This document shows positions 1 to 64,000 of a DNA stretch of 64,000 nt, one piece after another; position 1 is the first letter of the stretch, and every line of letters begins with the position of its first letter. The notes below the pieces were generated by a model. That model made no database searches, was not told the origin of the DNA, and saw nothing but the letters and a program-made list of their open reading frames with translations. The stretch is from a virus. The stretch spans positions 32,001 to 96,000 of IMG/VR virus record IMGVR_UViG_3300032214_001486. The stretch is one strand, 5' to 3'. A program made the translations under genes and the position numbers.

Positions 1-9
1 GAGGACTGA

Positions 10-369
10 ATGACGACCACACCCCCTGATTTGTCAGCAACCTACGCTGCCTTTGGTGACCTTAGCGCGGCGGTTTCCGCCTTGCCAGAGGCGGAGCGGC
101 TGACCCTTCAAGACCAGCTTGGAGAATTGGCGGACAGCTTAAACGCCTATGCGCGAGAAGTAGACCAGAAGCTAACGATAAGTAGGGTATTGTTTGCCCT
201 TGCCGCAAAGCATTGGAGGGGTTATACAAGCCAACACACAACCCCCGCCCACCGTAGCGCGGCCGGGGAACACATGCACAAGCTCATGGGTGAGTTAGAG
301 CAGGAAGCCAAGAGACACCCGCAACGCTTATCGGTGTCTGAGCGGTACGATTTCAGAAAAATAATGTAG
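10..369 (+). CDS. hypothetical helical protein
   Basis: GAGGA RBS before ATG; same strand and directly upstream of polA. Confidence 0.6.
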   Translation: MTTTPPDLSATYAAFGDLSAAVSALPEAERLTLQDQLGELADSLNAYAREVDQKLTISRVLFALAAKHWRGYTSQHTTPAHRSAAGEHMHKLMGELEQEAKRHPQRLSVSERYDFRKIM

Positions 370-382
370 CTTTGGGGACAGA

Positions 383-3091
383 ATGAAAGAGGAAGCCAAG
401 GCCCGCGGCTGTAAGTGTGACGAATGTCCGCTAAAAAATCAGCCCGGCCCTGTGTTCCCTGAACCCCGACCCGTTGGGACGCCTCTCGCACTTATTGGGG
501 AATTTCCAGGGGATATGGAAGTGAGTGAGGGGCGTCCCTTTGTCGGGCCGCAAGGGAAGCTGCTGGCGAAGGTACTGAAAAAGGCAGGTCTGGATCGAAA
601 CCGCGCCCATATGACCCTGGCCGTGCTCTGTCAGCCGCCGGGCAACGATATGAAAAAGCTGCTGGCGCGGCTCCGCTCAGACAACGCCGCGAAAAAGAAA
701 GAGAATACGAAGCGGTCGAAACAGGGACTCCCGCCCGTACCGTTGACCCCAAACCCGGTGGACTGCTGCCGGCCGAGGCTGGTCGCGGAAGTCGCAGCTT
801 TTCACTATCTCATGCCGCTCGGAGGGTTAGCGGCGGGGACAATCTTAGGGGGCACACCCGCCATTGACCCTATCCGTGGCTCGCTCATGGACGGGTCTTT
901 GATCTATGACGGGGAACGAAACGTGATGGGCCTCACCGATCCATCGGTGCCCGGTCACCCCGTCCGCATGATCCCCAGCCTGTCGCTTGCCCGCGTCCGC
1001 AAACAGCCCCGTTGGTTAGAGACATTCCAGGGTGATTTTGAGCGTATGGCCCGGTGGATGAACGGCCAATTGCGCTGGACAAACCCACAAGAGGCATATC
1101 ACCCCTCCGCGGACGCCCTCTATGCCTTCCTCTCGTCGGGCCAGCCCGCGTATACCTTTGACGTGGAAACAGACGGTATCGCCGCGCTGGCCTGCAATAT
1201 CCGCTGCATATCCATCGGCACGCCAACCCATGTGATGTGCATTGGCACCCGGCCAAAAGACGCGGACAAATCAGTACGCGGGGATGGGGGCTTCTACCCT
1301 CCCGCGGAAATGGAGCGGGTCAAAGAGGTTCTGCGCTGGTTTTTCACAAACCCCGCAATCCTGAAAGTCGGCCACAATGCCGGTTACTATGACCGTCTGG
1401 TGGTCCGTCAATGGCTCGGCATAGACCCACACCCGATCTTAGACACCATCCTGCTTCACCGCTTGGCAGAGAGCGAGCTTCCACACTCGCTGGGCTTTGT
1501 CGGCAGCAAGTACACCGACGTTCACGCTTGGAAAGCCAACCGGGCGGGAAAGAAGCTGGCGACCGACGCGGAAAGCGACCACGAATTGCATCACTACTGC
1601 AATCTCGACGTTGCGGTAACCGCCCGCGTGCTCGCCCCTCTATGGGCCGACGTAAACAAGGCCCAGCAGCAATCTCTGGTCGAAAAAGACCATCTGGTGC
1701 AGCGTGTGTGCGCCGACATGCACACCGCGGGTATGCGGGTCAATCAGGAGGCACGAAAGAAGGCCGAGGACGACCTGATCCGCTCTATTGTCAAGGTGCG
1801 GACTCAGCTACAAGAAATGTCGTCGGCTGACTTCAACCCCGGCTCTACCCACCAGTTACGCAAAATTTTGTTTGACGAATGGAAGCTAACGCCTCCGTTG
1901 GATGAAGAACTTAGGTACACCGAAACCGGCGACCCGAGCACGTCCGACAACATCATGCGGTCCCTGCTCAGCTTGGATCACCTGCCGGAGCACCCGCGGC
2001 AATTCATCATCGGCCTGCGGCGCTACCGGAAACTTACGAAGGAATTGGGGACATATGTAGCCAAGCTGCGGCCTATGTCCGAGGTCATCCCGACCGGGAT
2101 GGGCTTTGACGCAGACGAGGAGGAGGAAGTACGCAAAGAGCGGGAGGAACGCGGATACGAAAAGCGCGGGATTGTGTGGGCAGACGGCCGGATGCGTCCG
2201 GGCTATAACGCCCACGTCGCCCTGACTGGACGGCTATCGAGCAGCAGCCCGATCAACGCGCAGAATTTCCCCAAGCATCTACGCAAACTCATTATTCCGC
2301 AGCCCGGCCATGTGTTTGTCGGCGCCGACGCCGACCAGCTTGAATTGCGGATCGCCGCGGCCCGCTGGCAGCTTAAACGCTACCTTGACGCGCTTTTAGA
2401 GGGTATCGACCCTCACTCAATGGTGACCGCGCAAGCGATCTTCGGTGATGTATTTATGAAGTGTGCGGGCTGGCCGGGCCCCACGAACGGAAACAAGTGG
2501 TCGGGCGATGCGTATGACTACCGGCAGCTTGCGAAGATCATCCAGTATGCCTTTCAATACAAAGCGTCGGTCGAGACAGGCACCCGGATTATTCAGTCTA
2601 CCGAGGTCGAGGACAAAGACACCGGGCGTACTCGCCTGCCCTATGTCAAAAAGACTGTCCGAGAAGTCCGGCAGATGCGCGAAGCGTGGCTGCGCGGTGT
2701 CCCCGAGTTAGAGACGGGCTGGGAAAAGGAGATTGCGCACTATCGGCAATACGGTTATGTGCAGGAGCCTGTGCATGGTCGGCGCCGGTTCTGCAAAGAC
2801 GGCGAAAACCCTAACGAGATTGTTAACTTCCCGATCCAGGGGAGCGCGTCGGCCTTGATGAACAATGCCATGATCGCCATTTGGCAGGAGATCCCCCTGC
2901 ACAAGTGGGGTCCGGGTACGGGCCTTTTGACGCAAACTCACGACGCTTTGGTGGTGGAGTGCCCCATTGATCAGGCGGATTGGGTCAAGGCTGTAATCGA
3001 GCACTACATGAACCAGACCCACCCTTCGCTCCCTGGGGTGCGGTTCACCGCAACGGCCGATATTGGCTATAACTGGAAGGAGGTAGGCTGA
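383..3091 (+). CDS. polA: Family A DNA polymerase with N-terminal family-4 UDG-like domain and 3'-5' exonuclease
   Basis: CDECPL..IGEFPG..GRPFVG..CQPPGN (UDG4-like); exonuclease FDVET, GHNAGYYD, YCNLD; TGRLSSS, motif A DADQLELR, motif B RQLAKIIQY, motif C THD. Confidence 0.95.
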   Translation: MKEEAKARGCKCDECPLKNQPGPVFPEPRPVGTPLALIGEFPGDMEVSEGRPFVGPQGKLLAKVLKKAGLDRNRAHMTLAVLCQPPGNDMKKLLARLRSDNAAKKKENTKRSKQGLPPVPLTPNPVDCCRPRLVAEVAAFHYLMPLGGLAAGTILGGTPAIDPIRGSLMDGSLIYDGERNVMGLTDPSVPGHPVRMIPSLSLARVRKQPRWLETFQGDFERMARWMNGQLRWTNPQEAYHPSADALYAFLSSGQPAYTFDVETDGIAALACNIRCISIGTPTHVMCIGTRPKDADKSVRGDGGFYPPAEMERVKEVLRWFFTNPAILKVGHNAGYYDRLVVRQWLGIDPHPILDTILLHRLAESELPHSLGFVGSKYTDVHAWKANRAGKKLATDAESDHELHHYCNLDVAVTARVLAPLWADVNKAQQQSLVEKDHLVQRVCADMHTAGMRVNQEARKKAEDDLIRSIVKVRTQLQEMSSADFNPGSTHQLRKILFDEWKLTPPLDEELRYTETGDPSTSDNIMRSLLSLDHLPEHPRQFIIGLRRYRKLTKELGTYVAKLRPMSEVIPTGMGFDADEEEEVRKEREERGYEKRGIVWADGRMRPGYNAHVALTGRLSSSSPINAQNFPKHLRKLIIPQPGHVFVGADADQLELRIAAARWQLKRYLDALLEGIDPHSMVTAQAIFGDVFMKCAGWPGPTNGNKWSGDAYDYRQLAKIIQYAFQYKASVETGTRIIQSTEVEDKDTGRTRLPYVKKTVREVRQMREAWLRGVPELETGWEKEIAHYRQYGYVQEPVHGRRRFCKDGENPNEIVNFPIQGSASALMNNAMIAIWQEIPLHKWGPGTGLLTQTHDALVVECPIDQADWVKAVIEHYMNQTHPSLPGVRFTATADIGYNWKEVG

Positions 3092-3092
3092 T

Positions 3093-3401
3093 ATGTCGAA
3101 GTCTAATCAGACCCCGGATAACTGGGTTTTTTGCAGCCCGGATGGAAAGTACGGCGGGCTTCTGTTCAACGTGCCCCGCTCGGAAGTAGAGCAGGCGGCG
3201 CTGCTTGCGCTCGACGGCCTGAGCCCGGAAACGGACTACCAAGAGGTGAAGTACACCCGGTACAAGGGCTCCACCCTCGTTCTCGCGTTCCGCCCCACCG
3301 ACGAAGATGAGGGCGTCGCTGAGGTCATTTTGGGTGATATGGGCACCACGAAGGCCCTACACGAATTCGCAGAGTGGCCCATTAACTTCGACGAAGAATA
3401 A
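3093..3401 (+). CDS. hypothetical protein
   Basis: GGAGG RBS; starts 1 bp after polA stop. Confidence 0.7.
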   Translation: MSKSNQTPDNWVFCSPDGKYGGLLFNVPRSEVEQAALLALDGLSPETDYQEVKYTRYKGSTLVLAFRPTDEDEGVAEVILGDMGTTKALHEFAEWPINFDEE

Positions 3402-3411
3402 GGAGGACAAC

Positions 3412-3657
3412 ATGAAGTATTCGTACACCCTGGACGTGGACGTAACTCCGGCTGAGGTTGCCGAGCTTGTGCAGGTGGCAACACAATTGCCCAGCGTGTT
3501 CCGCGCGTTTGTCGGCGAAATGGCGGATATTCAGCGGGAAGTCGCTGACCGTGCGGCTGTCCGCGCCGCCGTGTCTCGCGCCCGCGCGAAGGCTGAGGCT
3601 GAGGCTGAGGCCGAGGCGAAAGCCAGTCGCCGCCGCGGTCGTCGTCGGCGCCGCTGA
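3412..3657 (+). CDS. small protein with Arg-rich C-terminus
   Basis: AAGGAGG RBS before ATG 3412 (MKYSYTLD); ends AEAEAEA..RRRGRRRRR. Confidence 0.7.
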   Translation: MKYSYTLDVDVTPAEVAELVQVATQLPSVFRAFVGEMADIQREVADRAAVRAAVSRARAKAEAEAEAEAKASRRRGRRRRR

Positions 3658-3680
3658 TCTGCTGAGTCTGTACCGGAGGA

Positions 3681-4478
3681 ATGACCATGACAACAGACGG
3701 GCTGTATCCCCTGCGTGATGACCCTAAGCTGCTGTTTTGCTTGGGGGATACAGCCGCGGTCTGCGCTAAACTCCCCGAGGGGCGCTTTTCGCTTATTCAT
3801 TCTGATCTGCCGTTCAACACCGGCAAGGTCCAGAAGGGGAGAGCGGGCGCCTACGCAGACACCTTCGAGGATTTCCCGGCTTGGCTCACAACGCAAGTAA
3901 CCCGCTACAAGGCCCTTTTGGCGCCCAACGGGCTGCTTGCGTTGCAGTTAGACGACCGGGAACACTTGACGCTGCGAAACGTGTGCGATGCAGTCATGGG
4001 CCCCGATAGCTACAAAGGCACCCTGATTTGGCACTATGACACCGGGGGCGTGGCTAAGAATTGGTGGTCGATGAAACACCAATACATCGTCCTCTATTCG
4101 CTGGGAGAGCCGATCTTCCACCCCAACGCCGTGCCCACCCTGCCCCGCAAGTCCGCGCCCAAGCGGGTCATCAACGCGGCGGGCGAAGAACGGGTGTATG
4201 ACGGGGATAAGAAAATTTCGTCTGTCTGGAATATCAATTGGTCTACTACCGCACCGGAGCGGTGTGGATACCCGAGCCAAAAACCGATGGATTTGGCGCA
4301 GACGCTAATCTCGGTACACACCAACCCCGGCGATTGGGTCTTAGACCCGTGCTGCGGGTCGGGCACAACCGGCTTTGCGGCCCACAAGTTAGGCCGCAAC
4401 GCGCTGATCGTGGACAGGAACTCGGAAGCCTTAGAGGCCGCCCAGCGCCGGGCCGCGGGCGGGTATGACCGGCCTTAA
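3681..4478 (+). CDS. N6-adenine/N4-cytosine DNA methyltransferase (beta class)
   Basis: Motif IV variant SDLPF precedes YPSQKP and motif I VLDPCCGSGTT. Confidence 0.9.
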   Translation: MTMTTDGLYPLRDDPKLLFCLGDTAAVCAKLPEGRFSLIHSDLPFNTGKVQKGRAGAYADTFEDFPAWLTTQVTRYKALLAPNGLLALQLDDREHLTLRNVCDAVMGPDSYKGTLIWHYDTGGVAKNWWSMKHQYIVLYSLGEPIFHPNAVPTLPRKSAPKRVINAAGEERVYDGDKKISSVWNINWSTTAPERCGYPSQKPMDLAQTLISVHTNPGDWVLDPCCGSGTTGFAAHKLGRNALIVDRNSEALEAAQRRAAGGYDRP

Positions 4479-5345
4479 ATGACCACCGACCTGCTACTCG
4501 ACCCTGCCCGTATCCCGCGGGTAGTGAACCAAAAGCACGCGCAATACACTGTTTACATCGGTCGCTCGGGCCGCGGGGCCTTCTCCGTTCTCGGCAACCC
4601 GGTTATTCGTGGTGATCTCTGCCCCGTCTGCGGGCAGGTTCACGACTACCGGGGCGATACCCTGCCCTGCTTTGAGCGATACGCTCGGGCCAGGATGGAG
4701 ACAGACAGCAGCTATCGGGCGGCGATCTTAGCCTTGACGGGTCAAGTCCTCGGCTGTTTCTGCAAGCCCGGACCCTGCCACGGGGATATACTAATCAAGT
4801 TATGGGGAGAGCTAATGGCACCAAAAGTAAGCTACACACCGCTGTTTTCGCAGGCGCAGGCCGCCGATCCGACCGTCAGCCGGGTTCTGGAACACTACGA
4901 ATTGCAGTTACAGGCAGCCCCCGCTTGGCTGGGTGATTTCTCGCTAAAGGTTTGGAGTACAGCCGATGCTCCCAGCCCCTTAAAGCTGCTTGCGGGCCGC
5001 ATGGTCGCAAAGGCGCGGGATTGTGTGTGGTCGCTGCCCCGGCAGGCGGAAACACTCGGCGGCTACAACACCCTGTATTTACAGCGGTATTTTGAGGGTC
5101 AGTCAGTTAAGCCCCACAAAGACCCCAAGAACAACCGCCACAGCGTCCTTTTGCTCTCCCTGGGGGACTTCGATCCCCCTGAGCACCTGTTTGACGGGGC
5201 GCCCCACCGCCTCCCAACGGGTACACTTCTGCATTTTTCAGCTTGGCTCGATACCCTCGGCGGCTCTTGGCTTAGCCCAGCCCATAGCGTCGGCCCGTTG
5301 CCCCGCGGCGAACGCTGGGCCCTCATTCTCACCCACAATGTTTAG
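4479..5345 (+). CDS. DUF4326-like domain fused to AlkB-like 2OG-Fe(II) dioxygenase
   Basis: VYIGR..GNP..LGCFCKPGPCHGD (DUF4326); Y..G..V.PHKD..LLSLG..HSV..R (HxD..H..R of the 2OG-Fe(II) fold). Confidence 0.75.
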   Translation: MTTDLLLDPARIPRVVNQKHAQYTVYIGRSGRGAFSVLGNPVIRGDLCPVCGQVHDYRGDTLPCFERYARARMETDSSYRAAILALTGQVLGCFCKPGPCHGDILIKLWGELMAPKVSYTPLFSQAQAADPTVSRVLEHYELQLQAAPAWLGDFSLKVWSTADAPSPLKLLAGRMVAKARDCVWSLPRQAETLGGYNTLYLQRYFEGQSVKPHKDPKNNRHSVLLLSLGDFDPPEHLFDGAPHRLPTGTLLHFSAWLDTLGGSWLSPAHSVGPLPRGERWALILTHNV

Positions 5346-5357
5346 GGGGCAAACAAT

Positions 5358-5885
5358 ATGTCGGTAACTTGGACGTTGGCGGGACAACGACACAAAGAGA
5401 ACACCCGCGTTAGGTACTCGATACGGAGTGTTTCGCACGTTTGCCCTACCTGCGAGGGCTCGGGTCGGGTTGGAGAAAAAGTTCCCACCTGGGATTGCTG
5501 CCCCGGCTTCGTTGACGATGGGGGAGATTGGTATTCTTGCCCCTTCGAGGAAGCGCAAAAATTGGGCCCCATTACTTACCGCTTTGAGATTGAAGGCGAG
5601 GGTGACTTCGCTGCTTGCCTGCATTGTGGCCCAAAATACCCTGAACCCGTGACCATGAAAGAGAAGATAGAAGCCCGGCTACAGGGCTCTGAGTCTTGTA
5701 CGGACTGTTCTCGTAACGGGCAATCCTTGGGGAAGATCGTCCACTTTGAGCTTGTTCTGCTGTTTCCGGTCGGGGCTCTAACTGACCAGGGGGCGGACTC
5801 TATCGTTTTAGCTACAGACAAGTCTCGGTCAGCCCTGCAAAGAGCGTGTTTAAGCCTCTATCTAACGCAGAACCGGCTAACCTAA
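5358..5885 (+). CDS. Cys-rich putative zinc-binding protein
   Basis: CPTC, CLHC and CTDC motifs; in operon. Confidence 0.6.
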   Translation: MSVTWTLAGQRHKENTRVRYSIRSVSHVCPTCEGSGRVGEKVPTWDCCPGFVDDGGDWYSCPFEEAQKLGPITYRFEIEGEGDFAACLHCGPKYPEPVTMKEKIEARLQGSESCTDCSRNGQSLGKIVHFELVLLFPVGALTDQGADSIVLATDKSRSALQRACLSLYLTQNRLT

Positions 5886-5898
5886 CGGGGAGAACACC

Positions 5899-6525
5899 AT
5901 GCTGGAAGTCATCACAGGCTGTATGTACGCAGGCAAAAGCTCGGAGCTATTGCGCCGGGTCCGCCTCAGTCAGATCGCCGGGCTTAGGTGCATGTCTTAC
6001 AAGCACAGCCTGGATCAAAGGTATTCCCCCACACACATCGCTACCCACCCCAACCCTGCGGCGGCCTCGACCGGGCAGCAGCAGCAGGAATTCGGGGAGT
6101 GTGTGCTGGTGCGGAACGAATGGGAGTTAGGGCAGGCGCTCACAGACGCCCTTGAAGCAAAGGCAGACGTGATCTCTATTGACGAAGTGCAATTCTTCGG
6201 AAAGGAAGCCCTGCACGACATTTTCGCGGCGGCCGACCGGGTGCGTGTCATCGTCGCGGGGCTCAGCCTTGACGCTTACGGTGTGCCTTTCGACATTATG
6301 CCCGAGCTATTGGCAGACGCCGACGAGATTAAGCGCCTGCACGCCGTTTGCACAAACAAGGTCCGGGGCCCCCTTGGCGTAGAGGCACTCTGCGGCAAAA
6401 AAGCATCGCGTACCGTCGATCTCGACCCCAAGGGAGAGCAAAATCAAGGTAAAACCCCGCTTGTAGCCGTGGGTTCCTATGGAAAGTATGCTGCCCGTTG
6501 CCGTCATTGTTGGACTTGGGGCTGA
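5899..6525 (+). CDS. tdk: thymidine kinase
   Basis: GCMYAGKS P-loop, IDEVQF, VIVAGL, C-terminal CRHC zinc site. Confidence 0.95.
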   Translation: MLEVITGCMYAGKSSELLRRVRLSQIAGLRCMSYKHSLDQRYSPTHIATHPNPAAASTGQQQQEFGECVLVRNEWELGQALTDALEAKADVISIDEVQFFGKEALHDIFAAADRVRVIVAGLSLDAYGVPFDIMPELLADADEIKRLHAVCTNKVRGPLGVEALCGKKASRTVDLDPKGEQNQGKTPLVAVGSYGKYAARCRHCWTWG

Positions 6526-6560
6526 ACCCTAACCTTGACGAGCGGCAGGAAACGCATTAT

Positions 6561-6590
6561 GGCCCCTGGGCAACGCCGGGGGCCCTTTTC
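6561..6590 (+). terminator. possible intrinsic terminator
   Basis: GGCCCCTGG..CCGGGGGCC hairpin followed by CTTTT, downstream of tdk. Confidence 0.5.
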
Positions 6591-6592
6591 GT

Positions 6593-7087
6593 ATGTTTCC
6601 AAGCATGTATCCAGTCTTAGGCGTATATTCTATCTTTCTGGCACACCCTTCCTCTGCGACCTTACCCGACATTGACTCTTGGGCGCAAACAATTGTGTCC
6701 TTCTACCCTCAAATGAGCGTAGAGGCGGTCGTACCCGCCCGTGTCTCGATGCGGAACCACCTGGGCTCGGTAGGCGGCTGGGAGGCTTGGTATCGGTGGG
6801 TTGCCGGGGCAAAGGACTTGGCGGGCCAGCCCGTCTACTCAGTGATGATTTGCCCTAAACAGTGGGTAGGCAAGCGGACGTACCGCTTGGTCGAAGAATT
6901 CCTACGGGTAGGCAAGCCCGTCTACTTTATCGACGGTGACGGGTTAACCCCCGTCGTCGAGGTGAAGATAGATGACGGGGCTGAGCGTGACGCCAACGGG
7001 GAACCGTTGAATTGGTCATCGTCTTGGGTACTCTGCCCCGCCGCGGAGCCCGATGGGGCATGGGAGAACGGCACATGGAACCCGTAA
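6593..7087 (+). CDS. hypothetical protein
   Basis: ORF in + strand cluster, downstream of TTGACG promoter-like motif at 6535. Confidence 0.65.
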   Translation: MFPSMYPVLGVYSIFLAHPSSATLPDIDSWAQTIVSFYPQMSVEAVVPARVSMRNHLGSVGGWEAWYRWVAGAKDLAGQPVYSVMICPKQWVGKRTYRLVEEFLRVGKPVYFIDGDGLTPVVEVKIDDGAERDANGEPLNWSSSWVLCPAAEPDGAWENGTWNP

Positions 7088-7638
7088 ACAGCTTGACTCC
7101 GGCCTTACCGGCAGACCCGGCTCATTTTCCCTGCATCCTCATGGACCCGCCCTGGACAGAGAACGGGGGCGGCAAGGTCAAGCGGGGCGCGGATAGGCAC
7201 TATCCTACGCTTCCGGTGCGGGAGATCCTGCCCGTGGTGCTCAAAAGCCCATTGTGGCGCCCCGATCCGGCCGGTTGTGTCCTTTGGTGCTGGGCCACGA
7301 ATAACTACCTACCTGACGCTCTTTGGCTAATTGATGCGCTGGGCTTCCGGTACATCACCAACGCCGTGTGGGTAAAGCAGGGGCGGGCGGGCTTGGGTCA
7401 ATGGCTTCGCGGCCGGCATGAATTGCTGCTGCTCGCCAGTCGAGGGGAGAGCCCGGCGAGCACGGTGCGGACAAATCGAAAAGACCTGTCCACCCTTCTA
7501 ATCGCGGAGCGGGGCGCCCATAGCGCCAAGCCTGAGAGGGCATACAAGTTAATCCAAGAGCGTTGTCGGGGCCCTTACGCTGAATTGTTTGCACGAAAGC
7601 CGCGGCCCGGCTGGTCTGTGTGGGGGAACGAAGTATGA
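7075..7638 (+). CDS. MT-A70-family adenine methyltransferase
   Basis: MDPPW, HYPT, LWCWAT, GFRY..W.K, RGRHELLL, HSAKP, ELFAR..GW..WGNE; GGAG RBS before ATG 7075. Confidence 0.92.
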   Translation: MEPVNSLTPALPADPAHFPCILMDPPWTENGGGKVKRGADRHYPTLPVREILPVVLKSPLWRPDPAGCVLWCWATNNYLPDALWLIDALGFRYITNAVWVKQGRAGLGQWLRGRHELLLLASRGESPASTVRTNRKDLSTLLIAERGAHSAKPERAYKLIQERCRGPYAELFARKPRPGWSVWGNEV

Positions 7639-8012
7639 GTATGAGCAGGGCGTGGACGGATCAACCGATTGATCACAGCGGCTTAGAATTCACACCCGAT
7701 CAGATGATTTGGGTAAAGGAGGCGCAAGCCTACTACACCCAGGTTTTCATTCACGACGAGGCCGGGACTGAAACGGTCGCAGAGTTAGGCGAAAGGGTGC
7801 GGGCTACGGTGCCCATTGAGCTAACGTGCGGCGACTACTACTTAGGTCGGTTCGGGTTTTTGGGGCAACAGGTCTACTTGTTAGGTGGTGTACCTACGGT
7901 GGGCTCTTTGTCCCCATGCTCAGTTTGCGGCGAGCCGCAGACGTTTGAGCGAAACAGTCAAAAGTATTGTGTCCCCTGCGGGGGTTATGTAGGGGGAAAT
8001 GATGGAGGCTGA
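7635..8012 (+). CDS. hypothetical protein with C-terminal zinc ribbon
   Basis: CSVC..CVPC; ATG overlaps MT-A70 stop. Confidence 0.6.
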   Translation: MSMSRAWTDQPIDHSGLEFTPDQMIWVKEAQAYYTQVFIHDEAGTETVAELGERVRATVPIELTCGDYYLGRFGFLGQQVYLLGGVPTVGSLSPCSVCGEPQTFERNSQKYCVPCGGYVGGNDGG

Positions 8013-8364
8013 CAACACACGGTATCCCATTCGTCCGGCAAAGCTGGTGACCATCCTCTCGGATGGCGGGTACTCTCCGACCCAAGTGAGCCAGATGTTA
8101 GGGGGCCGCATCAGTTTTCGCGCCCTCTACAGGTGGCGAAACGAGGAGGCCATGCCCCAGCGGTATGCTGATTATGTGGATGTTTTGCAGTTAGCTACCG
8201 GCTTAGGTCTGCTCGGCGCGCTGCCTGAGCAGGCAGAAACCGAGGAACAGCCGGTGTTCCCGGCGTTGGCCCCTGAACCCGATGTAGATGACGCAGATAC
8301 AGCCTCCGCAGAAACAGACCCCTATGCGCTCGACGTGGACGGGGACAGCGACGGCGAAGAATAA
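7999..8364 (+). CDS. helix-turn-helix protein with acidic tail
   Basis: GYSPTQVSQML..ISFRALYRW (XRE-like HTH). Confidence 0.6.
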   Translation: MMEADNTRYPIRPAKLVTILSDGGYSPTQVSQMLGGRISFRALYRWRNEEAMPQRYADYVDVLQLATGLGLLGALPEQAETEEQPVFPALAPEPDVDDADTASAETDPYALDVDGDSDGEE

Positions 8365-8369
8365 CAGCC

Positions 8370-8400
8370 CCTTGACGAACGACAAAGGGTAAGCTAAGGG
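8370..8400 (+). promoter_or_regulatory. sigma70-like promoter, CCTTGACGA class
   Basis: TTGACG-17 bp-TAAGGG; same extended motif at 6533(+), 19163(-) and 38277(-). Confidence 0.55.
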
Positions 8401-8446
8401 GGGACAGCTTTGCGTACCCCCCACAACACAAGGAAATGAGTGAAAA

Positions 8447-10267
8447 ATGCTGTTCATTGAACGGGTGATTGGTAACGTCAAGGGCGGCGCCGATGTGAAG
8501 ATCGGCCGCTGCACGCTGATCTCTGGCCCAAACGGGTCGGGGAAGTCCACCGTGGTCAATATCATTGAGCTTGCCTTGATGGGCTATGCCTCCGATATTG
8601 TCGGCCGCCCCGAGGTACGCAAAGGGGTAGACCTGATCACGCTGGCGCCGGAAGGCGAGGCCCTAAAGGCCGAGGTCTACACGACCGAGAACGACCGGGC
8701 ACACTTCACCATCGAGCGGAACGGCCCCGGCAAAACGAAGGAAGCCGAGCATGTGGGCCTTGCGGATATTGCCGTGGTGTGGCCCATTCGGGAGGCGGTT
8801 ACCGCGCTGCGCGGGTCAACCGCCACGGCGCGGTCCTTTGTGCTGCGCCACGGCGGGTTGAGCGTAGCTGAGGACAGCATTTTGGCCCGGTTTGGCGACG
8901 AGCAGACCCGGACCCTGTATCAGACCCTTGCGGCCGGCGTGGTGGCCCAGGCAAAGACCGATCTCGACACGGTGGACGTGCTTTTGGGCGTACAGGACGC
9001 CGCGAAGGTGGCAGAACGGACGATCAAGGCCAAGGCCAAGGGCGCAAAAGAGATCATCGACCAGACCAGCGCGACGCTGACGGTTGATTTTGCACCCGAG
9101 GCAGAAAAGGAAGCCGAGGACAAGATCAACGCCTTGAACGAAAAGTTGGCGAACCTGCGCGTTGCTCGCAAGCCCCCGCCGGCTAAGCCTGCGGGTCTGA
9201 GCAAGGCTACGTTTGAGGCCAAAATCAACGCTTTGGTGGATACGATCAACAAGGGGGAACAGCACCTTGCCGACGTGGCCGGGCAGTACCAGAAGTTGAG
9301 CGAGGATTTGGCTAATCCTGGCTTGACCACCCCGCCGGCCCGCACCATCGACCCGGCGCAGGTCGAGGGGGTCATCGCCGCGGACGGAACCTATGCCTTC
9401 CACCAGCAGCACGCGGAATTGGCCCATTGTATTGTGTGCTGGCAGCCCTGGCAGCCGGGGAGCGAGGTTTTGGCCGCCCGGCGTCAGACCATTTCCGGTC
9501 TGCTGACTGCGTACCGCGAGCAAGAACAGAAGATTAGTGATCAGGCGAGTTGGGTCCAGACCGCCAACACCCGGATGCAAGAGCTTATGCGGCAGGGAAA
9601 CACCCTGCACCAGATGAACGTAGCCAATCGAGCCGCGGCGGAAGCCTTCGCAGCGCAGTACCAAGCTGCGGGCGAGGAAGAACAAGAGCAGCCCGTTGAC
9701 TTTTCCGAGATCGACCGGCAGATCAACGAAGTTATGACACAATTGGCTGATGCCCGTAAGGGGCTGACGGAAATTCAGCAGACCCGCGCGAGTTGGGCCC
9801 TGGTACGCAAGGCACAGAAGCAAATCATCGAAGCCAAGCGGGAGTCCGAGGCTGCGAAGAATTTGGCCGAGGAGGCGGGTTCTGTCGCCGATGCTCTGCT
9901 CTCGCAGGGTCGCGCCGGGTTTGTTAGCCGGGTTCAAGCCTTCCTGCCGCCGGACGATGAATTCGACGTGGTGCTCAAAGACGGCAAGCGTTCCGTCTGT
10001 ATGTTTGGGTTCCGGCGAAACGGGGTGCTGCACACGGCGTTGTCGGGCGCGGAATGGGCCCGGCTGACGATTGCGTTGGGCGCCGCCATCATCCCCACCG
10101 AAGGGCGGGTACTGGCTATTCTTACACCCGAAGAACGGGCGTTTGACGCCGATACGCTGGGCGAAGTCATGGAAGCCTTGAAAGCAGCCCCCGGCCAAGT
10201 TATCCTCACCTCGCCAGTAGAGCCCCCGAGCCCGATTGAGGGCTGGACGATGCTTAGACGCGGGTAG
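8447..10267 (+). CDS. Rad50/SbcC/SMC-like ABC ATPase
   Basis: Walker A GPNGSGKS, long coiled coil with central CIVC hook, signature LSGAE, degenerate Walker B ILTPEERAFD. Confidence 0.85.
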   Translation: MLFIERVIGNVKGGADVKIGRCTLISGPNGSGKSTVVNIIELALMGYASDIVGRPEVRKGVDLITLAPEGEALKAEVYTTENDRAHFTIERNGPGKTKEAEHVGLADIAVVWPIREAVTALRGSTATARSFVLRHGGLSVAEDSILARFGDEQTRTLYQTLAAGVVAQAKTDLDTVDVLLGVQDAAKVAERTIKAKAKGAKEIIDQTSATLTVDFAPEAEKEAEDKINALNEKLANLRVARKPPPAKPAGLSKATFEAKINALVDTINKGEQHLADVAGQYQKLSEDLANPGLTTPPARTIDPAQVEGVIAADGTYAFHQQHAELAHCIVCWQPWQPGSEVLAARRQTISGLLTAYREQEQKISDQASWVQTANTRMQELMRQGNTLHQMNVANRAAAEAFAAQYQAAGEEEQEQPVDFSEIDRQINEVMTQLADARKGLTEIQQTRASWALVRKAQKQIIEAKRESEAAKNLAEEAGSVADALLSQGRAGFVSRVQAFLPPDDEFDVVLKDGKRSVCMFGFRRNGVLHTALSGAEWARLTIALGAAIIPTEGRVLAILTPEERAFDADTLGEVMEALKAAPGQVILTSPVEPPSPIEGWTMLRRG

Positions 10268-10278
10268 AGGATTGTGGG

Positions 10279-10587
10279 ATGGATACGCTTGACGCGCTTA
10301 GGTTGATCGGAATTTACAGACTAAGCGAGTCAGGCCGCGAAGATACCGCGATACTGCGCCTTCGGGATTTAATCTTAGAGAGCGTAGAAGATCAGCGCAC
10401 CGACGCCATTGAGGGGATAGACCTAAGCCGTCTATCCCCTCCGATTTTGTTTTGGCTATTGGCTTTCCTGCCCAGCGTAGGGTTAAAACGGAATGTCATC
10501 TATGCACGGGTCCAGGGGCAGGTATTGAATTTCCCCCGCCCCCGCCGTGTCCTCCCCTTCACCCTCGCCGTCGTTCCCGCCCCCTAA
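10279..10587 (+). CDS. hypothetical protein
   Basis: GAGG RBS after the ATPase; 3' end overlaps a convergent ORF. Confidence 0.45.
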   Translation: MDTLDALRLIGIYRLSESGREDTAILRLRDLILESVEDQRTDAIEGIDLSRLSPPILFWLLAFLPSVGLKRNVIYARVQGQVLNFPRPRRVLPFTLAVVPAP

Positions 10588-10857
10588 CCGCCAGCCGCAG
10601 ACGGCGTGCTCGGCCCACCAGCGATCTGTTTTCAGCACGCGGAGCGCCCACAGGACCGCCCCCCGGCTCCGGTAGCCCCCGCCCTCGCCGTTCGCGCTCC
10701 GCACGAGCCTAACCCCGTCCTCCCAACGCAAGCCAAAACGGGAGGATTTGTAGCGGGCACCACAAACGCAGTTATCCCCGTCCACCCAAGGTCCGGGCGA
10801 ACGGGGCAAAGGCAGCAGCGCGTTAACGCTGCCCCGGCGGCCTAAACGGGAAGCCAC
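10483..10857 (-). CDS. small protein ending in SSB-like DDIPF tail
   Basis: CVCG motif; acidic C-terminus ending CIDDIPF; GTG start uncertain. Confidence 0.5.
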   Translation of the reverse strand: MASRLGRRGSVNALLPLPRSPGPWVDGDNCVCGARYKSSRFGLRWEDGVRLVRSANGEGGGYRSRGAVLWALRVLKTDRWWAEHAVCGWRLGGGNDGEGEGEDTAGAGEIQYLPLDPCIDDIPF

Positions 10858-11031
10858 ATCGCCAGAAACAAAAGAGCCATGAAAAGGGCCACCCCGGCCG
10901 CGTCCTGCACGTCTTTCACGCTCACGCTCACTCCCTGGCCCGGTGGGCCCCGGCCCGGCGGGGGATTGCCGAGCGACAACACCCACCTATCAAGCCCCCG
11001 CTGACCTGTCAAGGGGGGAAGGTAAAAGAAC

Positions 11032-11466
11032 ATGAGCGCCCCCGCAAAACAGCGTCGGCAAGCAGCTTTTGAGGCCCTGGTCCGCAAGCGGGTCACGCAG
11101 GCGGGCGCGGCCTTCCCCGACTTGCCGCTGCGCGTGTCGGTGTCGCTGGGCGATCCCGCGGAATTTCCAGAAGATCGTAACTACGCATATTCTGCCTGGG
11201 ACGGGGACTCAGCTTCTATCGTTTTCTCGCCAAAGGTGCTCGACGCGGACGCGGAGCAGCAGGACGCGCTATTGCGGCATGAATTGTCGCACGCGGTTTT
11301 GCAGCACGCCGGGCTCCCCCACAGCGAAAGGGACTGCGACGACGCAGCAGAGCGTATTTTTGGTGACCCTCTGTATTATGATCACCGGGACGTGCAGACC
11401 TTGAACCCCCGCGCCCCCGGCGCCCGCCGGCCGCGGCCCGCCTATCTGCCGACAGGGGAGGAATAA
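11032..11466 (+). CDS. zincin-like HExxH protein
   Basis: LLRHELSHAV..HSE. Confidence 0.65.
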   Translation: MSAPAKQRRQAAFEALVRKRVTQAGAAFPDLPLRVSVSLGDPAEFPEDRNYAYSAWDGDSASIVFSPKVLDADAEQQDALLRHELSHAVLQHAGLPHSERDCDDAAERIFGDPLYYDHRDVQTLNPRAPGARRPRPAYLPTGEE

Positions 11467-11927
11467 TGGTAATTGATCGGGATAGCGATGCGGGCGCTGC
11501 CGCGGGGAGCCTGGGCGGCCTGGGCGGCCTCGACACCCTGGGCGGCATTGAGCCTAACCTTGACTTTTTGGGCGCGGAGCCTGACAGCGCGGAGCCCCGG
11601 CCCGCGGAGCCTGTCTACGCCCTTGTGCAGCATGGGCCTTGCCCTGCCGTTGGTGTACCCGTGGGGGAGAGATACCGGAATTATCTCTTTCCGCAGGCTG
11701 TCTGCGCCGATCTGAGGCTTAGGGGGCAAGTGGGGGAGATCAAGTATGGGCACGGGCTGACCGTGGGCTGGAACGCAGCAGACACCGCGCTATATCAGGA
11801 AATTTTGGACGGCTGCCAGTATGCAGTCGCGGGGCAACGGGTTATCCTCGCCCACGTCTTAGCGTGGCTGGCTTTTTGGCTTCGATTTAGCCTGCACCAC
11901 GCTTGGCTTAGGGGGAACGGTGGGTAG
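11466..11927 (+). CDS. hypothetical protein
   Basis: GGAGG RBS; overlaps both neighbours. Confidence 0.6.
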   Translation: MVIDRDSDAGAAAGSLGGLGGLDTLGGIEPNLDFLGAEPDSAEPRPAEPVYALVQHGPCPAVGVPVGERYRNYLFPQAVCADLRLRGQVGEIKYGHGLTVGWNAADTALYQEILDGCQYAVAGQRVILAHVLAWLAFWLRFSLHHAWLRGNGG

Positions 11928-12753
11928 TGACGGCGAAAAGTTGGCCGGTTTTGACGATTATCTCAGGGACCGCGGGTTGAGCGCAAACACCCGCCGCAGC
12001 TACTTAAACGTAGCCATTCAAGCGGGGCAAGAACCAGAGGCGACGCTGCGCTGGTATACCGGCTTGCTTGCGAAACGGGCGCCCATCGGCACAGTCCAGC
12101 AGGCTCGCTCTGCGCTGGCCCGCTGGTACACCTACCTTAAACAGCCCGAGCACATCGTCGCTCTGCCCCCAGCCCGCGGCAAACAGCGGGAGCATCGCCA
12201 AGGGCTCACCGATGGTCAGTTAGGGCTATATTTATCGGAAGCAGACAAGCAAAAAGAGCCTGCGCGCACCATTCTCGCTCTACTGCCCCGGACGGGGTTG
12301 CGTATCTCAGAGATATGCCAATTGCGGTTAGATCAAGTCAAAAGTACCGAGGAAGTTCACTACTTTAGCTTCCGAGGCAAGGGGGATAAGCCGCGCGTTG
12401 TGCCGCTCGGGGCAGAAGGCTTAGCCGTGCTGCGGGCTTACCTTGACTGGCGGGCCAAGCGAAAAGCCCTCGCCGCGTCGCCCTTCCTGTTTCCCGGCCG
12501 CGGAGGCTCGCACTACCGGCCCAATACCATCCGTAGGGTCTGCGCAGATATTCAGCAGGGTTGTCCTGACCTTGATGGTCTGTCCCCTCACGTTCTGCGC
12601 CACACTTACGCCACCAGGGCCGTTGTCAACGGGGTCGATTTGGCCCGCCTCCAAAAACTTTTGGGTCACGGCTCTATCCGTACCACTGAGCGTTACTTGC
12701 ACCCGACCGTGCAAGACCTCTCGGCGGCGGTTACAAAGGTCGCGGGACTTTGA
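11920..12753 (+). CDS. XerC/D-like tyrosine recombinase
   Basis: SANTRRSY, TGLRISE, GKGDK, HVLRHTYAT, LLGH, TERY (complete R-K-H-R-H-Y set). Confidence 0.95.
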   Translation: MGSDGEKLAGFDDYLRDRGLSANTRRSYLNVAIQAGQEPEATLRWYTGLLAKRAPIGTVQQARSALARWYTYLKQPEHIVALPPARGKQREHRQGLTDGQLGLYLSEADKQKEPARTILALLPRTGLRISEICQLRLDQVKSTEEVHYFSFRGKGDKPRVVPLGAEGLAVLRAYLDWRAKRKALAASPFLFPGRGGSHYRPNTIRRVCADIQQGCPDLDGLSPHVLRHTYATRAVVNGVDLARLQKLLGHGSIRTTERYLHPTVQDLSAAVTKVAGL

Positions 12754-12768
12754 TTAGAGGGGGGTAAT

Positions 12769-13554
12769 ATGTCAAAGGCAGAAAAGGTACGCGCTCTATT
12801 CCGCACCGCGGCTGATTTTGGGGCGACTGAGAATGAGCGGCAGGTAGCGGAACGCTTTGCGTGGGAGCTACTGCGAAAGGACGAAAGCCTAATCCAAGAA
12901 ATTGCGGCCTCTGTGTTGCAGGAGGCCCAAGATCAGGGGCGGGAGCCTCAGTGGCCCTCACCGTTGTTCTTCGACGTGTGGACCCGTACCCAGCAGGCCA
13001 AGGCGGCCCAGGCATCCGAGGCCCGCCGGCAGGAGCAGGAGCGCAAGCAAGCTGGCGCCCGCGCTCGCGCACAAGCTGCCGCTGACGCTCGCGCGGCGGG
13101 GTTGCGGGCTGCCGCGGCGGCTGCTGCTGCCTCCGCTGCCGCTGCCGCTGGGCCCCCGCCGGGTTGGGTGCCGCCGGGTCTGCCGCCGGGGCCGCCGCCG
13201 GGCCCACCACCGGGACCGCCGCCGGGTTGGGTGCCGCCGGGTTGGGCTCCGCCGGGTTGGGCCCCGCCGCCTGCTGAAAATCGGTGGGAGCGGCTGAAGA
13301 ACGTGGCCGCGGAATGGATCGGGGACACCTTAGAGGAAGTCGCGGACGGGCTCAACCTTGTCGAGCAGATCAACGAGGAAGTAAACGTCAGGATTTCCGA
13401 CACAAGCAAAACGGTGACCGTCAAAGTCACCTTCCCCGTTGAATTGGTGCGGGAAATCTACGAAGAACATGGAAATTTAGATGAATTCTCCCGGCTTGTC
13501 GGGGTGAAGATGGGCGAGGATCTGGCCCAGGCTTTCCGCGACTCGGGGTACTGA
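12769..13554 (+). CDS. DUF2786-like N-terminal protein with PPG(W) repeats
   Basis: EKVRALF..ATENERQVA..A.ELL N-terminus; Ala run and PPG repeats. Confidence 0.6.
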   Translation: MSKAEKVRALFRTAADFGATENERQVAERFAWELLRKDESLIQEIAASVLQEAQDQGREPQWPSPLFFDVWTRTQQAKAAQASEARRQEQERKQAGARARAQAAADARAAGLRAAAAAAAASAAAAAGPPPGWVPPGLPPGPPPGPPPGPPPGWVPPGWAPPGWAPPPAENRWERLKNVAAEWIGDTLEEVADGLNLVEQINEEVNVRISDTSKTVTVKVTFPVELVREIYEEHGNLDEFSRLVGVKMGEDLAQAFRDSGY

Positions 13555-13583
13555 CCAAAATGTAACCGACGTGTCATCGGGGG

Positions 13584-13937
13584 TTATGGCGGGGTGTCGC
13601 CGGTCGAGTTGACAAATTGAATGGACAAGATCGGCGTACCCGCCCCGTTGTTTTTGACCCGCATGACGATAGAGCTAATGCCCCCAAAACGTCCACAGGG
13701 GCGATACTTTGCCGTGCCAATTCTCAGCGTGACAGCCGAGCCGGGAGGCACGATGACAGAATTTGCAGTCGTAAGCGCCGTGGCGGTGCTCACAAAGCCA
13801 AAGAGGGCCGAGTTTGTACCGTCCTCGTTGTAAACAATGACGGTGTGGCAGTTGTCCGAGGGTTGTGTCCCCACGGTCGCGGTTGCCGCCCCCGTTGTGA
13901 CTTCAACCGTATCCATCAGGTTCGTACTTAAAGCCAT
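13584..13937 (-). CDS. small beta-rich protein, possible virion component
   Basis: GAGGGG RBS before ATG 13937; alternating beta pattern, VPPGSAVTL. Confidence 0.55.
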   Translation of the reverse strand: MALSTNLMDTVEVTTGAATATVGTQPSDNCHTVIVYNEDGTNSALFGFVSTATALTTANSVIVPPGSAVTLRIGTAKYRPCGRFGGISSIVMRVKNNGAGTPILSIQFVNSTGDTPP

Positions 13938-13992
13938 GTTGAGCCCTCGACGGGAGAATGATAGGCATAGCACACCCTTGGAGGCCGCCGCT

Positions 13993-14442
13993 ATGCACAA
14001 CGAAGATCAAAAAGTCGGTCAAGGCTCCGAGGGCGTTCTCGGGGCGACCCGCAAGCCAATGTATCACGGGGGACTAAAAGAGCGCAAGGGCAAGGTTTTC
14101 CCGGCTAAGACCCTGGAACAAATGCGTACCGACCTTGATCTGACCGTGGAGGACTTCGCGCGCCTGCTCGGGTTGAGCTTCATGGCGGTCTACAATTGGG
14201 AACGGGGCGGCGGCATGGTGGAGGTGTCCGACCTTCAATCCCGCATCCTGACCGCCCTTAATCACATGACCGTGGCGCACCCGGACCTGTATTGGGCCGA
14301 CGACGTGAGCAAGGCTGTGGTCAATCAGGGCGGTCTGTACGGGCTCTACAAGCTGTTGACGCACTACTACCGCTCCCTCGCCCAGCAGCAAGCCCAGCGT
14401 CGGGCCGCCCAGGCGCAAGCCGCCCTCGCGGACGCCCCGTAA
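13993..14442 (+). CDS. XRE-family HTH transcriptional regulator (start uncertain)
   Basis: MRTDLDLTVEDFARLLGLSFMAVYNWERG; GGAGG before ATG 13993. Confidence 0.8.
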   Translation: MHNEDQKVGQGSEGVLGATRKPMYHGGLKERKGKVFPAKTLEQMRTDLDLTVEDFARLLGLSFMAVYNWERGGGMVEVSDLQSRILTALNHMTVAHPDLYWADDVSKAVVNQGGLYGLYKLLTHYYRSLAQQQAQRRAAQAQAALADAP

Positions 14443-14477
14443 GCCACGTAAGCCCTTGATTTCATGGGTTTTTCGAT

Positions 14478-15196
14478 ATGATCGGGGCTTGAACGGTGCG
14501 TGCTGCCGGCGCGGTGTGCGCCGACGCTCGGGCGCTGCGTTCACACCCCGATCATCGTGTATGGCGATAATGTACCCTTATCACCACACACCAGAATAGG
14601 CTGCTGGACGCTATTCTCGCACTTTCGATCCGTGATCGGGGCTTGAACGGGGCCGCCCTGCTCAGCCGGCGTGCGCGGTGTGCTGGGCGCGGTTATGCGC
14701 TCGGGTCAAGGCCCAACGTACAGAGCGTTCAAGACCCGATCATGGTGCAATTATGCCAAAGAAGAAGCCCTCAGCCACCACGTCGGCCACCACGTCGGCC
14801 ACCACGCCAGAGAACAATCCGGGGGCGTGGGTGCTACGGGCCCCAGACTGGACCGGGGATGCGGAGGCGATCCGAGCGGACGGGTTGATCGTGGACGTGC
14901 GGGAGCGCGGGGCTCAGCTTACGCTTAAATCCCCCCTCGGGGACGTTGTACCCTTGACCCCTAAAGACGTAGCCGGGTTGGAGGCTTGGTTAGGGGGGCC
15001 TTTCGAGCCTTTGTTCCCCCCGGATATATCTACCCCCTGCTTCTACATTCCAGCGAAATACTACACGTCCTCCGCGCAGCTACGGGCCAAGTTAGATCAG
15101 CTTATGCCTGCCCCCCTTCGGGTGTGGGTAGCAGGCCGCGCCTGGGGTGCGTAGCCGGGCGTAGCCGGGTGCGTAGCGTTCAAGACCCGATCATGG
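14478..15196. repeat. five copies of an 18-bp motif (RTGATCGGGNYKTGAACG) in both orientations
   Basis: + at 14478-14495 and 14632-14649; - at 14538-14555, 14726-14743 and 15177-15194. Confidence 0.9.
14753..15154 (+). CDS. hypothetical protein flanked by 22-bp direct repeats
   Basis: MPKKKP(SATT)x3; lies between AGCGTTCAAGACCCGATCATGG copies; RBS weak. Confidence 0.55.
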   Translation: MPKKKPSATTSATTSATTPENNPGAWVLRAPDWTGDAEAIRADGLIVDVRERGAQLTLKSPLGDVVPLTPKDVAGLEAWLGGPFEPLFPPDISTPCFYIPAKYYTSSAQLRAKLDQLMPAPLRVWVAGRAWGA

Positions 15197-15248
15197 GGAA
15201 GTCAGCCAAAATGAGCCACGAAAGCCCACTTTGGCTGACCGTGCCCAT

Positions 15249-15671
15249 TCACTGACCAAAGTAGAAGCCGACCGCCGTGGTAAACGCGCCAATGAGCGCG
15301 GTGACTGCGGGGATCACAATGCTGCGTACCCGTAGCTCCGTGAGTTGGGCCCCGCGGGCTTCCCGCTGCTCGTCGAGCTTGATCCTGCGCTCCTCTAAAT
15401 CGTTCCGCCGCCGTTCCTGCTCAGCCATGCGCTCCAATGCCTCCGTTGTCCGCTCCATCAGCGGTTTGAGGCTCAGCAGATTTTCCGCGGTACGTTCCTC
15501 CGCGCTGCGGCTCGCTGCCATGCTTTCGACCACTTCGCGGACAAGGGCGGTCCACGCTTCCTCGACTGATAGCTGGTCGATATGCCCCTGCAAGAGCTTT
15601 GTTTCTTCTGGAAACGCAGGTTTCATGCGTTCCAGAATGAGCGCCACGTCCACGGCTTTCATGCGGGTCAT
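15249..15671 (-). CDS. coiled-coil protein with C-terminal TM helix (holin-like position)
   Basis: IVIPAVTALIGAFTTAVGFYFG; ATGA overlap with endolysin-like gene. Confidence 0.55.
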   Translation of the reverse strand: MTRMKAVDVALILERMKPAFPEETKLLQGHIDQLSVEEAWTALVREVVESMAASRSAEERTAENLLSLKPLMERTTEALERMAEQERRRNDLEERRIKLDEQREARGAQLTELRVRSIVIPAVTALIGAFTTAVGFYFGQ

Positions 15672-16255
15672 GCGCGCTCCCCGACAAGCAGCGTGTACGA
15701 AAACGATTTCCAGCCTCGCTTGGCTGTTTGTTGCCGGCAAAGACTCAGGAAGTGTTCAAATTCCGCGTCCTGCGCCCACACTTGGCAGCCGGCTGACCAT
15801 TTATCGACGTTGGTGGAATTCGTACCCGCCCGGTGAAGGTTAATGCCGAATAGACCTGTCTCTGTTTGTCTCGCGTTCATATCGTGCTGGTTGTCTTTGT
15901 CGGCGTCCCGGTATACCGTCACGGGTTTGACCTGTACCAAAGCTGGCTTTTCGCCCTTGTGTAGACCCAATTGCCAGCAGCCCCGATACTGACCTTCCTT
16001 TAGAATGGCGGTCCCCGCAACCCGTCCAGGGTTCTGTAGCCAGAACGTGCCGGGGTCCGTCGTGATGGTGTAACGGTAGACCTTCCACGTCCCGCTGTCA
16101 TCGCGGTATACTACATAGCAGCAGTCGTCAAACTTGTTTGGCTCCCCGTTCTCTTTGCGGAAACCGACGATATTCAAGTCCCAATTTCCGTTGCGGAACG
16201 CCGTGAAACCTTCACGTTCGACACGGGCTAACACTTGCTCGGCTGTCAAGGGCAT
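15668..16255 (-). CDS. putative endolysin (L,D-transpeptidase-like Cys fold)
   Basis: LNIVGFR..FDD..TTDPG..GQY..FGINLHRA..WSAGCQV (H..SxGC); GAGG RBS before ATG 16255. Confidence 0.7.
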   Translation of the reverse strand: MPLTAEQVLARVEREGFTAFRNGNWDLNIVGFRKENGEPNKFDDCCYVVYRDDSGTWKVYRYTITTDPGTFWLQNPGRVAGTAILKEGQYRGCWQLGLHKGEKPALVQVKPVTVYRDADKDNQHDMNARQTETGLFGINLHRAGTNSTNVDKWSAGCQVWAQDAEFEHFLSLCRQQTAKRGWKSFSYTLLVGERA

Positions 16256-16342
16256 ATTACACCTCGCCTGATGGGGTTGTGACGCCCGAGAGTGTACCCC
16301 AAATGCTCGCCCCCAGGCAAGGGCGGCAGAGGCGCGAGGACA

Positions 16343-16825
16343 ATGAACATGACCACGGTATTTTGGGTCGCTTTGATTATCGGCGTCACCGCGGGCGGCG
16401 CGACCGGCTTTAGCGTAGGCAAGCACCGCGGGAAGGTGGAGGCAGAAGCCGATCTTGCAGCGGCGACTGCAAACGCAGCGCAGATTGCCAAGGCGGTTGA
16501 AGGCAATACACTGGCAATTGCGGGGCTCACAGAAGCGGCGCAGAAGCCCGTCGTGCTCGACGCGGAAACGCGGGCGGCCCTTGCATCGGACGTTCCTACG
16601 GGCTGCCGGGATGAAAAAAGCAGCCTCAGCGCCGCTTGTCTCACCGCTCAATGCTGGCGTTTTCAGCAGGGCAACGGCGGTCGGTCAGACGCAAAGACGT
16701 GTGCAGAATTGGCCGATGACGCCCGTATTCATGCCTGGGTCCAGCTTTGCGCGCAGCCTGACCGGGCGGGCCCCGATTGGGATTGTGTCGCCGCGGGCAT
16801 AAAAGCAGCGCGGGAACAGGACTAA
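16343..16825 (+). CDS. N-terminally anchored membrane protein, spanin-like
   Basis: N-terminal TM helix, Ala-rich helix, six C-terminal Cys; divergent from endolysin-like gene. Confidence 0.45.
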   Translation: MNMTTVFWVALIIGVTAGGATGFSVGKHRGKVEAEADLAAATANAAQIAKAVEGNTLAIAGLTEAAQKPVVLDAETRAALASDVPTGCRDEKSSLSAACLTAQCWRFQQGNGGRSDAKTCAELADDARIHAWVQLCAQPDRAGPDWDCVAAGIKAAREQD

Positions 16826-16880
16826 CCCTGCCCCCGCGCCCTTGCCGCGGCTGTCCACCGTGGGTTGCCGCCGGCCGCCC

Positions 16881-17216
16881 TCAGTCCCGGTAGACCTTTT
16901 CACCCCGCTTGGGCTTGTAGTCGTCATCGACCTGATAGTAACGGCCGATCTTGTATTCTTCGCCGTCATCGGTCATTTTGATCACGGTGCCGGAGAAGTA
17001 GCTATCGCCGTTATGGCCGTTCCAGTCGCGGCCCATCCCTGAACCGGACAGCCGCATAAAATCGCTCAGGTGCATGTACTCGTTCTTGTACTTCACCCAC
17101 CCGTCCGCCTTGGCGTCATCGTCCAGCCAGTCATAGGCAGCGAGCACCTTTTTCGGGACTTCGTAATCATACAGAAACGGCTTAAACTTGCCGTCGCTCG
17201 ATACTACAATAGCCAT
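16881..17216 (-). CDS. hypothetical protein
   Basis: AAAGGAAGG RBS; WNGHNGDSYFSG. Confidence 0.75.
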   Translation of the reverse strand: MAIVVSSDGKFKPFLYDYEVPKKVLAAYDWLDDDAKADGWVKYKNEYMHLSDFMRLSGSGMGRDWNGHNGDSYFSGTVIKMTDDGEEYKIGRYYQVDDDYKPKRGEKVYRD

Positions 17217-17244
17217 CGTGGGCCTTCCTTTGCACCTTAGCGCC

Positions 17245-17532
17245 TTAGTAGCCGTGGGCGGCTTCTTCTAACTGACGCACAATATCTCGGGCCAATTCGT
17301 CAGAATTGCTGCTCGACTCGACCTCGACCACCGCCCAATGCGGATACAGGTAGGCGCCTCCCGTGAACGAATTGTCCCCGGTCTGGAAACTCCACGACTT
17401 CCGGCCCTTGCCGTCCGCGCCCACCGTTAGGGTGATCGCACCCTCCCCGTAGCCGCGAACGTCCTTTTTGACCTCTTTGATCAGGTCGGCAAGGTTGGAA
17501 ATTGCGGGGAACACCATTTTGCCTTTCGCCAT
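17245..17532 (-). CDS. hypothetical protein
   Basis: Same leader as 17216 gene; WSFQTGDNSFTGGAY..PHW. Confidence 0.75.
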   Translation of the reverse strand: MAKGKMVFPAISNLADLIKEVKKDVRGYGEGAITLTVGADGKGRKSWSFQTGDNSFTGGAYLYPHWAVVEVESSSNSDELARDIVRQLEEAAHGY

Positions 17533-17552
17533 TGCGGGCCTTCCTTTGCGCC

Positions 17553-17762
17553 TTAGCGCAGCTTTTTGGCTACAACGTAGCCCAGGGTGTAGAGCAGGGT
17601 CCGGGTGACCATCGGCTGATTATTCAGCACCGGGATTTTGCGGGTCGCTTGCGCGAGCCCGAACCCGACCAGGGCCACCAGGGCCAATTCAGGCAACGGG
17701 GGCAGGTATTTTGTGACGGCAGACAAGGGGCCTCCGGGGATAGACAGAGAAAGCCCGCTCAC
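17553..17762 (-). CDS. small two-TM membrane protein
   Basis: Two hydrophobic segments and a basic C-terminus. Confidence 0.55.
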   Translation of the reverse strand: MSGLSLSIPGGPLSAVTKYLPPLPELALVALVGFGLAQATRKIPVLNNQPMVTRTLLYTLGYVVAKKLR

Positions 17763-17795
17763 GTTACCGCAAGCGGGCTCTGCCCGTCAACCCCC

Positions 17796-18056
17796 TTACT
17801 TCCCCGCCGATGGGGGCGCGGGTATTTCGTGCCGGGTGCCGTCCTTTAAGGTCGCCTCCACCCTCCCGGCACGGGCCGCGGTCATGCCCGCAATTTCCGC
17901 CGGGTCAACCCCGTGCTCCATGACCGCCGCTTGCCAGTCCAGCACGCGGAGCAGCTTTTGCATTTCCGCGATCTTGGCCTGGATGGTGCCCACCAATTGC
18001 CGGGTAGCCCGGCCACGGGCGGGCAGGTCCAGCGGGGCGTCGGGGTCACCAGCCAT
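17796..18056 (-). CDS. hypothetical protein
   Basis: Likely start MAGDPD, overlapping upstream stop. Confidence 0.5.
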   Translation of the reverse strand: MAGDPDAPLDLPARGRATRQLVGTIQAKIAEMQKLLRVLDWQAAVMEHGVDPAEIAGMTAARAGRVEATLKDGTRHEIPAPPSAGK

Positions 18057-18327
18057 CGGGGCCGCCGTCGTCGGGGCCATCGTCGTAACAACCCCCGTAA
18101 CCCCCGTCCTCGTCGTCGATGGGCTCGTCGGCCTCATACCGATCCCTAATGTCGGGCCGGAATTGGGCCAATTTCTCGTCCTCACAGTCGGGGCAGACCC
18201 GGCAGAGAGGAATTCCATACCCGTCCTTAATCCAGTAGGTTGAAAGGGTGCTGATTTTGCCGCCGACACACTTATGCTCTTGCTTGGGCGGGGCGGGGGG
18301 ATCGTAAAGGTGAACGATGGTGGACAT
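18046..18327 (-). CDS. small Cys-containing protein
   Basis: HKC..CRVCPDC; GGAG RBS; coupled to upstream gene. Confidence 0.65.
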   Translation of the reverse strand: MSTIVHLYDPPAPPKQEHKCVGGKISTLSTYWIKDGYGIPLCRVCPDCEDEKLAQFRPDIRDRYEADEPIDDEDGGYGGCYDDGPDDGGPDGW

Positions 18328-18518
18328 TATTTCTCCTCCGTGTAGCCGTCAAACCACGGGCCGCGCTTTTGGGTGTAAGCGCGGGCCTTCGCCGTCGTCG
18401 CCGTCTTGGACGACGTTTCGGGGTCACTACAATGGGCCTGCGCTTCCGCCAGCGTCAAGCCGGTCTTGACTGTGCGCTTGCGCGAGCCATTGTAGAATTG
18501 TCGGACGATCTTATACAC
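18327..18518 (-). CDS. small phage protein (GLTLAEAQAHC type)
   Basis: GTG start; YKIVR..TGLTLAEAQAHCSDPETSS..WFDGY. Confidence 0.7.
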   Translation of the reverse strand: MYKIVRQFYNGSRKRTVKTGLTLAEAQAHCSDPETSSKTATTAKARAYTQKRGPWFDGYTEEK

Positions 18519-18780
18519 CTTCCGCCTCCCATGCGGCCTCAGCCGCATCGTTTTCAGCTTCCTCGGCCTCGACCGCGGCCCACACCAGGGCCTCAACCTC
18601 GGACCACCCCGCCTCGTCGTCGCTCAGGCCAGGGTCGGCGCCCTCGGCCCACACGACGGCCCCCAATTCGGGGCCTTCGGGGGGCTGCCAGTAATTTCCG
18701 GGGTGACCGGGGCCGTATTCCGCGACCCCCCGGACCTCGACACCGCGGACGGTGCCGGAAAATTCGACCCGGCGGGCCAT
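18511..18780 (-). CDS. small acidic protein
   Basis: GGAG RBS; PGNYWQPPEGPE. Confidence 0.65.
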   Translation of the reverse strand: MARRVEFSGTVRGVEVRGVAEYGPGHPGNYWQPPEGPELGAVVWAEGADPGLSDDEAGWSEVEALVWAAVEAEEAENDAAEAAWEAEGV

Positions 18781-19076
18781 TATTTCTCCCCGGCGGGCTC
18801 GGAGGCGGCGGCCTCAGCGGCGGCGGCGAGCTGGGCGGTGGGCTGGGCGGCGAGCTGGGCGTCCAGCCACGCCGTATAGAGCGGCAACATTTCCGCCGCG
18901 GTGCGGGCTTTGAGTCCGCTGACTTCTTTCGCCGCGGCGAGCGCGCTGCCGTTGCGGGCTACCCGCATACCGGCAGCCTCCAAGCGGAGCGCGCTTTTGA
19001 TCGTCACACACCGGTATAGGATCACGTCGGCGCCTGTGAAAATCACGGTGCCGTTGGGCTTTCTCTCGATAGCCAA
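18780..19076 (-). CDS. small phage protein
   Basis: AGGAG RBS; first gene after the TTGACG promoter at 19161. Confidence 0.65.
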   Translation of the reverse strand: MAIERKPNGTVIFTGADVILYRCVTIKSALRLEAAGMRVARNGSALAAAKEVSGLKARTAAEMLPLYTAWLDAQLAAQPTAQLAAAAEAAASEPAGEK

Positions 19077-19132
19077 GGGGGCTCCTGGGCGGGGCGTGGG
19101 GGAGAGGGGAGGGGGCCGCCGCCGACACCAAC

Positions 19133-19163
19133 CTGATAGCCGCCCCCCTGCCGGTCGTCAAGG
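19133..19163 (-). promoter_or_regulatory. sigma70-like promoter, CCTTGACGA class
   Basis: TTGACG-17 bp-TATCAG upstream of the small-ORF cluster. Confidence 0.55.
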
Positions 19164-19256
19164 CTGGACCCTCAACTTTTTGTGTGCTACGCTGTGGGCG
19201 CGGCCAGCGGCGCGTTTTGCGCTATTCCTGCGCCTTTACACACCAGGGGGCTTATC

Positions 19257-20759
19257 GTGTCGATTTATGCTTTTAGCGGAGTCAGCGCCGCGGGCGCTGC
19301 CGCCACGCCGGTCGTGATCGACGGGCCTCTCGGCGGTTTCGGCGAAGTATCTACGGAAATTCCCACGCCGGCCGCTCAGGTAGACTTCATCTATAACGTC
19401 AACGCCGTCGTTTTGGCGACCTACACCTACCTTGCGGGTGCAACGGTCGCGCAGAGCGCGGGGGAAGCCGTCGTTAGCTCAGGCACAAACGCGGCCGGCT
19501 ATTCTCGCCTTTTCGCGCGTCGGGTTATCCGGTATCGGCCCGGTCAGGGCTCGCTTATCCGCATGACAGCGCGGTTTTCGGCAGGCACCGTGGGAAACCG
19601 GCAGCTAATCGGCGCCTATAACGTCATCGCCGGCTATCAATTTGGCTACGTTGACGATGTTTTTGGTATTCTGCACACCAGCGCCGCGGGCGTTGAAATT
19701 CAAGCGTTGACCATCACCGGGTCGCCCGCAGCCCCCGGCAACGTGACAATTACCTTGGACGGCGGGACAGCAGTAACCGCCGCGGTAACGGCGTCAGGCA
19801 GCACCTCAATCTGCGCTTGGCAAATTAGTCAAGCAGATTATTCGCAGACCGCGGGCGGCTGGGATGCGATGGCGCTGGGCAACATTGTGTACTTTGTCCG
19901 CCGGATTGCGGGCCCCGCCGGGGCGTCTACCTTCGCTGCGGGGGCTACGGGCACGGTCGCGGCGTTCACGATCCCGACCATCGGCGTAGCTCCGACAGAA
20001 ACTTTCATCCCGCAGGCCGCCTGGAACGGGGACAAATTCAACGGAACCGGGGCGTCAGCCGTTACTCTCAACCCGCAGAACGGCAACATCTACGCCATTC
20101 AATTCCAATACTTAGGCTACGGGGATGCGTTCTTCTACATCGAGAACCCCAAGACGGGGCGGTTTGCGCTCTGCCACACCATTCAGAACGCCAACGCGCG
20201 GACTTCGACGGTGCTCCGCAACCCGGCGGCGTACATCACTTGGGAGAGCCGGAACACCGGGTCCACCACCAGCGTAGCTGTCCGGGGCGCGTCGGGGTCG
20301 GCCTTCACCGAGGGCGATGTGCGCTTCCTTGGGCCGCGGTTTGCCTACCCGGCGACGCGGGCCGTTGGGGCCGGCGTGCTCACGCCCCTAATGACCTTGC
20401 GCTCTACGCGGGTGTACCAGAACCAAGCGGCCACAGGGCAGCTTCGCCTCGACCGCCTATCGGTTGCCTGCGACGGCACAAAGTCAGTGGAGATCAGGCT
20501 GTATACCGGCGCAACCTTGACTGCTGCTCAATTCTCGCGGGTGTCTGCGGCTACGTCAATGACTGACGTGGACACCGCGGCGACCGCAGTATCCGGTGGA
20601 ACCTTGATCTACGCTTTCACCCTGGCAAAAACCGGAAACTCGACTGACGACCTATCCGACCTCGATATTGTCTTAGAGGCGGGTACTATCGTCACGGTGA
20701 CTGCATTTTCGGCCAACGCCAACGATGTGACCGCGACCGTAACGTGGGTCGAGGACTAA
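19257..20759 (+). CDS. beta-rich virion-like protein (possible spike or lectin fold)
   Basis: Ala/Gly/Thr-rich all-beta pattern, RYRPGQG..ARF, IQFQYLGYG; TGTGCTACGCT extended -10 at 19183. Confidence 0.6.
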   Translation: MSIYAFSGVSAAGAAATPVVIDGPLGGFGEVSTEIPTPAAQVDFIYNVNAVVLATYTYLAGATVAQSAGEAVVSSGTNAAGYSRLFARRVIRYRPGQGSLIRMTARFSAGTVGNRQLIGAYNVIAGYQFGYVDDVFGILHTSAAGVEIQALTITGSPAAPGNVTITLDGGTAVTAAVTASGSTSICAWQISQADYSQTAGGWDAMALGNIVYFVRRIAGPAGASTFAAGATGTVAAFTIPTIGVAPTETFIPQAAWNGDKFNGTGASAVTLNPQNGNIYAIQFQYLGYGDAFFYIENPKTGRFALCHTIQNANARTSTVLRNPAAYITWESRNTGSTTSVAVRGASGSAFTEGDVRFLGPRFAYPATRAVGAGVLTPLMTLRSTRVYQNQAATGQLRLDRLSVACDGTKSVEIRLYTGATLTAAQFSRVSAATSMTDVDTAATAVSGGTLIYAFTLAKTGNSTDDLSDLDIVLEAGTIVTVTAFSANANDVTATVTWVED

Positions 20760-20770
20760 GCGAAGGCGGG

Positions 20771-21457
20771 TCAAGGCGCGAGCAGAGCATCCACAAACAG
20801 GTTTAGCGATTGCTGGCCTGCTTTGCTCTCTAACCATCGTTCGCAGAACGGCTTGTCTGCGCCCGGATGCTCAAAGTAGGGGTCGTTTGTCCGCTGCCAC
20901 ACAAAGGCCCCATTTTCCGTGGGTACTTGGAAGTGGAACCAGCGAAAGACCTCCTGTAAGTGTGTAGCCGCGGCGAGGGATTTCCAGTGTAGACCCGCGA
21001 CGATGACCCCACACCGCTTGCCGGTCATCGGGTAGGGCTCACCCCAGCTTGCGCCTCGGTTTTCCAGGGTGTCCATGCGCTCGATGATCTTCTGCATGAG
21101 GGCTGAGTGTGAACCCCACCGGGTTGAAGTCGCAAAAAGCACGGTGTCGGCCCACGCAAGGCCATCGTAGATCACAGGCATCTGATCGACGCCGCCGTAC
21201 TTCTTGGGGTTCTTCACACTTTCGTAGTGCGCCCAGCACCGATAGGGTCCAGACTCCGGGTTCGCGCAGTCCCGCTTGCCGTTGGCATAGCAGCTTAGGT
21301 TCTGCACAATGTGCAGGTCGTTCGCGTTGATGGTGCGGATAACCGCCTGGGGATTGCGCTCTTTGATGCGAAACAGGGCCGCCTCGGTCATCGCAACCGA
21401 CGTACTCAGCTTCGCGTCATGCGTCGTCGTGCTGATCGCAAGGACATTCTTTGCCAT
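20771..21457 (-). CDS. flavodoxin-like / NADPH-dependent FMN reductase-like protein
   Basis: VLAIS, SCY..C..C, DQM..IY..L..ADTVLFATSTRWG..S.LMQK.IERM. Confidence 0.75.
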   Translation of the reverse strand: MAKNVLAISTTTHDAKLSTSVAMTEAALFRIKERNPQAVIRTINANDLHIVQNLSCYANGKRDCANPESGPYRCWAHYESVKNPKKYGGVDQMPVIYDGLAWADTVLFATSTRWGSHSALMQKIIERMDTLENRGASWGEPYPMTGKRCGVIVAGLHWKSLAAATHLQEVFRWFHFQVPTENGAFVWQRTNDPYFEHPGADKPFCERWLESKAGQQSLNLFVDALLAP

Positions 21458-21502
21458 TAGCTTGCTCTCCAGATACCCCAGGGGCGAGCGGCGGACGGGG
21501 CT

Positions 21503-22234
21503 CTACTTGCCCCGCACGGACTCCACGAGAGCAAGGGCCAGGGCGTACTCCAATAGGTGCTCATAGGACCATGCAAGATCGGACAGCGTTGCTTTTTGAG
21601 GCACCCCGTTGACAGACCAGCCGGAATTGCCTGTCTTTTTCTTGAACTTTAGGGTTTTGAGGCTGTTCACGAGGCCGGCGACAAGATATGCGTTGATCTC
21701 ACCCCATACTTCGGGTCCGTAGGACTGACCATAAGCCCGGATATTGCGGATTGTGCCCAAGGGGCCGGAGGAAACAGGGTCGGTAGAATGAACGTGGTCG
21801 TTGCTGAACAGCCGGACCATCAGCAGGTAGGTAGAATAGGTGCCTGGGTGGGGGTTATTCCACCGTTTTGTCGTGGGGTTCAGCGTTTGCGCGACAAACC
21901 GATACCCCTTGTTCTTTTTGTACTCCAGCCAGTACCGCATGAGCGTCCGGTGTCGCCCATAGGGGTAGTCCTCCACGACATACGCGGTGTTCTCGTCGGT
22001 ATGCCCATAGAGGACTTCGCCCTTTGGGTCAAATTCAAACGGGGCCCGTTCCCACAATAGCTCTGCGGTACGGATGGGGTTCGCCTCGATCCAGTCGAGC
22101 AGCCGGGCTTGCTCCGGGTAGGCGGCGAGCCAGTCTAATAGGTTCAAGTCGCTGCTGCCCCGCGCCGGGGTGAGCCGCCGCACAATCTTTTGGGCGGCCT
22201 TGTAGGCTAAGGGCTCGTACTTTTCGTCAGACAC
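21503..22234 (-). CDS. hypothetical protein with shared N-terminal module
   Basis: LLDWIEANPIRTAELL; TAYVVEDYPYG..RT..RYWLE..TLNP..WNNP..TY. Confidence 0.75.
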   Translation of the reverse strand: MSDEKYEPLAYKAAQKIVRRLTPARGSSDLNLLDWLAAYPEQARLLDWIEANPIRTAELLWERAPFEFDPKGEVLYGHTDENTAYVVEDYPYGRHRTLMRYWLEYKKNKGYRFVAQTLNPTTKRWNNPHPGTYSTYLLMVRLFSNDHVHSTDPVSSGPLGTIRNIRAYGQSYGPEVWGEINAYLVAGLVNSLKTLKFKKKTGNSGWSVNGVPQKATLSDLAWSYEHLLEYALALALVESVRGK

Positions 22235-22299
22235 GGGATACCTCGGGGGTGTATGGGGGGAAAGGGGCCAGTCTACCCTTTAGCGGCAGGCGCAAGCAA
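22232..22299 (-). promoter_or_regulatory. promoter plus RBS leader, copy 1
   Basis: TTGCTT-18 bp-TAGACTGGCCCCT..CCCCCGAGGTATCCC-GTG. Confidence 0.75.
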
Positions 22300-22348
22300 G
22301 CACGGGGCTCACGTTCCTGCGGCCCGCGCCGGCAGAATACCTTAACAC

Positions 22349-23182
22349 TCAACGCTGAGCCCTTAACTGATTTACTACCTGCCTAATCACCCCCCAAAAC
22401 AGCAAGAGCTTAAATAGGTGCGCCCAAGAGTCATCGTACTCCCCAAAGTTTTCGAGGGGAAGCCCCTGCTTTTTTCTCCACATTTCTTGTTGAATTGCCC
22501 CAATTATGGGCTGGATATGGGCTGTCGGGGCAAAGTGTGCCCTCCAGACAGCAGTTTTGGGGTCATTGTCGAGGATGCACACCCCGCAATCCTGTAGGGC
22601 TTTAAGTAGACTTTCGGGGTCATGGGCATCGTACTCGACCAGCCAAGGGTCGCGGATAACACGAGTAGAACCAACACTGATTTCAACCCCCCTTAGTACA
22701 ACAAAATCTGCGGAGCGGTGAAGTTCGGTGGGGGGTTTTGTCCTTGGGTCCATATTGTCCACAACGTCACTGATCGACATCGTTTCGTGGTTGGGCCACT
22801 GAGACTGCAAAATCAAGAGAGACGGACTTTTGCGGGTTGCGGCTTTGGGTACAACCCAAATATCCTTTATGTTACCTACGGATTGGCCTCCTTCTATTTC
22901 TTCCGTTTCTTTCTTTGCCTTTTTGTGCCATTTGGGCCAAGTACTCACAGGGATGGCCCGCGGGTCCGAGGGAATGACAGGAGGAAACGCTCGAAGAAAC
23001 TCGTTTACGATCAAAGTCGGCCAGCGGTTTCTGGTTTTTTCGTGCCCGTCCCCGTTCTCGGGGCTACCCTCACCACCGGAGGCTATAAGGTCGGGCAGGA
23101 CAGCCTGAAACACAGGCAGGGGCATCTTATCCACAAAGAGATCAAGAGCGGCCCAAATTTTAGGGGGGCTACGGTAGGACAC
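22349..23182 (-). CDS. hypothetical protein
   Basis: GTG start at 23182 set by the duplicated leader; in frame with ORF 22349..23278. Confidence 0.7.
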   Translation of the reverse strand: MSYRSPPKIWAALDLFVDKMPLPVFQAVLPDLIASGGEGSPENGDGHEKTRNRWPTLIVNEFLRAFPPVIPSDPRAIPVSTWPKWHKKAKKETEEIEGGQSVGNIKDIWVVPKAATRKSPSLLILQSQWPNHETMSISDVVDNMDPRTKPPTELHRSADFVVLRGVEISVGSTRVIRDPWLVEYDAHDPESLLKALQDCGVCILDNDPKTAVWRAHFAPTAHIQPIIGAIQQEMWRKKQGLPLENFGEYDDSWAHLFKLLLFWGVIRQVVNQLRAQR

Positions 23183-23247
23183 GGGATACCTCGGGGGCGG
23201 GCAGGAGGAGAGGGGCCAGTCTACCCCTTGGCGGCGATAGAAAGCAA
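23180..23247 (-). promoter_or_regulatory. promoter plus RBS leader, copy 2
   Basis: TTGCTT-18 bp-TAGACTGGCCCCT..CCCCCGAGGTATCCC-GTG. Confidence 0.75.
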
Positions 23248-23250
23248 GGG

Positions 23251-24366
23251 TTAGAGGGGTTCGCCGGGGCCGCGCCATACGCCGCCATAGACCGGGCCCT
23301 CGGAGCCGTCCCAGGTGCCGCCGTAGATGACAGCACCGCCGCTAATTTCGGCGTCGCCCTCAACGATGGTATCATTGTAGAGCTTGCACGTCCCTACTTG
23401 TGCCCGGCCACCAACGTAAACCCGGTCGTGAAGCTGAGCATCATCATAAACCTGGGCTCCGTCGCACACTTGGCTATGGCCGTAAACGCAAGCACCGCCA
23501 ATGACGACGGCATTATCGCCTACATAGCTATCGTCCGTCACCAGGGCTTCGTCCCCGACCTGGGCGCTGCCCGATACCAGCGCCCGACCCGACACCGTAG
23601 CGGCCCCGGAAACCTCTGCGTCGCCCCTGATCTCAGGAGTACCCGCTAAGGTTGCGTTGTCCTTTACCACGGCATCATCGAACACAAACGGACCTGCGGA
23701 CGGGTCTAAGCCTTCAATATCGACCGTGCTCTCGATTACGCCCGCACCCTCAACGTAGCGCAGCCGGTTGAGTTTGGTATCGGTATTTTCCAGCTCGTTA
23801 AGGTACTGTAGGCATTTCTCCAAAAAATCGCCGTAGATGCTGTAGTCAACCTGTTTAGCCTTATACCCACGGCCAACTTTGTAATCTACCCATTTTTTGT
23901 GGGTGTAGGTCAAACGGGAAGCCTGATAGTCATACAATTCGTCTACGGTCTTGTCGATTGCCGCGGCTGCGTCTGCTCGGAAATCCTCGGCCCAACCCTC
24001 AGTGTACCCTTCTTCTCCTGCGGCCCAATCGAAGATATTGTCTACTTCGTTACTAATTTCGTGGTAGTCGTCGTGCTCAGACTTGAACCCCTGGATATGG
24101 GCGTTCACCTTGACCATGTATTGCTTGAACACGCCCAGGATGTAGCAGTAGGCGGCGATTGCATCCACCTTACCCTTCTGCCGCTCTTTGTCCCTCCGCT
24201 CAATCAAGCCCTTGGCGAGAAAGGCCCCGTAGTACAGCGGCTTGCTTTGGTACTTCTTGTCCTTTGGGCTGTTCGGCTTTAGCTTCTTTTGGATCTTATT
24301 TTCGCAAACGCCGTAGGCGCTGGCGCCCCGCTGAATGAGCACGCTTGGGTCTTGGGTGTAAGGCAT
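23251..24366 (-). CDS. protein with C-terminal hexapeptide left-handed beta-helix
   Basis: V.G.A.V repeats ending GGTWDGSEG. Confidence 0.8.
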   Translation of the reverse strand: MPYTQDPSVLIQRGASAYGVCENKIQKKLKPNSPKDKKYQSKPLYYGAFLAKGLIERRDKERQKGKVDAIAAYCYILGVFKQYMVKVNAHIQGFKSEHDDYHEISNEVDNIFDWAAGEEGYTEGWAEDFRADAAAAIDKTVDELYDYQASRLTYTHKKWVDYKVGRGYKAKQVDYSIYGDFLEKCLQYLNELENTDTKLNRLRYVEGAGVIESTVDIEGLDPSAGPFVFDDAVVKDNATLAGTPEIRGDAEVSGAATVSGRALVSGSAQVGDEALVTDDSYVGDNAVVIGGACVYGHSQVCDGAQVYDDAQLHDRVYVGGRAQVGTCKLYNDTIVEGDAEISGGAVIYGGTWDGSEGPVYGGVWRGPGEPL

Positions 24367-24395
24367 GGTGTGTGTCCTCTGGTCGAAAGCAGAAA

Positions 24396-25418
24396 TTAGC
24401 GCATAAGCATAGGCATTACCAGCATTAGCTGTTTGCCTGTGTCGGCGTCCAGTATGAGCAGCATTTCGCTTTTTGGTATCTGGTGTACTCGGAAACGGGA
24501 GTAACCCGCTTTTTTGAGCAGCGTGATAAGTTTGGCGCTTAGTGAGTATTGACCCAAGTTTATGTCTACGCTATCTCTTGTCGCGGACACGCCCCGCACG
24601 GGCTGAGGTTGGGATAGGCGGGCCGCCGCAATATTTTCCTGAGTCGGAGAAACAAGGTTGATCTGATCTTCTGCCTTTTTGCCCGTGCGGTTGTACCCCA
24701 GCGTCCGATCACAAGCGGGGTCGAACAGGTCTACCCGGTTGCCTCGGATCTTCTGGTAAACGTCGATAGGGATGATGTAAGAACCCGCCGCAACCGCGTT
24801 TTGCCCCATGTAGATTAGGGGGACTGACGTTCTTTCGCTTAACAGGTCAGACAGCTTTGCCCCAAAACCCTTTATATTTGTGCGTGTGGGCCAATTGCGG
24901 TAGAGATCGGCTACGTCTTTTTCAGCCTTGTCAAAGTAGTGCGCGATGGGGCCATTCAGATCCAGCACGCGGGGGGAGGCTTCTGCCTTGCGGATTAGAC
25001 TCGTTTGAGTAGCTCTATCCCGCCATTCTGTGAGGACTTCTCGCCCTACGTCGGTGAGTACAGCTTGTGTCTCGCTTAGATCGTACAAGGCTGATAACTG
25101 TTCTTTCGCGGCCTTTTCTTCCTTTCGTGTTGCTCGGGGAGCATAGGTACGGAAGGCAGACAGTAATTCCTCTGTTTTGATCGGTTCTGTTAAACCCCGA
25201 ACGTACAACGCAAGTAAAGCGGTGTAGTTTCGATCTGTGCTGGCTGCGAACAAGGCCCGCATGACCCGTGCCCGTGTAGTGTCCTCGTTGCGCTTGACTT
25301 CCTCCCAGGCGAGGGCCTTTTCGACCATATCGGTTAGGTCGAAGTCACGCGCGGCGGGGAACCGGGCATTGACTTCTGCGATGACCCTTTGGGGATCAAT
25401 GTTTTTGGGGGCGACCAC
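24396..25418 (-). CDS. hypothetical protein
   Basis: GAGG RBS; own promoter TCGACA..TGTGCTATACT. Confidence 0.75.
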   Translation of the reverse strand: MVAPKNIDPQRVIAEVNARFPAARDFDLTDMVEKALAWEEVKRNEDTTRARVMRALFAASTDRNYTALLALYVRGLTEPIKTEELLSAFRTYAPRATRKEEKAAKEQLSALYDLSETQAVLTDVGREVLTEWRDRATQTSLIRKAEASPRVLDLNGPIAHYFDKAEKDVADLYRNWPTRTNIKGFGAKLSDLLSERTSVPLIYMGQNAVAAGSYIIPIDVYQKIRGNRVDLFDPACDRTLGYNRTGKKAEDQINLVSPTQENIAAARLSQPQPVRGVSATRDSVDINLGQYSLSAKLITLLKKAGYSRFRVHQIPKSEMLLILDADTGKQLMLVMPMLMR

Positions 25419-25446
25419 GGCGTACCTCGCAGGGAAAAGCCCCGCC

Positions 25447-25476
25447 AGTATAGCACAGGCGGGGCCGGGTTGTCGA
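25447..25476 (-). promoter_or_regulatory. extended -10 sigma70-like promoter
   Basis: TCGACA..TGTGC-TATACT. Confidence 0.65.
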
Positions 25477-25495
25477 GCGCAGTTTTCGCCCGACC

Positions 25496-26080
25496 CTAAT
25501 CGTCAACCTTTGCCTTCCTCCGCTTGCTTGTCACCGGGTAGTGCTTATTCATCCAGGCTTTCACGGCTCCGTAGCGTTCACCGTAGGGTATCTGCCCGTA
25601 GTCGTGCGCGACATACATATCCTTTAGGTATTTCGCGGCGTCCTGACTCCAGATGCGACGGGCTTCTTCCTGCTGTTCGATGGTAATGGCGCCCGTATCT
25701 GCTCGGTCTGCGAGTACCCGTTGAATGTCCGAGACAAACATTCGCTTTACGAAGATGCCCTGTAGGGCGCCGTAGAAGTCTGCCGCCAAGCTACCGGGGG
25801 AAGGGGCCGAGCCGCGCACAAGGAACCCGCCATCGCCCCTTTCAGGGTAAGAGCTTTGTGCCCACGCTGCGATGTTCTCCCGCGTCGGGGGCAGCCGTAG
25901 TCCCGGCTGGGCCTCAACCGCAGCGTAGATCAGCCGGGCGGTCTTGCTTTCGTTCTGGTCTACCCATTCGCGCAGACCAGGGCTCTCCCGCTCCCGCAGC
26001 GTGATCTCCCGGTCTACCAGCCGCCACAACGCCGCCGCTTTCAGCCGCAACGCAAATTCTGTGTCTCGGTCTGTGGTCAT
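25496..26080 (-). CDS. hypothetical protein with shared N-terminal module
   Basis: PGLREWVDQNESKTARLI; ATGA overlap with upstream gene. Confidence 0.75.
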   Translation of the reverse strand: MTTDRDTEFALRLKAAALWRLVDREITLRERESPGLREWVDQNESKTARLIYAAVEAQPGLRLPPTRENIAAWAQSSYPERGDGGFLVRGSAPSPGSLAADFYGALQGIFVKRMFVSDIQRVLADRADTGAITIEQQEEARRIWSQDAAKYLKDMYVAHDYGQIPYGERYGAVKAWMNKHYPVTSKRRKAKVDD

Positions 26081-28539
26081 GTCGTCCTCGGTCCTTGTAG
26101 CTGCTCGTCGGTGAAGGTGCCTTCTTCTTCGCCGTTAACGTACTCAACGTACAGGCCGGGCAAGTTTTTACTTATGCGTGTCGATCCTACGCTGACCCGA
26201 TAGAACCCCAACCCGTCGTCTGTCTTGTCACCTTCGGCCCCTCTGTTCTCGTCGGTGTTATCGTCGTCGTCAGACCTGTACTTTTTGCGAAACCCAATAT
26301 CTGTGTGCCACGTTACGGGTTGCTCTGACAAAAGCTGTGTCATTCTGTTCGCATAGCCATCGCTGCCCGGCAAGTAAGGCCAATATGCCCGCCGTAGGAA
26401 GTAGTCGCTTTGGTCCTCTACGGATTGTGTGGGGAGAACCCTTCCAAACGCCTTAGTGAAGTCCGCCGCATCAGCGACAGCCCAAGAGGGTGTGTAGCGG
26501 GTCGTGTCCCGCCGCATTGAGTCAAACCGGCGTTTAAGGTAATCTGCGATATTCTCTCCCCCCTCTTTCCGGTCACGCGCACCCCGAGCTTTCTTATACA
26601 CTTCGTCTTGGATGCCGTAATACTTATGGATAAATGTTGCGAAGGTGTAGTACATATTCACGACGAGCAGAGCCAAATACTTGGCCCATCGACTACGGAC
26701 GCTTTTGACCTGTTCGACTACATCGGAAGGCAGCAGATTTTCGCACAGCAGCACATCGGGGTTGACGATCCAACCGTCCTTAGAAACGCAGAATTTCGCA
26801 AAAACATCGGCCACGACTTGCAAATCGTTATCCAGGGCCCCAAGGCGACCCGCGGCTGTATCGACACCAGACGAAAATAAGCAAGCGTCGGCCTGTCTGT
26901 AATTCAGGGCCCCCCGGCTTTCTTTCACAAGCAGGTCAAGGCAATCATTGACCTTCCGCGCTGCGGCTTGATACTCCGCGAGTAGCTGGGGGTTACAGAA
27001 AGAGAAGGGCTGGATATTCCCCCTAAAGTTCTTTGCGTACAGCCGAGCAAAGGGGTCGTTACGCCACGTTTGCTCGTCAAGATCGTAGGAGAATGGGCCC
27101 AGCAGCAATTCATTGAGGCGGTGGAAGGCATTGAAGAACGTGTGTGGTGTCTCCCGCAAAGGATCGCCGGGTTTGGCCTTGGAGCCTTGTAGCGGGGGGT
27201 GTACGAAGTCAATAAGCACCACAGACTTCCGCTTTTTGGCTTCCTCAGACGCCCTCTTGTAGAATTCCTCGCTCCGATAATTGTTAGGGGCGATCATAAA
27301 GGACAGGCGCAGCGAGGGTAGCCCCCGCTCCAAAGCGAGGCGATCAACGTGGTCTAAGCCCTTAGAGAATTTCTCTTTAGCGTCCTGCCGGAGCATGGGC
27401 CCAAAGTAGTAGTGAGCGGCGCCCTGCTTCCCCTTGAATTCATTTTGCCAGGAGAGCAGAGGGTTTGCACGGTAGCCGTTGGCCCGCGTTTTCGATTGCG
27501 TGTCGGGGGCGACCTTGCGGAAGCCACTATCCCCCTCATAAGGGATGAATTTCTTGTCAAAGAGGTTAGGTAGGTCCAGCCGGATACGGTAGCCCGACTT
27601 CGTGGCCTTTGTCGCTTCGATGACACCGCAAATCTGCGCTTCGGTAAATCCACCAAGTCTCTTAATGACAGCGCAGACGCGATCTCCGGCCGCTATCCCC
27701 TGACTCGACATACGCCCCGCGATCTTGTCTTTGTGTTCTTGCAGGTAAGCGTTGATCAGCAGGTCAATCTTGGTTTGGTTCTTTTCAAGGAATACCTTGT
27801 ACTCAGGGCTGCTTAGGTACTGATTGCGTCCGCCATATTCCTCGTATTTCCCCTCCATGTAGGCTAAGTATTCTGTGTAGGACTGTAGGCTCGGCTGTTT
27901 TTCCGGTATGACACCGGGTACACCTGGGCGCAACCGTTCTTCTGTGAACCCAGCATTGAAGGCAGTATACTGATCAATTGAGGTGCCGGCCGTGAATACC
28001 ACGCAGGGACCGCTGGTGAGGCGGTCTATTGCGATATTCTGAGCAGGAACGTGAGACAGACCCGCCTTGCCGGACAGGAGGCCGATTTCGCGCGCAGCCC
28101 GTTTCGTTTCATCCAGGCTGAGCTTGCCTTGGGGTGTGACCGTAGCAGCGAGGGTGTTCACCAGCATCTTTAGGTCAGCAGCTAAGCCTTTGTACTGGCC
28201 CCGAGCCGACCCCACAGACCACTCCCTGTTTCCCAGGATCAAGGTGCGGCCCGCCTTGCCATCCCGCATGACGCTGGGCGGGTTTGGGATGAATTCGTAA
28301 AGGCCGTCTGCCTGCGGGTCTGGACTTAGGTCCACACCATAGGCCAGCAGGACCGGGCGCAGCAGCAGAGGCAGGAACGGGTCAAGCCCTACAGCATCCC
28401 GCGCGTCCAAGGCGTCTGCGATTAGATCAAAGGTACGGGGTATATTTTGATCTACCCACGCTTTCAGCGCAGGTTTACCCTTGATCTTGGTCGATAACCG
28501 CCTGTAGACGCGGCCTTGTGTTTCGTTGACGGCTTTCAT
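26077..28539 (-). CDS. large multidomain hypothetical protein (shared N-terminal module, internal RANGYRANP)
   Basis: PALKAWVDQNIPRTFDLI; GAGGACACCGACC-ATG leader. Confidence 0.8.
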   Translation of the reverse strand: MKAVNETQGRVYRRLSTKIKGKPALKAWVDQNIPRTFDLIADALDARDAVGLDPFLPLLLRPVLLAYGVDLSPDPQADGLYEFIPNPPSVMRDGKAGRTLILGNREWSVGSARGQYKGLAADLKMLVNTLAATVTPQGKLSLDETKRAAREIGLLSGKAGLSHVPAQNIAIDRLTSGPCVVFTAGTSIDQYTAFNAGFTEERLRPGVPGVIPEKQPSLQSYTEYLAYMEGKYEEYGGRNQYLSSPEYKVFLEKNQTKIDLLINAYLQEHKDKIAGRMSSQGIAAGDRVCAVIKRLGGFTEAQICGVIEATKATKSGYRIRLDLPNLFDKKFIPYEGDSGFRKVAPDTQSKTRANGYRANPLLSWQNEFKGKQGAAHYYFGPMLRQDAKEKFSKGLDHVDRLALERGLPSLRLSFMIAPNNYRSEEFYKRASEEAKKRKSVVLIDFVHPPLQGSKAKPGDPLRETPHTFFNAFHRLNELLLGPFSYDLDEQTWRNDPFARLYAKNFRGNIQPFSFCNPQLLAEYQAAARKVNDCLDLLVKESRGALNYRQADACLFSSGVDTAAGRLGALDNDLQVVADVFAKFCVSKDGWIVNPDVLLCENLLPSDVVEQVKSVRSRWAKYLALLVVNMYYTFATFIHKYYGIQDEVYKKARGARDRKEGGENIADYLKRRFDSMRRDTTRYTPSWAVADAADFTKAFGRVLPTQSVEDQSDYFLRRAYWPYLPGSDGYANRMTQLLSEQPVTWHTDIGFRKKYRSDDDDNTDENRGAEGDKTDDGLGFYRVSVGSTRISKNLPGLYVEYVNGEEEGTFTDEQLQGPRTT

Positions 28540-28555
28540 GGTCGGTGTCCTCGAC

Positions 28556-29611
28556 TTAGGCGGGGCGCTTGGCCTTGTGGGCTTTCAGGGCGGCTTGTGC
28601 TGCTTGGTACTGCTGCGTAGCCGATTGTAATTGTTGCTCTAAAGCCCTATACTCTGTCATGCTTTTTTTGTGGCTCCTGTCCGGCCCCCCAACTCTATCC
28701 CAAGCCTTGAGTCTCCCGTGTAGTGCTGACCGGGTGCGGTCAAGCTCGCGGGCCTGCTCTTGGAGTCGCGTAAACTCTGCCTCCCAAGCCGTGTTTGCCT
28801 CGGGTGCGGGGGACTCTACTCGTTTGGTCGGCAGCATTTCGCGTAAGCCTGGGAGTAAGACGGCGTTGAGCCAATTTTGGGCTTCCGCCCGCGTCGGGTT
28901 GTCTTGTAGCTTCCCGCACAAAAAGGAATAGTTCATATTCCAATTAGAAAGGGTTGGGCCTCCGTACTTCCCTGGGGGGAGGGCTAAGTATGCGGTTTGC
29001 ATCGCCACCACCTCGGGGTGCTTAGGTAGGGCCCCCCAGGCAGCATTTAGCCGGTCACGGTTGTACCGATCAACGCCGGGGGGCAGCGGAGGCGGCCAAT
29101 CGCTTGCGTCTGTCTGAGGCAAAAGCAAGGGGGCCGGGGCAGACCGGGTGTGCGCCCACCGGGGGCTAAGGGCATTAGACACCAGCGCCCCGGCAAAACG
29201 GTCCCGTACCGCTTTGAGAATGACTTGATCTTTGAGTTGATTAGAGGGAGAGTAGATTAGGCTGGGGGGATAGTTGTCAAAGATTTTGATGATAACGGTG
29301 TCTGTGTATTCTGTCGGCTGGATAAACCGATCAGCAGGCACCGTTACTCCCGGTACTTTGCGATAAACGGTCACGGGGCTACCGCTGTAAGTGTTGGGAT
29401 GAAAGGGGGCTTGTGCGGGCAGATACCAGAGCTTCGTCTGCACGGCGGGAAGTGGGGCTGTCTCCAACCCAATTCCGCGGCGTCTTAGCTCTGTTTCAAC
29501 CCAGCCGAGTAGAATGTCCTTGGGGGGAACAGTCTCCCAGCCTAATTTGTGGTCTATGTGTTTAGCGGCATTGGCAAGAACGTGGGCTAAGTACAATTTG
29601 CGCGTCGTCAT
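28556..29611 (-). CDS. hypothetical protein with C-terminal coiled coil
   Basis: 18-bp leader identical to that of the 28539 gene. Confidence 0.75.
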   Translation of the reverse strand: MTTRKLYLAHVLANAAKHIDHKLGWETVPPKDILLGWVETELRRRGIGLETAPLPAVQTKLWYLPAQAPFHPNTYSGSPVTVYRKVPGVTVPADRFIQPTEYTDTVIIKIFDNYPPSLIYSPSNQLKDQVILKAVRDRFAGALVSNALSPRWAHTRSAPAPLLLPQTDASDWPPPLPPGVDRYNRDRLNAAWGALPKHPEVVAMQTAYLALPPGKYGGPTLSNWNMNYSFLCGKLQDNPTRAEAQNWLNAVLLPGLREMLPTKRVESPAPEANTAWEAEFTRLQEQARELDRTRSALHGRLKAWDRVGGPDRSHKKSMTEYRALEQQLQSATQQYQAAQAALKAHKAKRPA

Positions 29612-29638
29612 GGTCGGTGTCCTCGGCGGGTTTGGGCC

Positions 29639-30229
29639 TTAGCGGCGTTGTCCGTTTTTGCGTTCCAGCGTCGGGTAGGGGGAGCGGGGGCCGAGCCAGC
29701 GCCCCGACGTGACCTCCCCTTCGGAGCCATCCCAGGTGCCCCCAAGGATCACGGCTGTACCCCCGATCTTTGCTTTGCCTGTGATGCGGGCGCGCCCGCC
29801 GACGTGGGCCTCTCCTGACACAATCGCGTGTCCGCCGACCTGAGCGACCCCTTTAACGGTTGCCCGCCCGCCAACGTGCGCGTTATCAGCGACGATAGCT
29901 TGCCCGCCGACGTTGGCTTGATCGGTGACCCGAGCGTTGCCGTAGATTTGGGCCCGCTCCAACGCGCGAGCGTTGCCGTCAAGGGTTGCAGCCCCGTAGA
30001 TTAGGGCTTCTCCCTGCGTGGTTGCGTTGCCCTTCACGGTGCCCCGTTCCCACACATGGCGGAAGCGGGAGATCCCTAATGCCCGGCGGATCTCCCGTTG
30101 AACCCAATAAAACCTACGGTATGCGTACTGCCACAACCGGGGGCGGCCGGCTAACTTCGCCCCCAGGGCTTCCCAGGCGCGCACGTCCCGGTCATCCTCG
30201 GGGGCGAACGGGGTTTTGATCGAAGGCAT
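29639..30229 (-). CDS. hexapeptide beta-helix protein, C-terminal paralog of 23251..24366
   Basis: V.G.A.V repeats, GGTWDGSEG; ends RKNGQRR. Confidence 0.8.
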   Translation of the reverse strand: MPSIKTPFAPEDDRDVRAWEALGAKLAGRPRLWQYAYRRFYWVQREIRRALGISRFRHVWERGTVKGNATTQGEALIYGAATLDGNARALERAQIYGNARVTDQANVGGQAIVADNAHVGGRATVKGVAQVGGHAIVSGEAHVGGRARITGKAKIGGTAVILGGTWDGSEGEVTSGRWLGPRSPYPTLERKNGQRR

Positions 30230-30277
30230 CCATCACCCTAAACAGCGTGAGCGAGCCTGCGAGGGCCAGCGCGGTAT

Positions 30278-30661
30278 TTAGCGAAGCCAAGCCCAGCCGG
30301 CTTCTGCGTTGCGCCAGCATAGCACAGGGCCGTTGGTGCTGATCCAAATTTCTTCTGTTGTCCCCCCGTTCTTGTCGGCCCAGGTATCGCAGCGGGCTTT
30401 GAGGCCGTCCAAGTATTCCGGGGTCAAGGCCGCTTTTAGCTCAGAGAACCGACCCTGACAGTCTCGGCAATAGAGGCGGCCGTCCTTTCGCCAAGTCAAA
30501 ATCAAGCGGGCCATCTGCGGGGCGTGCGTTTCGACAATCTCCCGCGCCTTTGCCTCCACCGTTGGGCCGCTCAATCCATGCTTACGGCTCATTTTCTGCG
30601 CGAGCAGTACAGCAGCGTTGGGCGCCACACCGAAGGAGACAAAGGGCTTGGGATCATACAT
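30278..30661 (-). CDS. hypothetical protein
   Basis: AGGT RBS; CRDC motif. Confidence 0.6.
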   Translation of the reverse strand: MYDPKPFVSFGVAPNAAVLLAQKMSRKHGLSGPTVEAKAREIVETHAPQMARLILTWRKDGRLYCRDCQGRFSELKAALTPEYLDGLKARCDTWADKNGGTTEEIWISTNGPVLCWRNAEAGWAWLR

Positions 30662-30668
30662 TAGGCAC

Positions 30669-31139
30669 CTACGGGCCCACGGGGCCGGGGAGAGGGGCAG
30701 GGGCAGAGTCAGGAAGGGGGGATAGCCGCCCGCTATGCGGGTAGGACGCGGCGATCAGGACACCGGGGGGCGAGGGGAAGCTAAGCGGTTGATCGTGCAG
30801 AACGATCAAAACGCGGCTCTCAGCGAGATAACCGATACACCTCCCCTGGTAGCGCGTAATTGTGTCGATCACCCGGTCCACCGGGCTCGGCCGGTCATCG
30901 TCCCAGGCCAGCAGAAACCGGCTTTGATATTCGTGAATTCGTGAGATTGTGCGGATCGCGTGGTCCTTGTCTACTTCAATCACGTCGCCCACATGGACGC
31001 CGTGAACCTCGGCGTTGAGGGCGTTTTCGCTAAAGAGCACCAGCACAAAGTTACCGTCTAAGCGCAGGCCGGGGAACACTTCACCCCCGCAATAGACGTT
31101 GACCTCGGCGTTTTCGCGGGGGGATACGGACTCAGACAT
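30669..31139 (-). CDS. hypothetical protein
   Basis: GGAG RBS before ATG 31139. Confidence 0.6.
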   Translation of the reverse strand: MSESVSPRENAEVNVYCGGEVFPGLRLDGNFVLVLFSENALNAEVHGVHVGDVIEVDKDHAIRTISRIHEYQSRFLLAWDDDRPSPVDRVIDTITRYQGRCIGYLAESRVLIVLHDQPLSFPSPPGVLIAASYPHSGRLSPLPDSAPAPLPGPVGP

Positions 31140-31207
31140 AACGTGCGCTCCGGGTATTGTCAAGCGACAATAGGTTAGTGTAAGGGGGCGAGCGGGGCAG
31201 GGCGGGA

Positions 31208-33022
31208 TCAAAGGCGCTTTGCGCGCAATACCTTGGGTTTAACCTTGCGGTTGGAGAGAACGGACACCCCGCGCCGCTTGCGCTCGGCCCGGACCAGACG
31301 CATACGGGCGGCTGCATCGGCGGTGTTCAACGGCTTGCCGATCTCCAAAATAATACCCTCGGCCAGCTTCACCCGGCGAATGGTGTTGGGGGCAAAGCTG
31401 GTCAAGCTACGCACGATGATCTGCATGACATTGTTCTGTCGGTTGATCTTGCGGGTTCTGTATCTATTGCGGCGTAGGTGGCGCTGTAGCGCGTCAATCG
31501 GCCATCGGGTAGCGTCGAAGATGACGCTACGGACGATCTTCTCGTTGTCCGGTAGCGGAGGCAGGTCGAGCGCCGCCTTGGGGTTGTGGCTCACCAGGGG
31601 TACACCCTTGGATAGCTCTTTGATCTTCCGCCAGACGCTCAGTGTCTCGGGCGAGGATTGGTGCTCAATCGTCGCGGTCCCGATATGCTGGGCCACCAGC
31701 GTCCGCTTGCGCTCCACAATATCAGTGATCCGGTCGTCTAAGGTGCCCTCGGCGTGCAGATACCAGATGGTCGTCGGCCGCTTCTGGCCCAACCGACGAA
31801 TTCGATCTTCTGCCTGTTCCTCCGCAGCCGGGGTCCACCAGCGTTCCAAAAAGAGCAGGTTCGCGGCCCGCACCAGCGTAATGCCTTCCGCCGCGGCGCG
31901 GGAACCGATGAATACATCGACCTGCCCGGACTTGAAAGCATCGACTGACGCTTGCCGCTGTTCCGTGCTCGATGACCCGTCAAGGCGGGTGTAGGTCACA
32001 CCGAGCTTGGAGAGATACTGTCCCAAAAGGTCCAGTACGTCGGTGTATTGACCAAAGATGACGACGGGTTCGCCCTTCTTGATCATGCTGAGTGTCCAGG
32101 CAACGGCCGCAGGGATCTTCCCTCGCCCAATAATCCGCCGCAGATAGGTCAGCTTTGACAAGGGTTCCGACGACGTGGCCCGCTCTGCCGCCGCTTCCAC
32201 GTCAATCGGATCGTCCATGATTTTAGGCAGATAGGACTCCAACCACTGTTCGTACAGCGCGACGACCTCTCGATACTCGTGCAGGATCTCGTCGGGCACT
32301 TCAACGGTGAGCGTGATCCGCTTTTTCGGAGGAATGTCCGGGGCCACGTCCTCTAACAGCCGGCGCAGCATCGGCGGGCTCTCTGTTCCAAACAAGCCCC
32401 GCAGGACTTCCAATTCGTCTACGGTGTTGACCAGGGGAGTACCCGTCAGCAGCAGCATGTGATTAACGCTCTCTGCGACGGCTCCGACCGCCTGTGTCCG
32501 CTGAGCCTTTGGGTTCTTCGCATAATGCGCTTCGTCTGCGATCAGCAGCCGGTAGGTGTATTCGATGAATTCCTCCTGCCGCGAGGCGAGAACGTCCCAG
32601 GTGGTGATCGTTAGGTGGTGATTTCGCTCCAGCGGCGCGTTCACGTCCGCGGCGATCTGCACGCGGACGCCGGGTATCCACATTTCCGCTTCGTTTCGCC
32701 AGTTTTGGACAACGCTGGCAGGCACGACCGCCAGCGCGGGGCAGAGCTTTCGCACATTCTCTTTGATCGCGGTGAGCACTTGGCCGGTCTTGCCGCACCC
32801 CGGCGCGTCGGCCAGCAGTACCCGCCAGTTATGCTCGGCTAAGAAGTCCACCCCGTCGCGCTGAAACGGGCGCAGGGCGGGCGTCGGGGGCGGCGGCGGT
32901 CTGCGGGGCGGGGCCTTGGCCTTGCGCGGCGCTGGGATGCGCGCGTAGCCCGCGCTGCGCTTCTTGGGTACACGCACCCCGCTCGACCATGACTTTGCCT
33001 TTTTCAGCCTTGCCTTTTTCAC
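31208..33022 (-). CDS. SNF2-family (SMARCAL1/HARP-like) helicase with basic termini
   Basis: LRPFQRDGV, DAPGCGKT, DEAH, LTGTP, EGITL, QAEDRIRRLGQ; GTG start inferred. Confidence 0.92.
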   Translation of the reverse strand: MKKARLKKAKSWSSGVRVPKKRSAGYARIPAPRKAKAPPRRPPPPPTPALRPFQRDGVDFLAEHNWRVLLADAPGCGKTGQVLTAIKENVRKLCPALAVVPASVVQNWRNEAEMWIPGVRVQIAADVNAPLERNHHLTITTWDVLASRQEEFIEYTYRLLIADEAHYAKNPKAQRTQAVGAVAESVNHMLLLTGTPLVNTVDELEVLRGLFGTESPPMLRRLLEDVAPDIPPKKRITLTVEVPDEILHEYREVVALYEQWLESYLPKIMDDPIDVEAAAERATSSEPLSKLTYLRRIIGRGKIPAAVAWTLSMIKKGEPVVIFGQYTDVLDLLGQYLSKLGVTYTRLDGSSSTEQRQASVDAFKSGQVDVFIGSRAAAEGITLVRAANLLFLERWWTPAAEEQAEDRIRRLGQKRPTTIWYLHAEGTLDDRITDIVERKRTLVAQHIGTATIEHQSSPETLSVWRKIKELSKGVPLVSHNPKAALDLPPLPDNEKIVRSVIFDATRWPIDALQRHLRRNRYRTRKINRQNNVMQIIVRSLTSFAPNTIRRVKLAEGIILEIGKPLNTADAAARMRLVRAERKRRGVSVLSNRKVKPKVLRAKRL

Positions 33023-33084
33023 GACAAACCCCCGACCAGAGTGTAACCCGGTCGGGGGCAAGGGGCATGGGGCGTGGGGGCGGG

Positions 33085-33411
33085 CTACCGACGCCGTGTG
33101 CTCAGGCTCGGGCCTTGCTGCCCGTCCAGGGTGAATATGTACTCGATCCCGCTCCACACAAGGTAGAACGCAGGAACCCCCCGGTAAACGCCGCGGTAGT
33201 AGCCTACATGCCAATCCGTTGTGATACGGAAATCTTTTCTGTACCCCAACTGATACTGTATCCAGGCCCATTCCTCGGGGCCGAGCGCCCGTGCGAAGGT
33301 CTGCCGGCTGACTTCCTCCCCCGTCTCTTTGAGGGCGGAAATATCCTCCTCGGTAGATCCAATACAATTGGTCACAAAGCGGTATCGATCAGTGATGGGT
33401 GTCCGGGCCAC
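33085..33411 (-). CDS. hypothetical protein
   Basis: GAGGA RBS; F.TNC..DWHV.YY..WSGIEYIF. Confidence 0.7.
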   Translation of the reverse strand: MARTPITDRYRFVTNCIGSTEEDISALKETGEEVSRQTFARALGPEEWAWIQYQLGYRKDFRITTDWHVGYYRGVYRGVPAFYLVWSGIEYIFTLDGQQGPSLSTRRR

Positions 33412-33412
33412 G

Positions 33413-35311
33413 CTATGCGTCCTCGTCGGTATCGGGTTTAGACGCCAGCTTCTCCTGCACCAAAACGACCATCTGTTCTATGTCGCCGGTTCTGTTCACA
33501 TAGTCAAGGCGCTGGCTATCTGCCCAACGGATTGCTTCGTAATGGGCATTTTTGTCCCGATGGGGTACAGGCATAGCCCCAGGTAGCTCCTCCGCTACAC
33601 GGTCGTAGGCTTCAACAAATTTTTCCAGGGGAGCAACACGACCTTGCGTGTAGTCGCGCGGGCAGCGACTTCCGATTGCATCTAATAGCGGCCAGAAGCC
33701 CTGCTTTGTTTTTGCCTCTTTGGGTAAAGGTAAGTACCAGCCCCCATTAACGTAGAATATGTAGTTCTTTGTGGATTTCAGTGCCTTGCTCACGTCTACG
33801 GGGGGATAGCTCTCGATCCAAGCCTGCATACGTTCTTTGATCTCCCGCAGGACTCGGGGCCGCCGCTCATTCCGCTCTTTTCGTTCCCGTTCTTCGCGTT
33901 CTTCGCGCTCCCTCCGCTCCACATTTTCTGGCATATTGTGGTATTTGCCATGTAAGTCCTCCACCGCCGCTTCTCGCACGGCGTATACACGCTCGCCGTA
34001 CTTCTGCGCTTCGTCGTGACCCAAGTGTAGGTGATTTATGACAGCCGCAACAGGAACGGCCATAGAATAGGTCTGATCGAAGTAGATATTGGCTGCTGCA
34101 TAGGGGTAGAAGCGATCTTCTTCCTTTAAGCCCCTCTGATCCCAGCCCCTTTGTTCCCACAGGGCTAACTTCCGCTTTGCTTCCCGATCTTCCCTGATCA
34201 TCTTCTCGACTTTCAGCTTTCTTCCTCCTTCGCTGTCAGTAGCCAAATGCGTAGTACGCAAAAATACGTCTACGATGCTACGGGCAAAGTCTGAGACAGA
34301 GCCTCGGCCGAGGATGATAGTGGGGTCTTGGCGTGCGAGGAAAGCCAACGCGCCCGTAACCGCTTGGGCATACTCAGGGGGCGGCTTAGCCGGATCATAC
34401 TGTAGCTCTTTTTTCCCGTAAATATTCTTGGGGATCATGTACGGGTAGCCGAGCGTGAGTAGGTTCTGGTAGCCCTGCTCGGTCAGACCGATGGCCTCGG
34501 CGTCAGCCTCGACCTGACCACCAGACAAGATCGCCTTACGTCCCTTGGCTCTGGCGGCCTGCTCTGCGCGTTCCGCCTTCTCCGCGGCCCGTGCTTCGTT
34601 CAGGTTCAGCACGCCCTTGGGGTAAGTGACCCCATCGGGCTTCACAACGGCGTAATTGTCACGAATTCTCAGGTATTTCGTCTTTATCTCCTCTGGTATG
34701 TATACGCTGGACTTCCGCATCTGCGCGTCCCAATAGGGGAAATCCCCGGTCAACGGGTGCGCGGGGTCGCCGATATGGAGCACCACCAATACAGGCAACG
34801 TGCCGCTCTGCACAATGGGCTTAGCCCCCGGCAGGAAGTCAAAAAGGTAAAGCCCCCTGTCTGTAAAGAGGGGCCGATAGCCCCGCTCGTATCCCTCCTC
34901 GACGATACGCCCAATTTCCGGCGGAACGGCGATATACCATTGGTTAGCGAAGGCTTCTTTGCAACCTAAACGCCCTATCGCTTCCGTATACCGCTCGATG
35001 GGGAAGTCGGGGTCGCCGCTGCCTTTTACATATTTCACTTCGCTTGTGTCAGCGAAAAAGTAGGGGTTAAAGTAGAATTCTCTACCCCCCGCGGTGCCGT
35101 ACACCAAAAAGTCGCCCAGGTTAGGCTTCGTCTTGGCCTTCGTGAGCGGTGCGGGCGGGAACACACCCACGGGGGCTGTCATACCGATAATAACCCGCAA
35201 GACTACATCAAGGTTGTATAGGCCAAGCCGTTCAAGCCTGCCTCGGGCTGTGGCGAATACTCCCTCAAAGGTCAGTACCTTGGAGTAGACGTAGGTTACC
35301 TTGTCGGTCAT
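33413..35311 (-). CDS. large hypothetical protein, partial paralog of 35308..37299
   Basis: ATGA overlap sets start MTDKVT; shared LT..G..AV.GALA.LA.Q.P segment. Confidence 0.75.
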   Translation of the reverse strand: MTDKVTYVYSKVLTFEGVFATARGRLERLGLYNLDVVLRVIIGMTAPVGVFPPAPLTKAKTKPNLGDFLVYGTAGGREFYFNPYFFADTSEVKYVKGSGDPDFPIERYTEAIGRLGCKEAFANQWYIAVPPEIGRIVEEGYERGYRPLFTDRGLYLFDFLPGAKPIVQSGTLPVLVVLHIGDPAHPLTGDFPYWDAQMRKSSVYIPEEIKTKYLRIRDNYAVVKPDGVTYPKGVLNLNEARAAEKAERAEQAARAKGRKAILSGGQVEADAEAIGLTEQGYQNLLTLGYPYMIPKNIYGKKELQYDPAKPPPEYAQAVTGALAFLARQDPTIILGRGSVSDFARSIVDVFLRTTHLATDSEGGRKLKVEKMIREDREAKRKLALWEQRGWDQRGLKEEDRFYPYAAANIYFDQTYSMAVPVAAVINHLHLGHDEAQKYGERVYAVREAAVEDLHGKYHNMPENVERREREEREERERKERNERRPRVLREIKERMQAWIESYPPVDVSKALKSTKNYIFYVNGGWYLPLPKEAKTKQGFWPLLDAIGSRCPRDYTQGRVAPLEKFVEAYDRVAEELPGAMPVPHRDKNAHYEAIRWADSQRLDYVNRTGDIEQMVVLVQEKLASKPDTDEDA

Positions 35312-37299
35312 TGGAAATCCTTGCGATTTAGGGTGGGAGGGATACCGAAGCGGGCGGGCCATTGGATCAAGGGTTCTTGATCCTGTAGGTGGTTTCGGTA
35401 CATAAGGACGCGGTACATATCTTCTAACGCTGTGGGCTGATGCTCGCCCCGATAACTTCCCACAAGGAAGGACACAACGCCATTCCTTTCGTCCCCCCGA
35501 TCCCCCGTATAAGCGAAAAGCGGGTATTGCTGCATGAGTCTTTGATACCCCGCGATGAAATCGGAGAGGGGCAGACCTAATTTCTCTGCGGGGGTATTGT
35601 AGGTTCTCACTCGGCGCCCCGTCCATTCCCCAATATCGTTTGTCCCAGCTTTGTGGATGACGTAATCCCCCCTCTCCTTTTCGCCCTCTAAGTAGTAAGG
35701 CTTCTCTCCGATAAACAGGATGGCCTCTAAGGGGCCTTTTTGGGCGCGGTTGAACGCCTTGCGTTGGGTCCATGAGGTTGCGTGTTGGGTGACGTACTCG
35801 GTCAGCTTCCGCAAACCCTCTTGGCGCAGGTCATCCAGAGCGTCCTTGTTTGCTTCGATCTTTGTCCGAATTTCAGTGTTTCGGGCTGTTTTTTGGGCTT
35901 GGATCTCACGCTCACGCTCACCCCGTTTACGCTGTTCCTCCTTTTGCCGCTTCCGCTCTATCCCCGCGGGGCTTGCATCGAATTCTCGTTGTGCTTCGTC
36001 CTCTGCTTGCTTCCTTGCGGCGTCTGCGTAGGCTTGGTACTCGTCCTTTTGTTTGTCGGACAGCCCGTAGGTATTGAGCAAAAGGGCGGCGCTGTCCCAG
36101 GGTGTGTAGTAGAACGGGGCCCGGTCCCCGCTAAGAACGTAGCCTCGTTCCTTTGCTTCCTCCTGCTCTCTCTCTCGGTTTTGTAACTTCTGCTGTATGA
36201 ATTTTGCGATCATACCGGGGTTACTCTCGGGAGAATACACGTCAGCCACGGGGTACAGACTCTTGATAATGCTTCTGGTCTGCTTGCCCGCGGTGCCGCC
36301 CGCAAAGGCGAGCACGGGGTTCTGTTCCGCAAGGTAAGCCAAGGCCCCCGCCACGGCATCCCAATCCGGGGTGTCTCCAAGGTGTATGTCGCCCTCTAAG
36401 CCAAACAGCACGCGCAGTCCGTGATCGGTCAAGTGCAGCTTTTTGGCCCACCGCTGCACATCTTCGTTCTCGGGGCCCTCCTCTTTCCAGGCTGCTCGCT
36501 CTTTGGTCCCCTCTTTTTTCTGTACGGCGAGGTTTTGCCAATCTTCTGGTGTCATGCCTTCGGGGTAGCGCACCCGCCACGGGCCGAGGACCGTTTCTAA
36601 GTCGATGATTGTTCCCTGCGTGTCCCGCACCGGCTCATACCCGTAATTAGCGATTTCCGCATAGTCTCTGTTGGCGTATACGGTGTGGCCCGCTTTGCTG
36701 GTCAATACTGCGATGACGGGGCCTATCCCGGCCTTATCCGCGGTGACCACGATGCGGGGGTAGTAAGCGTAAGGGTATATACTTATTCCGTACCCCAACT
36801 CGACGGCCTGGAGCAAGAAATTGGCGTAAGGCAAAAGCAGATAGAACGATACTTGACCCTCGGCCTTTGTGTGGGGCCTCACCCTGTCATACAAACCCCG
36901 GTGTGTAGCCTCAATCCACATATTCGCGGTGCCGTCACTCATAGCGGGCTTCTCTACCCGTTTCAGCCCGAAGGCAGACGGAAAGTACCGTACATCAAAG
37001 ATCAAATCACGGTCTTTGTCAATAAACACGTTTTCTGCTACCGGCTTGACCTTGGGCTTAGGGTAGGGGGCGTCAGCATAGGTCTGATCTCCCTTGCGTT
37101 GTGCCATAGCGCGCGTGATCATCAAAGCGAGGTGGCTATCGTGCCCCATCACGCCTTGCCCCGACTTGTACCGCTTACGCAGAAACGCACCCAAGGGGGT
37201 GTTCTCCGGGCAAAGATCCAGTAGAGCTTGGAGGATGCGGTAAGGTGTAATCGGGGCGATATGTAGGGGCTTAGGCCACGGGTAGTCTACGCGCAGCAT
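35308..37299 (-). CDS. large hypothetical protein
   Basis: GGAG RBS; 663 aa; charged coiled coil. Confidence 0.8.
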   Translation of the reverse strand: MLRVDYPWPKPLHIAPITPYRILQALLDLCPENTPLGAFLRKRYKSGQGVMGHDSHLALMITRAMAQRKGDQTYADAPYPKPKVKPVAENVFIDKDRDLIFDVRYFPSAFGLKRVEKPAMSDGTANMWIEATHRGLYDRVRPHTKAEGQVSFYLLLPYANFLLQAVELGYGISIYPYAYYPRIVVTADKAGIGPVIAVLTSKAGHTVYANRDYAEIANYGYEPVRDTQGTIIDLETVLGPWRVRYPEGMTPEDWQNLAVQKKEGTKERAAWKEEGPENEDVQRWAKKLHLTDHGLRVLFGLEGDIHLGDTPDWDAVAGALAYLAEQNPVLAFAGGTAGKQTRSIIKSLYPVADVYSPESNPGMIAKFIQQKLQNREREQEEAKERGYVLSGDRAPFYYTPWDSAALLLNTYGLSDKQKDEYQAYADAARKQAEDEAQREFDASPAGIERKRQKEEQRKRGEREREIQAQKTARNTEIRTKIEANKDALDDLRQEGLRKLTEYVTQHATSWTQRKAFNRAQKGPLEAILFIGEKPYYLEGEKERGDYVIHKAGTNDIGEWTGRRVRTYNTPAEKLGLPLSDFIAGYQRLMQQYPLFAYTGDRGDERNGVVSFLVGSYRGEHQPTALEDMYRVLMYRNHLQDQEPLIQWPARFGIPPTLNRKDFQ

Positions 37300-38217
37300 T
37301 TAGGGCTCCGTAGGCGGGAATTCGACGCGCCAAGCCTGGGTTGTGCCGACAGCGGCCTTCGCTTTGTGTGAGTTGGTGCCGGACTCTATCGTAACACCGA
37401 CCAGATCCTTGTGGGCGCCGGCTATGACCCGTACCGTTGTGCCGATGGCGATGTTTTTGTCTTTCCCGTCCTCCCGCTTCAATTCATCCTTGCGTATCCA
37501 GCGGGTGTAGCCGAGCAAGGCTTCCAACCGCCGTTCTGCGTGCTCTGCGAAAGGCGGCTTCACCCGCATCGGTTTGATCGGACGGTAGTTAGCGACGAGG
37601 CGCAGAAATTCGGTGTCTCTGGACCCCAGGATTTCAGCGTTGACGCTCCGTACCCAGGCCCGATCTTCGTCCGACATGCGGGGCATAGAGAGCATCGCCC
37701 GCGCCCCACGATCAAACCAGTCGGCTATCTTCTGCTCTGTCTCGTCTTGGCTCTGCTCGTCCTTCCGTACATACAGGGTTTTCGCTACCCCTGCTTCGGT
37801 GACCCGTTTGAGGGCGCCGTCGCTGGTCAGCGCGATCAGCAGCCACTTCGCTTGGGTTTCGTCCATCCATTCCGGGTTCTTGCCCGACCGGATGATCGCC
37901 CGGACTTTGTGCTTGTCTCGGTCTGAGAACAGGGCGGGCAGCGTTGCCGGGGAGAATTCAAAGCTACGCCCGGCCTGCAAGGCAGGGCCGGGCGAGTAAA
38001 GGAACAGATCGTACACGTCGGCGTACTTGTCATCGAGCTTGTCTAAAGCGTGGGCCAGCCCTTCCTTTGCGTCAAGCCGATCTTCAACAAACTTATACAA
38101 CCGGGTTCTATGCGTCTGCATCCAAGCAAGCAACCGCTGCGAGCGGTCGTCTTGCCGCGAGCTAAGCAGCTTTTGGACTTTTTCCAGCACACTATCGGGA
38201 GTCAAAGCAGCGGGCAT
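37300..38217 (-). CDS. hypothetical protein with weak shared N-terminal module and C-terminal KOW-like motif
   Basis: RLLAWMQTHRTRLYKFV; IAIGTTVRVIAGAHKDLVG. Confidence 0.75.
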   Translation of the reverse strand: MPAALTPDSVLEKVQKLLSSRQDDRSQRLLAWMQTHRTRLYKFVEDRLDAKEGLAHALDKLDDKYADVYDLFLYSPGPALQAGRSFEFSPATLPALFSDRDKHKVRAIIRSGKNPEWMDETQAKWLLIALTSDGALKRVTEAGVAKTLYVRKDEQSQDETEQKIADWFDRGARAMLSMPRMSDEDRAWVRSVNAEILGSRDTEFLRLVANYRPIKPMRVKPPFAEHAERRLEALLGYTRWIRKDELKREDGKDKNIAIGTTVRVIAGAHKDLVGVTIESGTNSHKAKAAVGTTQAWRVEFPPTEP

Positions 38218-38246
38218 GGTGGCGGACCTCGATGGGCTTGGGGGGC

Positions 38247-38277
38247 AACGTAGCCCGACCCTTGCCGTTCGTCAAGG
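38247..38277 (-). promoter_or_regulatory. sigma70-like promoter, CCTTGACGA class
   Basis: TTGACG-17 bp-TACGTT. Confidence 0.65.
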
Positions 38278-38373
38278 GTAGTCGAACGCAATAATACCCG
38301 CCCATGATACCAGAAGGCACCGCGGGCGGGTAGGGGGATCGTCGGGCGCCGCGCTTAGCGGTTCATGTATTCG

Positions 38374-38820
38374 TTACCCGTTCCGGTACTTCTCCAGGGC
38401 CAAGCGAAGGCAGGGCATAACGCCCGGCGCGAGGGGATAGTGTGGCAAATCTTCCACCGCCACCCAGGCGAAAGCGTCGTGTTCGCCGTCCGCGAGAACA
38501 GTAGCTTGGCCGTTGTCGTAAGTCAAGTAGATGGCCCACGACCGTACTGTGCCGGCGTACCACAAGGCCCGAGGCCCCGAGGCCCCGATTTCCTCAGCCA
38601 TTTCGCGCAGCGCCGCGGCCGGCGGCGCCTCCCCCCGCTTCACATGCCCACCGGGCAGGCCCCACAGCCCCGGCGCCCAGGGGGCGGTCTTTCCCCGCAG
38701 CAGAAGCAGTACCCGCAAGGGCGCGCCGCCCTGGACGATGACGACCAGGGCGGCGGTTGCGGCTGCGGGAGCCTGGGCGGCGGCTGCGGCAGCCTGGGCG
38801 GCGGCAGCCCTGGGGTTCAT
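38374..38820 (-). CDS. Nudix hydrolase
   Basis: Nudix box GGHVKRGEAPPAAALREMAEEIG; EH..F.W. Confidence 0.9.
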   Translation of the reverse strand: MNPRAAAAQAAAAAAQAPAAATAALVVIVQGGAPLRVLLLLRGKTAPWAPGLWGLPGGHVKRGEAPPAAALREMAEEIGASGPRALWYAGTVRSWAIYLTYDNGQATVLADGEHDAFAWVAVEDLPHYPLAPGVMPCLRLALEKYRNG

Positions 38821-41800
38821 CGGTGCCGCTTCGGGACTAAGGCGCTGACCCGCCGGGGGTTCTCAGTCACCTTCCGGTCAACGATCTGGCGCAGCTTAAA
38901 CTGCCCCGGCTGGACCTTAAACTTGGGAATGTCAGCCAAGGTCAAGGGGGGCACTACAAAAGACCCATCGTTATCATCCGTCCGCACCAATCCGTTGTTT
39001 TTGAGCACACGCGGGATTGTAACTACCTTAAAGTACCCCGCTTCAATTCCAGCCTTAGCTCTTTCAGCGGGTAACCCAGCGGCCTCTAAAGCAGCGTAAG
39101 TGGCGGAACCCCCCACACTTTGCAGATACTTGTAGATTTCTCTTTGTTTGGGTCGGGACGTACCGGGATCACGGATCGCCTGCACCCCCTTGTCCGTGAA
39201 CGCATCGTCCTCGGCGGCGGCGTCCCGCACCATCTGTTCGTCAATGATGGTATCTTCTTCTGTTAGACCACTGAGCCCCTCGATATTGGCCCGCAGAGTC
39301 TCCATAAGGTCGGTAGCGTATTCCTCCTCTACTACCTTATCCCCCTTCTCCTGTAATTCTTCAAACTTATCCTCACCTACAACGTCACCGATGATCTGCC
39401 GCTTCCGCTCGATAAGGGCGTTTAGCTGCTCGTCAATCGTATCCTTGACGACCAAGAATTCAATCGTCACGTCACGGGTCTGCGTGTACCGATAAGTACG
39501 GTCCTCAGCCTGTTCTTCCCAGGCCGGGACATACCAACGGTCCACAAACAGGGTGTAGTTAGCGCGGGTGAGGGTGATACCCTCGCGCGCCGCCCGTGTC
39601 CCGATGAACACCTTGACCTTGGAGTTATCCCGGTCCTTCTGGAACGCTTCTACTCGACGACGGCGCTCCAAGGGGGGCACCTTCCCGTCAATATAGACAT
39701 AGGGGATGCTGCGGGCGTCCAGGGCTTGCCGAATGAGTCCCATATTCTCGTCAAACTCAACAAACACCACAACGGGGTCGTTAGGGTGCTCTTTCAGCCG
39801 CGTAACGATAGTCTCGATGGCGAACGGCGTCTTGACCTTCGCTACTGCCTGCCGGGCAATCAGGTAGACGACAAAGGCGGTGCCGGCGATCTTCTTGGGG
39901 TTGTATTCAAGCTCGTTTGCCATTTCGGTCGCTTGGTAGACCGTAATTTTGCCCTTTCCATCATGGATGAATTTGAGAGCGGCGTCGATACGCTTCTCCC
40001 GAATTCGCTGGATTACTACCTCCAGCACCTTAGCCATTTCTGTGTCGTAAATCTTCCGCTGCGCCGGAGTCAGCAGGACTTCCCGGTACACACGGGTCTT
40101 TTCTCCCAGGCCCAGGGGCACTTGATTTTTCAGGCGGCGGACCATGTAGCACCGGAGCATGACGCCAAGGCGCTTCCGCAGGTTGTCCACCGTATCAAGC
40201 GTGGGGATATTGCCCTTGAAGGACGTGTTTTTCTCCGAGGGTACAAAGTTGTTCGTGTACTTGTAGTAGCCCTCCCCGTCTAAGGCTTCACCAAAGGCTA
40301 CCGGGTCCACCATCGAAAGCTGGGGCCACAATTCCTCCAGCTTAGCGTTATCCAGGGCGGTGCCCGACATAACGATTGAATACTCGGCCTGATAGGACAG
40401 CTCTCGGGCGCCAATGCTGCGAACGCTATCAAATTTCTTGCCGTAGTGAGACTCGTCTACGATCAAGGTCTTGATACGGTCGTAGTAACGGGGGCCGTAC
40501 TTGCTGGTGCTCGACCAACCCATGATGATGAAGTCAGCGTTGCGCTCAGCATCGGTTAGCTCTCCATCCCCTAACTTACCCAAAATGGGCCCTGTACCTA
40601 CGAAAACCTTAGCGCCGGGATACCAACGATCAATCTCCGCAGCCCAATTGTAGAGCACGCTGGACGGGCACACGACTACAACGGGGAGTGTTTGCGGCGC
40701 CCTCATGCGGACAGCCGTGATCGCCTGCACGGTCTTACCTAAGCCCATCGCGTCGCCGATCAACGCCCGGCCCCCGCGCAGCCATACATACGCAGCCCCG
40801 ATCTTCTGATACTCCATAAGGCCCATCATTTTAGGCCCGCCGGGGTAGTCTTTGTTAAGGTACTGCATCTTGTCCCAATCATACATATTCTCAATCTGAG
40901 CACGCTCCGGTTGAGGTATATCGGAGAATTTGGCCGCAGCGGCCACAGGGAACGCCTTGGGGCAATTGAGCATATAGGCGGACAACAGAGCAATCCGCAT
41001 CGTGTAGGACAACACGAATTCATTAGACAAGTCAAGGGCGCGGGCAAGGCGCGGCACATAGCCGGCCCGGATCTCACCCAGAACAACCGGGACCGGAAAC
41101 GGCGCATACTTCAGGTTTTCTTTCAAGTCAATTCGCTTGCCCCAGCCGGGCATGAGTTCATATGTATCTTCCCCATACCCGGTCTGAGCCAAGTTAGCCG
41201 AGTAGTAGTTGAGAATGACCTCCTTTTGGTACTGCCCTGTCTCCTTGTCTACTATCTTGTTCCCCCTAATGTCTGTCCGGTACTTGGCGTACAGGAACCA
41301 ACCGCAAATTTCACTCACGTTGTCTGTGCCAATAATGACGATCTTACTCTTTGTCGCGTCTGTAGCAGCCGCCAGAGCACGCAAACCCCAGGCGTCCCCC
41401 AATTGCGGTATGAAATCGGTGCCCACCATAGAGGTAGGTACGACAAACACACCCCGACAGGCAGAGAACGAAGGTTCTGTCAATTCTTTGGCTACAGCAG
41501 CAATTGTGTCAATCGACCGACTCCAAGAAGGCAGGGGAGTTTCACCCTTAAACCCGGAGGATTGAATTTTGCTTTGGCTCTGCTCTCGCGCGTCTCCCCC
41601 TTTAATCCGTACCATTTCTGCGGCCTTGTCCTCCTTGGGCAGAAGGCGGGACCACTGGTACACAAACGAAAGATCGCGCACAATCTGTTTGCTGTCCCCA
41701 CTCACCAATTCTTCCCAGGTGTCGTGGAGCTTGGGTGTCATTGTGCTCAAATCAACAGTTTCTCCTCCACCCAACGCAAGGCGCCGGGGCGCCCTGGCTG

Positions 41801-43247
41801 TGTATACTTCCTTCTCGATCCCCTGGGGAGTGACCATCTGCCCAGGGCTTAGCTGTACCTGGGCATCGAGCCCGGCCTTTTCCCAAGCCTCGGCAAGAGC
41901 AGGCAGGTAAGCGAAAACGGCCGGGATCTCTTTCAAGTCCCCCTCAGAGTCCGCGCCTTCTCGCCATTCTTGCAGGAATACGGCAAGCTGCGTGGGCGTT
42001 GTCGGGACAAGCACCTTATACTTGTCTACCGTCAGGCGCTTACCATATCGGTTAAAATAGCCAGAGAACGAAAACAGCGCCGATACCGACTCACCGGGTA
42101 GACCGCCCCGCTTTTGGAACCGATCTCGGGTTGTGAGCCCGACCATAACCCCCGCGGGGGTTACCTCCCAAGAAAAGGCCGGGTGCCTTTGGTCAGGCGC
42201 GTAGTATTCGCCCTGGTGCAAGGCACCAGTAACCTTCCCCGTCGCGGGCCGGGGTAGCCGGGCAGATTGCTTACTCCCCTTTTTGATCTGCCGGGGCGCA
42301 GGAGCCTTAGCTGCTTGCTCAGTCCACCCTTCCCAAGAAGTCTGCAAGCGATCAGCGGCGTTGGGGTATTGATCCCGCAGGTAGTCAATAAGTAGCGGTA
42401 CTTCCTTGATCGAAATGTCGAGATACCAATTCTTGTATCCGCCCTTCTCCTCGGCTCGGGGCACGGCGTTGCCCCCAGCCTCGTTGATGGCGTTTTGAGC
42501 GGTAAACAGGTCTAAGGTCTTTGTAGATAGCGACAAGTACCCTGTTTTGGGGTCATAGCGCCAATTGAGGTTCCCGGTCTTGGTCAGAGGGATAGAGCCT
42601 CGGGCCAACGGTGTCCGCGAATAGATGTGGAAGTCCTGCTCGTCGGGCTTCTTGGCCCCAGGTTTCGTCAGCCGTGCGGGCTTTAAGTAATTCTCTAAGG
42701 TGCGGACAGCCCCCATCACCGCTTGGCGGGGTAGCTGAGTCTTGCTGTGTGTAATCAGCAGCCGGGCTGCGTACAGATAATCTTGATCGTCTGCATAGCC
42801 GCCGGCCACGCGGGAGAGGAAAGCCCGCAGCGCCCCGTTTGTGGCTAAAGAGAACCCAGCGTCATCGTTATACGGCTTGGGTAGCGGGGGCGGGAGAACT
42901 GCAAGGTCAGCTACCATCCCGACAACCGCATCCTTTGCGGCTTGCACGTTAGGGTAAGTGTAGACCGCCTCGTTGGACACCTGAGCAATCGAGCCCGTAG
43001 TCTTGCGAATTACCCGCTTTTCGCGTAATTCATTCTTCTTCTCTTTCAAGGCATTAAACAGCGCCTTTTGAATTCGCTCTTGGTGTGCAAAGTAGTACGC
43101 CCTTAGTGGGCCGGTCAACCTCGACTCTAACCGCTCGATTAGATCCAGAACGGTTACAGAGAACAAGGCCGGGGGATTATGGCCCGGAATGGAGGGAACG
43201 GGGGGCTCCCCCACGGGGCTTTCCATTTCGCTGTCGTTGCGGCGCAT
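38817..43247 (-). CDS. large SNF2-family helicase with ~800-aa unknown N-terminal region
   Basis: YQKIG, DAMGLGKT, DESH, SGT, EGITL, QAEDRTYR; GGAG RBS before MRRND. Confidence 0.9.
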   Translation of the reverse strand: MRRNDSEMESPVGEPPVPSIPGHNPPALFSVTVLDLIERLESRLTGPLRAYYFAHQERIQKALFNALKEKKNELREKRVIRKTTGSIAQVSNEAVYTYPNVQAAKDAVVGMVADLAVLPPPLPKPYNDDAGFSLATNGALRAFLSRVAGGYADDQDYLYAARLLITHSKTQLPRQAVMGAVRTLENYLKPARLTKPGAKKPDEQDFHIYSRTPLARGSIPLTKTGNLNWRYDPKTGYLSLSTKTLDLFTAQNAINEAGGNAVPRAEEKGGYKNWYLDISIKEVPLLIDYLRDQYPNAADRLQTSWEGWTEQAAKAPAPRQIKKGSKQSARLPRPATGKVTGALHQGEYYAPDQRHPAFSWEVTPAGVMVGLTTRDRFQKRGGLPGESVSALFSFSGYFNRYGKRLTVDKYKVLVPTTPTQLAVFLQEWREGADSEGDLKEIPAVFAYLPALAEAWEKAGLDAQVQLSPGQMVTPQGIEKEVYTARAPRRLALGGGETVDLSTMTPKLHDTWEELVSGDSKQIVRDLSFVYQWSRLLPKEDKAAEMVRIKGGDAREQSQSKIQSSGFKGETPLPSWSRSIDTIAAVAKELTEPSFSACRGVFVVPTSMVGTDFIPQLGDAWGLRALAAATDATKSKIVIIGTDNVSEICGWFLYAKYRTDIRGNKIVDKETGQYQKEVILNYYSANLAQTGYGEDTYELMPGWGKRIDLKENLKYAPFPVPVVLGEIRAGYVPRLARALDLSNEFVLSYTMRIALLSAYMLNCPKAFPVAAAAKFSDIPQPERAQIENMYDWDKMQYLNKDYPGGPKMMGLMEYQKIGAAYVWLRGGRALIGDAMGLGKTVQAITAVRMRAPQTLPVVVVCPSSVLYNWAAEIDRWYPGAKVFVGTGPILGKLGDGELTDAERNADFIIMGWSSTSKYGPRYYDRIKTLIVDESHYGKKFDSVRSIGARELSYQAEYSIVMSGTALDNAKLEELWPQLSMVDPVAFGEALDGEGYYKYTNNFVPSEKNTSFKGNIPTLDTVDNLRKRLGVMLRCYMVRRLKNQVPLGLGEKTRVYREVLLTPAQRKIYDTEMAKVLEVVIQRIREKRIDAALKFIHDGKGKITVYQATEMANELEYNPKKIAGTAFVVYLIARQAVAKVKTPFAIETIVTRLKEHPNDPVVVFVEFDENMGLIRQALDARSIPYVYIDGKVPPLERRRRVEAFQKDRDNSKVKVFIGTRAAREGITLTRANYTLFVDRWYVPAWEEQAEDRTYRYTQTRDVTIEFLVVKDTIDEQLNALIERKRQIIGDVVGEDKFEELQEKGDKVVEEEYATDLMETLRANIEGLSGLTEEDTIIDEQMVRDAAAEDDAFTDKGVQAIRDPGTSRPKQREIYKYLQSVGGSATYAALEAAGLPAERAKAGIEAGYFKVVTIPRVLKNNGLVRTDDNDGSFVVPPLTLADIPKFKVQPGQFKLRQIVDRKVTENPRRVSALVPKRHR

Positions 43248-43368
43248 AGGCACTCCAGGGTAAGACAAGGGCAAGGCAGGGCCTTTCGCGGTTACCCTAC
43301 CATAGACGCATATAGCCCGCAACCCCCTTTCGAGGGCTGCGGGCTGCGGGCTTAGGGGCAGACTTGGC

Positions 43369-46038
43369 TTAGGCCCTTTTCAGCCATTCGATTGTGTCAA
43401 GGCGGCCGTCCTGCTCCAGCGTTTCGATCAATTGCTGGTAGCACTTGGGGCACGACTGCGCGACCTTTAGCTCTTGGCGTAGCTTCTGCTCTGCGGTCTG
43501 GATCGACTGACGCTCGGGGTCAGGTATATCCAAAACCACAGACAACAGGCGGCTGAACGCCGGGATCAAGGGGTAGGTGCGGAAAGCTATATCCTCTCGG
43601 ATAATCGAAAATCCCTCGTCGTGACCCTCCCCGTGACTAACTCCGTAGACGTAGTGGGCTAACTCGTGGCAGATCAGGCCGTGCAGGTACGCTGCTAAGT
43701 CCCGAGAGTTGTTATACCCTTTTTTCGCCTCCTTGAAGAAGAAGGGGTTTACTCCAATTGTGCTGATCTTGGAGATGTAGATAGCAATAACATCGTCGTT
43801 AAGGACGAAGCCGGGGTATACCCGTCCCGTCACCTGCCCATAAGTGTCGATCACCATGCGAAGAAGTTGATCCCATAGAACAAGCACAGGAAGATACTTA
43901 GCGTACTCTTTCTTGAATTTCCGGGCGCCCTCCGAATTATACTTGCCGTCTTTGTTGAGAAATTGCTTTCGACTAATCAGTAAGCCCGCGAAAGCCCCAA
44001 AGGGGTTGCCAAAGAGGCGCTGACGTTTCGCGTCGTCAATATCGTATTGATCTACCAGACCAAAGCGCAGCAGGTCGTTTAGAACGTCTGTCAAGGCGGA
44101 CTCAACGCTGAGGGCGAAGCTGATACCGCCTACTTCCGGCCGCGCTGCGTTGTCCTGTACGGTATCCAATGCCTGATACAGCAGATTTAGATCAGCCAGA
44201 TATAGGTGGTATGGGTGTCTTAGTTGCTCGGCCAAGATAGAGAATACATCGCGGTGTATCTCGCTATACCGTTTTTTGCCTGCAATTTCATTGTACGCTT
44301 TGAGGTAGTCCGTCAGAACAGTGACGCTGATCCGGTAAATTTCTATGGGGTCCACTCTCCGCTGCTCTGCTTCCCTGATTTCGTCCTCTTGGTCTAAGGC
44401 TTTATCCATCGCCTTTTCAGTCGGCGTGGCTACCCGTTGTGGGCTTTGGGGTGTCTCTGGCACATGATCCGACGCTACATCACCGGCTTTTTCTTCGCGT
44501 ACTTGTGCTTTGAGCTTAGCCCCCAGCTTTCGCTCCCCCCCTGCGGCTTGTTCTTTGCGGAAATCGCGGGCAACCTTAGCTCCCGCCTGAACAATGCTAA
44601 GTAAGTCAGCGTCGCCCAAAGCCTCAGCGACTTTTTTCTGAATTTCCTCTTGTTCCGGCGGCATAGTCGAAGATGCGCGCGGGTCGTACATTTCGTCCTC
44701 TTTGTCCTCTTTGACCGTTACTTTCTTCTCACAGAAGTCACGGAAAGAGTTAAAGGCGCTATGCTCGGCGCGTGTGTTGAATTTGTCCCGCCCGGTGTTA
44801 AAGGGGTATCCCTCGGTCCCCGGCACACCCGACCTTCCTTGCAGCGCGGACAGCCCCGGAGAGTCTAAATCTACTGTCATCCCTCGACGCCCATCAAAGT
44901 AAGGGGTGACAACCTCACCATTAAGGGTTAAGGTAATGTCCGGCAGATTATTGAGGGCCAGCAGTCTGCGAATTCGGACTTCAATGGGGTCATAATCCTC
45001 AACGACGGTGTAACCGTCTTTATTTAGGTAACTCACTCGGTCAAAGTGAGGCACCTTAAAGACAGTTAGCTCTACGCCGGCAACGTAGGGCATACCCGTT
45101 TCAATGGGTTCCTGCTTGTTTAACTGCTCAGAAGTAACGAACAAGTCTTGGGTCCGAATTTCCCACGACCTGTCCGCAGAGCAGCCAAGGATAACAGCCT
45201 TGGCTACACCAAAACCTCCCGTTGTGCCCGAAGTCGCATAGTCCAGCGTATAGTCATAATCTAAGGTCTTGTCATAAGACTTTTTTGGCTGCTGGAATTG
45301 AAGCAAGCCATTGAGCCTAATGTAGTAAGCGCCGTCATTTGCGTTGAGCCCCCGCTTGTATCTCCGCACAGCTAAACTAATGGAGGCATCAAAGTCCCCG
45401 CGGGCCAAGGCTTCGTTGTACTTATCGCTTTCCCCGATGCTAAGGAAAGATTGGATAATCTTTGCGTCCATGCCCGTGCCGTTGTCTCGAAAGATCAACG
45501 CGTTTTGGGTACGGTCTACCACCACATCAAAACGGCCCTCTCCCTTCTTGATTTTGCGCTGCTCGACCGCTTTGCGTATCGCATCCACAGAATTTTGTAG
45601 GGCCTCGCGCACCGCGAGTAGAGGTAGGTCTTTGCTTTCGTAGGTATTTTTAGTAAGTAGCTCCCACATGCGCGGTATGTTCGCCCCGTAAGCCAAAACC
45701 GGGCCCTTACCGTTGCGGCGCAGGCGGCGCAGGTGGCGCAGGACGGCGACCGGGTTGGTGCGGGCGTCTACCGCTGCGGCTGCTTGCTTGGGCGTGCGGC
45801 GTACACCCGCCTTCACCACCTCGATATGCTGCTGGCGAGTCAACGCAGGGGCCATGCCCCGCAGACGAGCACGAGCCCGGACGCGAACCGGGTCCATCTG
45901 ATCCAACATCGCTTGCAGCAGCCCCAGGTAGGGCTTTAACTCAGGATTGGTCGAGATACCGGGGATCTCCCGCTCGGCGTACTGCAAAAACTCTTGCGTC
46001 GTCATCGCACGGGTGTCTTGTGCTGGTGTCCAAGCCAT
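43369..46038 (-). CDS. GHKL (HSP90/MORC-like) ATPase fused to C-terminal HExxH zincin domain
   Basis: REALQNSVDA, DNGTGM, GESDK, GGFGVAK; CHELAH..HDEGF. Confidence 0.8.
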   Translation of the reverse strand: MAWTPAQDTRAMTTQEFLQYAEREIPGISTNPELKPYLGLLQAMLDQMDPVRVRARARLRGMAPALTRQQHIEVVKAGVRRTPKQAAAAVDARTNPVAVLRHLRRLRRNGKGPVLAYGANIPRMWELLTKNTYESKDLPLLAVREALQNSVDAIRKAVEQRKIKKGEGRFDVVVDRTQNALIFRDNGTGMDAKIIQSFLSIGESDKYNEALARGDFDASISLAVRRYKRGLNANDGAYYIRLNGLLQFQQPKKSYDKTLDYDYTLDYATSGTTGGFGVAKAVILGCSADRSWEIRTQDLFVTSEQLNKQEPIETGMPYVAGVELTVFKVPHFDRVSYLNKDGYTVVEDYDPIEVRIRRLLALNNLPDITLTLNGEVVTPYFDGRRGMTVDLDSPGLSALQGRSGVPGTEGYPFNTGRDKFNTRAEHSAFNSFRDFCEKKVTVKEDKEDEMYDPRASSTMPPEQEEIQKKVAEALGDADLLSIVQAGAKVARDFRKEQAAGGERKLGAKLKAQVREEKAGDVASDHVPETPQSPQRVATPTEKAMDKALDQEDEIREAEQRRVDPIEIYRISVTVLTDYLKAYNEIAGKKRYSEIHRDVFSILAEQLRHPYHLYLADLNLLYQALDTVQDNAARPEVGGISFALSVESALTDVLNDLLRFGLVDQYDIDDAKRQRLFGNPFGAFAGLLISRKQFLNKDGKYNSEGARKFKKEYAKYLPVLVLWDQLLRMVIDTYGQVTGRVYPGFVLNDDVIAIYISKISTIGVNPFFFKEAKKGYNNSRDLAAYLHGLICHELAHYVYGVSHGEGHDEGFSIIREDIAFRTYPLIPAFSRLLSVVLDIPDPERQSIQTAEQKLRQELKVAQSCPKCYQQLIETLEQDGRLDTIEWLKRA

Positions 46039-46042
46039 AGGA

Positions 46043-46516
46043 TTAGGCCCCCATCTGAGTAGCAAGGTCAAACAAACGAGAAACAGCAGACGGCGCGCTG
46101 GCGACCTCCGCCGGGACAGTCACTTGGCCCCGCTTGCGTTCACCGGGGGTCATATTGCGTATGTCTGTGAAGATACTGAGTACCTGGGCAGCCTTTGTGG
46201 GGTCTTGCTCCCACATACCCAAGGTCACTTCCGCCAGCTTATCCAGCCGTTTGAGCAGCGCAGCATCGACGGGCAGCGTGCCTCGACTCACAGCCAGCCG
46301 GAGAGCCTGTACGTTGCTCAGCATGGACGGAAGCGTGGTCGGGGGCCGACCGCGCAGGCTGACAATATCCTTGGGGGCTGCGGTGCGGGCTTCCCAGGTA
46401 GTCTTGACGTACTTGGCCCAATACGCCTTGTTTTGCTGCAAATGAGCAGACAAGTAAGGCGCGCGTTGGGCGACCGTAGCCAATACAGCATTGACTTGAT
46501 CTTTGGTGAGGATCAT
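46043..46516 (-). CDS. hypothetical helical protein
   Basis: AGGAG RBS; promoter TTGACC-17 bp-TATGAT just upstream. Confidence 0.7.
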   Translation of the reverse strand: MILTKDQVNAVLATVAQRAPYLSAHLQQNKAYWAKYVKTTWEARTAAPKDIVSLRGRPPTTLPSMLSNVQALRLAVSRGTLPVDAALLKRLDKLAEVTLGMWEQDPTKAAQVLSIFTDIRNMTPGERKRGQVTVPAEVASAPSAVSRLFDLATQMGA

Positions 46517-46576
46517 GGAGCACTCCTGAGCCCGCATCATAGCCCAGCGGTGGGTTTTAGGTCAAGGGGTACGGCT

Positions 46577-46615
46577 AAAACAGAATAACGCCCGCGGTTT
46601 GTGCCGCAGGCGTTA
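46577..46615 (-). terminator. intrinsic terminator ending the core-protein operon
   Basis: TAACGCCTGCGGCACAAACCGCGGGCGTTA stem-loop followed by TTCTGTTTT. Confidence 0.7.
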
Positions 46616-46650
46616 CCTGGGGGTCTATGCCCTGGGGGCTATCTCTGCAA

Positions 46651-48120
46651 TCAGCGACGACGGCGGGGGTTCGACTTGACGTTCTCGCCCAGCATTTCGT
46701 CAATGACTTCGTTGATCAGCTTCTTGATCTCCGCTTCCAATTGAGCGTCGCTCATGCCCTCGCCCGACACAGCCGGGCCGCGGGAAACCGGCGCGACGAC
46801 CGGAGCGGAGACAACGGGCGACGGCGCAGGCGCGGGAGCCTCGGGGATAACCGGGGCCGGCGGCGTTGTCTCGATGATCGCCTTGGCGACTTCGGGCGAA
46901 CCCGCAGCAGCAGGACGAATGGCGGCCAGCAGAAGTACAATGTTCTTTTTGATGTTTTCGATAAACTCTTTTTGGAATTCCGCTTTGGTCTGGTTTTCTT
47001 TGGGCGCAGCCTTGGCCGCGTAACGGGCAAGACCAGCATAAACCTTATCTACCTCAGAAGGTGTACCCCCCTTCCGTTTGATCATTTCGCGTAGGGCGGC
47101 CTCGATTGCGGGTGTAATATCCACAGGATTACGCCGGGCACCGTTAGAACGTGTCAGACGGTTACGGGGGTTCCCCAGGATCTTAGCAAAGGCCGCGTCA
47201 ATCTCAGCCTGTTCGCGCTCGGCCTCTGTCATTTCCGGCGCAGCCGCAGGGGCAGGTACAGCAGACGACTCATTCATAGCAGCCAAAAGGAGATCAGACC
47301 CGTCATCTTCCTCGACGGCTTCGGCCTCGGGGGGCAGCGGCGAAGGCTGGGAGTCTACAATGTCCACGTCTACGCCGGCCTTATTGGCGATCTGCTCCAC
47401 CGTATCGGCCACGTTCTCGGAAATGGCCTGGGCCTGCTCGGCGGCGGCCGTCGCATCCTGGGCCGCAGCTACGGTCACCGGGACCGCATCGGCGGGCTTT
47501 TGCTTGCGGGTCCGGGTGACCTTTTCCGCACCCTCCACGACAGCGGCGGCGTTGTTCGTCACGCCCTGTAGACGCTTGGCCGCCTCTAACTGCGTTTTAA
47601 GATCCTCCAACGCCTGCGAGTACGCCACGGGAGGGCGGCCAACACGGGCAGGGAGGGCAGTCCAATCCTTGCCTGCGCTCGTCTTAAAGACCTTTTTTTG
47701 CAGCTCAGCGATGTTCCGCTCGATAGCCGCTACCGAGTCGGTCGTGTCCTGCTGCTTTGTCTCAACGACCGCCGCGGCGGCCTTTGTAATCTTGGCCGCA
47801 GCCTTTTGACCCTGGGCCTCGGTCAGATTGACGGTCGGAGTCGGCGGAGGGGAAACAGCCTCCTGCACCGCGGGGCTTTGCATACCCCCAGCCATAAAGT
47901 CCCTGTGGTATTCGCCGCCGGGAAGGAAGGCATTTTCGTCCAGGTTATTGTACGCGGCCAGCCACTTTAGGTAGGTCGCAACCGCACCAGGGGCCGGGTT
48001 GCGGCGGCTCTTTGGGTTGGCGCGGGGTATCCAAGAGGGCGGCGGCTGGGCCGTCCAGGCCGAGCTAACCGACACCCACCGCTCTCCACGCTGTTCGTGA
48101 CTGCTGTTCCGACGAGCCAT
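46651..48120 (-). CDS. low-complexity core-like protein with multiple RxN(P) motifs
   Basis: MARRNS, RANPKSRRNP, GNPRNRLTRSNGARRNP, KSNPRRRR; GGAGG RBS. Confidence 0.75.
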   Translation of the reverse strand: MARRNSSHEQRGERWVSVSSAWTAQPPPSWIPRANPKSRRNPAPGAVATYLKWLAAYNNLDENAFLPGGEYHRDFMAGGMQSPAVQEAVSPPPTPTVNLTEAQGQKAAAKITKAAAAVVETKQQDTTDSVAAIERNIAELQKKVFKTSAGKDWTALPARVGRPPVAYSQALEDLKTQLEAAKRLQGVTNNAAAVVEGAEKVTRTRKQKPADAVPVTVAAAQDATAAAEQAQAISENVADTVEQIANKAGVDVDIVDSQPSPLPPEAEAVEEDDGSDLLLAAMNESSAVPAPAAAPEMTEAEREQAEIDAAFAKILGNPRNRLTRSNGARRNPVDITPAIEAALREMIKRKGGTPSEVDKVYAGLARYAAKAAPKENQTKAEFQKEFIENIKKNIVLLLAAIRPAAAGSPEVAKAIIETTPPAPVIPEAPAPAPSPVVSAPVVAPVSRGPAVSGEGMSDAQLEAEIKKLINEVIDEMLGENVKSNPRRRR

Positions 48121-48179
48121 AAGTACCTCCAAAGCGAAATCGAAGTGTCCCTAACCCGGTTCAGGGCGCACGCAAGGCA

Positions 48180-48689
48180 TCATCGCACCCGCGAGGCCCG
48201 GCGTCTATACCCTTTGCGGGCCTTGTTTGCCTTGACGGTCGCAGTTTTAGGGCCCCCGGCCTTCGCTTGCACCGCTAATGCCGCCGCTTGGATTATTTCG
48301 TCCCCGTGCTCTTTTAACTGCTCGGCGACTAAGGAAGCAAGGGCCTTGGCCCGGTCGTCGTCAGACAGAAACAGCCGCGCAGCCGGGTTGAGGGTCGAGA
48401 GCTTGCGTAAAATCTCAATCTGCCTTTCCGGGGTCGCTGCTACGAATTCATCCACATGCCCCTGTACTTTCTTGATTACTGTGGGCAGAACAAGGGGGAG
48501 AATTGCACGCGCCGCTGCGACTAAGGCAGGATGGTTGGCACGAACCGGGGGAAGGGGGGAGCCCACCACGATCACATCAAGACCAGGGCGTTTAAGGGCG
48601 GCGGCGTCTAACAAGGCATCGGCCTTGTTTTTGTACGGGCCGACGTTCCCGTAAGCGTTCCCATTTTTTCTGATCTCGATGCGATACAT
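48180..48689 (-). CDS. basic protein with RxN motifs
   Basis: RKNG, RANHP, KANK; Arg-rich C-terminus. Confidence 0.7.
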   Translation of the reverse strand: MYRIEIRKNGNAYGNVGPYKNKADALLDAAALKRPGLDVIVVGSPLPPVRANHPALVAAARAILPLVLPTVIKKVQGHVDEFVAATPERQIEILRKLSTLNPAARLFLSDDDRAKALASLVAEQLKEHGDEIIQAAALAVQAKAGGPKTATVKANKARKGYRRRASRVR

Positions 48690-48718
48690 GGTGGGCTCCC
48701 AAGGTGCGACGGCTTACT

Positions 48719-49891
48719 TTACTTCCGGGCGCGGAAGCTGATTTTGCGACCATCGCGGGTACGGAAGCTCACGTTGCTGTTGCGACGGCTGTTCGCACGG
48801 AGCGCCATCGACTGCACGCGCTCACCCGCCGGCAGGACGTTATCGAGCAGGGCCCGGCTGGTGGCCGGCTTGCGGCTGCTGACGCGGTAGACCCACGCTT
48901 CCCAATTGCGACCGTTGACCGCCCCATCCACAATGAAGCCGTCCACGACTTCACCCAGACCGGCGTTCTTGAATTCGGCAAGGCTTTCATCACCATCGTC
49001 GATCATGTCCAACGCCATTTTCTGACTAATCCGGTGATCCGCGACCTTCGCCGCAGTACGGAGCAGAGTCTTGGCGTCAATGGCCGCCGCGCGAGCGGTC
49101 GCGTAAGGCCCGAGATCGGCCCCGCGGTTGAGGTCGAATTCACCGTTTACCAGCACGGCGACGCGGTAGATACCCACGCCGGCCCGCCGACCGCCCTTCG
49201 CCTTGTGCTTCTCGCTGATTTTCACCCGAGTAGCAGTAGAGGGCACAATCCCCTTGCGCGAAGCACGGCCCTTGGGGGCCTTGCGCTCCGCAGGAAATGC
49301 CTCTTTCATTCCCGCGCGCACAATAGCCAGCCGTAGCTCCTCGGCCGTCAATTGCGAGTAGCTCGGGATCTTCAGACTCTTAGCCTCCTTCAGCAGACCT
49401 TTACGGTCCAGCCCGCTGATCTCCTCTTGAATTTCTTGGCGCGTTTGAGCCCGCTCACTCTTGGGGGCTTTGTCCGGCAGCGGGTAGGAAACATCCACCT
49501 CAGCCTTGACAACGGCCGCCAGCAGATCCTTCGCGCCCATCTTCGATAGGCCGGTCAGGCCCAGATCTTTTGCATCTGTGCGAAGGATATTTAGCTTTTC
49601 TTCCCCCTTGTACTTAGCGTAAGCAGCACGGACTTCCGCCCGATACTGCTTGCGCTGCTCCTTGATTTCACTCAAAGTAAAACCGCCGGAGACAGCCTGA
49701 GCGGCGGGCTTCGAGGCGGCAGGCTTCGGAGCCGGGGCGGGGGCGGGGGCGGGCGCCGCGACCGGGGCCTTGGGGGCCTTGGGGGCAGCGGAGGCGGCAG
49801 CGGCTTGAGCCTTTGAGGGGCGGTCGCGCTTCTTTTTTTCGCCGGCCTTAGCCTCGGTTTTGGTGTCGGTGCTGTTTCGGAAAACCAACAT
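48719..49891 (-). CDS. very basic DNA-binding/core-like protein with two Rho-N/HeH-like motifs
   Basis: LRTDAKDLGLTGLSKM..DLL and LLKEAKSLKIPSYSQL..EL; FRNS N-terminus, RANSRRNS near C-terminus. Confidence 0.7.
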   Translation of the reverse strand: MLVFRNSTDTKTEAKAGEKKKRDRPSKAQAAAASAAPKAPKAPVAAPAPAPAPAPKPAASKPAAQAVSGGFTLSEIKEQRKQYRAEVRAAYAKYKGEEKLNILRTDAKDLGLTGLSKMGAKDLLAAVVKAEVDVSYPLPDKAPKSERAQTRQEIQEEISGLDRKGLLKEAKSLKIPSYSQLTAEELRLAIVRAGMKEAFPAERKAPKGRASRKGIVPSTATRVKISEKHKAKGGRRAGVGIYRVAVLVNGEFDLNRGADLGPYATARAAAIDAKTLLRTAAKVADHRISQKMALDMIDDGDESLAEFKNAGLGEVVDGFIVDGAVNGRNWEAWVYRVSSRKPATSRALLDNVLPAGERVQSMALRANSRRNSNVSFRTRDGRKISFRARK

Positions 49892-49923
49892 TACAGTCTC
49901 CTGTCGGTGCGGGGGTGTGGGGG

Positions 49924-50307
49924 TTACTGCGAAACCATCAGAGCCAATTCGACGGTCACCGCATTTCCGGCGGGTGCTGTGACGGCGAGCCGGATAAACT
50001 TGCTCGGCACGACCGCCACAGGAATTACGGTTGGAACCCCCGGTGGAAGTACAGTAGCAGATACCTCTAAGGGGATCAAGGTCTGAACCGCGTTGGCGTC
50101 AGAAATTGAGGCTTGAACCGAAACGGTCGCCCCCGCAGCCCCCGCCGTCTGACTCGCATAGACCAGAAGGCGCGGGGCGCCTCGGTTTTGGAGATAGGTG
50201 AAGAACGTGGTAGCCCCCGCATTGATCACGCGCGCTTCCCAATACTGAGAAAGCTGCGTGGCTGCGACGACTATAGCGCCCGTGGCGGTTGCGTTTACAT
50301 GCGACAT
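49924..50307 (-). CDS. small beta-rich virion-like protein
   Basis: All-beta pattern, KFIRLAVT; in capsid-like operon. Confidence 0.6.
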   Translation of the reverse strand: MSHVNATATGAIVVAATQLSQYWEARVINAGATTFFTYLQNRGAPRLLVYASQTAGAAGATVSVQASISDANAVQTLIPLEVSATVLPPGVPTVIPVAVVPSKFIRLAVTAPAGNAVTVELALMVSQ

Positions 50308-50316
50308 ACTGCCCCC

Positions 50317-51003
50317 TTAGTAGTACGACGCCATGAGTCGGAAATTGTTACTCGGGACGCCGGCCACAAGCCAGCCCGGCTCGTCTATGAGAGGCGAGCT
50401 ACGGTACTGAAAGCGAAGCTCGCAGCGCCAGTAACGGATGGGGTAGCCCCCACCAGTCGGCATGAATTGGGCGACGGCGGAAGGCATCGTGCCGACAAAA
50501 TCGGTCGTTATGTCCTCGTCGTCGGACACCTGCTGAATGGCGTTGGGGTCGTTGATGCTTGCGTATTCCCGCGCAAGCACCCGGAACCCAAAGGACCGAG
50601 CCCATGTGCGGAAATTCAGGTTGTAAATCTGGACCCACAGCTTGCCCGCAGCCCCCAACGGCCGCCAGATCGGGTATGTACCCGTGTTCTGGACGACCGT
50701 TGGCGTGGCTACAGGGGGCCCAAACGTCTGCGGCGAACCCGTCAGATAGGCTTGACCCTGGCCCCGGTCCATCGCTGCGCCACGAAGCTCGGGGCGCAGG
50801 TCGAAGGTAGCAGAGCGCCAAACCGCCTGGGCGTAGACCAGGGGCTCGGCAAGCTCCAGCGCGTACTGCAATTCGATGGGGGTGATATTCCACAACGCCG
50901 TAGGCATGTTTGCCGGATACGGGTAGGGAATGGCCCCCAGCGGATTTGCGAGGAACGCAGCATCCGAAAATTGGTCGGGATTGCGACCGGGGATTTTTGT
51001 CAT
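50317..51003 (-). CDS. virion-like protein (minor capsid or penton candidate)
   Basis: Follows the capsid-like pair; W.S.TFDLRP..RYWR.ELRF. Confidence 0.55.
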   Translation of the reverse strand: MTKIPGRNPDQFSDAAFLANPLGAIPYPYPANMPTALWNITPIELQYALELAEPLVYAQAVWRSATFDLRPELRGAAMDRGQGQAYLTGSPQTFGPPVATPTVVQNTGTYPIWRPLGAAGKLWVQIYNLNFRTWARSFGFRVLAREYASINDPNAIQQVSDDEDITTDFVGTMPSAVAQFMPTGGGYPIRYWRCELRFQYRSSPLIDEPGWLVAGVPSNNFRLMASYY

Positions 51004-51005
51004 GC

Positions 51006-51701
51006 TTATTGACCGACGGTGTAGTTGCTGGGCGCGCGAACCTCGACACAATGCAGAGAAATGTCGATCCGCAGAGAGGCGAGCAGCGGCGTGATCCCAA
51101 GCTGGACGGACGCGCCCGGCTGAATGACATAGCCCGTGCCGCCGACTTCGCCGGGGTTAAAGCCGTCACCGATACAGGTTGTCGCCAACCGCGGGCCGGT
51201 CATCAGCTTGTCGCCTGTCGAATACTCGATGCGGAACAGGTACGTTCCGTTGGCTTGCACGCCCAGCGGGAAAGCGTTGCCGACCCCCGTATTGAACGCA
51301 CCGCCGTTCATGGCGATAAGGTAACAGGGAATGTCAAAGTTGACAATTCGAATAGCCTCCTGCCCAACCGTATAGTCCGGGTCACCCGACGACAAAGTAG
51401 CGCCGTAGAACCGGGTCTGTGTGCCGATATTGCCGGAAGTAGGCAGATACGGGGCGGTCGGGAACACCGGGACACGAACAGCGCGAGGGGTCTGCGGCTT
51501 TTGCGCGGCCTGCTGCGTCACCTGCAAGAGCGCCTGCAATTGCTGGCCCTGGGCCGCAACCTGCTGGGCTTGAATATGTAGCTGGGCCTGTAGGGCTGCG
51601 ATGTAATTACCGACCGCACCGCTATTCCCGTAGGGGTCAGCCCCGGCAACCAGCGCGCCCATGCCGGGCATTTGCGTAACCGCGGATCGAAAGTCAGACA
51701 T
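51006..51701 (-). CDS. putative second single jelly-roll capsid protein
   Basis: Q-rich N-terminal helix, then beta-rich RIVNFD..FRIEY..LM.GP..G..PG..YVIQPG. Confidence 0.5.
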   Translation of the reverse strand: MSDFRSAVTQMPGMGALVAGADPYGNSGAVGNYIAALQAQLHIQAQQVAAQGQQLQALLQVTQQAAQKPQTPRAVRVPVFPTAPYLPTSGNIGTQTRFYGATLSSGDPDYTVGQEAIRIVNFDIPCYLIAMNGGAFNTGVGNAFPLGVQANGTYLFRIEYSTGDKLMTGPRLATTCIGDGFNPGEVGGTGYVIQPGASVQLGITPLLASLRIDISLHCVEVRAPSNYTVGQ

Positions 51702-51837
51702 GATTTACCCCTTTGTGGGAGTACGGAGAGGGAGACAGGGGGGAGTATACCCCAAGGGGGGCCCCGAGGGGAATAGGCAAACCGGGGCGGGCCTGGGGGC
51801 CTGGAGGCTTGGGGCCTGGGGGCCTGGGGTGTAAATG

Positions 51838-51880
51838 CACAAAAGTAAGACGGCCCGCCCGCGGAGTCCGGGGCGGGCCG
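51838..51880 (-). terminator. intrinsic terminator or attenuator after major capsid-like gene
   Basis: CGGCCCGCCCCGGACTCCGCGGGCGGGCCG stem-loop followed by TCTTACTTTT. Confidence 0.65.
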
Positions 51881-51928
51881 AATGGGGAGTATCGGAAGGG
51901 GAAACCGACCCTCCACCGGGGGTACAGA

Positions 51929-52621
51929 TCAGCCGATCTCGATCACGTTCTTGTAATAGCCCAGGAGAGCGACCTTGATCGCCAGGGCGAAGTTCGCGCC
52001 TACGGCCGGGGCGCGGCTACCAAAGCGGAGGATGGTCGAGAAGGTCGTGGTGGCCGGGAGGGCGACCGCGTGCTTCCGGTACATCCAAACGCTACCAGCA
52101 CCGTTGTTCATCGCGCCGCTGTTCGCGCCGGCCGCGTTCTGCGACACGGAACCAAACGCGCCGCCACCAGCGCCGATCATGTGGATCGGGCTAATGTCAA
52201 CGGTGGTCTGGGTGAAGTCCCAGCTCAGTACGCCGTTGTTGAGCACGTTCTGGAGGTTGCCGATCTTCTCGGGGGTGTCCAGGGGAGCCGCGAGGGAGCT
52301 ATCGAGGCCCGTGCCGCAGTAGACGTGGCACGAAATGCCGAATACGTCGAACGCGACACCGGCCGGGATACGACCGCCTTCCTTCAGAGAGGTTTCGGCG
52401 ATTGTCAAGGCTTGGCCGAAGCCTTGCCCCTGCTGCCCGAGCGGGGTCGCAAACAGACGGTTGGTGCTGTTGGCGAGCGCCGCGGTCGCCGCAAAGCCCT
52501 GGGTACTCCAAATACTTTGCTCGCCGTAGCGGAAAAGCTGGGTGGGTTGGCGGAACGGAACCGGGGGGATCGAAATGTCGGGCGGGGCCACGAGGGCCAT
52601 GCCGGGAGTGCCGTAGGACAT
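51929..52621 (-). CDS. putative major capsid protein (single jelly-roll type)
   Basis: 230 aa, beta-rich; LF..P.G..LT.AETS..GG.IP..F.V.GI pattern recalled from SJR capsid proteins; strong C/G third-position bias; own terminator. Confidence 0.6.
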   Translation of the reverse strand: MSYGTPGMALVAPPDISIPPVPFRQPTQLFRYGEQSIWSTQGFAATAALANSTNRLFATPLGQQGQGFGQALTIAETSLKEGGRIPAGVAFDVFGISCHVYCGTGLDSSLAAPLDTPEKIGNLQNVLNNGVLSWDFTQTTVDISPIHMIGAGGGAFGSVSQNAAGANSGAMNNGAGSVWMYRKHAVALPATTTFSTILRFGSRAPAVGANFALAIKVALLGYYKNVIEIG

Positions 52622-52692
52622 GGGAAATCTCCAAGGGGGGAAGGAGCGAGGGGGAGGGGTTGCACCGAGTACCAATTACCCGGCGCAGAGGG

Positions 52693-54105
52693 TCAGAACG
52701 CCGAGCCCGCAAAGAGGGTAGCACCAAGCTCCCCGCTGCTGAGGGCCAAGCCGTTCATATCGAGCGCCAAACCGGCGGTTTCACCCGCGGTCGCGGCAGA
52801 GGGGGTAACAACGGAGGCCGGTACAGTGGTCTGCGCGCCGGGGTTGGTCCCCGCCGAAGCAGCCGCCGCGGCGGTCTGCTGCTCAACCGTGGCGATAGCC
52901 TGGGCCTTGATTTGCTCCAAGAGAGCGACGCGCTTCTCGGGGGAGAGCGCCGCGATCTTCGCAAACCGTTCCCAGCCGACCAGACAGATCAACCAACCGA
53001 AACGGTGACCGGGGCGGCCCGCGAGCGAGCTAATACCCTGACCGTTATAGTTGATCGCCTGCGTCGGAGCGTCCCCGAAGGTGCGGTGCCAAGCGTGCTG
53101 ACCCGAAAGGGCAGCTTGGCCCTCCTGTACGGAGAGATCGGCGGGGGCGTAGTAGGCATCGGCAAGGCTGGCTCCGCTGTAATCTACAGCGGAGCCCTTA
53201 CCGAAAGGGACGACATCATAGGCCATCCCGTCGCCAAAGCCGGCAGTATCGGTGAGGGCAAGGCCCGACATATCGGTGAGAGCGAGGCCCGACATATCAG
53301 TGAGGGCGAGGCCATCAAGGTCGTCGTCGTCACCCGACAGATCATCGTCGTCGTCACCGTCAAGGTCGAGATCGCCAAGATCGCCGGCCTTGTCGGACAG
53401 GAAGCGGTAAATGTCGAGCGCGCCGCCTACAAGCAGAGCGCCGACCGCAACCTGATTACGAAGCTCTTTGGAGCCGACCGGGACAAAATTCAGGACAGTG
53501 GCGACAGCGGCGCCCTGTACGGTGAACTTGACCGGCGAAATGGCGCGGAGGGCCGACTTAACAGCCGGGACCGCGCTCAGACCGCGCATCAGGCCGTAGT
53601 GGACAGCGCCCACCGCGACACCGACGAGGATCGGAGAAATGTACCCCGCGACAGTGTTACCGACGACCGGGATCTTGCGGGCCAAGCCCTCGACCGGAGC
53701 GGTAAACTGGTTGCTGAACGCGCCAAAAGCGTTCCGGCGTACAACCTTCTTACCCCGGCGGCGGTTGCCGTGGAGGTTCATCAGAAGGGTGTTCCGGCGC
53801 ATACGGCGCATACCGTTCCGGTGCATACCGCGCAGCCCATTCCGGCGGCCGTTGCCGTGAAGGTTCATCAGCAGGGTGTTCCGGCGCACACCGCGGCGGG
53901 CGTTGCGGCGACCGTTGCCGTGAAGGTTCATCAGCAGCGTGTTCCGGCGGTGGGAAGTGTTCCGCCGACGAGCAGCCCCCTTCCGCTTGCGGTTGGTACG
54001 CAGCTTTAACCCAGCGAGAGCGCGAGCAGCGCCCCGCTTCGGGTTAGACTTGGATACGAACAACGCGCCGCTGAGCGGTGCGCCGTTACGGAACATGAGG
54101 GGCAT
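52693..54105 (-). CDS. tripartite core/membrane protein: RN-repeat basic N-terminus, TM segments, acidic GLALTD repeats
   Basis: RRNTLLMNLHGN x3; hydrophobic helices; GLALTD x3; AAAGGAG RBS; directly upstream of MCP candidate. Confidence 0.8.
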   Translation of the reverse strand: MPLMFRNGAPLSGALFVSKSNPKRGAARALAGLKLRTNRKRKGAARRRNTSHRRNTLLMNLHGNGRRNARRGVRRNTLLMNLHGNGRRNGLRGMHRNGMRRMRRNTLLMNLHGNRRRGKKVVRRNAFGAFSNQFTAPVEGLARKIPVVGNTVAGYISPILVGVAVGAVHYGLMRGLSAVPAVKSALRAISPVKFTVQGAAVATVLNFVPVGSKELRNQVAVGALLVGGALDIYRFLSDKAGDLGDLDLDGDDDDDLSGDDDDLDGLALTDMSGLALTDMSGLALTDTAGFGDGMAYDVVPFGKGSAVDYSGASLADAYYAPADLSVQEGQAALSGQHAWHRTFGDAPTQAINYNGQGISSLAGRPGHRFGWLICLVGWERFAKIAALSPEKRVALLEQIKAQAIATVEQQTAAAAASAGTNPGAQTTVPASVVTPSAATAGETAGLALDMNGLALSSGELGATLFAGSAF

Positions 54106-54191
54106 GAGGTAACTCCTTTTTTGGAGGTCCAGAGGGGCATGGATGATCTTTGCACAGTCGAACCCGGTTGGGTATGTGGTACAACAACACC

Positions 54192-54234
54192 GGAGGCCCT
54201 TCGAGGGCCCGCCGAGGGCCCTCAAAGGGCCTTC
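54192..54234. promoter_or_regulatory. long GC palindrome between divergent capsid operon and RHH gene
   Basis: GGAGGCCCTTCGAGGGCCC-GCCGA-GGGCCCTCAAAGGGCCTTC. Confidence 0.5.
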
Positions 54235-54278
54235 ACCCCGACCGCATCCCCCTCAATTTCGTGCCGTAGGTGACAGAT

Positions 54279-54548
54279 ATGAGCCCAAGCGCCGCTGCAA
54301 AGACAGTTACAAAGCCCGTAACGGCGGAGAAGCCAAAAAAGGATGACTGGATTACGGTGAAGCTGCGCCTAAAGCCCCATGTAGTCGCCGCGCTGCATCA
54401 GGCCGCAGAGCAGGAGAGCGAAAATACAGGCAAGCGGGTGTATGCCACTGATATACTTAGGGCTGCGCTCAAAGCCTACTGTACGACGCACAATATCGAC
54501 ATTAGAAAAAAAGAATTCCTCCCGTCTACCCTCAGTGAGAGAGCTTGA
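54279..54548 (+). CDS. ribbon-helix-helix (CopG/Arc-like) regulator
   Basis: ITVKLRL..V..L..A..E..TDILRAALKAY. Confidence 0.6.
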   Translation: MSPSAAAKTVTKPVTAEKPKKDDWITVKLRLKPHVVAALHQAAEQESENTGKRVYATDILRAALKAYCTTHNIDIRKKEFLPSTLSERA

Positions 54549-54594
54549 CGAGAGGAACGGAAAGATCGGCGTTGCGGGCCGGCTTATGCCGGTT

Positions 54595-55230
54595 TTAGTG
54601 CGTGATGCCGTTATTGGGGCAGGTGTATCCGCCGCCGACAATCCAGAAATTGCCGTCCGCAGAAACCGCCAGGGCCGGCTCGATCCCGCCTTCCTCCCCC
54701 ATCCGGTGAATGTACTTGCTCGCCGGGTCATCACCCTTTTTGTGGGTGAAGTAGGTGACGTAGTAGAGGATACCCAGCGGCTTGACGGTCACATCGGGGT
54801 AACCGTGCAGGTGGTGCCCGCCAATTTCCTTCGCCAAGTCTTTCAGCTTGATCCGCGAGCTTGACGGCAGCGCGTTCCATAGCTGCTGCGCGTCCCGCTT
54901 GGACGTTTGAGAGAGCAGAATATAGAGGCGCTGATACTTGTGCTTAGGGTCGAAACTCAGGTGATTGTTATTGTAATCTTCAGGAGGTACTTCAATCAAA
55001 GCCAGGGTAGAAGGCTCATTTCCCATGCGGGCCGCTTCCTCGTGAAGCGACTTGGTTTTCACCATACGCAGGTTGAGCCCTTCTACCGGGTCGAAGTGTA
55101 GCTCGGTGAGCAGCCCACACTCCATGAGCGGGTGCTTAGCCGACAAGCCGGGAACATCAAATTCCCGCTTGTGCGTGGCGGGATTGCCCCAATGCCAATC
55201 TTGGTAGATTTCGTTGTACTTGCGCGACAT
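54595..55230 (-). CDS. conserved-looking hypothetical protein of the virion module
   Basis: Y..WHWG..GLL.EL..Y.T.K..YIH.MGEEGG..P.L..GG.Y..GI; AGGAG RBS. Confidence 0.75.
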   Translation of the reverse strand: MSRKYNEIYQDWHWGNPATHKREFDVPGLSAKHPLMECGLLTELHFDPVEGLNLRMVKTKSLHEEAARMGNEPSTLALIEVPPEDYNNNHLSFDPKHKYQRLYILLSQTSKRDAQQLWNALPSSSRIKLKDLAKEIGGHHLHGYPDVTVKPLGILYYVTYFTHKKGDDPASKYIHRMGEEGGIEPALAVSADGNFWIVGGGYTCPNNGITH

Positions 55231-55232
55231 AG

Positions 55233-56012
55233 TTAGACTCCCTTGAAAGCCAGCAGGACCAGACCAAGAACGGCGACGGTGCCGACCCCACCATACACCA
55301 TCAACCGCTGTTTACGGGCACGCGCTCGCCGCGCTTTCACTCGCTGGTTTTTGCGTTTCTTCTTTTTTTCTTCCTCGGAAGCGCCCGGTGTGAGGGCGTC
55401 CTTGGTCGCGGCCTCCTCTGCGCTGGGGTCCAGCTTGTACTTTTGCTGGTCAGCGACCATTTGCGGTAAGCCGGTGCCCCCCTTGGGCCGCTCACCAAAG
55501 TAGACCGACAACGCTCGCAATTGAGGGTCAGACACAATCTGAGGGCCGCTGACGGCTTGAACAGCAGCCCACCCTTGACCCATGATCGAAACGATAGCCC
55601 CTATGTCCTTTGAATTGATTTTCAGAGAGTCAACGCGGCCCAAGGTAGCCTTCGCCGCGGAGGCAAGGCCGGGATTTTTGAGATACCGGGCGGCCAACGC
55701 CATGAGATAGGCGGATTTAACGTAGGCTTGCGCCATATCCGTAGGCGCCTTCTGGACCCGGTTCGCAGCAGGCCCCATGAAACCGATGATGGTGTTGAGC
55801 CAAGCCTGATTTTCAGCCAAGCCGATCTGCTCTAAGGCTTCGTCGGGCTTGACCGAAGTGAAGTCGTATTTTTCGTTTAAGTGCTCTGCGTACTTCCCGG
55901 CTGCCGCGCCAATGACGTAGCGCCCCCCATAATAGGTGCCGACCGCCAGCGGAATGAGAGGCACCCCATACCCGCCGTCAGAGTGGGCAGAGGGCCGAAA
56001 AAAGGTCGTCAT
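55233..56012 (-). CDS. tail-anchored membrane protein
   Basis: Basic run, then C-terminal TM LMVYGGVGTVAVLGLVLLAF; ATGA overlap. Confidence 0.75.
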   Translation of the reverse strand: MTTFFRPSAHSDGGYGVPLIPLAVGTYYGGRYVIGAAAGKYAEHLNEKYDFTSVKPDEALEQIGLAENQAWLNTIIGFMGPAANRVQKAPTDMAQAYVKSAYLMALAARYLKNPGLASAAKATLGRVDSLKINSKDIGAIVSIMGQGWAAVQAVSGPQIVSDPQLRALSVYFGERPKGGTGLPQMVADQQKYKLDPSAEEAATKDALTPGASEEEKKKKRKNQRVKARRARARKQRLMVYGGVGTVAVLGLVLLAFKGV

Positions 56013-56971
56013 GGTTGGGTTTCCTTCCGGCCTTTGCCGTGCGGGGCTTTGTTTGCCTGGGAGTATAGCACAGCCCCCACACCCAAAACACCCAAACTCA
56101 GCCAACCCCACACAGGTACACCGCCGACCTTGCGGGCCATTTGGCCTTGAAAAGACGCTGCTTCTACAGCTTTGGCCGTATCGACCTGCGCCTGTTGTGC
56201 CTGTTGTGCCTGTTCTTGTGCCTGCCGCCGCGCTTCTGCCCGCCGTTCCTTTCGTTCCTCCCGCCGTTCGTCATAAGACGCTTCCAACGCTTCGATAAGG
56301 GCGATTTTGGCCTCTAACCGCGTCCGTTGCTTTTTGAGCCGGTTCGGGCCGCGCATGATACCAAAAGAGAGGACTTGAAGCGTGCGGCGAGCACCGGGGC
56401 GGCGCTTCCATTTGCGCTGACGCTCCTTTACTTTGCTCAGGCGTTTCTTGTATACGCCCAACTTTTTGAGCCGCCAATCTTTCGGTTTGCGCGCTAATTT
56501 GATGACAAAGCCCGGTACTTCCTCGGGGTCGGGCAGCCCGAGCTTCTTTGCCCAGGCGATTGCCCGCTTCTTATTGACCTTGCGCTGGCGAATACCTTTG
56601 ACCAGGGCGATTGTGCCCGCGGTCGCCGCGAGCACCCCGCCGACAATCCAACCCACAACCGGGACGGTCGCAGACGCCCCCGCCGCTGTGAGAAGGCCCG
56701 TGGTGGCCCCGCCGGCAGCTACAGCCCCACCAGCCCCCGCAGCGGCAGCCGCGCCACCCGCGGCAGCAGCCCCGCCGGCAGCCGCAACGCCGCCCGCAGC
56801 CGCGCCGCCCCCGCCGGCAAGCAAGGCGCCGATTTTCAGCCCTTGAACGCCCATGCTGGCCGTATTGGCTACGCCCTCGGCGGCCATCGCGGCATTTTCG
56901 CCGCCAGAGCTAACACCGCCCCGGCCCCAATCCGGGCTGGGCTCGCTGTACGGGGATGGAAGAAAAGCCAT
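56009..56971 (-). CDS. membrane protein with Gly/Ala-rich hydrophobic region and C-terminal TM
   Basis: GA-rich run, VPVVGWIVGG, basic coil, VPVWGW TM. Confidence 0.75.
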   Translation of the reverse strand: MAFLPSPYSEPSPDWGRGGVSSGGENAAMAAEGVANTASMGVQGLKIGALLAGGGGAAAGGVAAAGGAAAAGGAAAAAGAGGAVAAGGATTGLLTAAGASATVPVVGWIVGGVLAATAGTIALVKGIRQRKVNKKRAIAWAKKLGLPDPEEVPGFVIKLARKPKDWRLKKLGVYKKRLSKVKERQRKWKRRPGARRTLQVLSFGIMRGPNRLKKQRTRLEAKIALIEALEASYDERREERKERRAEARRQAQEQAQQAQQAQVDTAKAVEAASFQGQMARKVGGVPVWGWLSLGVLGVGAVLYSQANKAPHGKGRKETQP

Positions 56972-56974
56972 AGC

Positions 56975-57766
56975 TCACCCGGTTGCGCGCTGTCGGCGCA
57001 CGAAGCGGGCTGTTAGACCCAATAAGAGCAAAACGCCGCCCACAACGGTTACTTGGCCGAGTGTCCGCCATGTGCGCCGGGCGCTCTCTTGTTCCCGCTG
57101 TAGCTCGACGCGGCGCTCGGCCGCTTTTAGCTTGGCTTTCAGGACACGAAGCCGGGCCTGTAACGGGCCCCGCAGAAGGGGCGGGGCCCGCTTGATCATT
57201 TTTTGGGTATTCTTGATCCGTGCCCGCAGTACCTCTTGCTGCTGCGTCGGGTCAAGGACTTGTTCTAAGCCCGTCTTGACCAACGGCGCATACTCTTGGA
57301 TCATGGCTTCCGTAGAAGCCGAGGACGATGCAGCCTTATCCCCGGCGGGCGCCGCTTCCCCTTCCCCGTAGTCAGACAGAACAGACGCCCGGAAAGCTCC
57401 CCCGGCAGAGCCCGCAAGGTCTGTGGGCGCCCCCGGCTGATCTTCTTCGATCTTGTACTGCAAGTAATTACGGACCTTGGCTACATCGTGAGCCGCGGTC
57501 GCAATTTTGTAGTGGTTCCATTGGGGGATAACGTCACCGTCCTGTAACAGACGGCGCAGGACGCCCGCATCCCGCTGGATCTGCGCGAGCGCCGACTTTG
57601 CCATTTTGCCTTGATACGGCATAGGGTAGTCGAAATTCCGCACAACCGGGATGGGGGTCGGCATGGTGCCCAGGCGGGTAACGCCGCTCGGGCCGGCGAA
57701 ACCGGCGAGGCCGGGGTTAGAAAACACACCGGACAGGTGGGCAAGGTGGCGAGAGCGGTAAGACAT
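56975..57766 (-). CDS. tail-anchored membrane protein with MAK..L..I..PQW..KI helical domain
   Basis: GKMAKSALAQI..IPQWNHYKIATA..V..YL; C-terminal TM. Confidence 0.75.
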   Translation of the reverse strand: MSYRSRHLAHLSGVFSNPGLAGFAGPSGVTRLGTMPTPIPVVRNFDYPMPYQGKMAKSALAQIQRDAGVLRRLLQDGDVIPQWNHYKIATAAHDVAKVRNYLQYKIEEDQPGAPTDLAGSAGGAFRASVLSDYGEGEAAPAGDKAASSSASTEAMIQEYAPLVKTGLEQVLDPTQQQEVLRARIKNTQKMIKRAPPLLRGPLQARLRVLKAKLKAAERRVELQREQESARRTWRTLGQVTVVGGVLLLLGLTARFVRRQRATG

Positions 57767-58149
57767 TACTGTTTTCCCTTACGCTTTTTGAGTACAACGT
57801 AGCCGCCGATCAAAGCCAACCCCAGCACCCCACCGATAATGAGGGGCCAGGGGGTAGCCGCGGGGGGCGCCGCCGGGGCTGCGACCGCGGGGGCTTGGGC
57901 CGGACGGGCCCGCCGACGCCCCCGGCGACGACGGCGACGGCGCAGGGATGCAATCTGCGTGCCCGCGCCGACAGCCGACGACGTGAGCGTTGACAATGCC
58001 CCGGCCCGTTCCTCCGTAAGCCACGGTGTTTTCGCTGTTTTAGTAGCAGCGGCGGCAGCGGCAACGGCCGGCGCAGCTTCCCCTAAAGCCAGAAAGCCAA
58101 AGTGACCTTCCGCCACGGGGAAGCTGTACGGGCTCGGGTTAAAGCGCAT
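57766..58149 (-). CDS. small tail-anchored membrane protein with poly-Arg
   Basis: RRRRRRRGRRR; PWPLIIGGVLGLALIGGYVVLKKRK. Confidence 0.75.
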   Translation of the reverse strand: MRFNPSPYSFPVAEGHFGFLALGEAAPAVAAAAAATKTAKTPWLTEERAGALSTLTSSAVGAGTQIASLRRRRRRRGRRRARPAQAPAVAAPAAPPAATPWPLIIGGVLGLALIGGYVVLKKRKGKQ

Positions 58150-59570
58150 TAGCTCTGCTTACCCTCTTTCTTGCCGCTCATGGTGACGAAAAGCAGGATA
58201 GCGGCACCAACGCCGACCGGAATGGCCCAGGAGGGCAGACCGCTGGTTTCTTCCGCGGGAATTTCACCTTCCGGGGCGGGCGCCTCGACCACGACCGGAG
58301 CAGCGGCAGCCGCCGCCTTCCGCCGCTTTTTGCCCTTCCGGCGCTTCTTTCGCCCGATAGCACCCGCGACGTTGGTTGCCAGCCCCGCGGCAAGGGCGAC
58401 GCCCTTTCCAATGGCTTTGCGCCGAGCTTCCCGGTAGCTTTCCCAAGTACCAATCTCACCCGTGATCGCGTTCCACTTCTTCGCGTCCGATTTCTTGATC
58501 AAGGTGCCGGTGGGCAGCGCCTTGACGTTGCCACTGACACGAATTTCAATGGTGCCGTCCATAAACTGCCGATAAACGTAGCCCCCCGAGCCCGCCACAT
58601 CGCGGTACTGGCTCTTTTTGGGGGCCTTGTAGAGATCGGAGGGGTCCGCGGGCGCGGCAGGCTCGGCGGCCCCCAGGACCATATCGAGATCGGCAAGGTC
58701 AACGCCCGCGTATCCCGCGAAACGCGGTTGATCCTGGCGGATATAGGTGCCCGACCCCATGTAGGGGTAGGTGCCCCCGGTCAGATCGCGGGGAACCTTG
58801 GGGGCCGCCGCGTAGGCGCTCACGTTGGGGTCGCCCCGGCGCATGGGGCTTGTACCTTCCGGCCCGTCAAACATTTGCGGGGGAAATTGGTGGCCCTGGG
58901 CGGGGTAGGGCGGAACGCGGTGCGGAGCCGGAACAGCGGGCGGGGGAGTCCGCAGGATTAGGCCCGAAAGGTCGCCGGGCGTGCCGGGCGTGCCGACGGT
59001 GCCGGGATTGCCAAAGGCGGCAACCGGCGTGCGCTGCACCATCGCGTTTGCATAGGGTTGAACCGCCGATTGCTGGGCAGCCTGCTGGGCGGCCTGCTGC
59101 TCAAACGCATAGAGCGGGCGTACATTGGTGTCTTGGAAAATCGGCGTGCCGCCCGGCATCTTGTAGAGCGGCTGGGCGGCGGGGGGCCGATAGAGGTTTT
59201 CAGTCGGCTTGACCGCAAAAACAGGGCGAGCGTTCGGCGTAAACATCGCCTGCTCGGCCGATGCTGCCCGGACAACCGCGGCGGGCGCAGAAGTCGAGGA
59301 CAGAGCCGCGGCAGCGGCTTGGGTAACACCCGCCGCTGCGTTGGCCCGCTGTTGGAGCACTTGTAGCTGTACTTCCCCCTGAACGGCGGACTTTGCAGCT
59401 TGTGCGCTCTGTTTTTCTTCGTATTCAGGCGATCCATCGGAGCTTGGCACTTCACCAAACCCCCATTGACCGTCGAAAGCGTTGATAGCAGTTAGCTCCC
59501 CGTTTTGCAGGTCAAAGCCATACACACGGGGGTCCGCGTCAGTGTCATAGGTCGGTACAGAACTGCTCAT
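58149..59570 (-). CDS. low-complexity tail-anchored membrane protein
   Basis: GGYVYRQF.DG.IEI domain; LPSWAIPVGVGAAILLF TM. Confidence 0.75.
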   Translation of the reverse strand: MSSSVPTYDTDADPRVYGFDLQNGELTAINAFDGQWGFGEVPSSDGSPEYEEKQSAQAAKSAVQGEVQLQVLQQRANAAAGVTQAAAAALSSTSAPAAVVRAASAEQAMFTPNARPVFAVKPTENLYRPPAAQPLYKMPGGTPIFQDTNVRPLYAFEQQAAQQAAQQSAVQPYANAMVQRTPVAAFGNPGTVGTPGTPGDLSGLILRTPPPAVPAPHRVPPYPAQGHQFPPQMFDGPEGTSPMRRGDPNVSAYAAAPKVPRDLTGGTYPYMGSGTYIRQDQPRFAGYAGVDLADLDMVLGAAEPAAPADPSDLYKAPKKSQYRDVAGSGGYVYRQFMDGTIEIRVSGNVKALPTGTLIKKSDAKKWNAITGEIGTWESYREARRKAIGKGVALAAGLATNVAGAIGRKKRRKGKKRRKAAAAAAPVVVEAPAPEGEIPAEETSGLPSWAIPVGVGAAILLFVTMSGKKEGKQS

Positions 59571-59577
59571 GGCGTTC

Positions 59578-59835
59578 TCACGGGGTTTTGGTGAGGTTGC
59601 AGGCGATCCCCGCGAGGAAGCGGGCGGCGGCTTTTCTGGTCGCCGGGTCTGCGAGAGGCCGACCTTTGAGGGTTGGGTGCCAGTCTACCATAGAGGCGTG
59701 GAGCCAGTCAGCCAAAACATCCGGGTCGGTCTGCACACCATTCATTTTGTCAGCCAACGCCTTTTCGATGGCGTTTTGCCCGTACTCGCCCAACTTTGCG
59801 AGAAGCGACATAATTGCAGGAGAAACACCAAACAT
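59578..59835 (-). CDS. hypothetical protein
   Basis: AAGGGGG RBS. Confidence 0.65.
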   Translation of the reverse strand: MFGVSPAIMSLLAKLGEYGQNAIEKALADKMNGVQTDPDVLADWLHASMVDWHPTLKGRPLADPATRKAAARFLAGIACNLTKTP

Positions 59836-59909
59836 AAACCCCCCTTAGTGCGTTGCAAATAGGGGTTAGAGGTCGTGGATAGACCCCTAACCCCTGAATT
59901 GAGTGTCAA

Positions 59910-61370
59910 TCAGGCCGCGGAAGTAGCGCCGCTGGCCTTCTTGTCTTTGCCGTCCTTGCCCTTCTTCTTGGTGTAGATGTACCCGGCGGCAGCGCCGGCA
60001 ATCAGAAGGAAGAAAATGGGCTTTTTGTAGAACGGGGTGTCCTCGCCCGCCTCCGGGGCGCCGGCATCCTCGCCGCCCTCAGCGCCCTCGCCGCCCTCGG
60101 CATCCTCGGCATCCTCGGCGCCTTCCGCACCCTCGGCGCCTTCATCCCCTTGCGGAGCGTAGCCGGGGCCCGCCGCCGGGCCGGGGCCCTGCTCCAACGG
60201 TGTCGAATTCGGGAAGGCTTGGAAAGCCCCGCCGCGCTCACTCACCTGCGAAGGCTGGAAAGCCGACGTTTGCGGAGGAATATACATCGGGCTGGACGGG
60301 GCAGAGAATTGGGCCATCTGCTGACGCATCGCCGCCAATTGCTGCTGGTACTGCGCCTGCTGGGCGGCCAAAGCCTGCGCCTGAGCGGCAGAAGCCGCCT
60401 GGGCCTGCTGCTGGGCCAAAGCCTGCTGCTGCGCTTGCATCTGAGCAAGCTGAGCCTGCAAAGCCGCCCGGCGGGCGAGCCGAGCCTGCATAATCGCGCC
60501 GGGTACACCAGGGAGGACAGGGGCCGGCATCCCCGGCATCCCCGGCAGAACAGGACGGGCACCCGCGGCGACAACGGCCGGGAGCGCGGCAGCGGCAGCC
60601 GCGGGGAACGCAGCCGATGCACCGGGCGCACCCTTTAACCATTGGCCGATGTAAGCCGTCCGGTTCTTACGGAAATGGGCAATCGCGCCGGCCTTAGACG
60701 CGGCGTTGGGCGCCGGCAGCGCGCTGACGACCTGCGAAACCGCAGCATCATAGCGGGCAACGGCTACACCCGTCATGGGACCAGCCGCAAACAGCGGGCG
60801 GGTTGTCGCATAAATCCGCGGTTCAAGGCTGCGAATATACTGGACATACCGACCGTGGCGAACGCCCTTAATCGCGTCAATGCCGACCTTGCCCTTGGCT
60901 TCCGCGCGAGCCTTGGCCCGATCTTCCTTCTTATCCTTGCGCGACTTCAATAGCTCCAACGCCGCCTTTTGGCGCCGGGTTAGCTCCTTACCCTTGCTCT
61001 GCCGGCGCTCGACCCGGCGCTCGACCTTATCCTCGGCTCGACCTAATTTCTTCTCTAACCGTTCAATACGGCGACCGTAACGACGCTTTTGCCCCTCCGT
61101 CTTAGCGTACTTTAGCTTTGCTTTGAGCTTGCGTAGACGACCTTGAAGGCGGGCGATATTCCGGGGGGTAACCGAGACACCAAGATCGGCGGACAATTCA
61201 AGGCCGTCGATCTCCTGCTCGATCTGACCCAATTCCAGGGACATTTTATCCGCGTCGAAATCGGACAGACCCAAGGCGTTGCCGAGCGGGCCGCGAATGT
61301 TAATCGCCCCCGCAAAGTCCATGAGGGCCAAGCCGCTTAGCGAGTAAACGGCGGGGAGTAGGTTCACCAT
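59910..61370 (-). CDS. tail-anchored membrane protein with basic coiled coil and Q/A-rich linker
   Basis: PFYKKPIFFLLIAGAAAGYIY TM; promoter TTGCCT-17 bp-TATAGT upstream. Confidence 0.8.
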   Translation of the reverse strand: MVNLLPAVYSLSGLALMDFAGAINIRGPLGNALGLSDFDADKMSLELGQIEQEIDGLELSADLGVSVTPRNIARLQGRLRKLKAKLKYAKTEGQKRRYGRRIERLEKKLGRAEDKVERRVERRQSKGKELTRRQKAALELLKSRKDKKEDRAKARAEAKGKVGIDAIKGVRHGRYVQYIRSLEPRIYATTRPLFAAGPMTGVAVARYDAAVSQVVSALPAPNAASKAGAIAHFRKNRTAYIGQWLKGAPGASAAFPAAAAAALPAVVAAGARPVLPGMPGMPAPVLPGVPGAIMQARLARRAALQAQLAQMQAQQQALAQQQAQAASAAQAQALAAQQAQYQQQLAAMRQQMAQFSAPSSPMYIPPQTSAFQPSQVSERGGAFQAFPNSTPLEQGPGPAAGPGYAPQGDEGAEGAEGAEDAEDAEGGEGAEGGEDAGAPEAGEDTPFYKKPIFFLLIAGAAAGYIYTKKKGKDGKDKKASGATSAA

Positions 61371-61468
61371 GTGATCTCCAGGCAGAGTGTGTGGGCACTA
61401 TACAGAACGGTGGAACGAAAGGCAAGAGGCACGGTCAACCACCCCCACGGCGGACCTACTCCCCGACC

Positions 61469-61834
61469 TCAGTACCCCGCAAGGTAGGCGGCAGCGCCGT
61501 AAATCCAGCAGAAGTTATACAACGGCTGGCCCTCGTCGCACAAGCGGAAAGCCTCACGGAATAGTGTATACTCGGTCAAGTCAGCCTTTTCGCCCTCAGT
61601 CGAGCCCCACGACCGTTGTGTGCGGCCAATTTGATCCTCCTGACGGACATGCAGGATCTCAGCCGCCTTCTCCAAAACAAGCAACAGCCGCGGATCTCGG
61701 GATCGGGCTGCGCGCATCCCCTTCTCAGAGAAGGTGTGATTACGCATTTCCATCGCTTCCATCGCCTTGCGGTACGCACGCTCTACCGAGTGCAGCGTGA
61801 TCGGCTCAGGTAGCTCAATTCCAGCGGTCCCCAT
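61469..61834 (-). CDS. hypothetical protein
   Basis: GGGGG RBS; helical. Confidence 0.6.
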   Translation of the reverse strand: MGTAGIELPEPITLHSVERAYRKAMEAMEMRNHTFSEKGMRAARSRDPRLLLVLEKAAEILHVRQEDQIGRTQRSWGSTEGEKADLTEYTLFREAFRLCDEGQPLYNFCWIYGAAAYLAGY

Positions 61835-61860
61835 AGTGAATACCCCCCTTTGATTGTGGT

Positions 61861-62751
61861 CTATGTGCTTGACTTCGACCGCTTCGTTGCCAGGGTCTTA
61901 ATCCCGGTGCGAAGGCGGTCCACTACAAACCCGGAAATCAAACCGACAATGATGATCGGAAAAAAATTGCGCGGGTGCAGCTTTGTAGTAACCTCTTTCC
62001 GTACATGCTGCACAAACGGAAGCGCCGGCCCCGCAGGGATGGGCGGAAGGGCCTCTTGGGCCTCCGAGGCCATCGCGCTCGCCGCTGCCGGCATGAGGCT
62101 GGTGAATAGGGAGGAAGCGGCCCCGTAGCTGATAGAGGGGCCAGCAAGCTCCGGCAGAATTGAAGTCTTTTTCTTCTTGTGGTGCTGGACAACATCCCAC
62201 CCTAAAGGAACACCCTGTAGCGTCGGCTCGGCATAGGCCCATTGTTTCGGTACATACGGGGGCCACCCGACCACGACATAAATATGCGACCACGAGGCAC
62301 GCTTTTTGGGTGTGCCTTCAATCCAGCGCACCATTTCGTTGCCGCGCTTTCCCGATAGCACATAACGCCAGGGAAGTCGCATACTTTCGTAGAGCGCGGC
62401 CAAAAGTATCGCCATATCGTCACAATCGCCGTGGCCCACGTCCAGGGTCACCAACGGGTCTTGTAGCCGCTCCCCGCTTTCATTGGCGTAGTAGATCGAC
62501 CCTTGAACCCAAGCAAGCATCGCCTCGGCCTGCTGCTTGTACTGTCGGGGCGGGATCTTCGCCGCCTTGCAAATGTCAACGGCCAGCTTCGCAATCCGGG
62601 GGTCTTTGCCCCCTTTAAGGGCGATCTCCCGCAACGCCGCGATGCGCGTAGGGTCATCCTGATTTTTCCAAGTGGGAAGGTGGTACACCTTTGTCGTCGC
62701 GTCGAGATCGACTTGACGAGTAGGAAACACACCCAATTGCTGCATGGTCAT
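61861..62751 (-). CDS. transglutaminase-like cysteine protease with C-terminal membrane anchor
   Basis: GDCDDMAIL (Cys), WSHIY (His), YAEPT (acid); C-terminal TM; ATGA overlap sets start. Confidence 0.85.
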   Translation of the reverse strand: MTMQQLGVFPTRQVDLDATTKVYHLPTWKNQDDPTRIAALREIALKGGKDPRIAKLAVDICKAAKIPPRQYKQQAEAMLAWVQGSIYYANESGERLQDPLVTLDVGHGDCDDMAILLAALYESMRLPWRYVLSGKRGNEMVRWIEGTPKKRASWSHIYVVVGWPPYVPKQWAYAEPTLQGVPLGWDVVQHHKKKKTSILPELAGPSISYGAASSLFTSLMPAAASAMASEAQEALPPIPAGPALPFVQHVRKEVTTKLHPRNFFPIIIVGLISGFVVDRLRTGIKTLATKRSKSST

Positions 62752-63029
62752 AGGGTCGCTCCGGTCTGGACAGCGGGAGAAGCGAGAACAGCGGCGGCTT
62801 CTGCCTTCTTTTTGCGTCGGGTCAGGACCAGCAGGACCACGCCGCCGAGCAAAAGAACGCCAGAGCCCGCCAAGGCAGGTACGAGCCAAACGGAGGGCTT
62901 CTTCTTCGGCTTCTTCTTCGGTTTCTTTTTCGCCGGGGTCGGAGCCGGGGCCGGGGGAGTGTTCCCCCAAGACTCAGACTGCGCGGAGGGCTGAAACTGA
63001 ATGGGGGGCTGAAAAATGGCTTGTGGCAT
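62748..63029 (-). CDS. small basic membrane protein
   Basis: KKKP repeats, TM helix, RRKKK; GAGGA RBS. Confidence 0.7.
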   Translation of the reverse strand: MPQAIFQPPIQFQPSAQSESWGNTPPAPAPTPAKKKPKKKPKKKPSVWLVPALAGSGVLLLGGVVLLVLTRRKKKAEAAAVLASPAVQTGATL

Positions 63030-63103
63030 ATCCTCACCTTATCGTGGTGAAGATATGCCACAGGGGACCGGGGAAGTCAAGGGGGCTCCCCGGTGGGCCC
63101 CGC

Positions 63104-63691
63104 CTACTTCCGCCGACGCTTGCGCCGAACGACCAAACCTTGCGGTGTACCGACCATTTCCTCTTGATCGTTCTCGACCAGAGGCCCCGTCGTCACCGCT
63201 TCCGCAAGGTTGCTCGATGCCTCCTGCTGCATCTGCTCGGCCATCTGTGCAAGGTCATCCTCGGACACAAACGGTTCAATGCCGAGCGATTGCAATAGGT
63301 TCTGCGCCTTGCGGGCCACCTTCAAGTCGCGCTCGGCCGGGCTGACATAGACGGCTTCCTGCTCAATAATGCTCGGGGCATAGGCAGGGTCCAGGGTCAA
63401 ACCCGCGTGCAGGGCGTCAACTTGGATCGTGATTGCCCGCAAGGCTTCGGCCGTTTGATCGGCCTGAGAGAGCGCGTCATAATTCTGGCGGATCAAGCCG
63501 TCCTTGACCTGCTGCAATTCCGTAAAGGCCGGGTTGACCTTCCGGTACTCCACCGTCACCTTCATCCACCCCAAGGGTAGCTCGGGCACCTCGTCGTCGC
63601 GGTTGGTGAAAATGTCCATCAAGTCGAGATCATCGTCGGTGGGCGACGACCCGTTGAGGGCGCAGGCGATATTCAGCCGCATCTTAGGCAT
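63104..63691 (-). CDS. hypothetical protein
   Basis: GGAAGG RBS; LPLGWMKVTV; ends RRKRRRK. Confidence 0.7.
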   Translation of the reverse strand: MPKMRLNIACALNGSSPTDDDLDLMDIFTNRDDEVPELPLGWMKVTVEYRKVNPAFTELQQVKDGLIRQNYDALSQADQTAEALRAITIQVDALHAGLTLDPAYAPSIIEQEAVYVSPAERDLKVARKAQNLLQSLGIEPFVSEDDLAQMAEQMQQEASSNLAEAVTTGPLVENDQEEMVGTPQGLVVRRKRRRK

Positions 63692-63732
63692 GTGTTTCCC
63701 CTTCCTTCCGTGTGTTAGGCCCGCTCAGCGGG

Positions 63733-64000
63733 CTACTCGGCGGCCGGATCAGCATCGTCGGGCAGCCGGCACCAATTGATATAGGGCGTGGTGTACTCCA
63801 AGTGATCTGCGAATTCTCGGTAGGCGAGGGCCGAGGCCACCTGCACGATATTTTCAGTCACTTGGCGGGCGCGCTTTTTGCCCCAATGCGGCACCAAAGC
63901 GAAGATCGCCTGGGTTAAGCCAGGGAAAGCGCGAATGTAGATCCAGGGAGCCTGCCCACCAAAATTGAGCATATCCATCAAAGCCTTTGCCCGGTCAGGC
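63733..64000 (-). CDS. hypothetical protein, probably truncated by window edge
   Basis: ORF 63733..63981 stays open to the end of the window. Confidence 0.5.
   Translation of the reverse strand, partial: PDRAKALMDMLNFGGQAPWIYIRAFPGLTQAIFALVPHWGKKRARQVTENIVQVASALAYREFADHLEYTTPYINWCRLPDDADPAAE

Follow-up and report, generated by a model that had tools for sequence, protein, structure and literature searches.

What kind of element is the cluster of inverted repeats found past the tyrosine recombinase gene in phage record IMGVR_UViG_3300032214_001486? The stretch of DNA analysed (hereafter the window) comprises 64,000 nucleotides, positions 32,001 to 96,000 of the record, which spans 104,974 bp and has a GC content of 60%. 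The first-pass annotation had described the repeats as lying at a strand switch and had offered four options: a replication origin, a recombination site, a packaging site or a structured RNA. Every repeat and feature that it listed was recovered, positions included. The repeat-rich gap is genuine and is built round a single-copy element of 112 bases. Of the four options, a recombination site fits best, given the presence of a dif/lox-like core, of a sole tyrosine recombinase and of the same recombinase family in every lineage that carries the element; a packaging site is unsupported, and no terminase was found nearby with phrog_2 or PF03237. The features referred to below are as follows.

11920-12753, plus strand: Xer-like simple tyrosine recombinase, 277 aa (Phage_integrase, 1.6e-29)
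13584-13937, minus strand: gene for a 117-aa protein with no Pfam match; a homologue adjoins the unit in each unit-bearing lineage
13993-14442, plus strand: XRE-type helix-turn-helix protein, 149 aa (HTH_3 match), directly upstream of the locus
14479-14495, plus strand: arm a1, left arm of hairpin 1; a clade-specific extra copy, present in L038
14538-14649, no strand assigned: the 112-nt unit, made up of a2', the P2 palindrome, a 41-nt spacer and a3; one copy per genome
14538-14554, minus strand: arm a2', shared by hairpin 1 (right arm) and the unit (5' arm, P1)
14557-14591, no strand assigned: P2, a 14-7-14 palindrome (GTGTATGGCGATAA / TGTACCC / TTATCACCACACAC), candidate dif/lox-like core
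14566-14582 and 14571-14577: inner parts of P2, the 17-mer and the spacer or loop, respectively
14593-14617, no strand assigned: mini-hairpin AGAATAG..CTATTCT, within the spacer of the unit; stem lost in L038
14633-14649, plus strand: arm a3, shared by hairpin 2 (left arm) and the unit (3' arm, P1)
14726-14742, minus strand: arm a4', right arm of hairpin 2
14753-15154, plus strand: small ORF P0001, 133 aa, conserved, bracketed by a4' and a5'
15177-15193, minus strand: arm a5', a lone arm just past the small ORF

The conserved non-coding stretch measures about 260-300 bp, and P2 lies inside a 310-nt gap without any credible ORF. The helix-turn-helix (HTH) gene, whose start was corrected from 13837 to 13993 (its homologues begin MHNEDQK), forms a plus-strand island with the small ORF; the minus-strand gene separates the HTH gene from the recombinase block, and the convergent strand switch proper occupies 15155-15248. 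The proposed tie to a strand switch fails in relatives: in G001, a circular relative of 73 kb, the unit sits inside a block of minus-strand genes, with no strand switch there and away from the GC-skew extremes.

The repeats share a 17-nt arm, TGATCGGG-NNN-TGAACG, five copies of which are found within 715 bp and none elsewhere in the 105-kb record (TGATCGGGGCTTGAACG, at 14479(+), 14538(-), 14633(+), 14726(-) and 15177(-)). Allowing up to 3 mismatches, five matches were observed where 0.19 were expected, and none of 100 shuffles reached five; the degenerate pattern TGAWCG-N5-TGAWCG likewise matches only the five arm sites across the 104,974 bp. Each arm consists of two hexamers, TGATCG and TGAACG, placed 11 nt apart, that is, one helical turn. 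Arm a1 differs little from a3, and a2' little from a4'; TTTCGAT precedes arms 1 and 3. In the relative L038, a 21-bp deletion between a1 and a2' corresponds to two helical turns, so that the two arms still face the same side of the helix. Between the window and L038, 70 of 70 outer arm positions are identical, against 48% identity at fourfold-degenerate sites in the flanking genes. This conservation and the confinement of all copies to one locus led us to reject a MITE or transposon remnant, against which the syntenic position of the unit across clades also counts.

Only the pair of arms that bounds the unit is found in other clades; the window's clade has added three copies (a1, a4' and a5'), which give rise to the two prominent hairpin-like pairs and enclose one small gene. 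The two hairpins of the first-pass annotation are thus present but specific to this clade, the conserved object being the arm2-core-arm3 unit between them. Hairpin 1 (14478-14555; -49.1 kcal/mol, z -3.5) has the inner stem CGGCGC-GGTGT-GCGCCG, and hairpin 2 (14630-14746) has a folding energy of -66.8 kcal/mol (z -3.8); the motifs GCGCGGTGTGC (14509, 14673) and CGCTCGGG are common to both interiors. The conservation of hairpin 1 across both genomes is at the nucleotide level: a small leader ORF running across it was discarded, its frame being open in both genomes but without a ribosome-binding site. Two smaller hairpins had also been noted. The GATAA..TTATC hairpin proved to be the centre of the longer P2 palindrome. 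The AGAATAG..CTATTCT hairpin exists in the window, and its stem is not conserved in L038, where the loop GCTGCTGG is replaced by its reverse complement, CCAGCAGC. The tandem repeat of CGTAAGCC is real as well; it duplicates sequence around the stop codon of the upstream gene and is missing from L038. An intrinsic terminator, which would pair a GC-rich stem with a U-tract, was rejected: on neither strand is hairpin 1, hairpin 2, P2 or the unit followed by a T-run; a genuine terminator with a T-run is present in the same genome at 10409-10443.

The span from CGTTCA to TGAACG measures exactly 112 nt in the window and in L038, L044/L122, L123/L124 and L046/L047. Four lineages of uncultured and only distantly related phages carry the unit, with recombinases about 45% identical and GC contents of 60-73%, and the MAFFT alignment of the unit sequences is gap-free. 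In this alignment 88.7% of the pair cells are paired, compared with 30-40% when the partners are slid, and 16 pairs show double changes, a result that 0 of 500 shuffles attain. Covariation in relatives had been suggested as a check, and it bears the pairing out: the terminal arms (P1) and P2 keep pairing through many double substitutions. Conservation in relatives, the lack of which was to count against the element, is pronounced, indicating very strong purifying selection. A search with covariance model R1 returned a single copy of the unit in each genome. The arm centres lie 95 bp apart. The spacer (unit positions 55-95) is always 41 nt long and its sequence evolves near neutrality (20 of 41 positions agree between L044 and L123); a fixed length combined with a free sequence points to geometry rather than to sequence or RNA pairing. 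The arrangement is identical in all eight sequences, which come from five lineages or samples, and none has an inverted or deleted form.

P2 occupies unit positions 20-54, and its inner 17-mer positions 29-45, in all eight sequences. Its arms match at 12 of 14 positions in the window and 13 of 14 in L038, and the palindrome is identical at 34 of 35 positions between the two. It is the local minimum in GC content (46%, and 35% for the inner 17 nt, in a 60% genome). The pattern ATAA-N6-8-TTAT occurs once per genome, at P2, with the core CGATAA-TGTAYCC-TTATC; palindromes of the size of P2 number about 7 in the genome, versus about 3.5 in shuffles (overlapping hits counted), the others being terminator-like. 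G001, G004 and G005 each have a single copy of the 17-mer with one change, at the same place but reverse-complemented. Between clades 18 of the 19 central positions of the palindrome are kept despite this flip. A double-stranded site would tolerate such a flip in place and an RNA loop would not, which favors a DNA site.

The only match to PF00589 in the record is the Xer-like protein, making it the sole tyrosine recombinase. Among NCBIfam models it scores best against XerC (129 bits), followed by XerA (118) and XerD (113), all under the equivalog cut-offs; its nearest solved structures are XerA and XerD. A Fim-type invertase match is weak. The open frame cannot exceed 296 aa and therefore has no room for an arm-binding domain. 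At E<1e-30 the family numbers over 200 proteins, and contigs carrying some of them are 60-170 kb long. It is present in all four lineages that carry the unit, 1.8-5.2 kb from it, with genes in between. Members are also found in L042, L045 and L048, in whose incomplete records no unit was found. A tblastn search likewise detected no homologue of the 117-aa gene in these three, and placed homologues with 31-51% identity beside the unit in L044, L046 and L047. The unit thus tracks the 117-aa gene (4/4 lineages with the unit, 0/3 without) better than it tracks the recombinase.

Homologues of P0001 share 65-97% identity, and two of them belong to clusters whose longest contigs measure 108,360 and 38,506, as for the homologues of the HTH protein and the recombinase. 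No match to P0001 was obtained in Pfam, PHROG or the Atlas, and its structure model is poor (pLDDT 57). The XRE fold bears a weak resemblance to C-proteins, antitoxins and Aca2 (model pLDDT 63, generic HTH matches), and the 153-aa ORF that precedes the recombinase drew no match in the Protein Atlas. The search for tRNA and tmRNA genes was negative. A DNA search of GenBank phages yielded no close relatives, and no cultured relatives were found. IMG/VR gave no relatives for the arm pattern, for the core 17-mer or for single XRE, endolysin-like or recombinase protein queries, and neither the hairpin pattern nor the XRE profile drew a match in GTDB genomes; two matches to the core pattern in IMG/VR were set aside as chance occurrences in AT-rich phages.

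Our preferred reading, held tentatively, is that the locus is a double-stranded DNA site of fixed geometry, with a dif/lox-like core and accessory arms, used by the sole tyrosine recombinase. The Xer-like enzyme would bind both arms of P2 and exchange strands across the asymmetric 7-bp spacer. Such exchange might serve to integrate the phage or to separate dimers or concatemers, and an accessory protein bound to the flanking arms would keep the DNA wrapped or looped in a defined way. Which proteins bind, and that recombination occurs at all, we infer; no recombination product, attB or hybrid junction was seen.

P2 resembles the dif sites of the Xer systems (XerCD-dif, XerA-dif, XerH-difH) and Cre-loxP in having inverted arms round a short asymmetric spacer (arms of about 11-14 bp and a spacer of 6-8 bp being sought, and 14-7-14 with TGTACCC being found). 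As in those systems, a simple (Xer/Cre-like) recombinase without an arm-binding domain is encoded by the same replicon, and the site is non-coding with a GC content below the genome's, in line with the criteria of PMC2731167. Many bacterial dif sites share with P2 the inner ATAA/TTAT and the centre TGTA(T) (PMC2731167), and inverted repeats flank the XerA dif sites of archaea as well (PMC2958812). The canonical dif layout, 11 + 6 + 11 bp with the XerD arm TTATGTnAAnT, is not found, however: the spacer has 7 bp instead of 6, the arms are 14 bp long and nearly symmetric, and only the inner ATAA/TTAT and TGTA agree (the right arm of P2 reads TTATCACCACA; that of L044 reads TTATCGGAA when turned to the window's orientation and TTATCGTAAG as printed). 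P2 differs further from dif in being embedded in a fixed 112-bp unit with covarying arms, at a distance from the recombinase gene. A conserved non-coding stretch of about 260-300 bp, and asymmetric repeats in both orientations and on both sides of a core, are features shared with lambda attP and cer/psi, and spacing appears important at the present locus. In lambda, though, an N-terminal domain of the integrase reads the arm sites, a domain that the 277-aa enzyme lacks, and in cer/psi the accessory sequences are one-sided and bound by host proteins.

Two alternatives start from the same conserved unit. It is unlikely, if conceivable, that the unit controls transcription, with P2 as an operator laid over a -10-like GATAAT and the arms bridged by a regulator into a 95-bp repression loop; in the window's clade the adjacent XRE protein could be the regulator of the small ORF. 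The GATAAT half of P2 does face the adjacent downstream gene in each clade: rightward to P0001 in the window and L038, leftward to the 117-aa gene in L044 and L123, with GCTAAT in L046; this orientation suits a promoter just as well as a recombination core. The unit lies 70-150 nt upstream of the start of the 117-aa gene, except where the XRE gene has been inserted, and this position, the abutting XRE-type gene and the one-turn phasing of the arm hexamers all agree with transcriptional control. A free-sequence spacer of fixed length suits looping: in the gal OE/OI (~113 bp) and lac O1/O3 (92 bp) loops, paired sites also enclose a low-GC promoter-like segment, and spacer length matters while sequence does not. 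The arms of the unit, however, are asymmetric mirror partners and not palindromes as in gal and lac, and no regulator common to all clades is known. Searches by tblastn detected no XRE homologue in the fetched flanks of L044/L046 (E<=1e-3) and no P0001 homologue in those of the plain-unit clades. In addition, no -35 element is conserved and a sigma-70 scan was promoter-free (the host promoter type may differ), and a length so exact, without even a 10-11 bp change, is stricter than looping requires. A structured RNA seems quite unlikely. The unit would then be transcribed as a small RNA some 112 nt long, or act as a cis-regulatory leader, with P1 as closing stem and P2 as a hairpin; in the window's clade the extra arms could permit a choice between a1:a2' plus a3:a4' and a2':a3, gating translation of the small ORF. 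The strong covariation of P1 and P2 is compatible with such an RNA, as are hairpins that fold far better than shuffles and a four-segment attenuator topology (a1 resembling a3, and a2' resembling a4'). Nested and side-by-side folds are, moreover, iso-energetic at about -135 kcal/mol, and a gap of 9 nt separates hairpin 2, which takes in part of GGTG, from the P0001 start codon. Yet inverted protein sites would give equal covariation. The interior of hairpin 2 lacks conserved structure (z -0.4 and +0.4), the unit has neither a promoter nor a U-tract terminator round it, and both the in-place flip of the P2 loop and the free sequence of the spacer are at odds with RNA. Non-Watson-Crick pairs (about 6 G.U versus 3 A.C) favor neither strand clearly, and in G001 both flanking genes run opposite to the slightly favored strand of the unit. 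Rfam 15 gave no match at E<=1 for 13500-16500 of the window, and in the relatives' loci its sole match was an unrelated one (E 0.53) elsewhere in L123.

Replication and crossover at the arms themselves were also weighed. It is very doubtful that the unit is a replication origin or priming site whose arms bind an initiator or primase and whose low-GC P2 serves as the unwinding element. Its single copy and the local GC minimum at P2 would suit an origin. Enterobacterial oriC shows a pattern of conserved blocks with spacers of fixed length and free sequence, which the blocks and spacer of the unit follow. A gene for an SNF2 helicase in G001 and one for a Dam methylase in L046 adjoin the unit, and the cumulative GC skew, proposed as a full-genome check, has a weak local maximum at 46-47 kb in the window's genome. 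Against this, transcription converges on the locus in that genome, which suits a terminus instead, and in G001 the unit is at neither a skew extreme nor a strand switch. The arms form inverted pairs and no array of direct iterons, and no initiator gene was identified, so an iteron-type origin was dropped. Neither ParA nor ParB was found, against a phage-plasmid with partition genes, and the density of GATC at the locus is not exceptional, against a cluster of the P1-pac type. That the arms themselves are crossover sites, as in a shufflon, a pdif module or an inverton, with the small ORF deleted or inserted through a4' and a5' or segments inverted, is highly improbable. P0001 does lie between identical direct arms: a4' and a5' form an exact direct repeat of 22 nt in the window (14724-14745 and 15175-15196) and are identical to each other over 24 nt in L038, having changed together at two positions that differ between the genomes. 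Synteny with L038 also stops right behind a5', identity falling after 15192 and a plus-strand thaumatin-family gene lying beyond, and five sites of mixed orientation lie near a recombinase with a weak likeness to Fim-type invertases. The arm, however, lacks an internal dyad with a 6-8 bp spacer, arms 42-78 bp apart are tight for synapsis, and only one arrangement was seen. An inverton or shufflon was rejected on the fixed position of P2 in the eight sequences, a small sample, none of which showed inversion of a whole segment. Integron attC sites likewise combine imperfect inverted repeats and a variable centre beside a gene and near a tyrosine recombinase, but the R''(RYYYAAC)/R'(GTTRRRY) consensus is unmet: CTTGAAC and GTTCAAG each agree at 5/7 positions and lie at the inner and not the outer end of the stem, and the conserved hexamer is on the wrong side of it. 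What follows the gene here is a lone arm rather than a full hairpin, and the protein is Xer-sized and scores 55 bits with the integron-integrase model versus 129 with XerC; attC was therefore rejected. A telomere-resolution site was dismissed too, the enzyme being too small and the palindrome centre asymmetric.

Returning to the recombination site, large uncultured phages carry many Xer-like recombinases without a known target, and the unit offers a concrete candidate for one. A core combined with phased accessory arms is an architecture not described for simple recombinases. Even as an RNA or an origin, the unit would represent a new family of conserved elements and a possible marker for this phage group. 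There is, finally, a slim chance that the 112-bp unit typifies an undescribed class of self-contained phage cis element, in which a dif-like core is clamped at fixed geometry by covarying inverted arms that act as secondary recombination points. Copies of the arms would then spread and capture genes, such as P0001 between the identical a4' and a5', the whole forming a small Xer-driven cassette system. If so, that cassette system would belong to large uncultured phages of high GC content.

The source virus is a large tailed phage, whose full IMG/VR record (104,974 bp, 60% GC, completeness estimate 85%; the window spans bases 32001-96000) encodes DNA polymerase I, SNF2 helicases, an SbcC-like protein, methyltransferases and an endolysin-like gene; the majority of the encoded proteins belong to no family. 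The genes around the repeat locus are arranged as follows.

10409-10443: clear intrinsic terminator (14-bp stem, then GATTTTGTTTTGG)
11466-11927, plus strand: 153-aa ORF, overlapping the recombinase start by 8 nt
11920-12753, plus strand: Xer-like recombinase (277 aa), the phage's only tyrosine recombinase; Xer-type, nearest XerA, XerC and XerD
between the recombinase and the next terminator, plus strand: 261-aa ORF
13566-13580: terminator, after the 261-aa ORF and beside the 117-aa gene
13584-13937, minus strand: 117-aa gene without a known family, separating the recombinase block from the HTH gene
13993-14442, plus strand: XRE-type HTH gene, directly upstream of the locus
between the HTH gene and P0001: non-coding locus with repeats, 310 nt
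14753-15154, plus strand: P0001, a 133-aa ORF
from 15249 onward: minus-strand genes

The 153-aa ORF, conserved in the related metagenome contig L038 and weakly (35%) in relative L042, had no match in family and Atlas searches; it could be an accessory partner for the recombinase.

The five repeats reported by the first-pass annotation are present as a 17-nt arm, built from the hexamers TGATCG and TGAACG spaced 11 nt apart, at 14479(+), 14538(-), 14633(+), 14726(-) and 15177(-) (a1, a2', a3, a4' and a5'). Five copies in 715 bp compare with 0.19 expected, and the whole 104,974-bp record contains no other, even with the degenerate pattern TGAWCG-N5-TGAWCG. Hairpin 1 (14478-14555) pairs a1 with a2', and hairpin 2 (14630-14746) a3 with a4'; both fold well beyond shuffles, and the sharing of GCGCGGTGTGC and CGCTCGGG by their interiors indicates that they are duplicates of one another. 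The lone arm, a5', lies 3' of the P0001 stop codon, a4' and a5' being a 22-nt exact direct repeat that brackets this ORF. The tandem CGTAAGCC at 14438-14454 consists of two copies repeating the stop-codon region of the HTH gene. At the end of P0001 (15145-15177), a GCGTAGCCGG-like unit occurs three times, a short tandem duplication of the stop-codon region owing to which P0001 stops earlier in the window than in L038.

L038, whose recombinase is 83% identical in protein to that of the window, shares the gene order, the five arms, the palindrome between a2' and a3 (P2, 14557-14591) and the lone arm. At fourfold-degenerate sites of the three flanking genes the two agree in only 48%, whereas outer arm positions are identical at 70 of 70 and the palindrome at 34 of 35; all 8 arm changes fall within the central three bases. 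Hairpin 1 has an apex 21 nt shorter in L038, and in hairpin 2, 19 substitutions fall in the interior, whose fold is not conserved (column-shuffle z -0.4 and +0.4). Arms and palindrome are thus kept while the hairpin bodies diverge: selection sees the former and not the latter. Arms a4' and a5' are identical inside each genome and differ at two positions between genomes; their evolution is therefore concerted. Directly after its lone arm, at a place occupied by minus-strand genes in the window, L038 has a thaumatin-family gene (3446-3883, plus strand; Pfam 7.7e-20) with an apparently signal-peptide-like start; a thaumatin-like protein is unusual for a phage.

A recombinase-family profile led to IMG/VR phages whose enzymes are 41-52% identical. 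A unit measuring exactly 112 nt, with CGTTCA and TGAACG ends, is found in the window (a2'-palindrome-a3, 14538-14649), L038, L044 (record G001), L043/L049 (G004/G005) and L046/L047. It is this unit, rather than the hairpins flagged initially, that is conserved. Its five distinct sequences, from only four independent lineages, align without gaps. In the bounding arm pair (P1, positions 1-18 with 95-112) and P2 (20-33 with 41-54), 88.7% of cells are paired, against 30-40% with slid partners; 16 pairs show changes on both sides, a number reached in 0 of 500 shuffles. A covariance model finds the unit once per genome. The spacer (55-95) is 41 nt long in all lineages with the unit and near neutral in sequence (20/41 identical between L044 and relative L123), and at the P2 centre, CGATAA-TGTAYCC-TTATC, 18 of 19 bases are shared across clades, the centre being reverse-complemented in place at unit positions 29-45. 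A homologue of the 117-aa gene adjoins the unit in every lineage that has it; three recombinase-family members lacking the unit, whose records are fragments, also lack this gene. The most complete relative with a plain unit is G001 (72,988 bp; unit at 10341-10452), whose ends overlap by about 125 nt, identifying it as a circular assembly; CheckV puts its completeness at only 53%. Just left of the unit in L046 (10100-10135) is a direct repeat of ACGCGCCAGAAC, and GAACGCGCG occurs on both unit flanks; these may be additional sites of that clade.

Between relatives, loops are found reverse-complemented on unchanged stems: the P2 loop (14571-14577) against L044:10216-10222, between clades, and that of a mini-hairpin (14593-14617; loop 14600-14610) between the window and L038. 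Small loop inversions of this kind are known from chloroplast hairpins. The flips suggest that the repeats fold back during replication.

The element probably works as DNA. A double-stranded site is favored by the conserved P2 centre being flipped in place, by a spacer fixed in length and free in sequence, by G.U pairs not clearly outnumbering A.C (about 6 versus 3), and by there being no promoter, U-tract or Rfam match. The terminator at 10409-10443 shows that the host uses U-tract terminators, a tract that the hairpins of the locus lack. Since inverted binding sites of one protein covary like a stem, covariation was not taken as proof of RNA. In a rival reading, a structured RNA could gate the P0001 start through its four-segment arm layout, the nested and side-by-side folds being iso-energetic.

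P2 is best, if tentatively, read as the core site for the phage's Xer-type recombinase. Its 14-7-14 form, asymmetric spacer, low GC and non-coding position are those of a simple tyrosine-recombinase core, and ATAA-TGTA...TTAT within it agrees with the inner portion of dif sites from bacteria (PMC2731167). Archaeal XerA dif sites are also flanked by inverted repeats, suggested to bind a partner (PMC2958812). Against this reading, the dif spacer is 6 bp and that of P2 7 bp, the unit tracks the 117-aa gene more faithfully than the recombinase, the recombinase gene lies 2-5 kb away, and comparable palindromes at other places in the genome are terminators. If the arms themselves were crossover sites, as another rival reading holds, both the identity of a4' and a5' on either side of P0001 and the loss of synteny behind a5' (L038 has its thaumatin-family gene there) would be accounted for; no rearranged form, however, occurs among eight sequences. 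A further rival is a looped promoter-operator at P2 and the arms: in each clade the GATAAT half of P2 points to the next gene downstream, and in the window the HTH gene adjoins the locus. Conserved blocks with a fixed spacer would also suit a replication origin, as proposed initially, but neither gene orientation nor GC skew supports one.

The plain unit of other lineages has the bounding arm pair only; the XRE gene, P0001, a1, a4' and a5' are additions specific to the window's clade. The homologue clusters of XRE, P0001 and recombinase agree in the lengths of their longest contigs (108,360 and 38,506 nt). The three probably reside on the same two ENA contigs, so that the module has probably been stable across four or more sub-lineages.

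Follow-up and report, generated by a model that had tools for sequence, protein, structure and literature searches.

Four minus-strand genes with a common N-terminal module

We analysed a window of 64,000 nt (positions 32,001 to 96,000 of the IMG/VR record IMGVR_UViG_3300032214_001486, from an uncultured freshwater virus) in which four genes on the minus strand, starting at 22234, 26080, 28539 and 38217, code for proteins that, by sequence comparison, have one homologous module in common from the first residue on (Table 1). The module spans about 60-90 residues, is N-terminal in every carrier and holds a conserved tryptophan at residues 28-48. It opens with a basic predicted helix (helix 1) and a short charged linker, followed by helix 2, whose consensus is L-L-x-W-[IVLM]-[DEQG]-x-[NHK], and, after a turn, by helix 3, which starts with R/K-[T/hydrophobic]-x-x-hydrophobic-hydrophobic. 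In the 243-aa protein, helix 1 corresponds to AYKAAQKIVRRL and helix 2 is tandemly duplicated (LLDWLAAYPEQAR and LLDWIEANPIRTAELL). Three of the four carriers have a second motif, [FY]EFxP, which lies 6 residues past the helical motif in the 243-aa protein, 41 residues past it in the 820-aa protein and 42 residues past it in the 305-aa protein. The pattern [FY]EF.P had three matches in the 129,242 six-frame residues of the record, all three just past a module, and the same six-frame search found none in the 194-aa protein.

About one third of the module residues are charged, and across the families the net charge ranges from -4 to +5 and the pI from 4.8 to 10.5; this composition speaks against a membrane anchor and against a general nucleic-acid binder. 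A ribosome-binding site of the GAGG or AGGA type was present upstream of the four carrier starts and of the starts at 29611, 43247 and 46516.

Table 1. Modules, associated motifs and the weak matches that were not accepted; positions are those of the window.
Feature	Position	Strand	Helical motif	[FY]EFxP motif	Basis or score
Module of 243-aa protein (ORF 21503-22234), residues 1-72	22019..22234	-	22055-22102 (residues 45-60)	FEFDP, residues 66-70	motif, profile searches
Body of 243-aa protein, unnamed domain (VVEDYPYG..RYWLE..NPK..WNKP)	21503..22018	-			homologue comparison
Module of 194-aa protein (ORF 25496-26080), residues 1-66	25883..26080	-	LREWVDQNESKTARLI, 25928-25975 (residues 36-51)		motif, blastp, orthologues, profile searches
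Module of 820-aa protein (ORF 26077-28539), residues 1-88	28276..28539	-	LKAWVDQNIPRTFDLI, 28420-28467 (residues 25-40)	YEFIP, residues 81-85	motif, orthologues, hhalign, profile searches
Module of 305-aa protein (ORF 37300-38217), residues 1-92	37942..38217	-	LLAWMQTHRTRLYKFV, 38086-38133	FEFSP, residues 86-90	profile searches, orthologues, hhalign
351-aa protein (not accepted)	28556..29611	-	LLGWVETE, residues 34-41		4.7-5.2 bits, E 0.18-0.29
SNF2-family helicase, 1476 aa (not accepted)	38817..43247	-	quoted match LRAYYFAHQERIQKAL		4.0 bits, E 0.48
157-aa protein (possible, unproven)	46043..46516	-	N-terminus LSAHLQQNKAYWAKYV		5.7 bits, E 0.14 among 136 N-terminal entries

Homology of the four modules

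The sequence-only reading had proposed seven members from seven N-terminal peptides, all of which (7/7) were found at minus-strand gene starts. Its three strong motif instances, at 22234, 26080 and 28539, proved to be real: orthologues keep the motif, and profiles built with one family left out recovered each of them. The strict pattern L..W[VI][DE].N..[RK]T..L[IL] matched exactly these three proteins among the 1187 six-frame ORFs of the 104,974-bp record, a circular count, the pattern having been derived from the same three. In the leave-one-family-out searches, every omitted protein was the top match outside the training set (rank 4, E 8.3e-6 to 4.4e-3), far above the 1183 other ORFs, the best non-member having an E of 0.4-1.5. 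A search of the whole record with alignment A5 returned exactly these four places at E <= 10, so that the profile recovers four proteins and not just the 26080/28539 pair.

Four weaker matches had been proposed as well, and one of them, at 38217, turned out to be a true member. A profile built from the other three families gave the 305-aa protein 22.1 bits (E 8.3e-6), and its next match had an E of 1.5; the same protein (p37300) reached 23.7 bits against a maximum of 9.4 among 6800 shuffled N-termini. In addition, hhalign aligned residues 28-92 of the 305-aa family with residues 24-87 of the 820-aa family, and blastp of the 194-aa protein against the 820-aa protein gave an E of 7e-5. It is very improbable that the resemblance arose by chance or by a simple duplication limited to the 26080/28539 pair: single-family profiles do find other families weakly (E 9.1 for the 21503-family profile against the 25496 protein), and hhalign gave the 305-aa and 820-aa families a probability of 7.8% (E 0.0045), but this explanation is contradicted by the combined leave-out profiles, by the four-place record search and by the independent [FY]EFxP motif, exclusive to three members, and the constant N-terminal site and the conservation of the module in orthologues also speak against it.

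The other three proposed members were unsupported by their profile scores, leaving four and excluding the helicases. Of 106 natural internal segments used as background, 2 reached at least 4 bits, the highest score being 4.2. The match in the 351-aa protein at 29611 was not significant, with a score near this background and an hhalign probability of 1.9%. For the SNF2 helicase at 43247, the profile aligned a stretch neighbouring the quoted one; the longest ORF carries its SNF2 and Helicase_C domains at about residues 850-1280. The match in the 157-aa protein at 46516 was likewise not significant. Its profile alignment is in the same register as the match originally proposed, no other non-member ranked above it in the search that omitted the 21503 family (E 0.4), and it has no [FY]EFxP in the six-frame pattern search. 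On these alignments, the 157-aa protein is a possible but unproven diverged member.

Bodies, orthologues and distribution

No similarity was detected past the module by blastp or by profile-profile comparison with hhalign, in agreement with the earlier view that the downstream regions are unrelated. A layout of constant N-terminus and variable C-terminus is thus real for the four proteins, though not for the three other claimed members, and the description of all carriers as large proteins was overstated (243, 194, 820 and 305 aa). For the 243-aa protein, modularity is directly evident: 7 of its 16 homologues are proteins of 133-186 aa without the module, its relatives are encoded on 86 IMG/VR stretches, and 76 of the 80 loci kept match from residue 67 onward only. 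The module profile found no match among the 17,790 ORFs of these 80 loci (best E 0.39). Since this body is widespread in phages without the module, the module is an add-on. The body itself had no match in PDB, PHROG or Pfam.

Orthologues were then compared within each family. Three orthologues of the 820-aa protein (82-86% identity) retain both motifs; nine of the 305-aa protein include the variants W->H, H<->N and NPDR; and the 194-aa protein has one orthologue designated P0005 and another in L083. The tandem duplication of helix 2 is present in six orthologues of the 243-aa protein, with LL[DE]W[IL]xAxP kept in both copies, and is missing from three others (P0012-P0014, 47-51% identical to the 243-aa protein). 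The N and T positions of the motif, at first treated as fixed, vary among orthologues (N/H/K and T/V/F/M/L). Among orthologues, modules change somewhat faster than bodies, with module versus body identities of 42-46% versus 52-56%, 50% versus 67%, and 69-72% versus 86-87%. The paralogous modules of the genome have 2-9 of 16 motif residues in common, and their motifs share just 18-28 of 48 nucleotides, which argues for selection on the protein and not on the DNA.

Results of the database searches suggest that the module is confined to this virus lineage. A profile search of 1,835,955,588 protein representatives gave two matches, both orthologues; more distant carriers may have been missed because an early three-sequence profile was used. 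A related 5.5-kb contig contained no carriers beyond two orthologues. Full-length carriers matched no family of Pfam or PHROGs at E <= 0.01, none of the four matched NCBIfam at E <= 0.001, and the 243-, 194- and 820-aa proteins had no PADLOC match at E <= 0.001. Module fragments compared with Pfam at E <= 10 gave four unrelated chance matches (best E 0.022), none of them to HTH, Bro-N or KilA-N, and the best hit of the A5 profile among PDB sequences had an E of 0.24. No toxin or enzyme payload was recognisable in the carriers with Pfam, PHROGs and NCBIfam, or with PADLOC for the three proteins compared. The suggestion of a polymorphic cargo/effector system therefore did not hold beyond the layout: there are four copies only, the tag is not uniform, no such payload was recognised, no cassette repeats were found at the DNA level, and the module was on no other cargo among the 1.84 billion representatives.

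A candidate docking domain

We tentatively read the module as a lineage-specific protein-protein docking domain whose LLxW helix binds one common partner, and give this reading a probability of roughly 40%. The conserved amphipathic LLxW helix would insert into a groove of the partner, which is probably virus-encoded, and docking would bring four different activities to the same place, whether particle, assembly site or replication site. Helix 2 is the probable working element because its tandem duplicate in the six orthologues retains the LL[DE]W[IL]xAxP sequence in both copies; in a helix from the core of a small bundle, such a duplication would scarcely be tolerated. With four copies only, the data are explained just as well if a domain with a structural role, or one for oligomerisation, was simply inherited. 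The faster change of modules than of bodies is unlike a strongly constrained shared interface and counts against docking, as does the variability of the N and T positions. This unnamed, lineage-restricted domain offers a first handle on 25 kb of otherwise opaque orphan genes in a freshwater virus group that is little understood, since four of the encoded proteins are functionally linked by whatever binds the module. Should the partner be a particle component, the module would define protein loading in this virus type and could be used for foreign proteins; if not, it would represent ordinary domain shuffling.

Along this line, the module could be an address that loads the four proteins into the particle for delivery with the genome, as the T4 capsid targeting sequence (CTS) or the P1 DarB signal does, which we consider unlikely. 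The T4 CTS, a peptide of about 10 residues, acts on the scaffolding core of a tailed phage and is cut off by the prohead protease, whereas the module described here is helical, measures 60-90 residues and exists in four diverged copies. No conserved cleavage-like site was seen in the alignments, and the record (about 85% complete) had no Peptidase_S78 match and no terminase, HK97-capsid or portal match in Pfam, so that the T4/P1 scaffold-core mechanism is not simply transferable. The small number of carriers, the strong divergence of the paralogous copies and a length well beyond a 10-30-residue peptide also weigh against such an address. In its favour, the module stands at the extreme N-terminus of unrelated proteins, the carrier genes share their strand with a presumed morphogenesis block (46651-63029) and follow directly downstream of it, and the body of the 243-aa protein does without the module in other phages, as would be expected if the module had added a localisation function. 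PMC3012670 describes diverse T4 internal proteins that have only the capsid targeting sequence in common. As an N-terminal element it is portable across bodies, as the module appears to be. Similarly, according to PMC9024508, the 30 N-terminal residues of P1 DarB suffice to package a reporter, so that an N-terminal stretch sends this large protein into the particle. The P1 cargo further includes a helicase-type anti-restriction protein; SNF2 helicases are present in the array analysed here. The same source gives the P1 signal as shorter than 30 residues and reports no consensus common to the Dar proteins; here, the carriers do have a common consensus, yet the SNF2 proteins are without it.

A related and similarly doubtful variant would be a folded adaptor, unrelated to the scaffold-core route of T4 and P1, that loads a small and changeable set of proteins (the four carriers, perhaps with those at 46516 and 29611) into the particle of a large virus without tailed-phage hallmarks. 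The LLxW helix would then provide one contact element and the [FY]EFxP strand the other.

It is also improbable that the module is a three-helix nucleic-acid-binding domain of the helix-turn-helix type, with affinity for the viral genome or RNA, like the Bro-N and KilA-N modules. The order of the helices and the basic first helix are consistent with such a function, SNF2 helicases and a GHKL-type ATPase are encoded nearby, and N-terminal DNA-binding modules on variable C-termini are common in phages. However, two of the four families have a neutral or negative net charge, an acidic residue is conserved beside the tryptophan, and the searches above gave no Pfam HTH, Bro-N or KilA-N match at E <= 10 and no PDB sequence below E 0.24. 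Bro-N, KilA-N and MuF-type polymorphic toxins all place a conserved N-terminal domain on unrelated C-termini, with several paralogues per genome. The architecture found here is the same, but this module comes from one virus lineage, without a Pfam match and without a recognised toxin payload.

Finally, the modules might associate with one another into homo- or hetero-oligomers, joining the four proteins in one complex without a separate receptor, an arrangement that we also regard as not very likely. No specific observation argues against self-association. The duplicated helix 2 is more in keeping with a ligand helix than with a packed interface between oligomer subunits. The amphipathic helices, with their conserved L-L-x-W-hydrophobic face, would be compatible with it, as would the genes at 25496 and 26077, which adjoin with an overlap of 4 bases, typical of subunits that are made together.

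A private N-terminal domain on at least four different bodies

The sequence-only reading had described an array of large proteins with a common N-terminal helical module and quoted seven peptides in its favour. All seven were found at the gene starts assigned to them, which are preceded by ribosome-binding sites of the GAGG or AGGA type. The strict pattern L..W[VI][DE].N..[RK]T..L[IL] was found in three ORFs when all six frames of the record (1187 ORFs) were scanned; these encode the proteins that start at 22234, 26080 and 28539. Because the pattern had been derived from these same three proteins, the count needed independent support. When the 22 ORFs of the minus-strand run were compared with one another by blastp, only the 194-aa and 820-aa proteins were linked, through their N-termini (E 7e-5); the 305-aa protein (start 38217) showed a hint of similarity to the 820-aa protein (E 0.09). 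In a search with a profile of the three N-terminal regions, this 305-aa protein came next after them, though at no better than E 0.08. With a 15-sequence module profile built from the other three families, this protein, which had been listed as a weaker match, scored 22.1 bits (E 8.3e-6; next match E 1.5 among 1187 ORFs) and proved to be a true fourth member. Searches leaving out one family at a time always placed the left-out protein fourth, directly behind the three training families (E 8.3e-6, 4.7e-5, 4.2e-4 and 4.4e-3; best non-member 0.4-1.5). A profile search of the record with a 14-row alignment of the module found exactly four places at E <= 10, the four carriers, and no fifth member emerged after all four families had been added to the profile. 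Recovery of the 26080/28539 pair alone was not seen; four proteins were recovered. As had been claimed, the regions downstream of the module are unrelated: neither blastp among the 22 ORFs nor profile-profile comparison saw any similarity between the bodies, as we call the remainder of each carrier. These results show that at least four different bodies carry one private N-terminal domain.

The remaining weaker matches fared differently. They were scored in a set of 136 N-termini, of which 130 came from crude gene calling and 6 from alternative starts, against a background at >= 4 bits of 24 among 6800 shuffled N-termini and 2 among 106 natural internal segments (maximum 4.2 bits). The protein starting at 46516 reached 5.7 bits (E 0.14 among the 136 entries), so that by its sequence it is a possible member. 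The 29611 protein (4.7 bits, E 0.29 in the same set) was unsupported; among the sequencing-run variants listed it carries six changes, which leave LLGWVET unaltered but do not bear on its membership either way. The SNF2 protein starting at 43247 was rejected (4.0 bits, E 0.48), the profile aligning a stretch other than the one quoted. Outside the window, a candidate at genome positions 384-821 on the plus strand scored 8.3 bits (E 0.023 among N-termini); its alignment begins at residue 38, with no N-terminal anchoring, and it was not counted.

Module carriers and other genes of the block (window coordinates)
Feature	Coordinates	Remarks
243-aa protein	21503-22234	carrier, minus strand
194-aa protein	25496-26080	carrier, minus strand
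820-aa protein	26077-28539	carrier, minus strand
305-aa protein	37300-38217	carrier, minus strand
SNF2 helicase pair	31208-33271 and 38817-43247	paralogues; cores resemble DpdE/ZorD/DrmD-type helicases
632-aa and 663-aa large orphans	33413-35311 and 35308-37299	paralogues, blastp E 5.6e-11
Beta-solenoid pair	23251-24366 and 29639-30229	common C-terminal domain, phrog_5070/7964, YdcK-type repeats
889-aa protein	43369-46038	weak GHKL/HSP90-type ATPase N-terminus; adjoins 1476-aa SNF2 protein

Anatomy and relatives of the module

The module alignment begins at residue 1 with a basic-rich helix (AYKAAQKIVRRL, VLEKVQKLL) and a short charged linker, followed by L-L-x-W-[IVLM]-[DEQG]-x-[NHK], a turn, and R/K-x-x-x-hydrophobic-hydrophobic; the tryptophan lies at residues 28-48, and the helices are predicted from crude propensities only. 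The orthologues closer to the 243-aa protein have two tandem copies of the middle helix, with LL[DE]W[IL]xAxP retained in each. When the profiles of the 305-aa and 820-aa families were compared, the alignment was confined to residues 28-92 of the former and 24-87 of the latter (E 0.0045, probability 7.8%) and revealed a second common motif, [FY]EF.P. All six frames of the record (129,242 residues) contain this motif three times, at residue 66 of the 243-aa, 81 of the 820-aa and 86 of the 305-aa protein; it is absent from the 194-aa protein. Comparison of orthologues indicated that the bodies evolve somewhat more slowly than the module. The paralogous copies in the genome have only 2-9 of 16 motif residues in common and thus lack the homogenisation that a uniform tag would be expected to show.

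Relatives of the carriers were few. Only three homologues of the 820-aa protein were found (82-86% identity, motif retained), and a three-sequence profile run against 1,835,955,588 representative proteins matched only two, one orthologue each of the 820-aa and 194-aa proteins. Nine orthologues of the 305-aa protein (64-95% identity) retain the motif, and their changes mirror those in the 243-aa family: exchange of N and H, an 'NPDR' turn and, once, W to H. For the 243-aa protein there are 15 homologues: eight of full length (47-91% identity), which carry the module, and seven shorter ones (133-186 aa), which start at the start of the body and are without it. The core of this body has relatives in 86 IMG/VR stretches on contigs of 4 kb to 408 kb; at 76 of the 80 loci kept, the match runs from residue 67 onward only, and at one locus (L005) a long N-terminal extension is a different sequence from the module. 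These loci contain 17,790 ORFs, none of which matched the module profile (best E 0.39). The shorter homologues and the module-free loci therefore argue that the module is an add-on to a domain that would function alone in many other phages. The body itself has the conserved pattern VV[ED][DN]YPYG ... RYW[LMI]E ... NPK ... WNKP (window 21503-22018; loci L003-L082), and PDB, Pfam and PHROG searches with it yielded nothing usable. It is a widespread small phage domain of an unnamed family, which merits description.

The module, and the carriers searched, had no match in Pfam, PHROG, NCBIfam or PDB, nor did PADLOC match the 243-aa, 194-aa or 820-aa protein. By structure, the Atlas neighbours of the first 65 residues of the 305-aa protein were generic helical segments, from HD-domain proteins among others (TM 0.48-0.63), and are uninformative. 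The domain is unnamed and its architecture ordinary. No near relative of the record was found among GenBank phages, either by DNA search or with the 820-aa protein as query. IMG/VR gave no match for the 820-aa, SNF2, GHKL-type and 663-aa proteins, JGI metagenome contigs none for an orthologue of the 243-aa protein (P0012), and GTDB genomes none for the 305-aa family. The DNA polymerase has one IMG/VR relative, a 22-kb fragment (IMGVR_UViG_3300001450_000371) whose fused UDG-PolA shares 58% identity over residues 9-902. No match to the module profile was obtained in it, a negative of little weight, as the fragment may not cover the array.

Possible roles of the module

We infer, with a probability of about 40%, that the module is a docking domain through which the different carriers would reach one common partner, the duplicable amphipathic LLxW helix serving as the ligand element. 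In a special case of this reading, close to the addressing domain first proposed, the partner would belong to the virion and the module would load its carriers into the particle. Consistent with this, the carrier genes lie downstream of the presumed particle genes and run in the same direction, and two published cases offer precedents: the T4 internal proteins have a capsid targeting sequence as their sole common element (PMC3012670), and the first 30 residues of P1 DarB direct its loading (PMC9024508). The copies of the module are however few and diverged, its size speaks against such an address, and no protease or cleavage site was found (Peptidase_S78 had no match in the record, which is about 85% complete), so that loading into the particle seems unlikely. 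Self-association of the carriers through the module is similarly doubtful. We give equally little credence to a DNA-binding domain, because the net charge of the module varies from -4 to +5 across the families, which argues against a shared role in binding nucleic acids or membranes. Membrane targeting was rejected, the module being highly charged and without a hydrophobic stretch. The similarity is one of protein and not of DNA: the paralogous motifs are identical at only 18-28 of 48 nucleotides and no direct DNA repeat was found beneath them, so that a recombination cassette or a conserved element of RNA or DNA under the motif was likewise rejected.

The gene block and its setting

The carriers lie in a single run of tightly packed minus-strand genes at 21.5-50 kb of the window, which corresponds to bases 32001-96000 of a 104,974-bp IMG/VR virus record with an estimated completeness of 85%. 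Upstream of the run, the other strand encodes a family-A DNA polymerase fused to a uracil-DNA-glycosylase domain, a DNA methylase, an SMC-like ATPase and a tyrosine recombinase. Nearly all proteins of the run are orphans in Pfam and PHROGs; family matches were obtained for two SNF2 helicases, the weak ATPase N-terminus of the 889-aa protein (NCBIfam PRK14083 at E 6.8e-10, far under the family cut-off; Pfam HATPase_c at E 7e-4) and the beta-solenoid C-terminal domain of two proteins. Terminase_6N, HK97-type Phage_capsid, Phage_portal and Peptidase_S78 had no match in the record, which at about 85% completeness does not prove their absence; these negatives are consistent with a virus other than a tailed phage.

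Among the matches listed, parts of the stretch were present in at least 20 sequencing runs from 16 studies, mostly freshwater, the sources of runs with relatives being freshwater, lagoon and 'fungus metagenome'; four of these runs were aligned to the stretch. On a 5.5-kb JGI contig (L083, Ga0194121_10026637) the order of the 29611-, 28539- and 26080-type genes is preserved, with an extra orphan gene of 528 aa (881-2467 of the contig) between the 29611 and 28539 orthologues; it lacks the module, and blastp found no homologue of it in the record (best E 0.62). On one contig of sequencing run X16, position 29615 is joined to 30278 with 53 other letters between, and this relative is without the 196-aa beta-solenoid gene. 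Because of the extra gene and the missing one, the block is a region of gene gain and loss, compatible with accessory functions.

A 71-nt direct repeat of 80% identity was observed at 22230-22300 and 23178-23248. The first copy spans the start codon of the 243-aa gene and 66 bases upstream, and the second lies just 5′ of a GTG codon (23182) inside the next ORF (22349-23278). Since both copies end in GAGGTATCCC-GTG and contain the conserved hairpin AAAGGG...CCCTTT, the repeat suggests that the real start of this ORF is 23182 and that a 5′ leader element is common to this gene and the 243-aa gene.

What the first reader, a model, noticed from the sequence alone, without database searches (positions are those of the whole stretch)
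26077..54105. Recurrent R-x-N(P/G/S) motif at termini and domain borders: candidate virion-targeting or maturation signal
Seen: 54105 (MFRNG, KSNP, RTN, about ten RRN/HRN), 51003 (GRNP), 49891 (FRNS; RANSRRNS), 48689 (RKNG, RANHP, KANK), 48120 (RRNS, RANP, RRNP x2, RSNG, KSNPRRRR), GHKL ATPase (RTNP..RRNG just before the ATPase domain), large SNF2 (MRRND; KNNG; ENPRR), Nudix (MNPR; YRNG at C-terminus), 30229 (RKNGQRR at C-terminus), 28539 (RANGYRANP between two halves). Replication genes lack this terminal clustering. Established analogies: T4 gp21 cleaves L/I-x-E sites and adenain cleaves GG sites in packaged proteins. Inference: an Asn-directed code that tags basic DNA-condensing peptides and enzyme cargo for packaging and later release.
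Basis: partly seen in the sequence, partly recalled or inferred. Interest (0 to 1): 0.85.

Follow-up and report, generated by a model that had tools for sequence, protein, structure and literature searches.

The report
Conserved basic-Asn motif in virus proteins
A four-residue signature (basic, basic or any, Asn, then Pro/Gly/Ser/Thr) recurs far above chance, and is conserved in relatives, at the ends and flexible linkers of core, capsid-arm, membrane-tail and enzyme proteins of an undescribed group of large jelly-roll-capsid viruses; it is most likely a processing or packaging signal, but cleavage is unproven.

Summary
In the 26-54 kb proteins, R-x-N-[PGS] occurs 17 times against 4.3 expected and RRN 14 times against 1.8. 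The replication block and two other gene blocks show no excess. The excess survives shuffles that keep local composition. Mirror, scrambled, Gln and Asp versions are not enriched, and codons vary, so this is an ordered, Asn-specific protein motif. It replicates in nine related metagenomic virus loci, including a 39%-GC one, but not in 34 loci that share only a distant GHKL homologue. Orthologues keep it: all six motif Asn are invariant in the 46651-48120 family, against 24% of other Asn. R-R-N is the only conserved island in the predicted disordered GHKL linker. About 84 of 96 homologue clusters of the 52693-54105 core-like protein carry R-R-N arrays. Instances cluster at protein termini.

The function is not shown. 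My best reading (about 0.4) is a recognition or cleavage site for a virion maturation enzyme acting on DNA- or membrane-bound precursors, as in adenovirus. An uncleaved docking or hinge motif is nearly as likely. Candidate enzymes exist but are unproven. The scan noted this motif only on this same genome, not on other DNA. Two tools (look-up of encoding contigs, complex prediction) were closed.

The parts
52693..54105 (-). Core-like protein. It has an N-terminal leader ending F-R-N-G (54082-54093) and K-S-N-P (54040-54051), then a basic region with R/H-R-N-x units (53788-53967). Hydrophobic segments, an acidic repeat and a conserved C-terminal domain follow.
   Evidence: There are 96 homologue clusters, and about 84 keep an N-terminal leader plus R-R-N arrays.
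50977..50988 (-). G-R-N-P in the N-terminal arm of capsid-like protein 50317-51003.
   Evidence: A second N-P about 20 aa in (L-A-N-P in the window) aligns with x-R-N-P-G in the homologues of L087, L096 and L099.
48719..49891 (-). Basic protein with two weak Rho_N/SAP-like helices. F-R-N-S lies at aa 4-7 (49871-49882), and R-A-N-S/R-R-N-S at aa 365-372 (48776-48799) just before a basic C-terminus.
   Evidence: Homologues in L087 and L089 end with K-Y-N-P followed by a basic tail.
48180..48689 (-). Small basic protein with R-K-N-G at aa 7-10 and R-A-N-H-P at aa 50-54.
   Evidence: The first site is probably a turn inside a small repeated domain, so this is a weak member.
46651..48120 (-). Ala/Pro-rich protein with six motif sites: aa 3-6 (48103-48114), 33-36 (48013-48024), 39-42 (47995-48006), 324-327 (47140-47151), 329-332 (47125-47136) and 482-485 (46666-46677). 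G-N-P-R lies at 47164-47175.
   Evidence: In orthologues of 61-87% identity the motif columns are 86% invariant against 41% elsewhere, and 6/6 motif Asn are invariant.
45709..45762 (-). Linker of the GHKL protein (43369-46038) holding R-T-N-P (45751-45762) and R-R-N-G (45709-45720). It lies between an N-terminal helical module and the ATPase domain.
   Evidence: AF2 pLDDT is below 50 for ORF residues 79-121. N is invariant and R-R 87-93% conserved among 15 homologues down to 30% identity, while flanks are 50% or less.
43369..44121 (-). C-terminal zincin-like domain of the GHKL protein, with invariant H-E-x-x-H, a downstream His, R-E and C-x-x-C. It is a candidate DNA-dependent metalloprotease.
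   Evidence: Invariant columns in A1 and A7. All 3 of 3 members give a sub-threshold Pfam SprT-like match (E 0.023). This is inference only.
38817..43247 (-). Large SNF2 helicase with M-R-R-N-D at the N-terminus (43233-43244) and E-N-P-R-R near the C-terminus (38853-38864).
   Evidence: Pfam SNF2-rel_dom 1.5e-26. Orthologues in L010 and L007 also carry basic-N-[PS] sites within their first 30 aa. The start codon is uncertain.
38374..38820 (-). Nudix hydrolase with M-N-P-R at the start and Y-R-N-G at the end.
   Evidence: Pfam NUDIX 5.5e-17. The motif is not seen in the L010 Nudix, so this is a weak member.
29651..29662 (-). R-K-N-G followed by Q-R-R at the C-terminus of beta-solenoid protein 29639-30229.
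   Evidence: Conservation was not tested.
27460..27486 (-). R-A-N-G-Y-R-A-N-P at aa 352-360 of the 820-aa protein 26077-28539.
   Evidence: That it lies at a domain border was not tested.
61861..62751 (-). Transglutaminase-core / papain-like thiol enzyme with a C-terminal hydrophobic anchor, inside the conserved morphogenetic module. It is a candidate processing enzyme.
   Evidence: Pfam Transglut_core 3.5e-10. It is 47-50% identical in L087 and L089, with Cys110, His156 and Glu175 invariant. A role in motif recognition is inferred, not tested.
49924..52675 (-). Four consecutive small beta-rich capsid-candidate genes: 51929-52675, 51006-51701, 50317-51003 and 49924-50307.

Best explanation
The window belongs to a 105-kb virus genome of an undescribed group. 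Its features are jelly-roll capsid candidates, many membrane-anchored proteins, Arg-rich core-like proteins and a late block of large enzymes.

In this lineage a short linear motif is kept by purifying selection. Its consensus is [R/K]-[R/x]-N-[P/G/S/T/A]. Arg is preferred at positions -1 and -2, Asn is essentially invariant, and a small residue follows. It occurs at four kinds of place:
(a) within the first 5-10 residues of several proteins;
(b) immediately before C-terminal poly-Arg tails;
(c) bracketing internal basic stretches;
(d) in disordered linkers between an N-terminal module and the main domain.

I read it as the recognition site, and probably the cleavage site, of a virus-encoded maturation enzyme. 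That enzyme would trim short N-terminal leaders, detach N-terminal modules and free or unfasten basic DNA-binding segments while the substrates sit on the genome or the inner membrane. This is the logic of adenovirus protease on pVII, pre-mu, pVI and pTP, and of prohead proteases on T4 and phiKZ-type internal proteins.

Shown here: the motif is real, ordered, Asn-specific, lineage-wide, conserved, terminal-biased and in a low-confidence linker.

Inferred: virion location of the bearers, cleavage, which bond is cut, and which enzyme does it.
For: Statistics: the excess over global and local shuffles is specific to the forward, Asn-containing order. Codons at the motif vary like background, so selection acts on the protein.

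Replication of the pre-specified patterns in relatives whose neighbouring proteins are mostly not alignable ([RK][RK]N[PGST] unless stated):
- L007: R.N[PGS] 9 vs 1.9
- L010: RRN 10 vs 1.0
- L089: 8 vs 0.7
- L096: 7 vs 0.8
- L088: 6 vs 0.5
- L094: RRN 9 vs 0.7
- L093 (39% GC): 9 vs 0.9
. Thirty-four loci sharing only a distant GHKL homologue stay at expectation.

Conservation: A2 and A1 statistics. In the core-like family, [RK]N[PGSTA] is 503 vs 149+-12. Arg is 2.1-2.4x enriched at -1 and -2 while Lys is not. Pro, Thr and Gly are 2-3.4x enriched at +1.

Propeptide-like anatomy:
- The GHKL motifs lie in a pLDDT<50 linker after a helical N-module.
- Three orthologous large proteins have a roughly 45-aa N-terminal mini-domain followed by R-x-N-P-G.
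- Two L093 paralogues share a domain that starts right after the motif. One is preceded by a 74-aa domain and the other by only M-K.
- Core-like homologues that lack the first 9-residue leader start 2-5 residues before the next conserved block.
- L010 has a 979-aa protein made of two modules, each ending in the K-N-P-poly-Arg tail, one of them internal.

Candidate enzymes sit in the conserved module: a TG-core thiol enzyme with an intact Cys-His-Glu triad and a zincin domain fused to the GHKL ATPase with sub-threshold SprT-like matches.

Precedent: SPN3US gp245 cuts after A-x-E, removes N-terminal propeptides of 20-254 aa, and multiple motif copies occur in the propeptides (PMC10052503). Adenovirus protease processes IIIa, VI, VIII, VII, mu and TP and uses DNA as a cofactor (PMC3386624).
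Against: There is no proteomic or experimental evidence of cleavage or of virion location.

No homologue of any known capsid maturation protease was found by Pfam or PHROGs.

In C-terminal tails the motif precedes only 4-20 Arg-rich residues, and in several N-termini only 2-6 residues would be removed. That is a small pay-off for proteolysis and fits a hinge or docking element just as well.

In the core-like arrays Arg often follows the Asn (32% at +1), so the small +1 residue is not universal.

Some GHKL homologues without an N-terminal leader still keep R-R-N right at the N-terminus (L078, L084). The motif is therefore useful without anything to detach.

If basic tails face the DNA, a single-pass TG-like enzyme would have its catalytic domain on the other side of the membrane (inference).
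Confidence: 0.4

Rival explanations
1. The motif is an uncleaved docking or hinge element. The Asn plus small residue forms a turn or helix cap that delimits a basic DNA-binding (or membrane- or capsid-binding) segment. Alternatively, it is bound by a pocket on a capsid, scaffold or packaging protein. Either way it tethers core proteins and enzymes to the genome or shell without any proteolysis.
For: The motif is nearly always adjacent to Arg-rich stretches. It directly precedes C-terminal poly-Arg tails that follow hydrophobic anchors. In the GHKL model a short helix (res 107-118) ends just before N-G, as a helix cap would. Leaderless GHKL homologues keep R-R-N. Arg-rich nucleic-acid-binding peptides with a functional Asn are known, for example the HIV Rev ARM (own knowledge).
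Against: Generic electrostatic binding does not explain several features: the strict Asn invariance with no Gln or Asp equivalent, the strict order with no excess of the mirror form, and the preference for Arg over Lys. Several sites are not in Arg-rich context, such as the capsid N-arm and the N-termini of 48719-49891 and 52693-54105.
Confidence: 0.32
2. The Asn side chain is the substrate of the conserved transglutaminase-core thiol enzyme. The enzyme would deamidate it or cross-link it to Lys, giving covalent stapling or charge switching of core proteins.
For: A TG-core enzyme with an intact triad is a conserved member of the morphogenetic module. A separate M15 lysin exists, so this enzyme need not be the lysin. 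TG-fold enzymes act on side-chain amides, and Lys-Asn isopeptides stabilise HK97 capsids (own knowledge). The motif is Asn-specific.
Against: Known transglutaminases use Gln, not Asn, and no acceptor-Lys pattern was seen. The enzyme could equally be a peptidase or a cell-wall hydrolase. Nothing links it to the motif except co-occurrence in L087 and L089.
Confidence: 0.08
3. The protein cleaves itself at Asn through succinimide formation (asparagine peptide lyase chemistry), as in nodavirus coat protein, reovirus mu1 (Asn-Pro) or FlhB/YscU (N-P-T-H).
For: Asn is followed by Pro, Gly or Ser, the residues that favour succinimide chemistry, and viral maturation by this route is known (own knowledge).
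Against: Known lyases need a folded catalytic environment. Here the sites lie in low-confidence or disordered segments and in tandem arrays. Arg often follows Asn in the arrays.
Confidence: 0.05
4. The pattern is a by-product of composition, low complexity or repeat slippage, with no function of its own.
For: The 52693-54105 protein holds a recent triple 13-residue repeat, and R-R-N arrays vary in number between homologues.
Against: Local-composition shuffles and the mirror, scrambled, Gln and Asp controls argue against it. The excess persists without the repeat protein. Motif columns are conserved in non-repetitive proteins. The excess replicates in a 39%-GC relative. Codons are diverse.
Confidence: 0.03

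Closest known systems
Adenovirus protease (adenain/AVP) and its substrates pVII, pre-mu, pVI, pVIII, pIIIa and pTP
   Same: A short consensus recurs in Arg-rich DNA-condensing core proteins, in capsid-cement proteins and in an enzyme-like protein. Basic peptides are bracketed by sites, and pre-mu has a basic part next to a hydrophobic part. Substrates and enzyme work on DNA (PMC3386624).
   Different: The consensus here is basic-basic-Asn-small, not (M/I/L)-x-G-x-G. No adenain (clan CE) homologue was found. The virus is prokaryote-like, with a tyrosine integrase and an M15 lysin. Cleavage is unproven.
Prohead proteases of T4 (gp21, L/I-x-E) and phiKZ/SPN3US-type jumbo phages (A/S/G-x-E)
   Same: One tripeptide code marks many internal head and ejection proteins. 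N-terminal propeptides of 20-254 aa act as targeting parts, and several motif copies occur per propeptide (PMC10052503).
   Different: Those are HK97-fold tailed phages with an S80/U9-type protease, and P1 is Glu. Here the capsid candidates are jelly rolls, no such protease is present, and the key residue is Asn.
Polyprotein processing of core proteins in ASFV (pS273R, G-G-x) and poxviruses (I7, A-G-x)
   Same: Large internal-membrane viruses whose core proteins are made as precursors cut at a dipeptide code. Their particles carry SNF2-like and other enzymes (own knowledge).
   Different: They have eukaryotic hosts, a Ulp1-like protease and different sites. Nothing here shows packaging of the enzymes.
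Asparagine peptide lyases (nodavirus and tetravirus coat proteins, reovirus mu1 Asn42-Pro43, FlhB/YscU N-P-T-H)
   Same: They give Asn-directed bond breakage, often at Asn-Pro, used for virion maturation (own knowledge).
   Different: Those are single sites inside folded domains. Here there are many sites, in disordered basic segments and at termini.
Arginine-rich nucleic-acid-binding motifs (for example the HIV Rev ARM, which contains R-R-N-R-R-R-R) and protamine-like viral core proteins
   Same: Arg runs with an embedded Asn, and a likely role in genome binding or condensation (own knowledge).
   Different: ARMs have no fixed order with a following small residue and no terminal bias. Here many sites lie outside Arg runs.
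Sphaerolipovirus-type capsids (HHIV-2, P23-77; single jelly-roll major capsid proteins, inner membrane)

Membership tests
Substrate code of a capsid maturation protease (adenain, T4 gp21, phiKZ gp175/SPN3US gp245 type) | One short consensus recurs in several different structural or internal proteins, above chance. | tested here: met
   Searches show the forward motif enriched 4-10 fold in the window and nine related loci, with controls flat.
Substrate code of a capsid maturation protease (adenain, T4 gp21, phiKZ gp175/SPN3US gp245 type) | Sites lie in N-terminal propeptides, linkers or termini rather than inside folded domains. | tested here: met
   Terminal bias is p=0.001 in the window and p=0.0005 in L010. 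The GHKL sites lie in a pLDDT<50 linker. The depletion of order-promoting residues nearby is only modest.
Substrate code of a capsid maturation protease (adenain, T4 gp21, phiKZ gp175/SPN3US gp245 type) | A cognate protease is encoded in the morphogenetic module. | tested here: inconclusive
   No known prohead protease or adenain family was found in Pfam or PHROGs. Two candidates exist: a TG-core thiol enzyme and a zincin domain on the GHKL protein.
Substrate code of a capsid maturation protease (adenain, T4 gp21, phiKZ gp175/SPN3US gp245 type) | Bearers are virion proteins and are found cleaved at the site. | not testable with these tools
   This needs particles or expression plus mass spectrometry.
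Asparagine peptide lyase | A single Asn sits in a folded environment that catalyses succinimide formation. | tested here: not met
   Sites are multiple, in low-confidence or disordered segments and in arrays.
Arg-rich nucleic-acid-binding motif / protamine-like core protein | A long, strongly basic, low-complexity segment. | tested here: met
   This holds for the N-terminal region of 52693-54105 and its family (Arg 22%, Lys 11%) and for the C-terminal tails. It does not hold for several other sites.
Arg-rich nucleic-acid-binding motif / protamine-like core protein | Function depends on charge, so residue order and Asn identity should be loose. | tested here: not met
   Order and Asn are strict, and the mirror, Gln and Asp forms are not enriched.
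Single jelly-roll capsid viruses with inner membrane (sphaerolipovirus-like) | The major capsid proteins have a jelly-roll fold. | tested here: inconclusive
Single jelly-roll capsid viruses with inner membrane (sphaerolipovirus-like) | An FtsK/HerA-type packaging ATPase lies next to the capsid genes. | tested here: inconclusive
   There is no Pfam hit and no Walker A motif in the called ORFs of the module. Gene calls are heuristic and not every ORF was scanned.

The most novel reading that the evidence does not exclude
A widespread, undescribed lineage of large (40 to over 100 kb) jelly-roll-capsid, membrane-containing prokaryotic viruses builds an adenovirus-like nucleoprotein core. It uses an Asn-directed processing code (R-R-N-small). 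A non-canonical, possibly DNA-dependent, enzyme reads the code: either the zincin fused to a GHKL ATPase or the membrane-anchored TG-core thiol enzyme. That enzyme releases protamine-like peptides and matures packaged chromatin-type enzymes (SNF2, GHKL).
Probability: 0.3. Interest if true: 0.85.

Novelty: new variant of a known kind. Interest (0 to 1): 0.68.

Why it matters
If the motif is a processing or packaging code, it gives a sequence-only way to list the internal or cargo proteome of a whole uncultured virus lineage. That lineage has about 100 clusters of the core-like protein and of the capsid candidate across marine, freshwater and sludge metagenomes.

It would also define a protease specificity (P1 Asn, or dibasic followed by Asn) not known for any capsid maturation system. 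And it would extend the adenovirus, ASFV and poxvirus logic of a processed nucleoprotein core to viruses of prokaryotes.

Even if uncleaved, it is a clean example of a lineage-specific short linear motif under strong selection in virus proteins. It comes with ready-made mutational targets, the invariant Asn residues.

Tried and rejected
Searches that found nothing:
- Single-protein searches of IMG/VR with the capsid candidate and with 46651-48120.
- tblastn of the GHKL protein and the capsid candidate against 50,697 phage records.

The long contigs behind P0001, P0231 and P0275 could not be fetched, and I used the search for related loci instead.
The TG-like enzyme with the core-protein N-terminus was never tested.

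Alignments and models:
- Alignment A3 was too diverse for locus searches, so I replaced it with A8.
- An HMM of the GHKL N-terminal helical module finds no other protein in this genome. At least this leader is not shared by sequence.

Ideas rejected:
- A DNA-level motif is rejected because codons are diverse.
- Composition or local-bias artefact is rejected.
- Long plus-strand ORFs at 50-54 kb are rejected as genes by codon-position GC.

Family and structure searches:
- Pfam and PHROGs gave nothing for most structural and core proteins.
- Foldseek of the 900-aa GHKL model matched only Hsp90/TRAP1 over the ATPase and middle part.
- A PDB sequence search with the TG-like enzyme and with the zincin profile gave nothing significant.

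Literature:
- Five full-text searches found no description of this virus group or of an Asn-type maturation code. Absence from the held library is not proof of novelty.

Host:
- MAG labels of related contigs (Alphaproteobacteria, Gemmatimonadota, proteobacterium) are too weak for a host call.
Full report
**What the element is**

The window is bases 32001-96000 of a single 104,974-base contig. Plus-strand genes at 0.4-14.5 kb encode replication and DNA-metabolism functions. These are a family-A DNA polymerase with an N-terminal UDG domain, an N6/N4 methylase, thymidine kinase, an SbcC-like ATPase and a tyrosine integrase.

From about 64 kb down to 20 kb everything is on the minus strand.
- First comes a block of proteins with hydrophobic anchors and a transglutaminase-core enzyme.
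- Next are a core-like protein and four small beta-rich genes.
- Next are three basic, Ala/Pro/Lys-rich proteins.
- Next are a GHKL ATPase, a 1476-aa SNF2 helicase, a Nudix hydrolase, several large proteins without family, and a second SNF2.

Codon-position GC supports the minus-strand frames over the long plus-strand shadow ORFs at 50-54 kb.

No terminase, portal or HK97-type protein turned up in the Pfam and PHROGs scans. An M15 peptidase outside the window is the likely lysin. There is no nucleotide or protein match among 50,697 deposited phages.

The genes at 49.9-63.7 kb are syntenic in seven distinct metagenomic or MAG contigs, fetched as ten loci (L087-L089 and L093-L099; L097, L098 and L100 duplicate L089, L087 and L088).

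**The observation**

All listed instances are present. Against within-protein shuffles, the 18 proteins of 26-54.3 kb give these counts:
- R.N[PGS]: 17 against 4.3 +- 2.0
- RRN: 14 against 1.8
- [RK][RK]N: 18 against 5.4

The replication block (2 against 1.5), the 20.7-26 kb block and the 54.3-64 kb membrane block are at expectation. The tandem-repeat protein contributes only one of the 17 R.N[PGS] hits.

First, an unbiased count of all tripeptides ranks RRN fourth in the window block and first in relative L010. K-N-P ranks third there, and N-P is the first or second dipeptide in L007 and L010.

Second, I shuffled only within 20-residue blocks, which keeps local composition. [RK][RK]N[PGST] remains at 12 against 1.6, or 7 against 1.2 without the repeat protein. 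The mirror image, a scrambled order, and the Gln and Asp versions all sit at expectation.

Third, I applied the pattern unchanged to related genomes, as described next.

**Replication in relatives**

The GHKL protein has 114 homologues, and loci around them were fetched. The nearest relatives show the same excess, although almost none of their neighbouring proteins align with those of the window:
- L007 (GHKL 40% identical): R.N[PGS] 9 against 1.9
- L010/L014 (32% identical): RRN 10 against 1.0

The 34 loci that share only a distant GHKL homologue show no excess.

Loci found through the core-like protein and the capsid genes also replicate it, using [RK][RK]N[PGST] unless stated:
- L089: 8 against 0.7
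- L096: 7 against 0.8
- L088: 6 against 0.5
- L094: RRN 9 against 0.7
- L093 (39% GC): 9 against 0.9, with some Arg replaced by Lys but Asn-Pro kept

.

The motif is therefore a property of a virus lineage, not of GC content. Codons at the motif vary as in the rest of the genes, so it is selected at the protein level.

**Conservation at fixed positions**

In six orthologues of 46651-48120 (61-87% identity), the 28 motif columns are 86% invariant against 41% for the other 461 columns (permutation p < 1e-4). All six motif Asn are invariant, against 24% of the 17 other Asn. The mid-protein cluster is an invariant island between variable flanks.

In 15 GHKL homologues down to 30% identity, the linker is 50% conserved or less, except for R118 (0.87), R119 (0.93) and N120 (1.00). 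The next residue varies among Gly, Ser, Ala, Asn and Pro. More distant GHKL homologues have a different N-terminus and no such motif.

The core-like protein 52693-54105 has 96 homologue clusters. About 84 share a two-part N-terminal leader, with a first part ending R-x-N-G and a second ending S-N-P. A hypervariable basic region with up to 13 R-R-N-x units follows, then hydrophobic segments. Over 84 basic regions:
- Asn makes up 9.7% of residues.
- Arg is 2.4-fold enriched at -2 and 2.1-fold at -1, while Lys is not enriched.
- Pro, Thr and Gly are enriched 3.4-, 2.3- and 2.1-fold at +1.
- [RK]N[PGSTA] occurs 503 times against 149 +- 12.

These sequences are related, so this last figure is descriptive rather than a formal test.

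Further fixed positions:
- An N-P about 20 residues into the N-terminal arm of the capsid-like protein 50317-51003. It is preceded by Arg in three of four relatives.
- R-x-N-P-G right after a roughly 45-residue N-terminal mini-domain of an orthologous protein of at least 890 aa in L088, L096 and L099.
- K-K/S-N-P directly before poly-Arg C-terminal tails of several small anchored proteins and soluble basic proteins in L087, L089, L010, L012 and the window.

.

**Anatomy**

Sites are terminal. In the window, 27% lie within 15 residues of an end against 7% expected (p=0.001). In L010 the figures are 33% against 4%.

At least nine different N-termini in five genomes carry the motif within their first 5-10 residues.

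In the GHKL model the segment with both motifs (ORF residues 79-121) has pLDDT below 50. It separates a helical N-terminal module (residues 16-70) from the ATPase. Order-promoting residues are only modestly depleted around sites in general.

Several arrangements look like propeptide borders.
- Two L093 paralogues share a domain that begins immediately after the motif. One is preceded by a 74-residue domain and the other by two residues.
- Core-like homologues that lack the first nine-residue leader begin two to five residues before the next conserved block.
- L010 has a 979-residue protein made of two modules that each end in the K-N-P-poly-Arg tail, so one tail is internal.

**Mechanism**

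The data demand a reader that recognises order, Arg rather than Lys, and Asn rather than Gln or Asp. That favours a specific binding site, on an enzyme or a partner, over generic charge.

The best-supported model is a maturation or processing code. It resembles the A-x-E code of jumbo-phage prohead proteases, which removes N-terminal propeptides of 20-254 residues that contain several motif copies (PMC10052503). It also resembles the adenovirus protease, which processes Arg-rich core proteins and capsid cement proteins and uses DNA as a cofactor (PMC3386624).

Two candidate enzymes exist.
- The first is a transglutaminase-core thiol enzyme with an invariant Cys-His-Glu triad and a C-terminal anchor. 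It is 47-50% identical in L087 and L089.
- The second is a C-terminal zincin domain on the GHKL protein itself, with invariant H-E-x-x-H, a downstream His, R-E and C-x-x-C. All three sequences tested hit Pfam SprT-like below threshold. SprT/Spartan enzymes are DNA-dependent proteases (own knowledge).

None of this shows cleavage, and which bond would be cut is open: it could be after Asn or between Arg and Asn.

The main rival is an uncleaved hinge or docking element next to DNA-binding tails. It is supported by the tiny size of what cleavage would remove at many sites, and by leaderless GHKL homologues that still keep the motif.

Asn-directed cross-linking or deamidation by the TG-core enzyme, and self-cleavage at Asn, are possible but less likely. 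An artefact of composition is essentially excluded.

**What I could not do**

Longer related contigs and an enzyme-peptide prediction are therefore missing. Gene calls in the loci are heuristic.

**Verdict**

I put cleavage at about 0.4 and an uncleaved docking or hinge role at about 0.3.

The motif and the virus group appear undescribed in the libraries searched. Within this scan the motif was noted only on this same genome.

Noticed in passing
window 43369-44121 (-): The GHKL ATPase carries a C-terminal zincin-like domain with invariant H-E-x-x-H, a downstream His, R-E and C-x-x-C. It gives sub-threshold SprT-like Pfam matches in 3 of 3 homologues. A GHKL-metalloprotease fusion is unusual.
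   Followed up: partly
window 61861-62751 (-): This transglutaminase-core thiol enzyme has a C-terminal hydrophobic anchor and an invariant Cys-His-Glu triad. It is one of the best-conserved genes of the morphogenetic module (47-50% identity in L087 and L089). The annotated ORF start at 62970 is probably about 73 codons too far upstream.
   Followed up: partly
window 51929-52675 and L093:7777-9205: The most conserved capsid-module protein (60% identity across relatives) is present as two tandem paralogues in the 39%-GC relative L093.
   Followed up: no
window 50113-54009 (+): Long plus-strand ORFs (299, 223, 431 and 535 aa) overlap the minus-strand capsid and core genes. Codon-position GC favours the minus strand. 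AT skew is positive here, unlike in the other minus-strand genes.
   Followed up: partly
window 33413-35773 and 35308-37299 (-): These two large ORFs without family overlap by 466 bases, so the upstream part of 33413-35773 is probably not coding. L007 and L012 proteins gave weak matches to both ORFs (E 0.001-0.55), so they may be distant paralogues; no direct comparison was run.
   Followed up: no
L010:12960-14759 vs window 38817-43247: Residues 101-363 of the window's large SNF2 protein are homologous (E 2e-18) to a separate 599-aa protein in L010 that is not the L010 SNF2. This suggests domain shuffling among the late-block enzymes.
   Followed up: no
window 45800-46038 (-): An HMM of the GHKL N-terminal helical module finds no other protein in the 105-kb genome. 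At least this leader is not shared by sequence with the other large proteins, contrary to a neighbouring first-reader note.
   Followed up: partly
window 383-3091 (+): A family-A DNA polymerase is fused to an N-terminal uracil-DNA-glycosylase-superfamily domain and a 3'-5' exonuclease domain.
   Followed up: no
genome 2724-4742 (L090) and 102272-102916 (L092:6272-6916): A third SNF2-type helicase and an M15_4 peptidase (the likely endolysin) lie outside the window.
   Followed up: no
L007:4795-5916 and L010:8469-9578: A roughly 370-aa protein with an H-E-L-R-H motif sits between the SNF2 and GHKL genes in both relatives. It has no counterpart in the window and no Pfam family.
   Followed up: no
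window 56009-58149 (-), L087, L089, L096: Several anchored proteins of the module begin with a similar short N-terminus, M-R-F-x-P-S-x-Y-S. It is conserved between relatives and distinct from the Asn motif.
   Followed up: no
L093, L094, L095, L096: Related capsid modules sit on contigs binned into Alphaproteobacteria, Gemmatimonadota and 'proteobacterium' MAGs. This is a weak host hint only.
   Followed up: no
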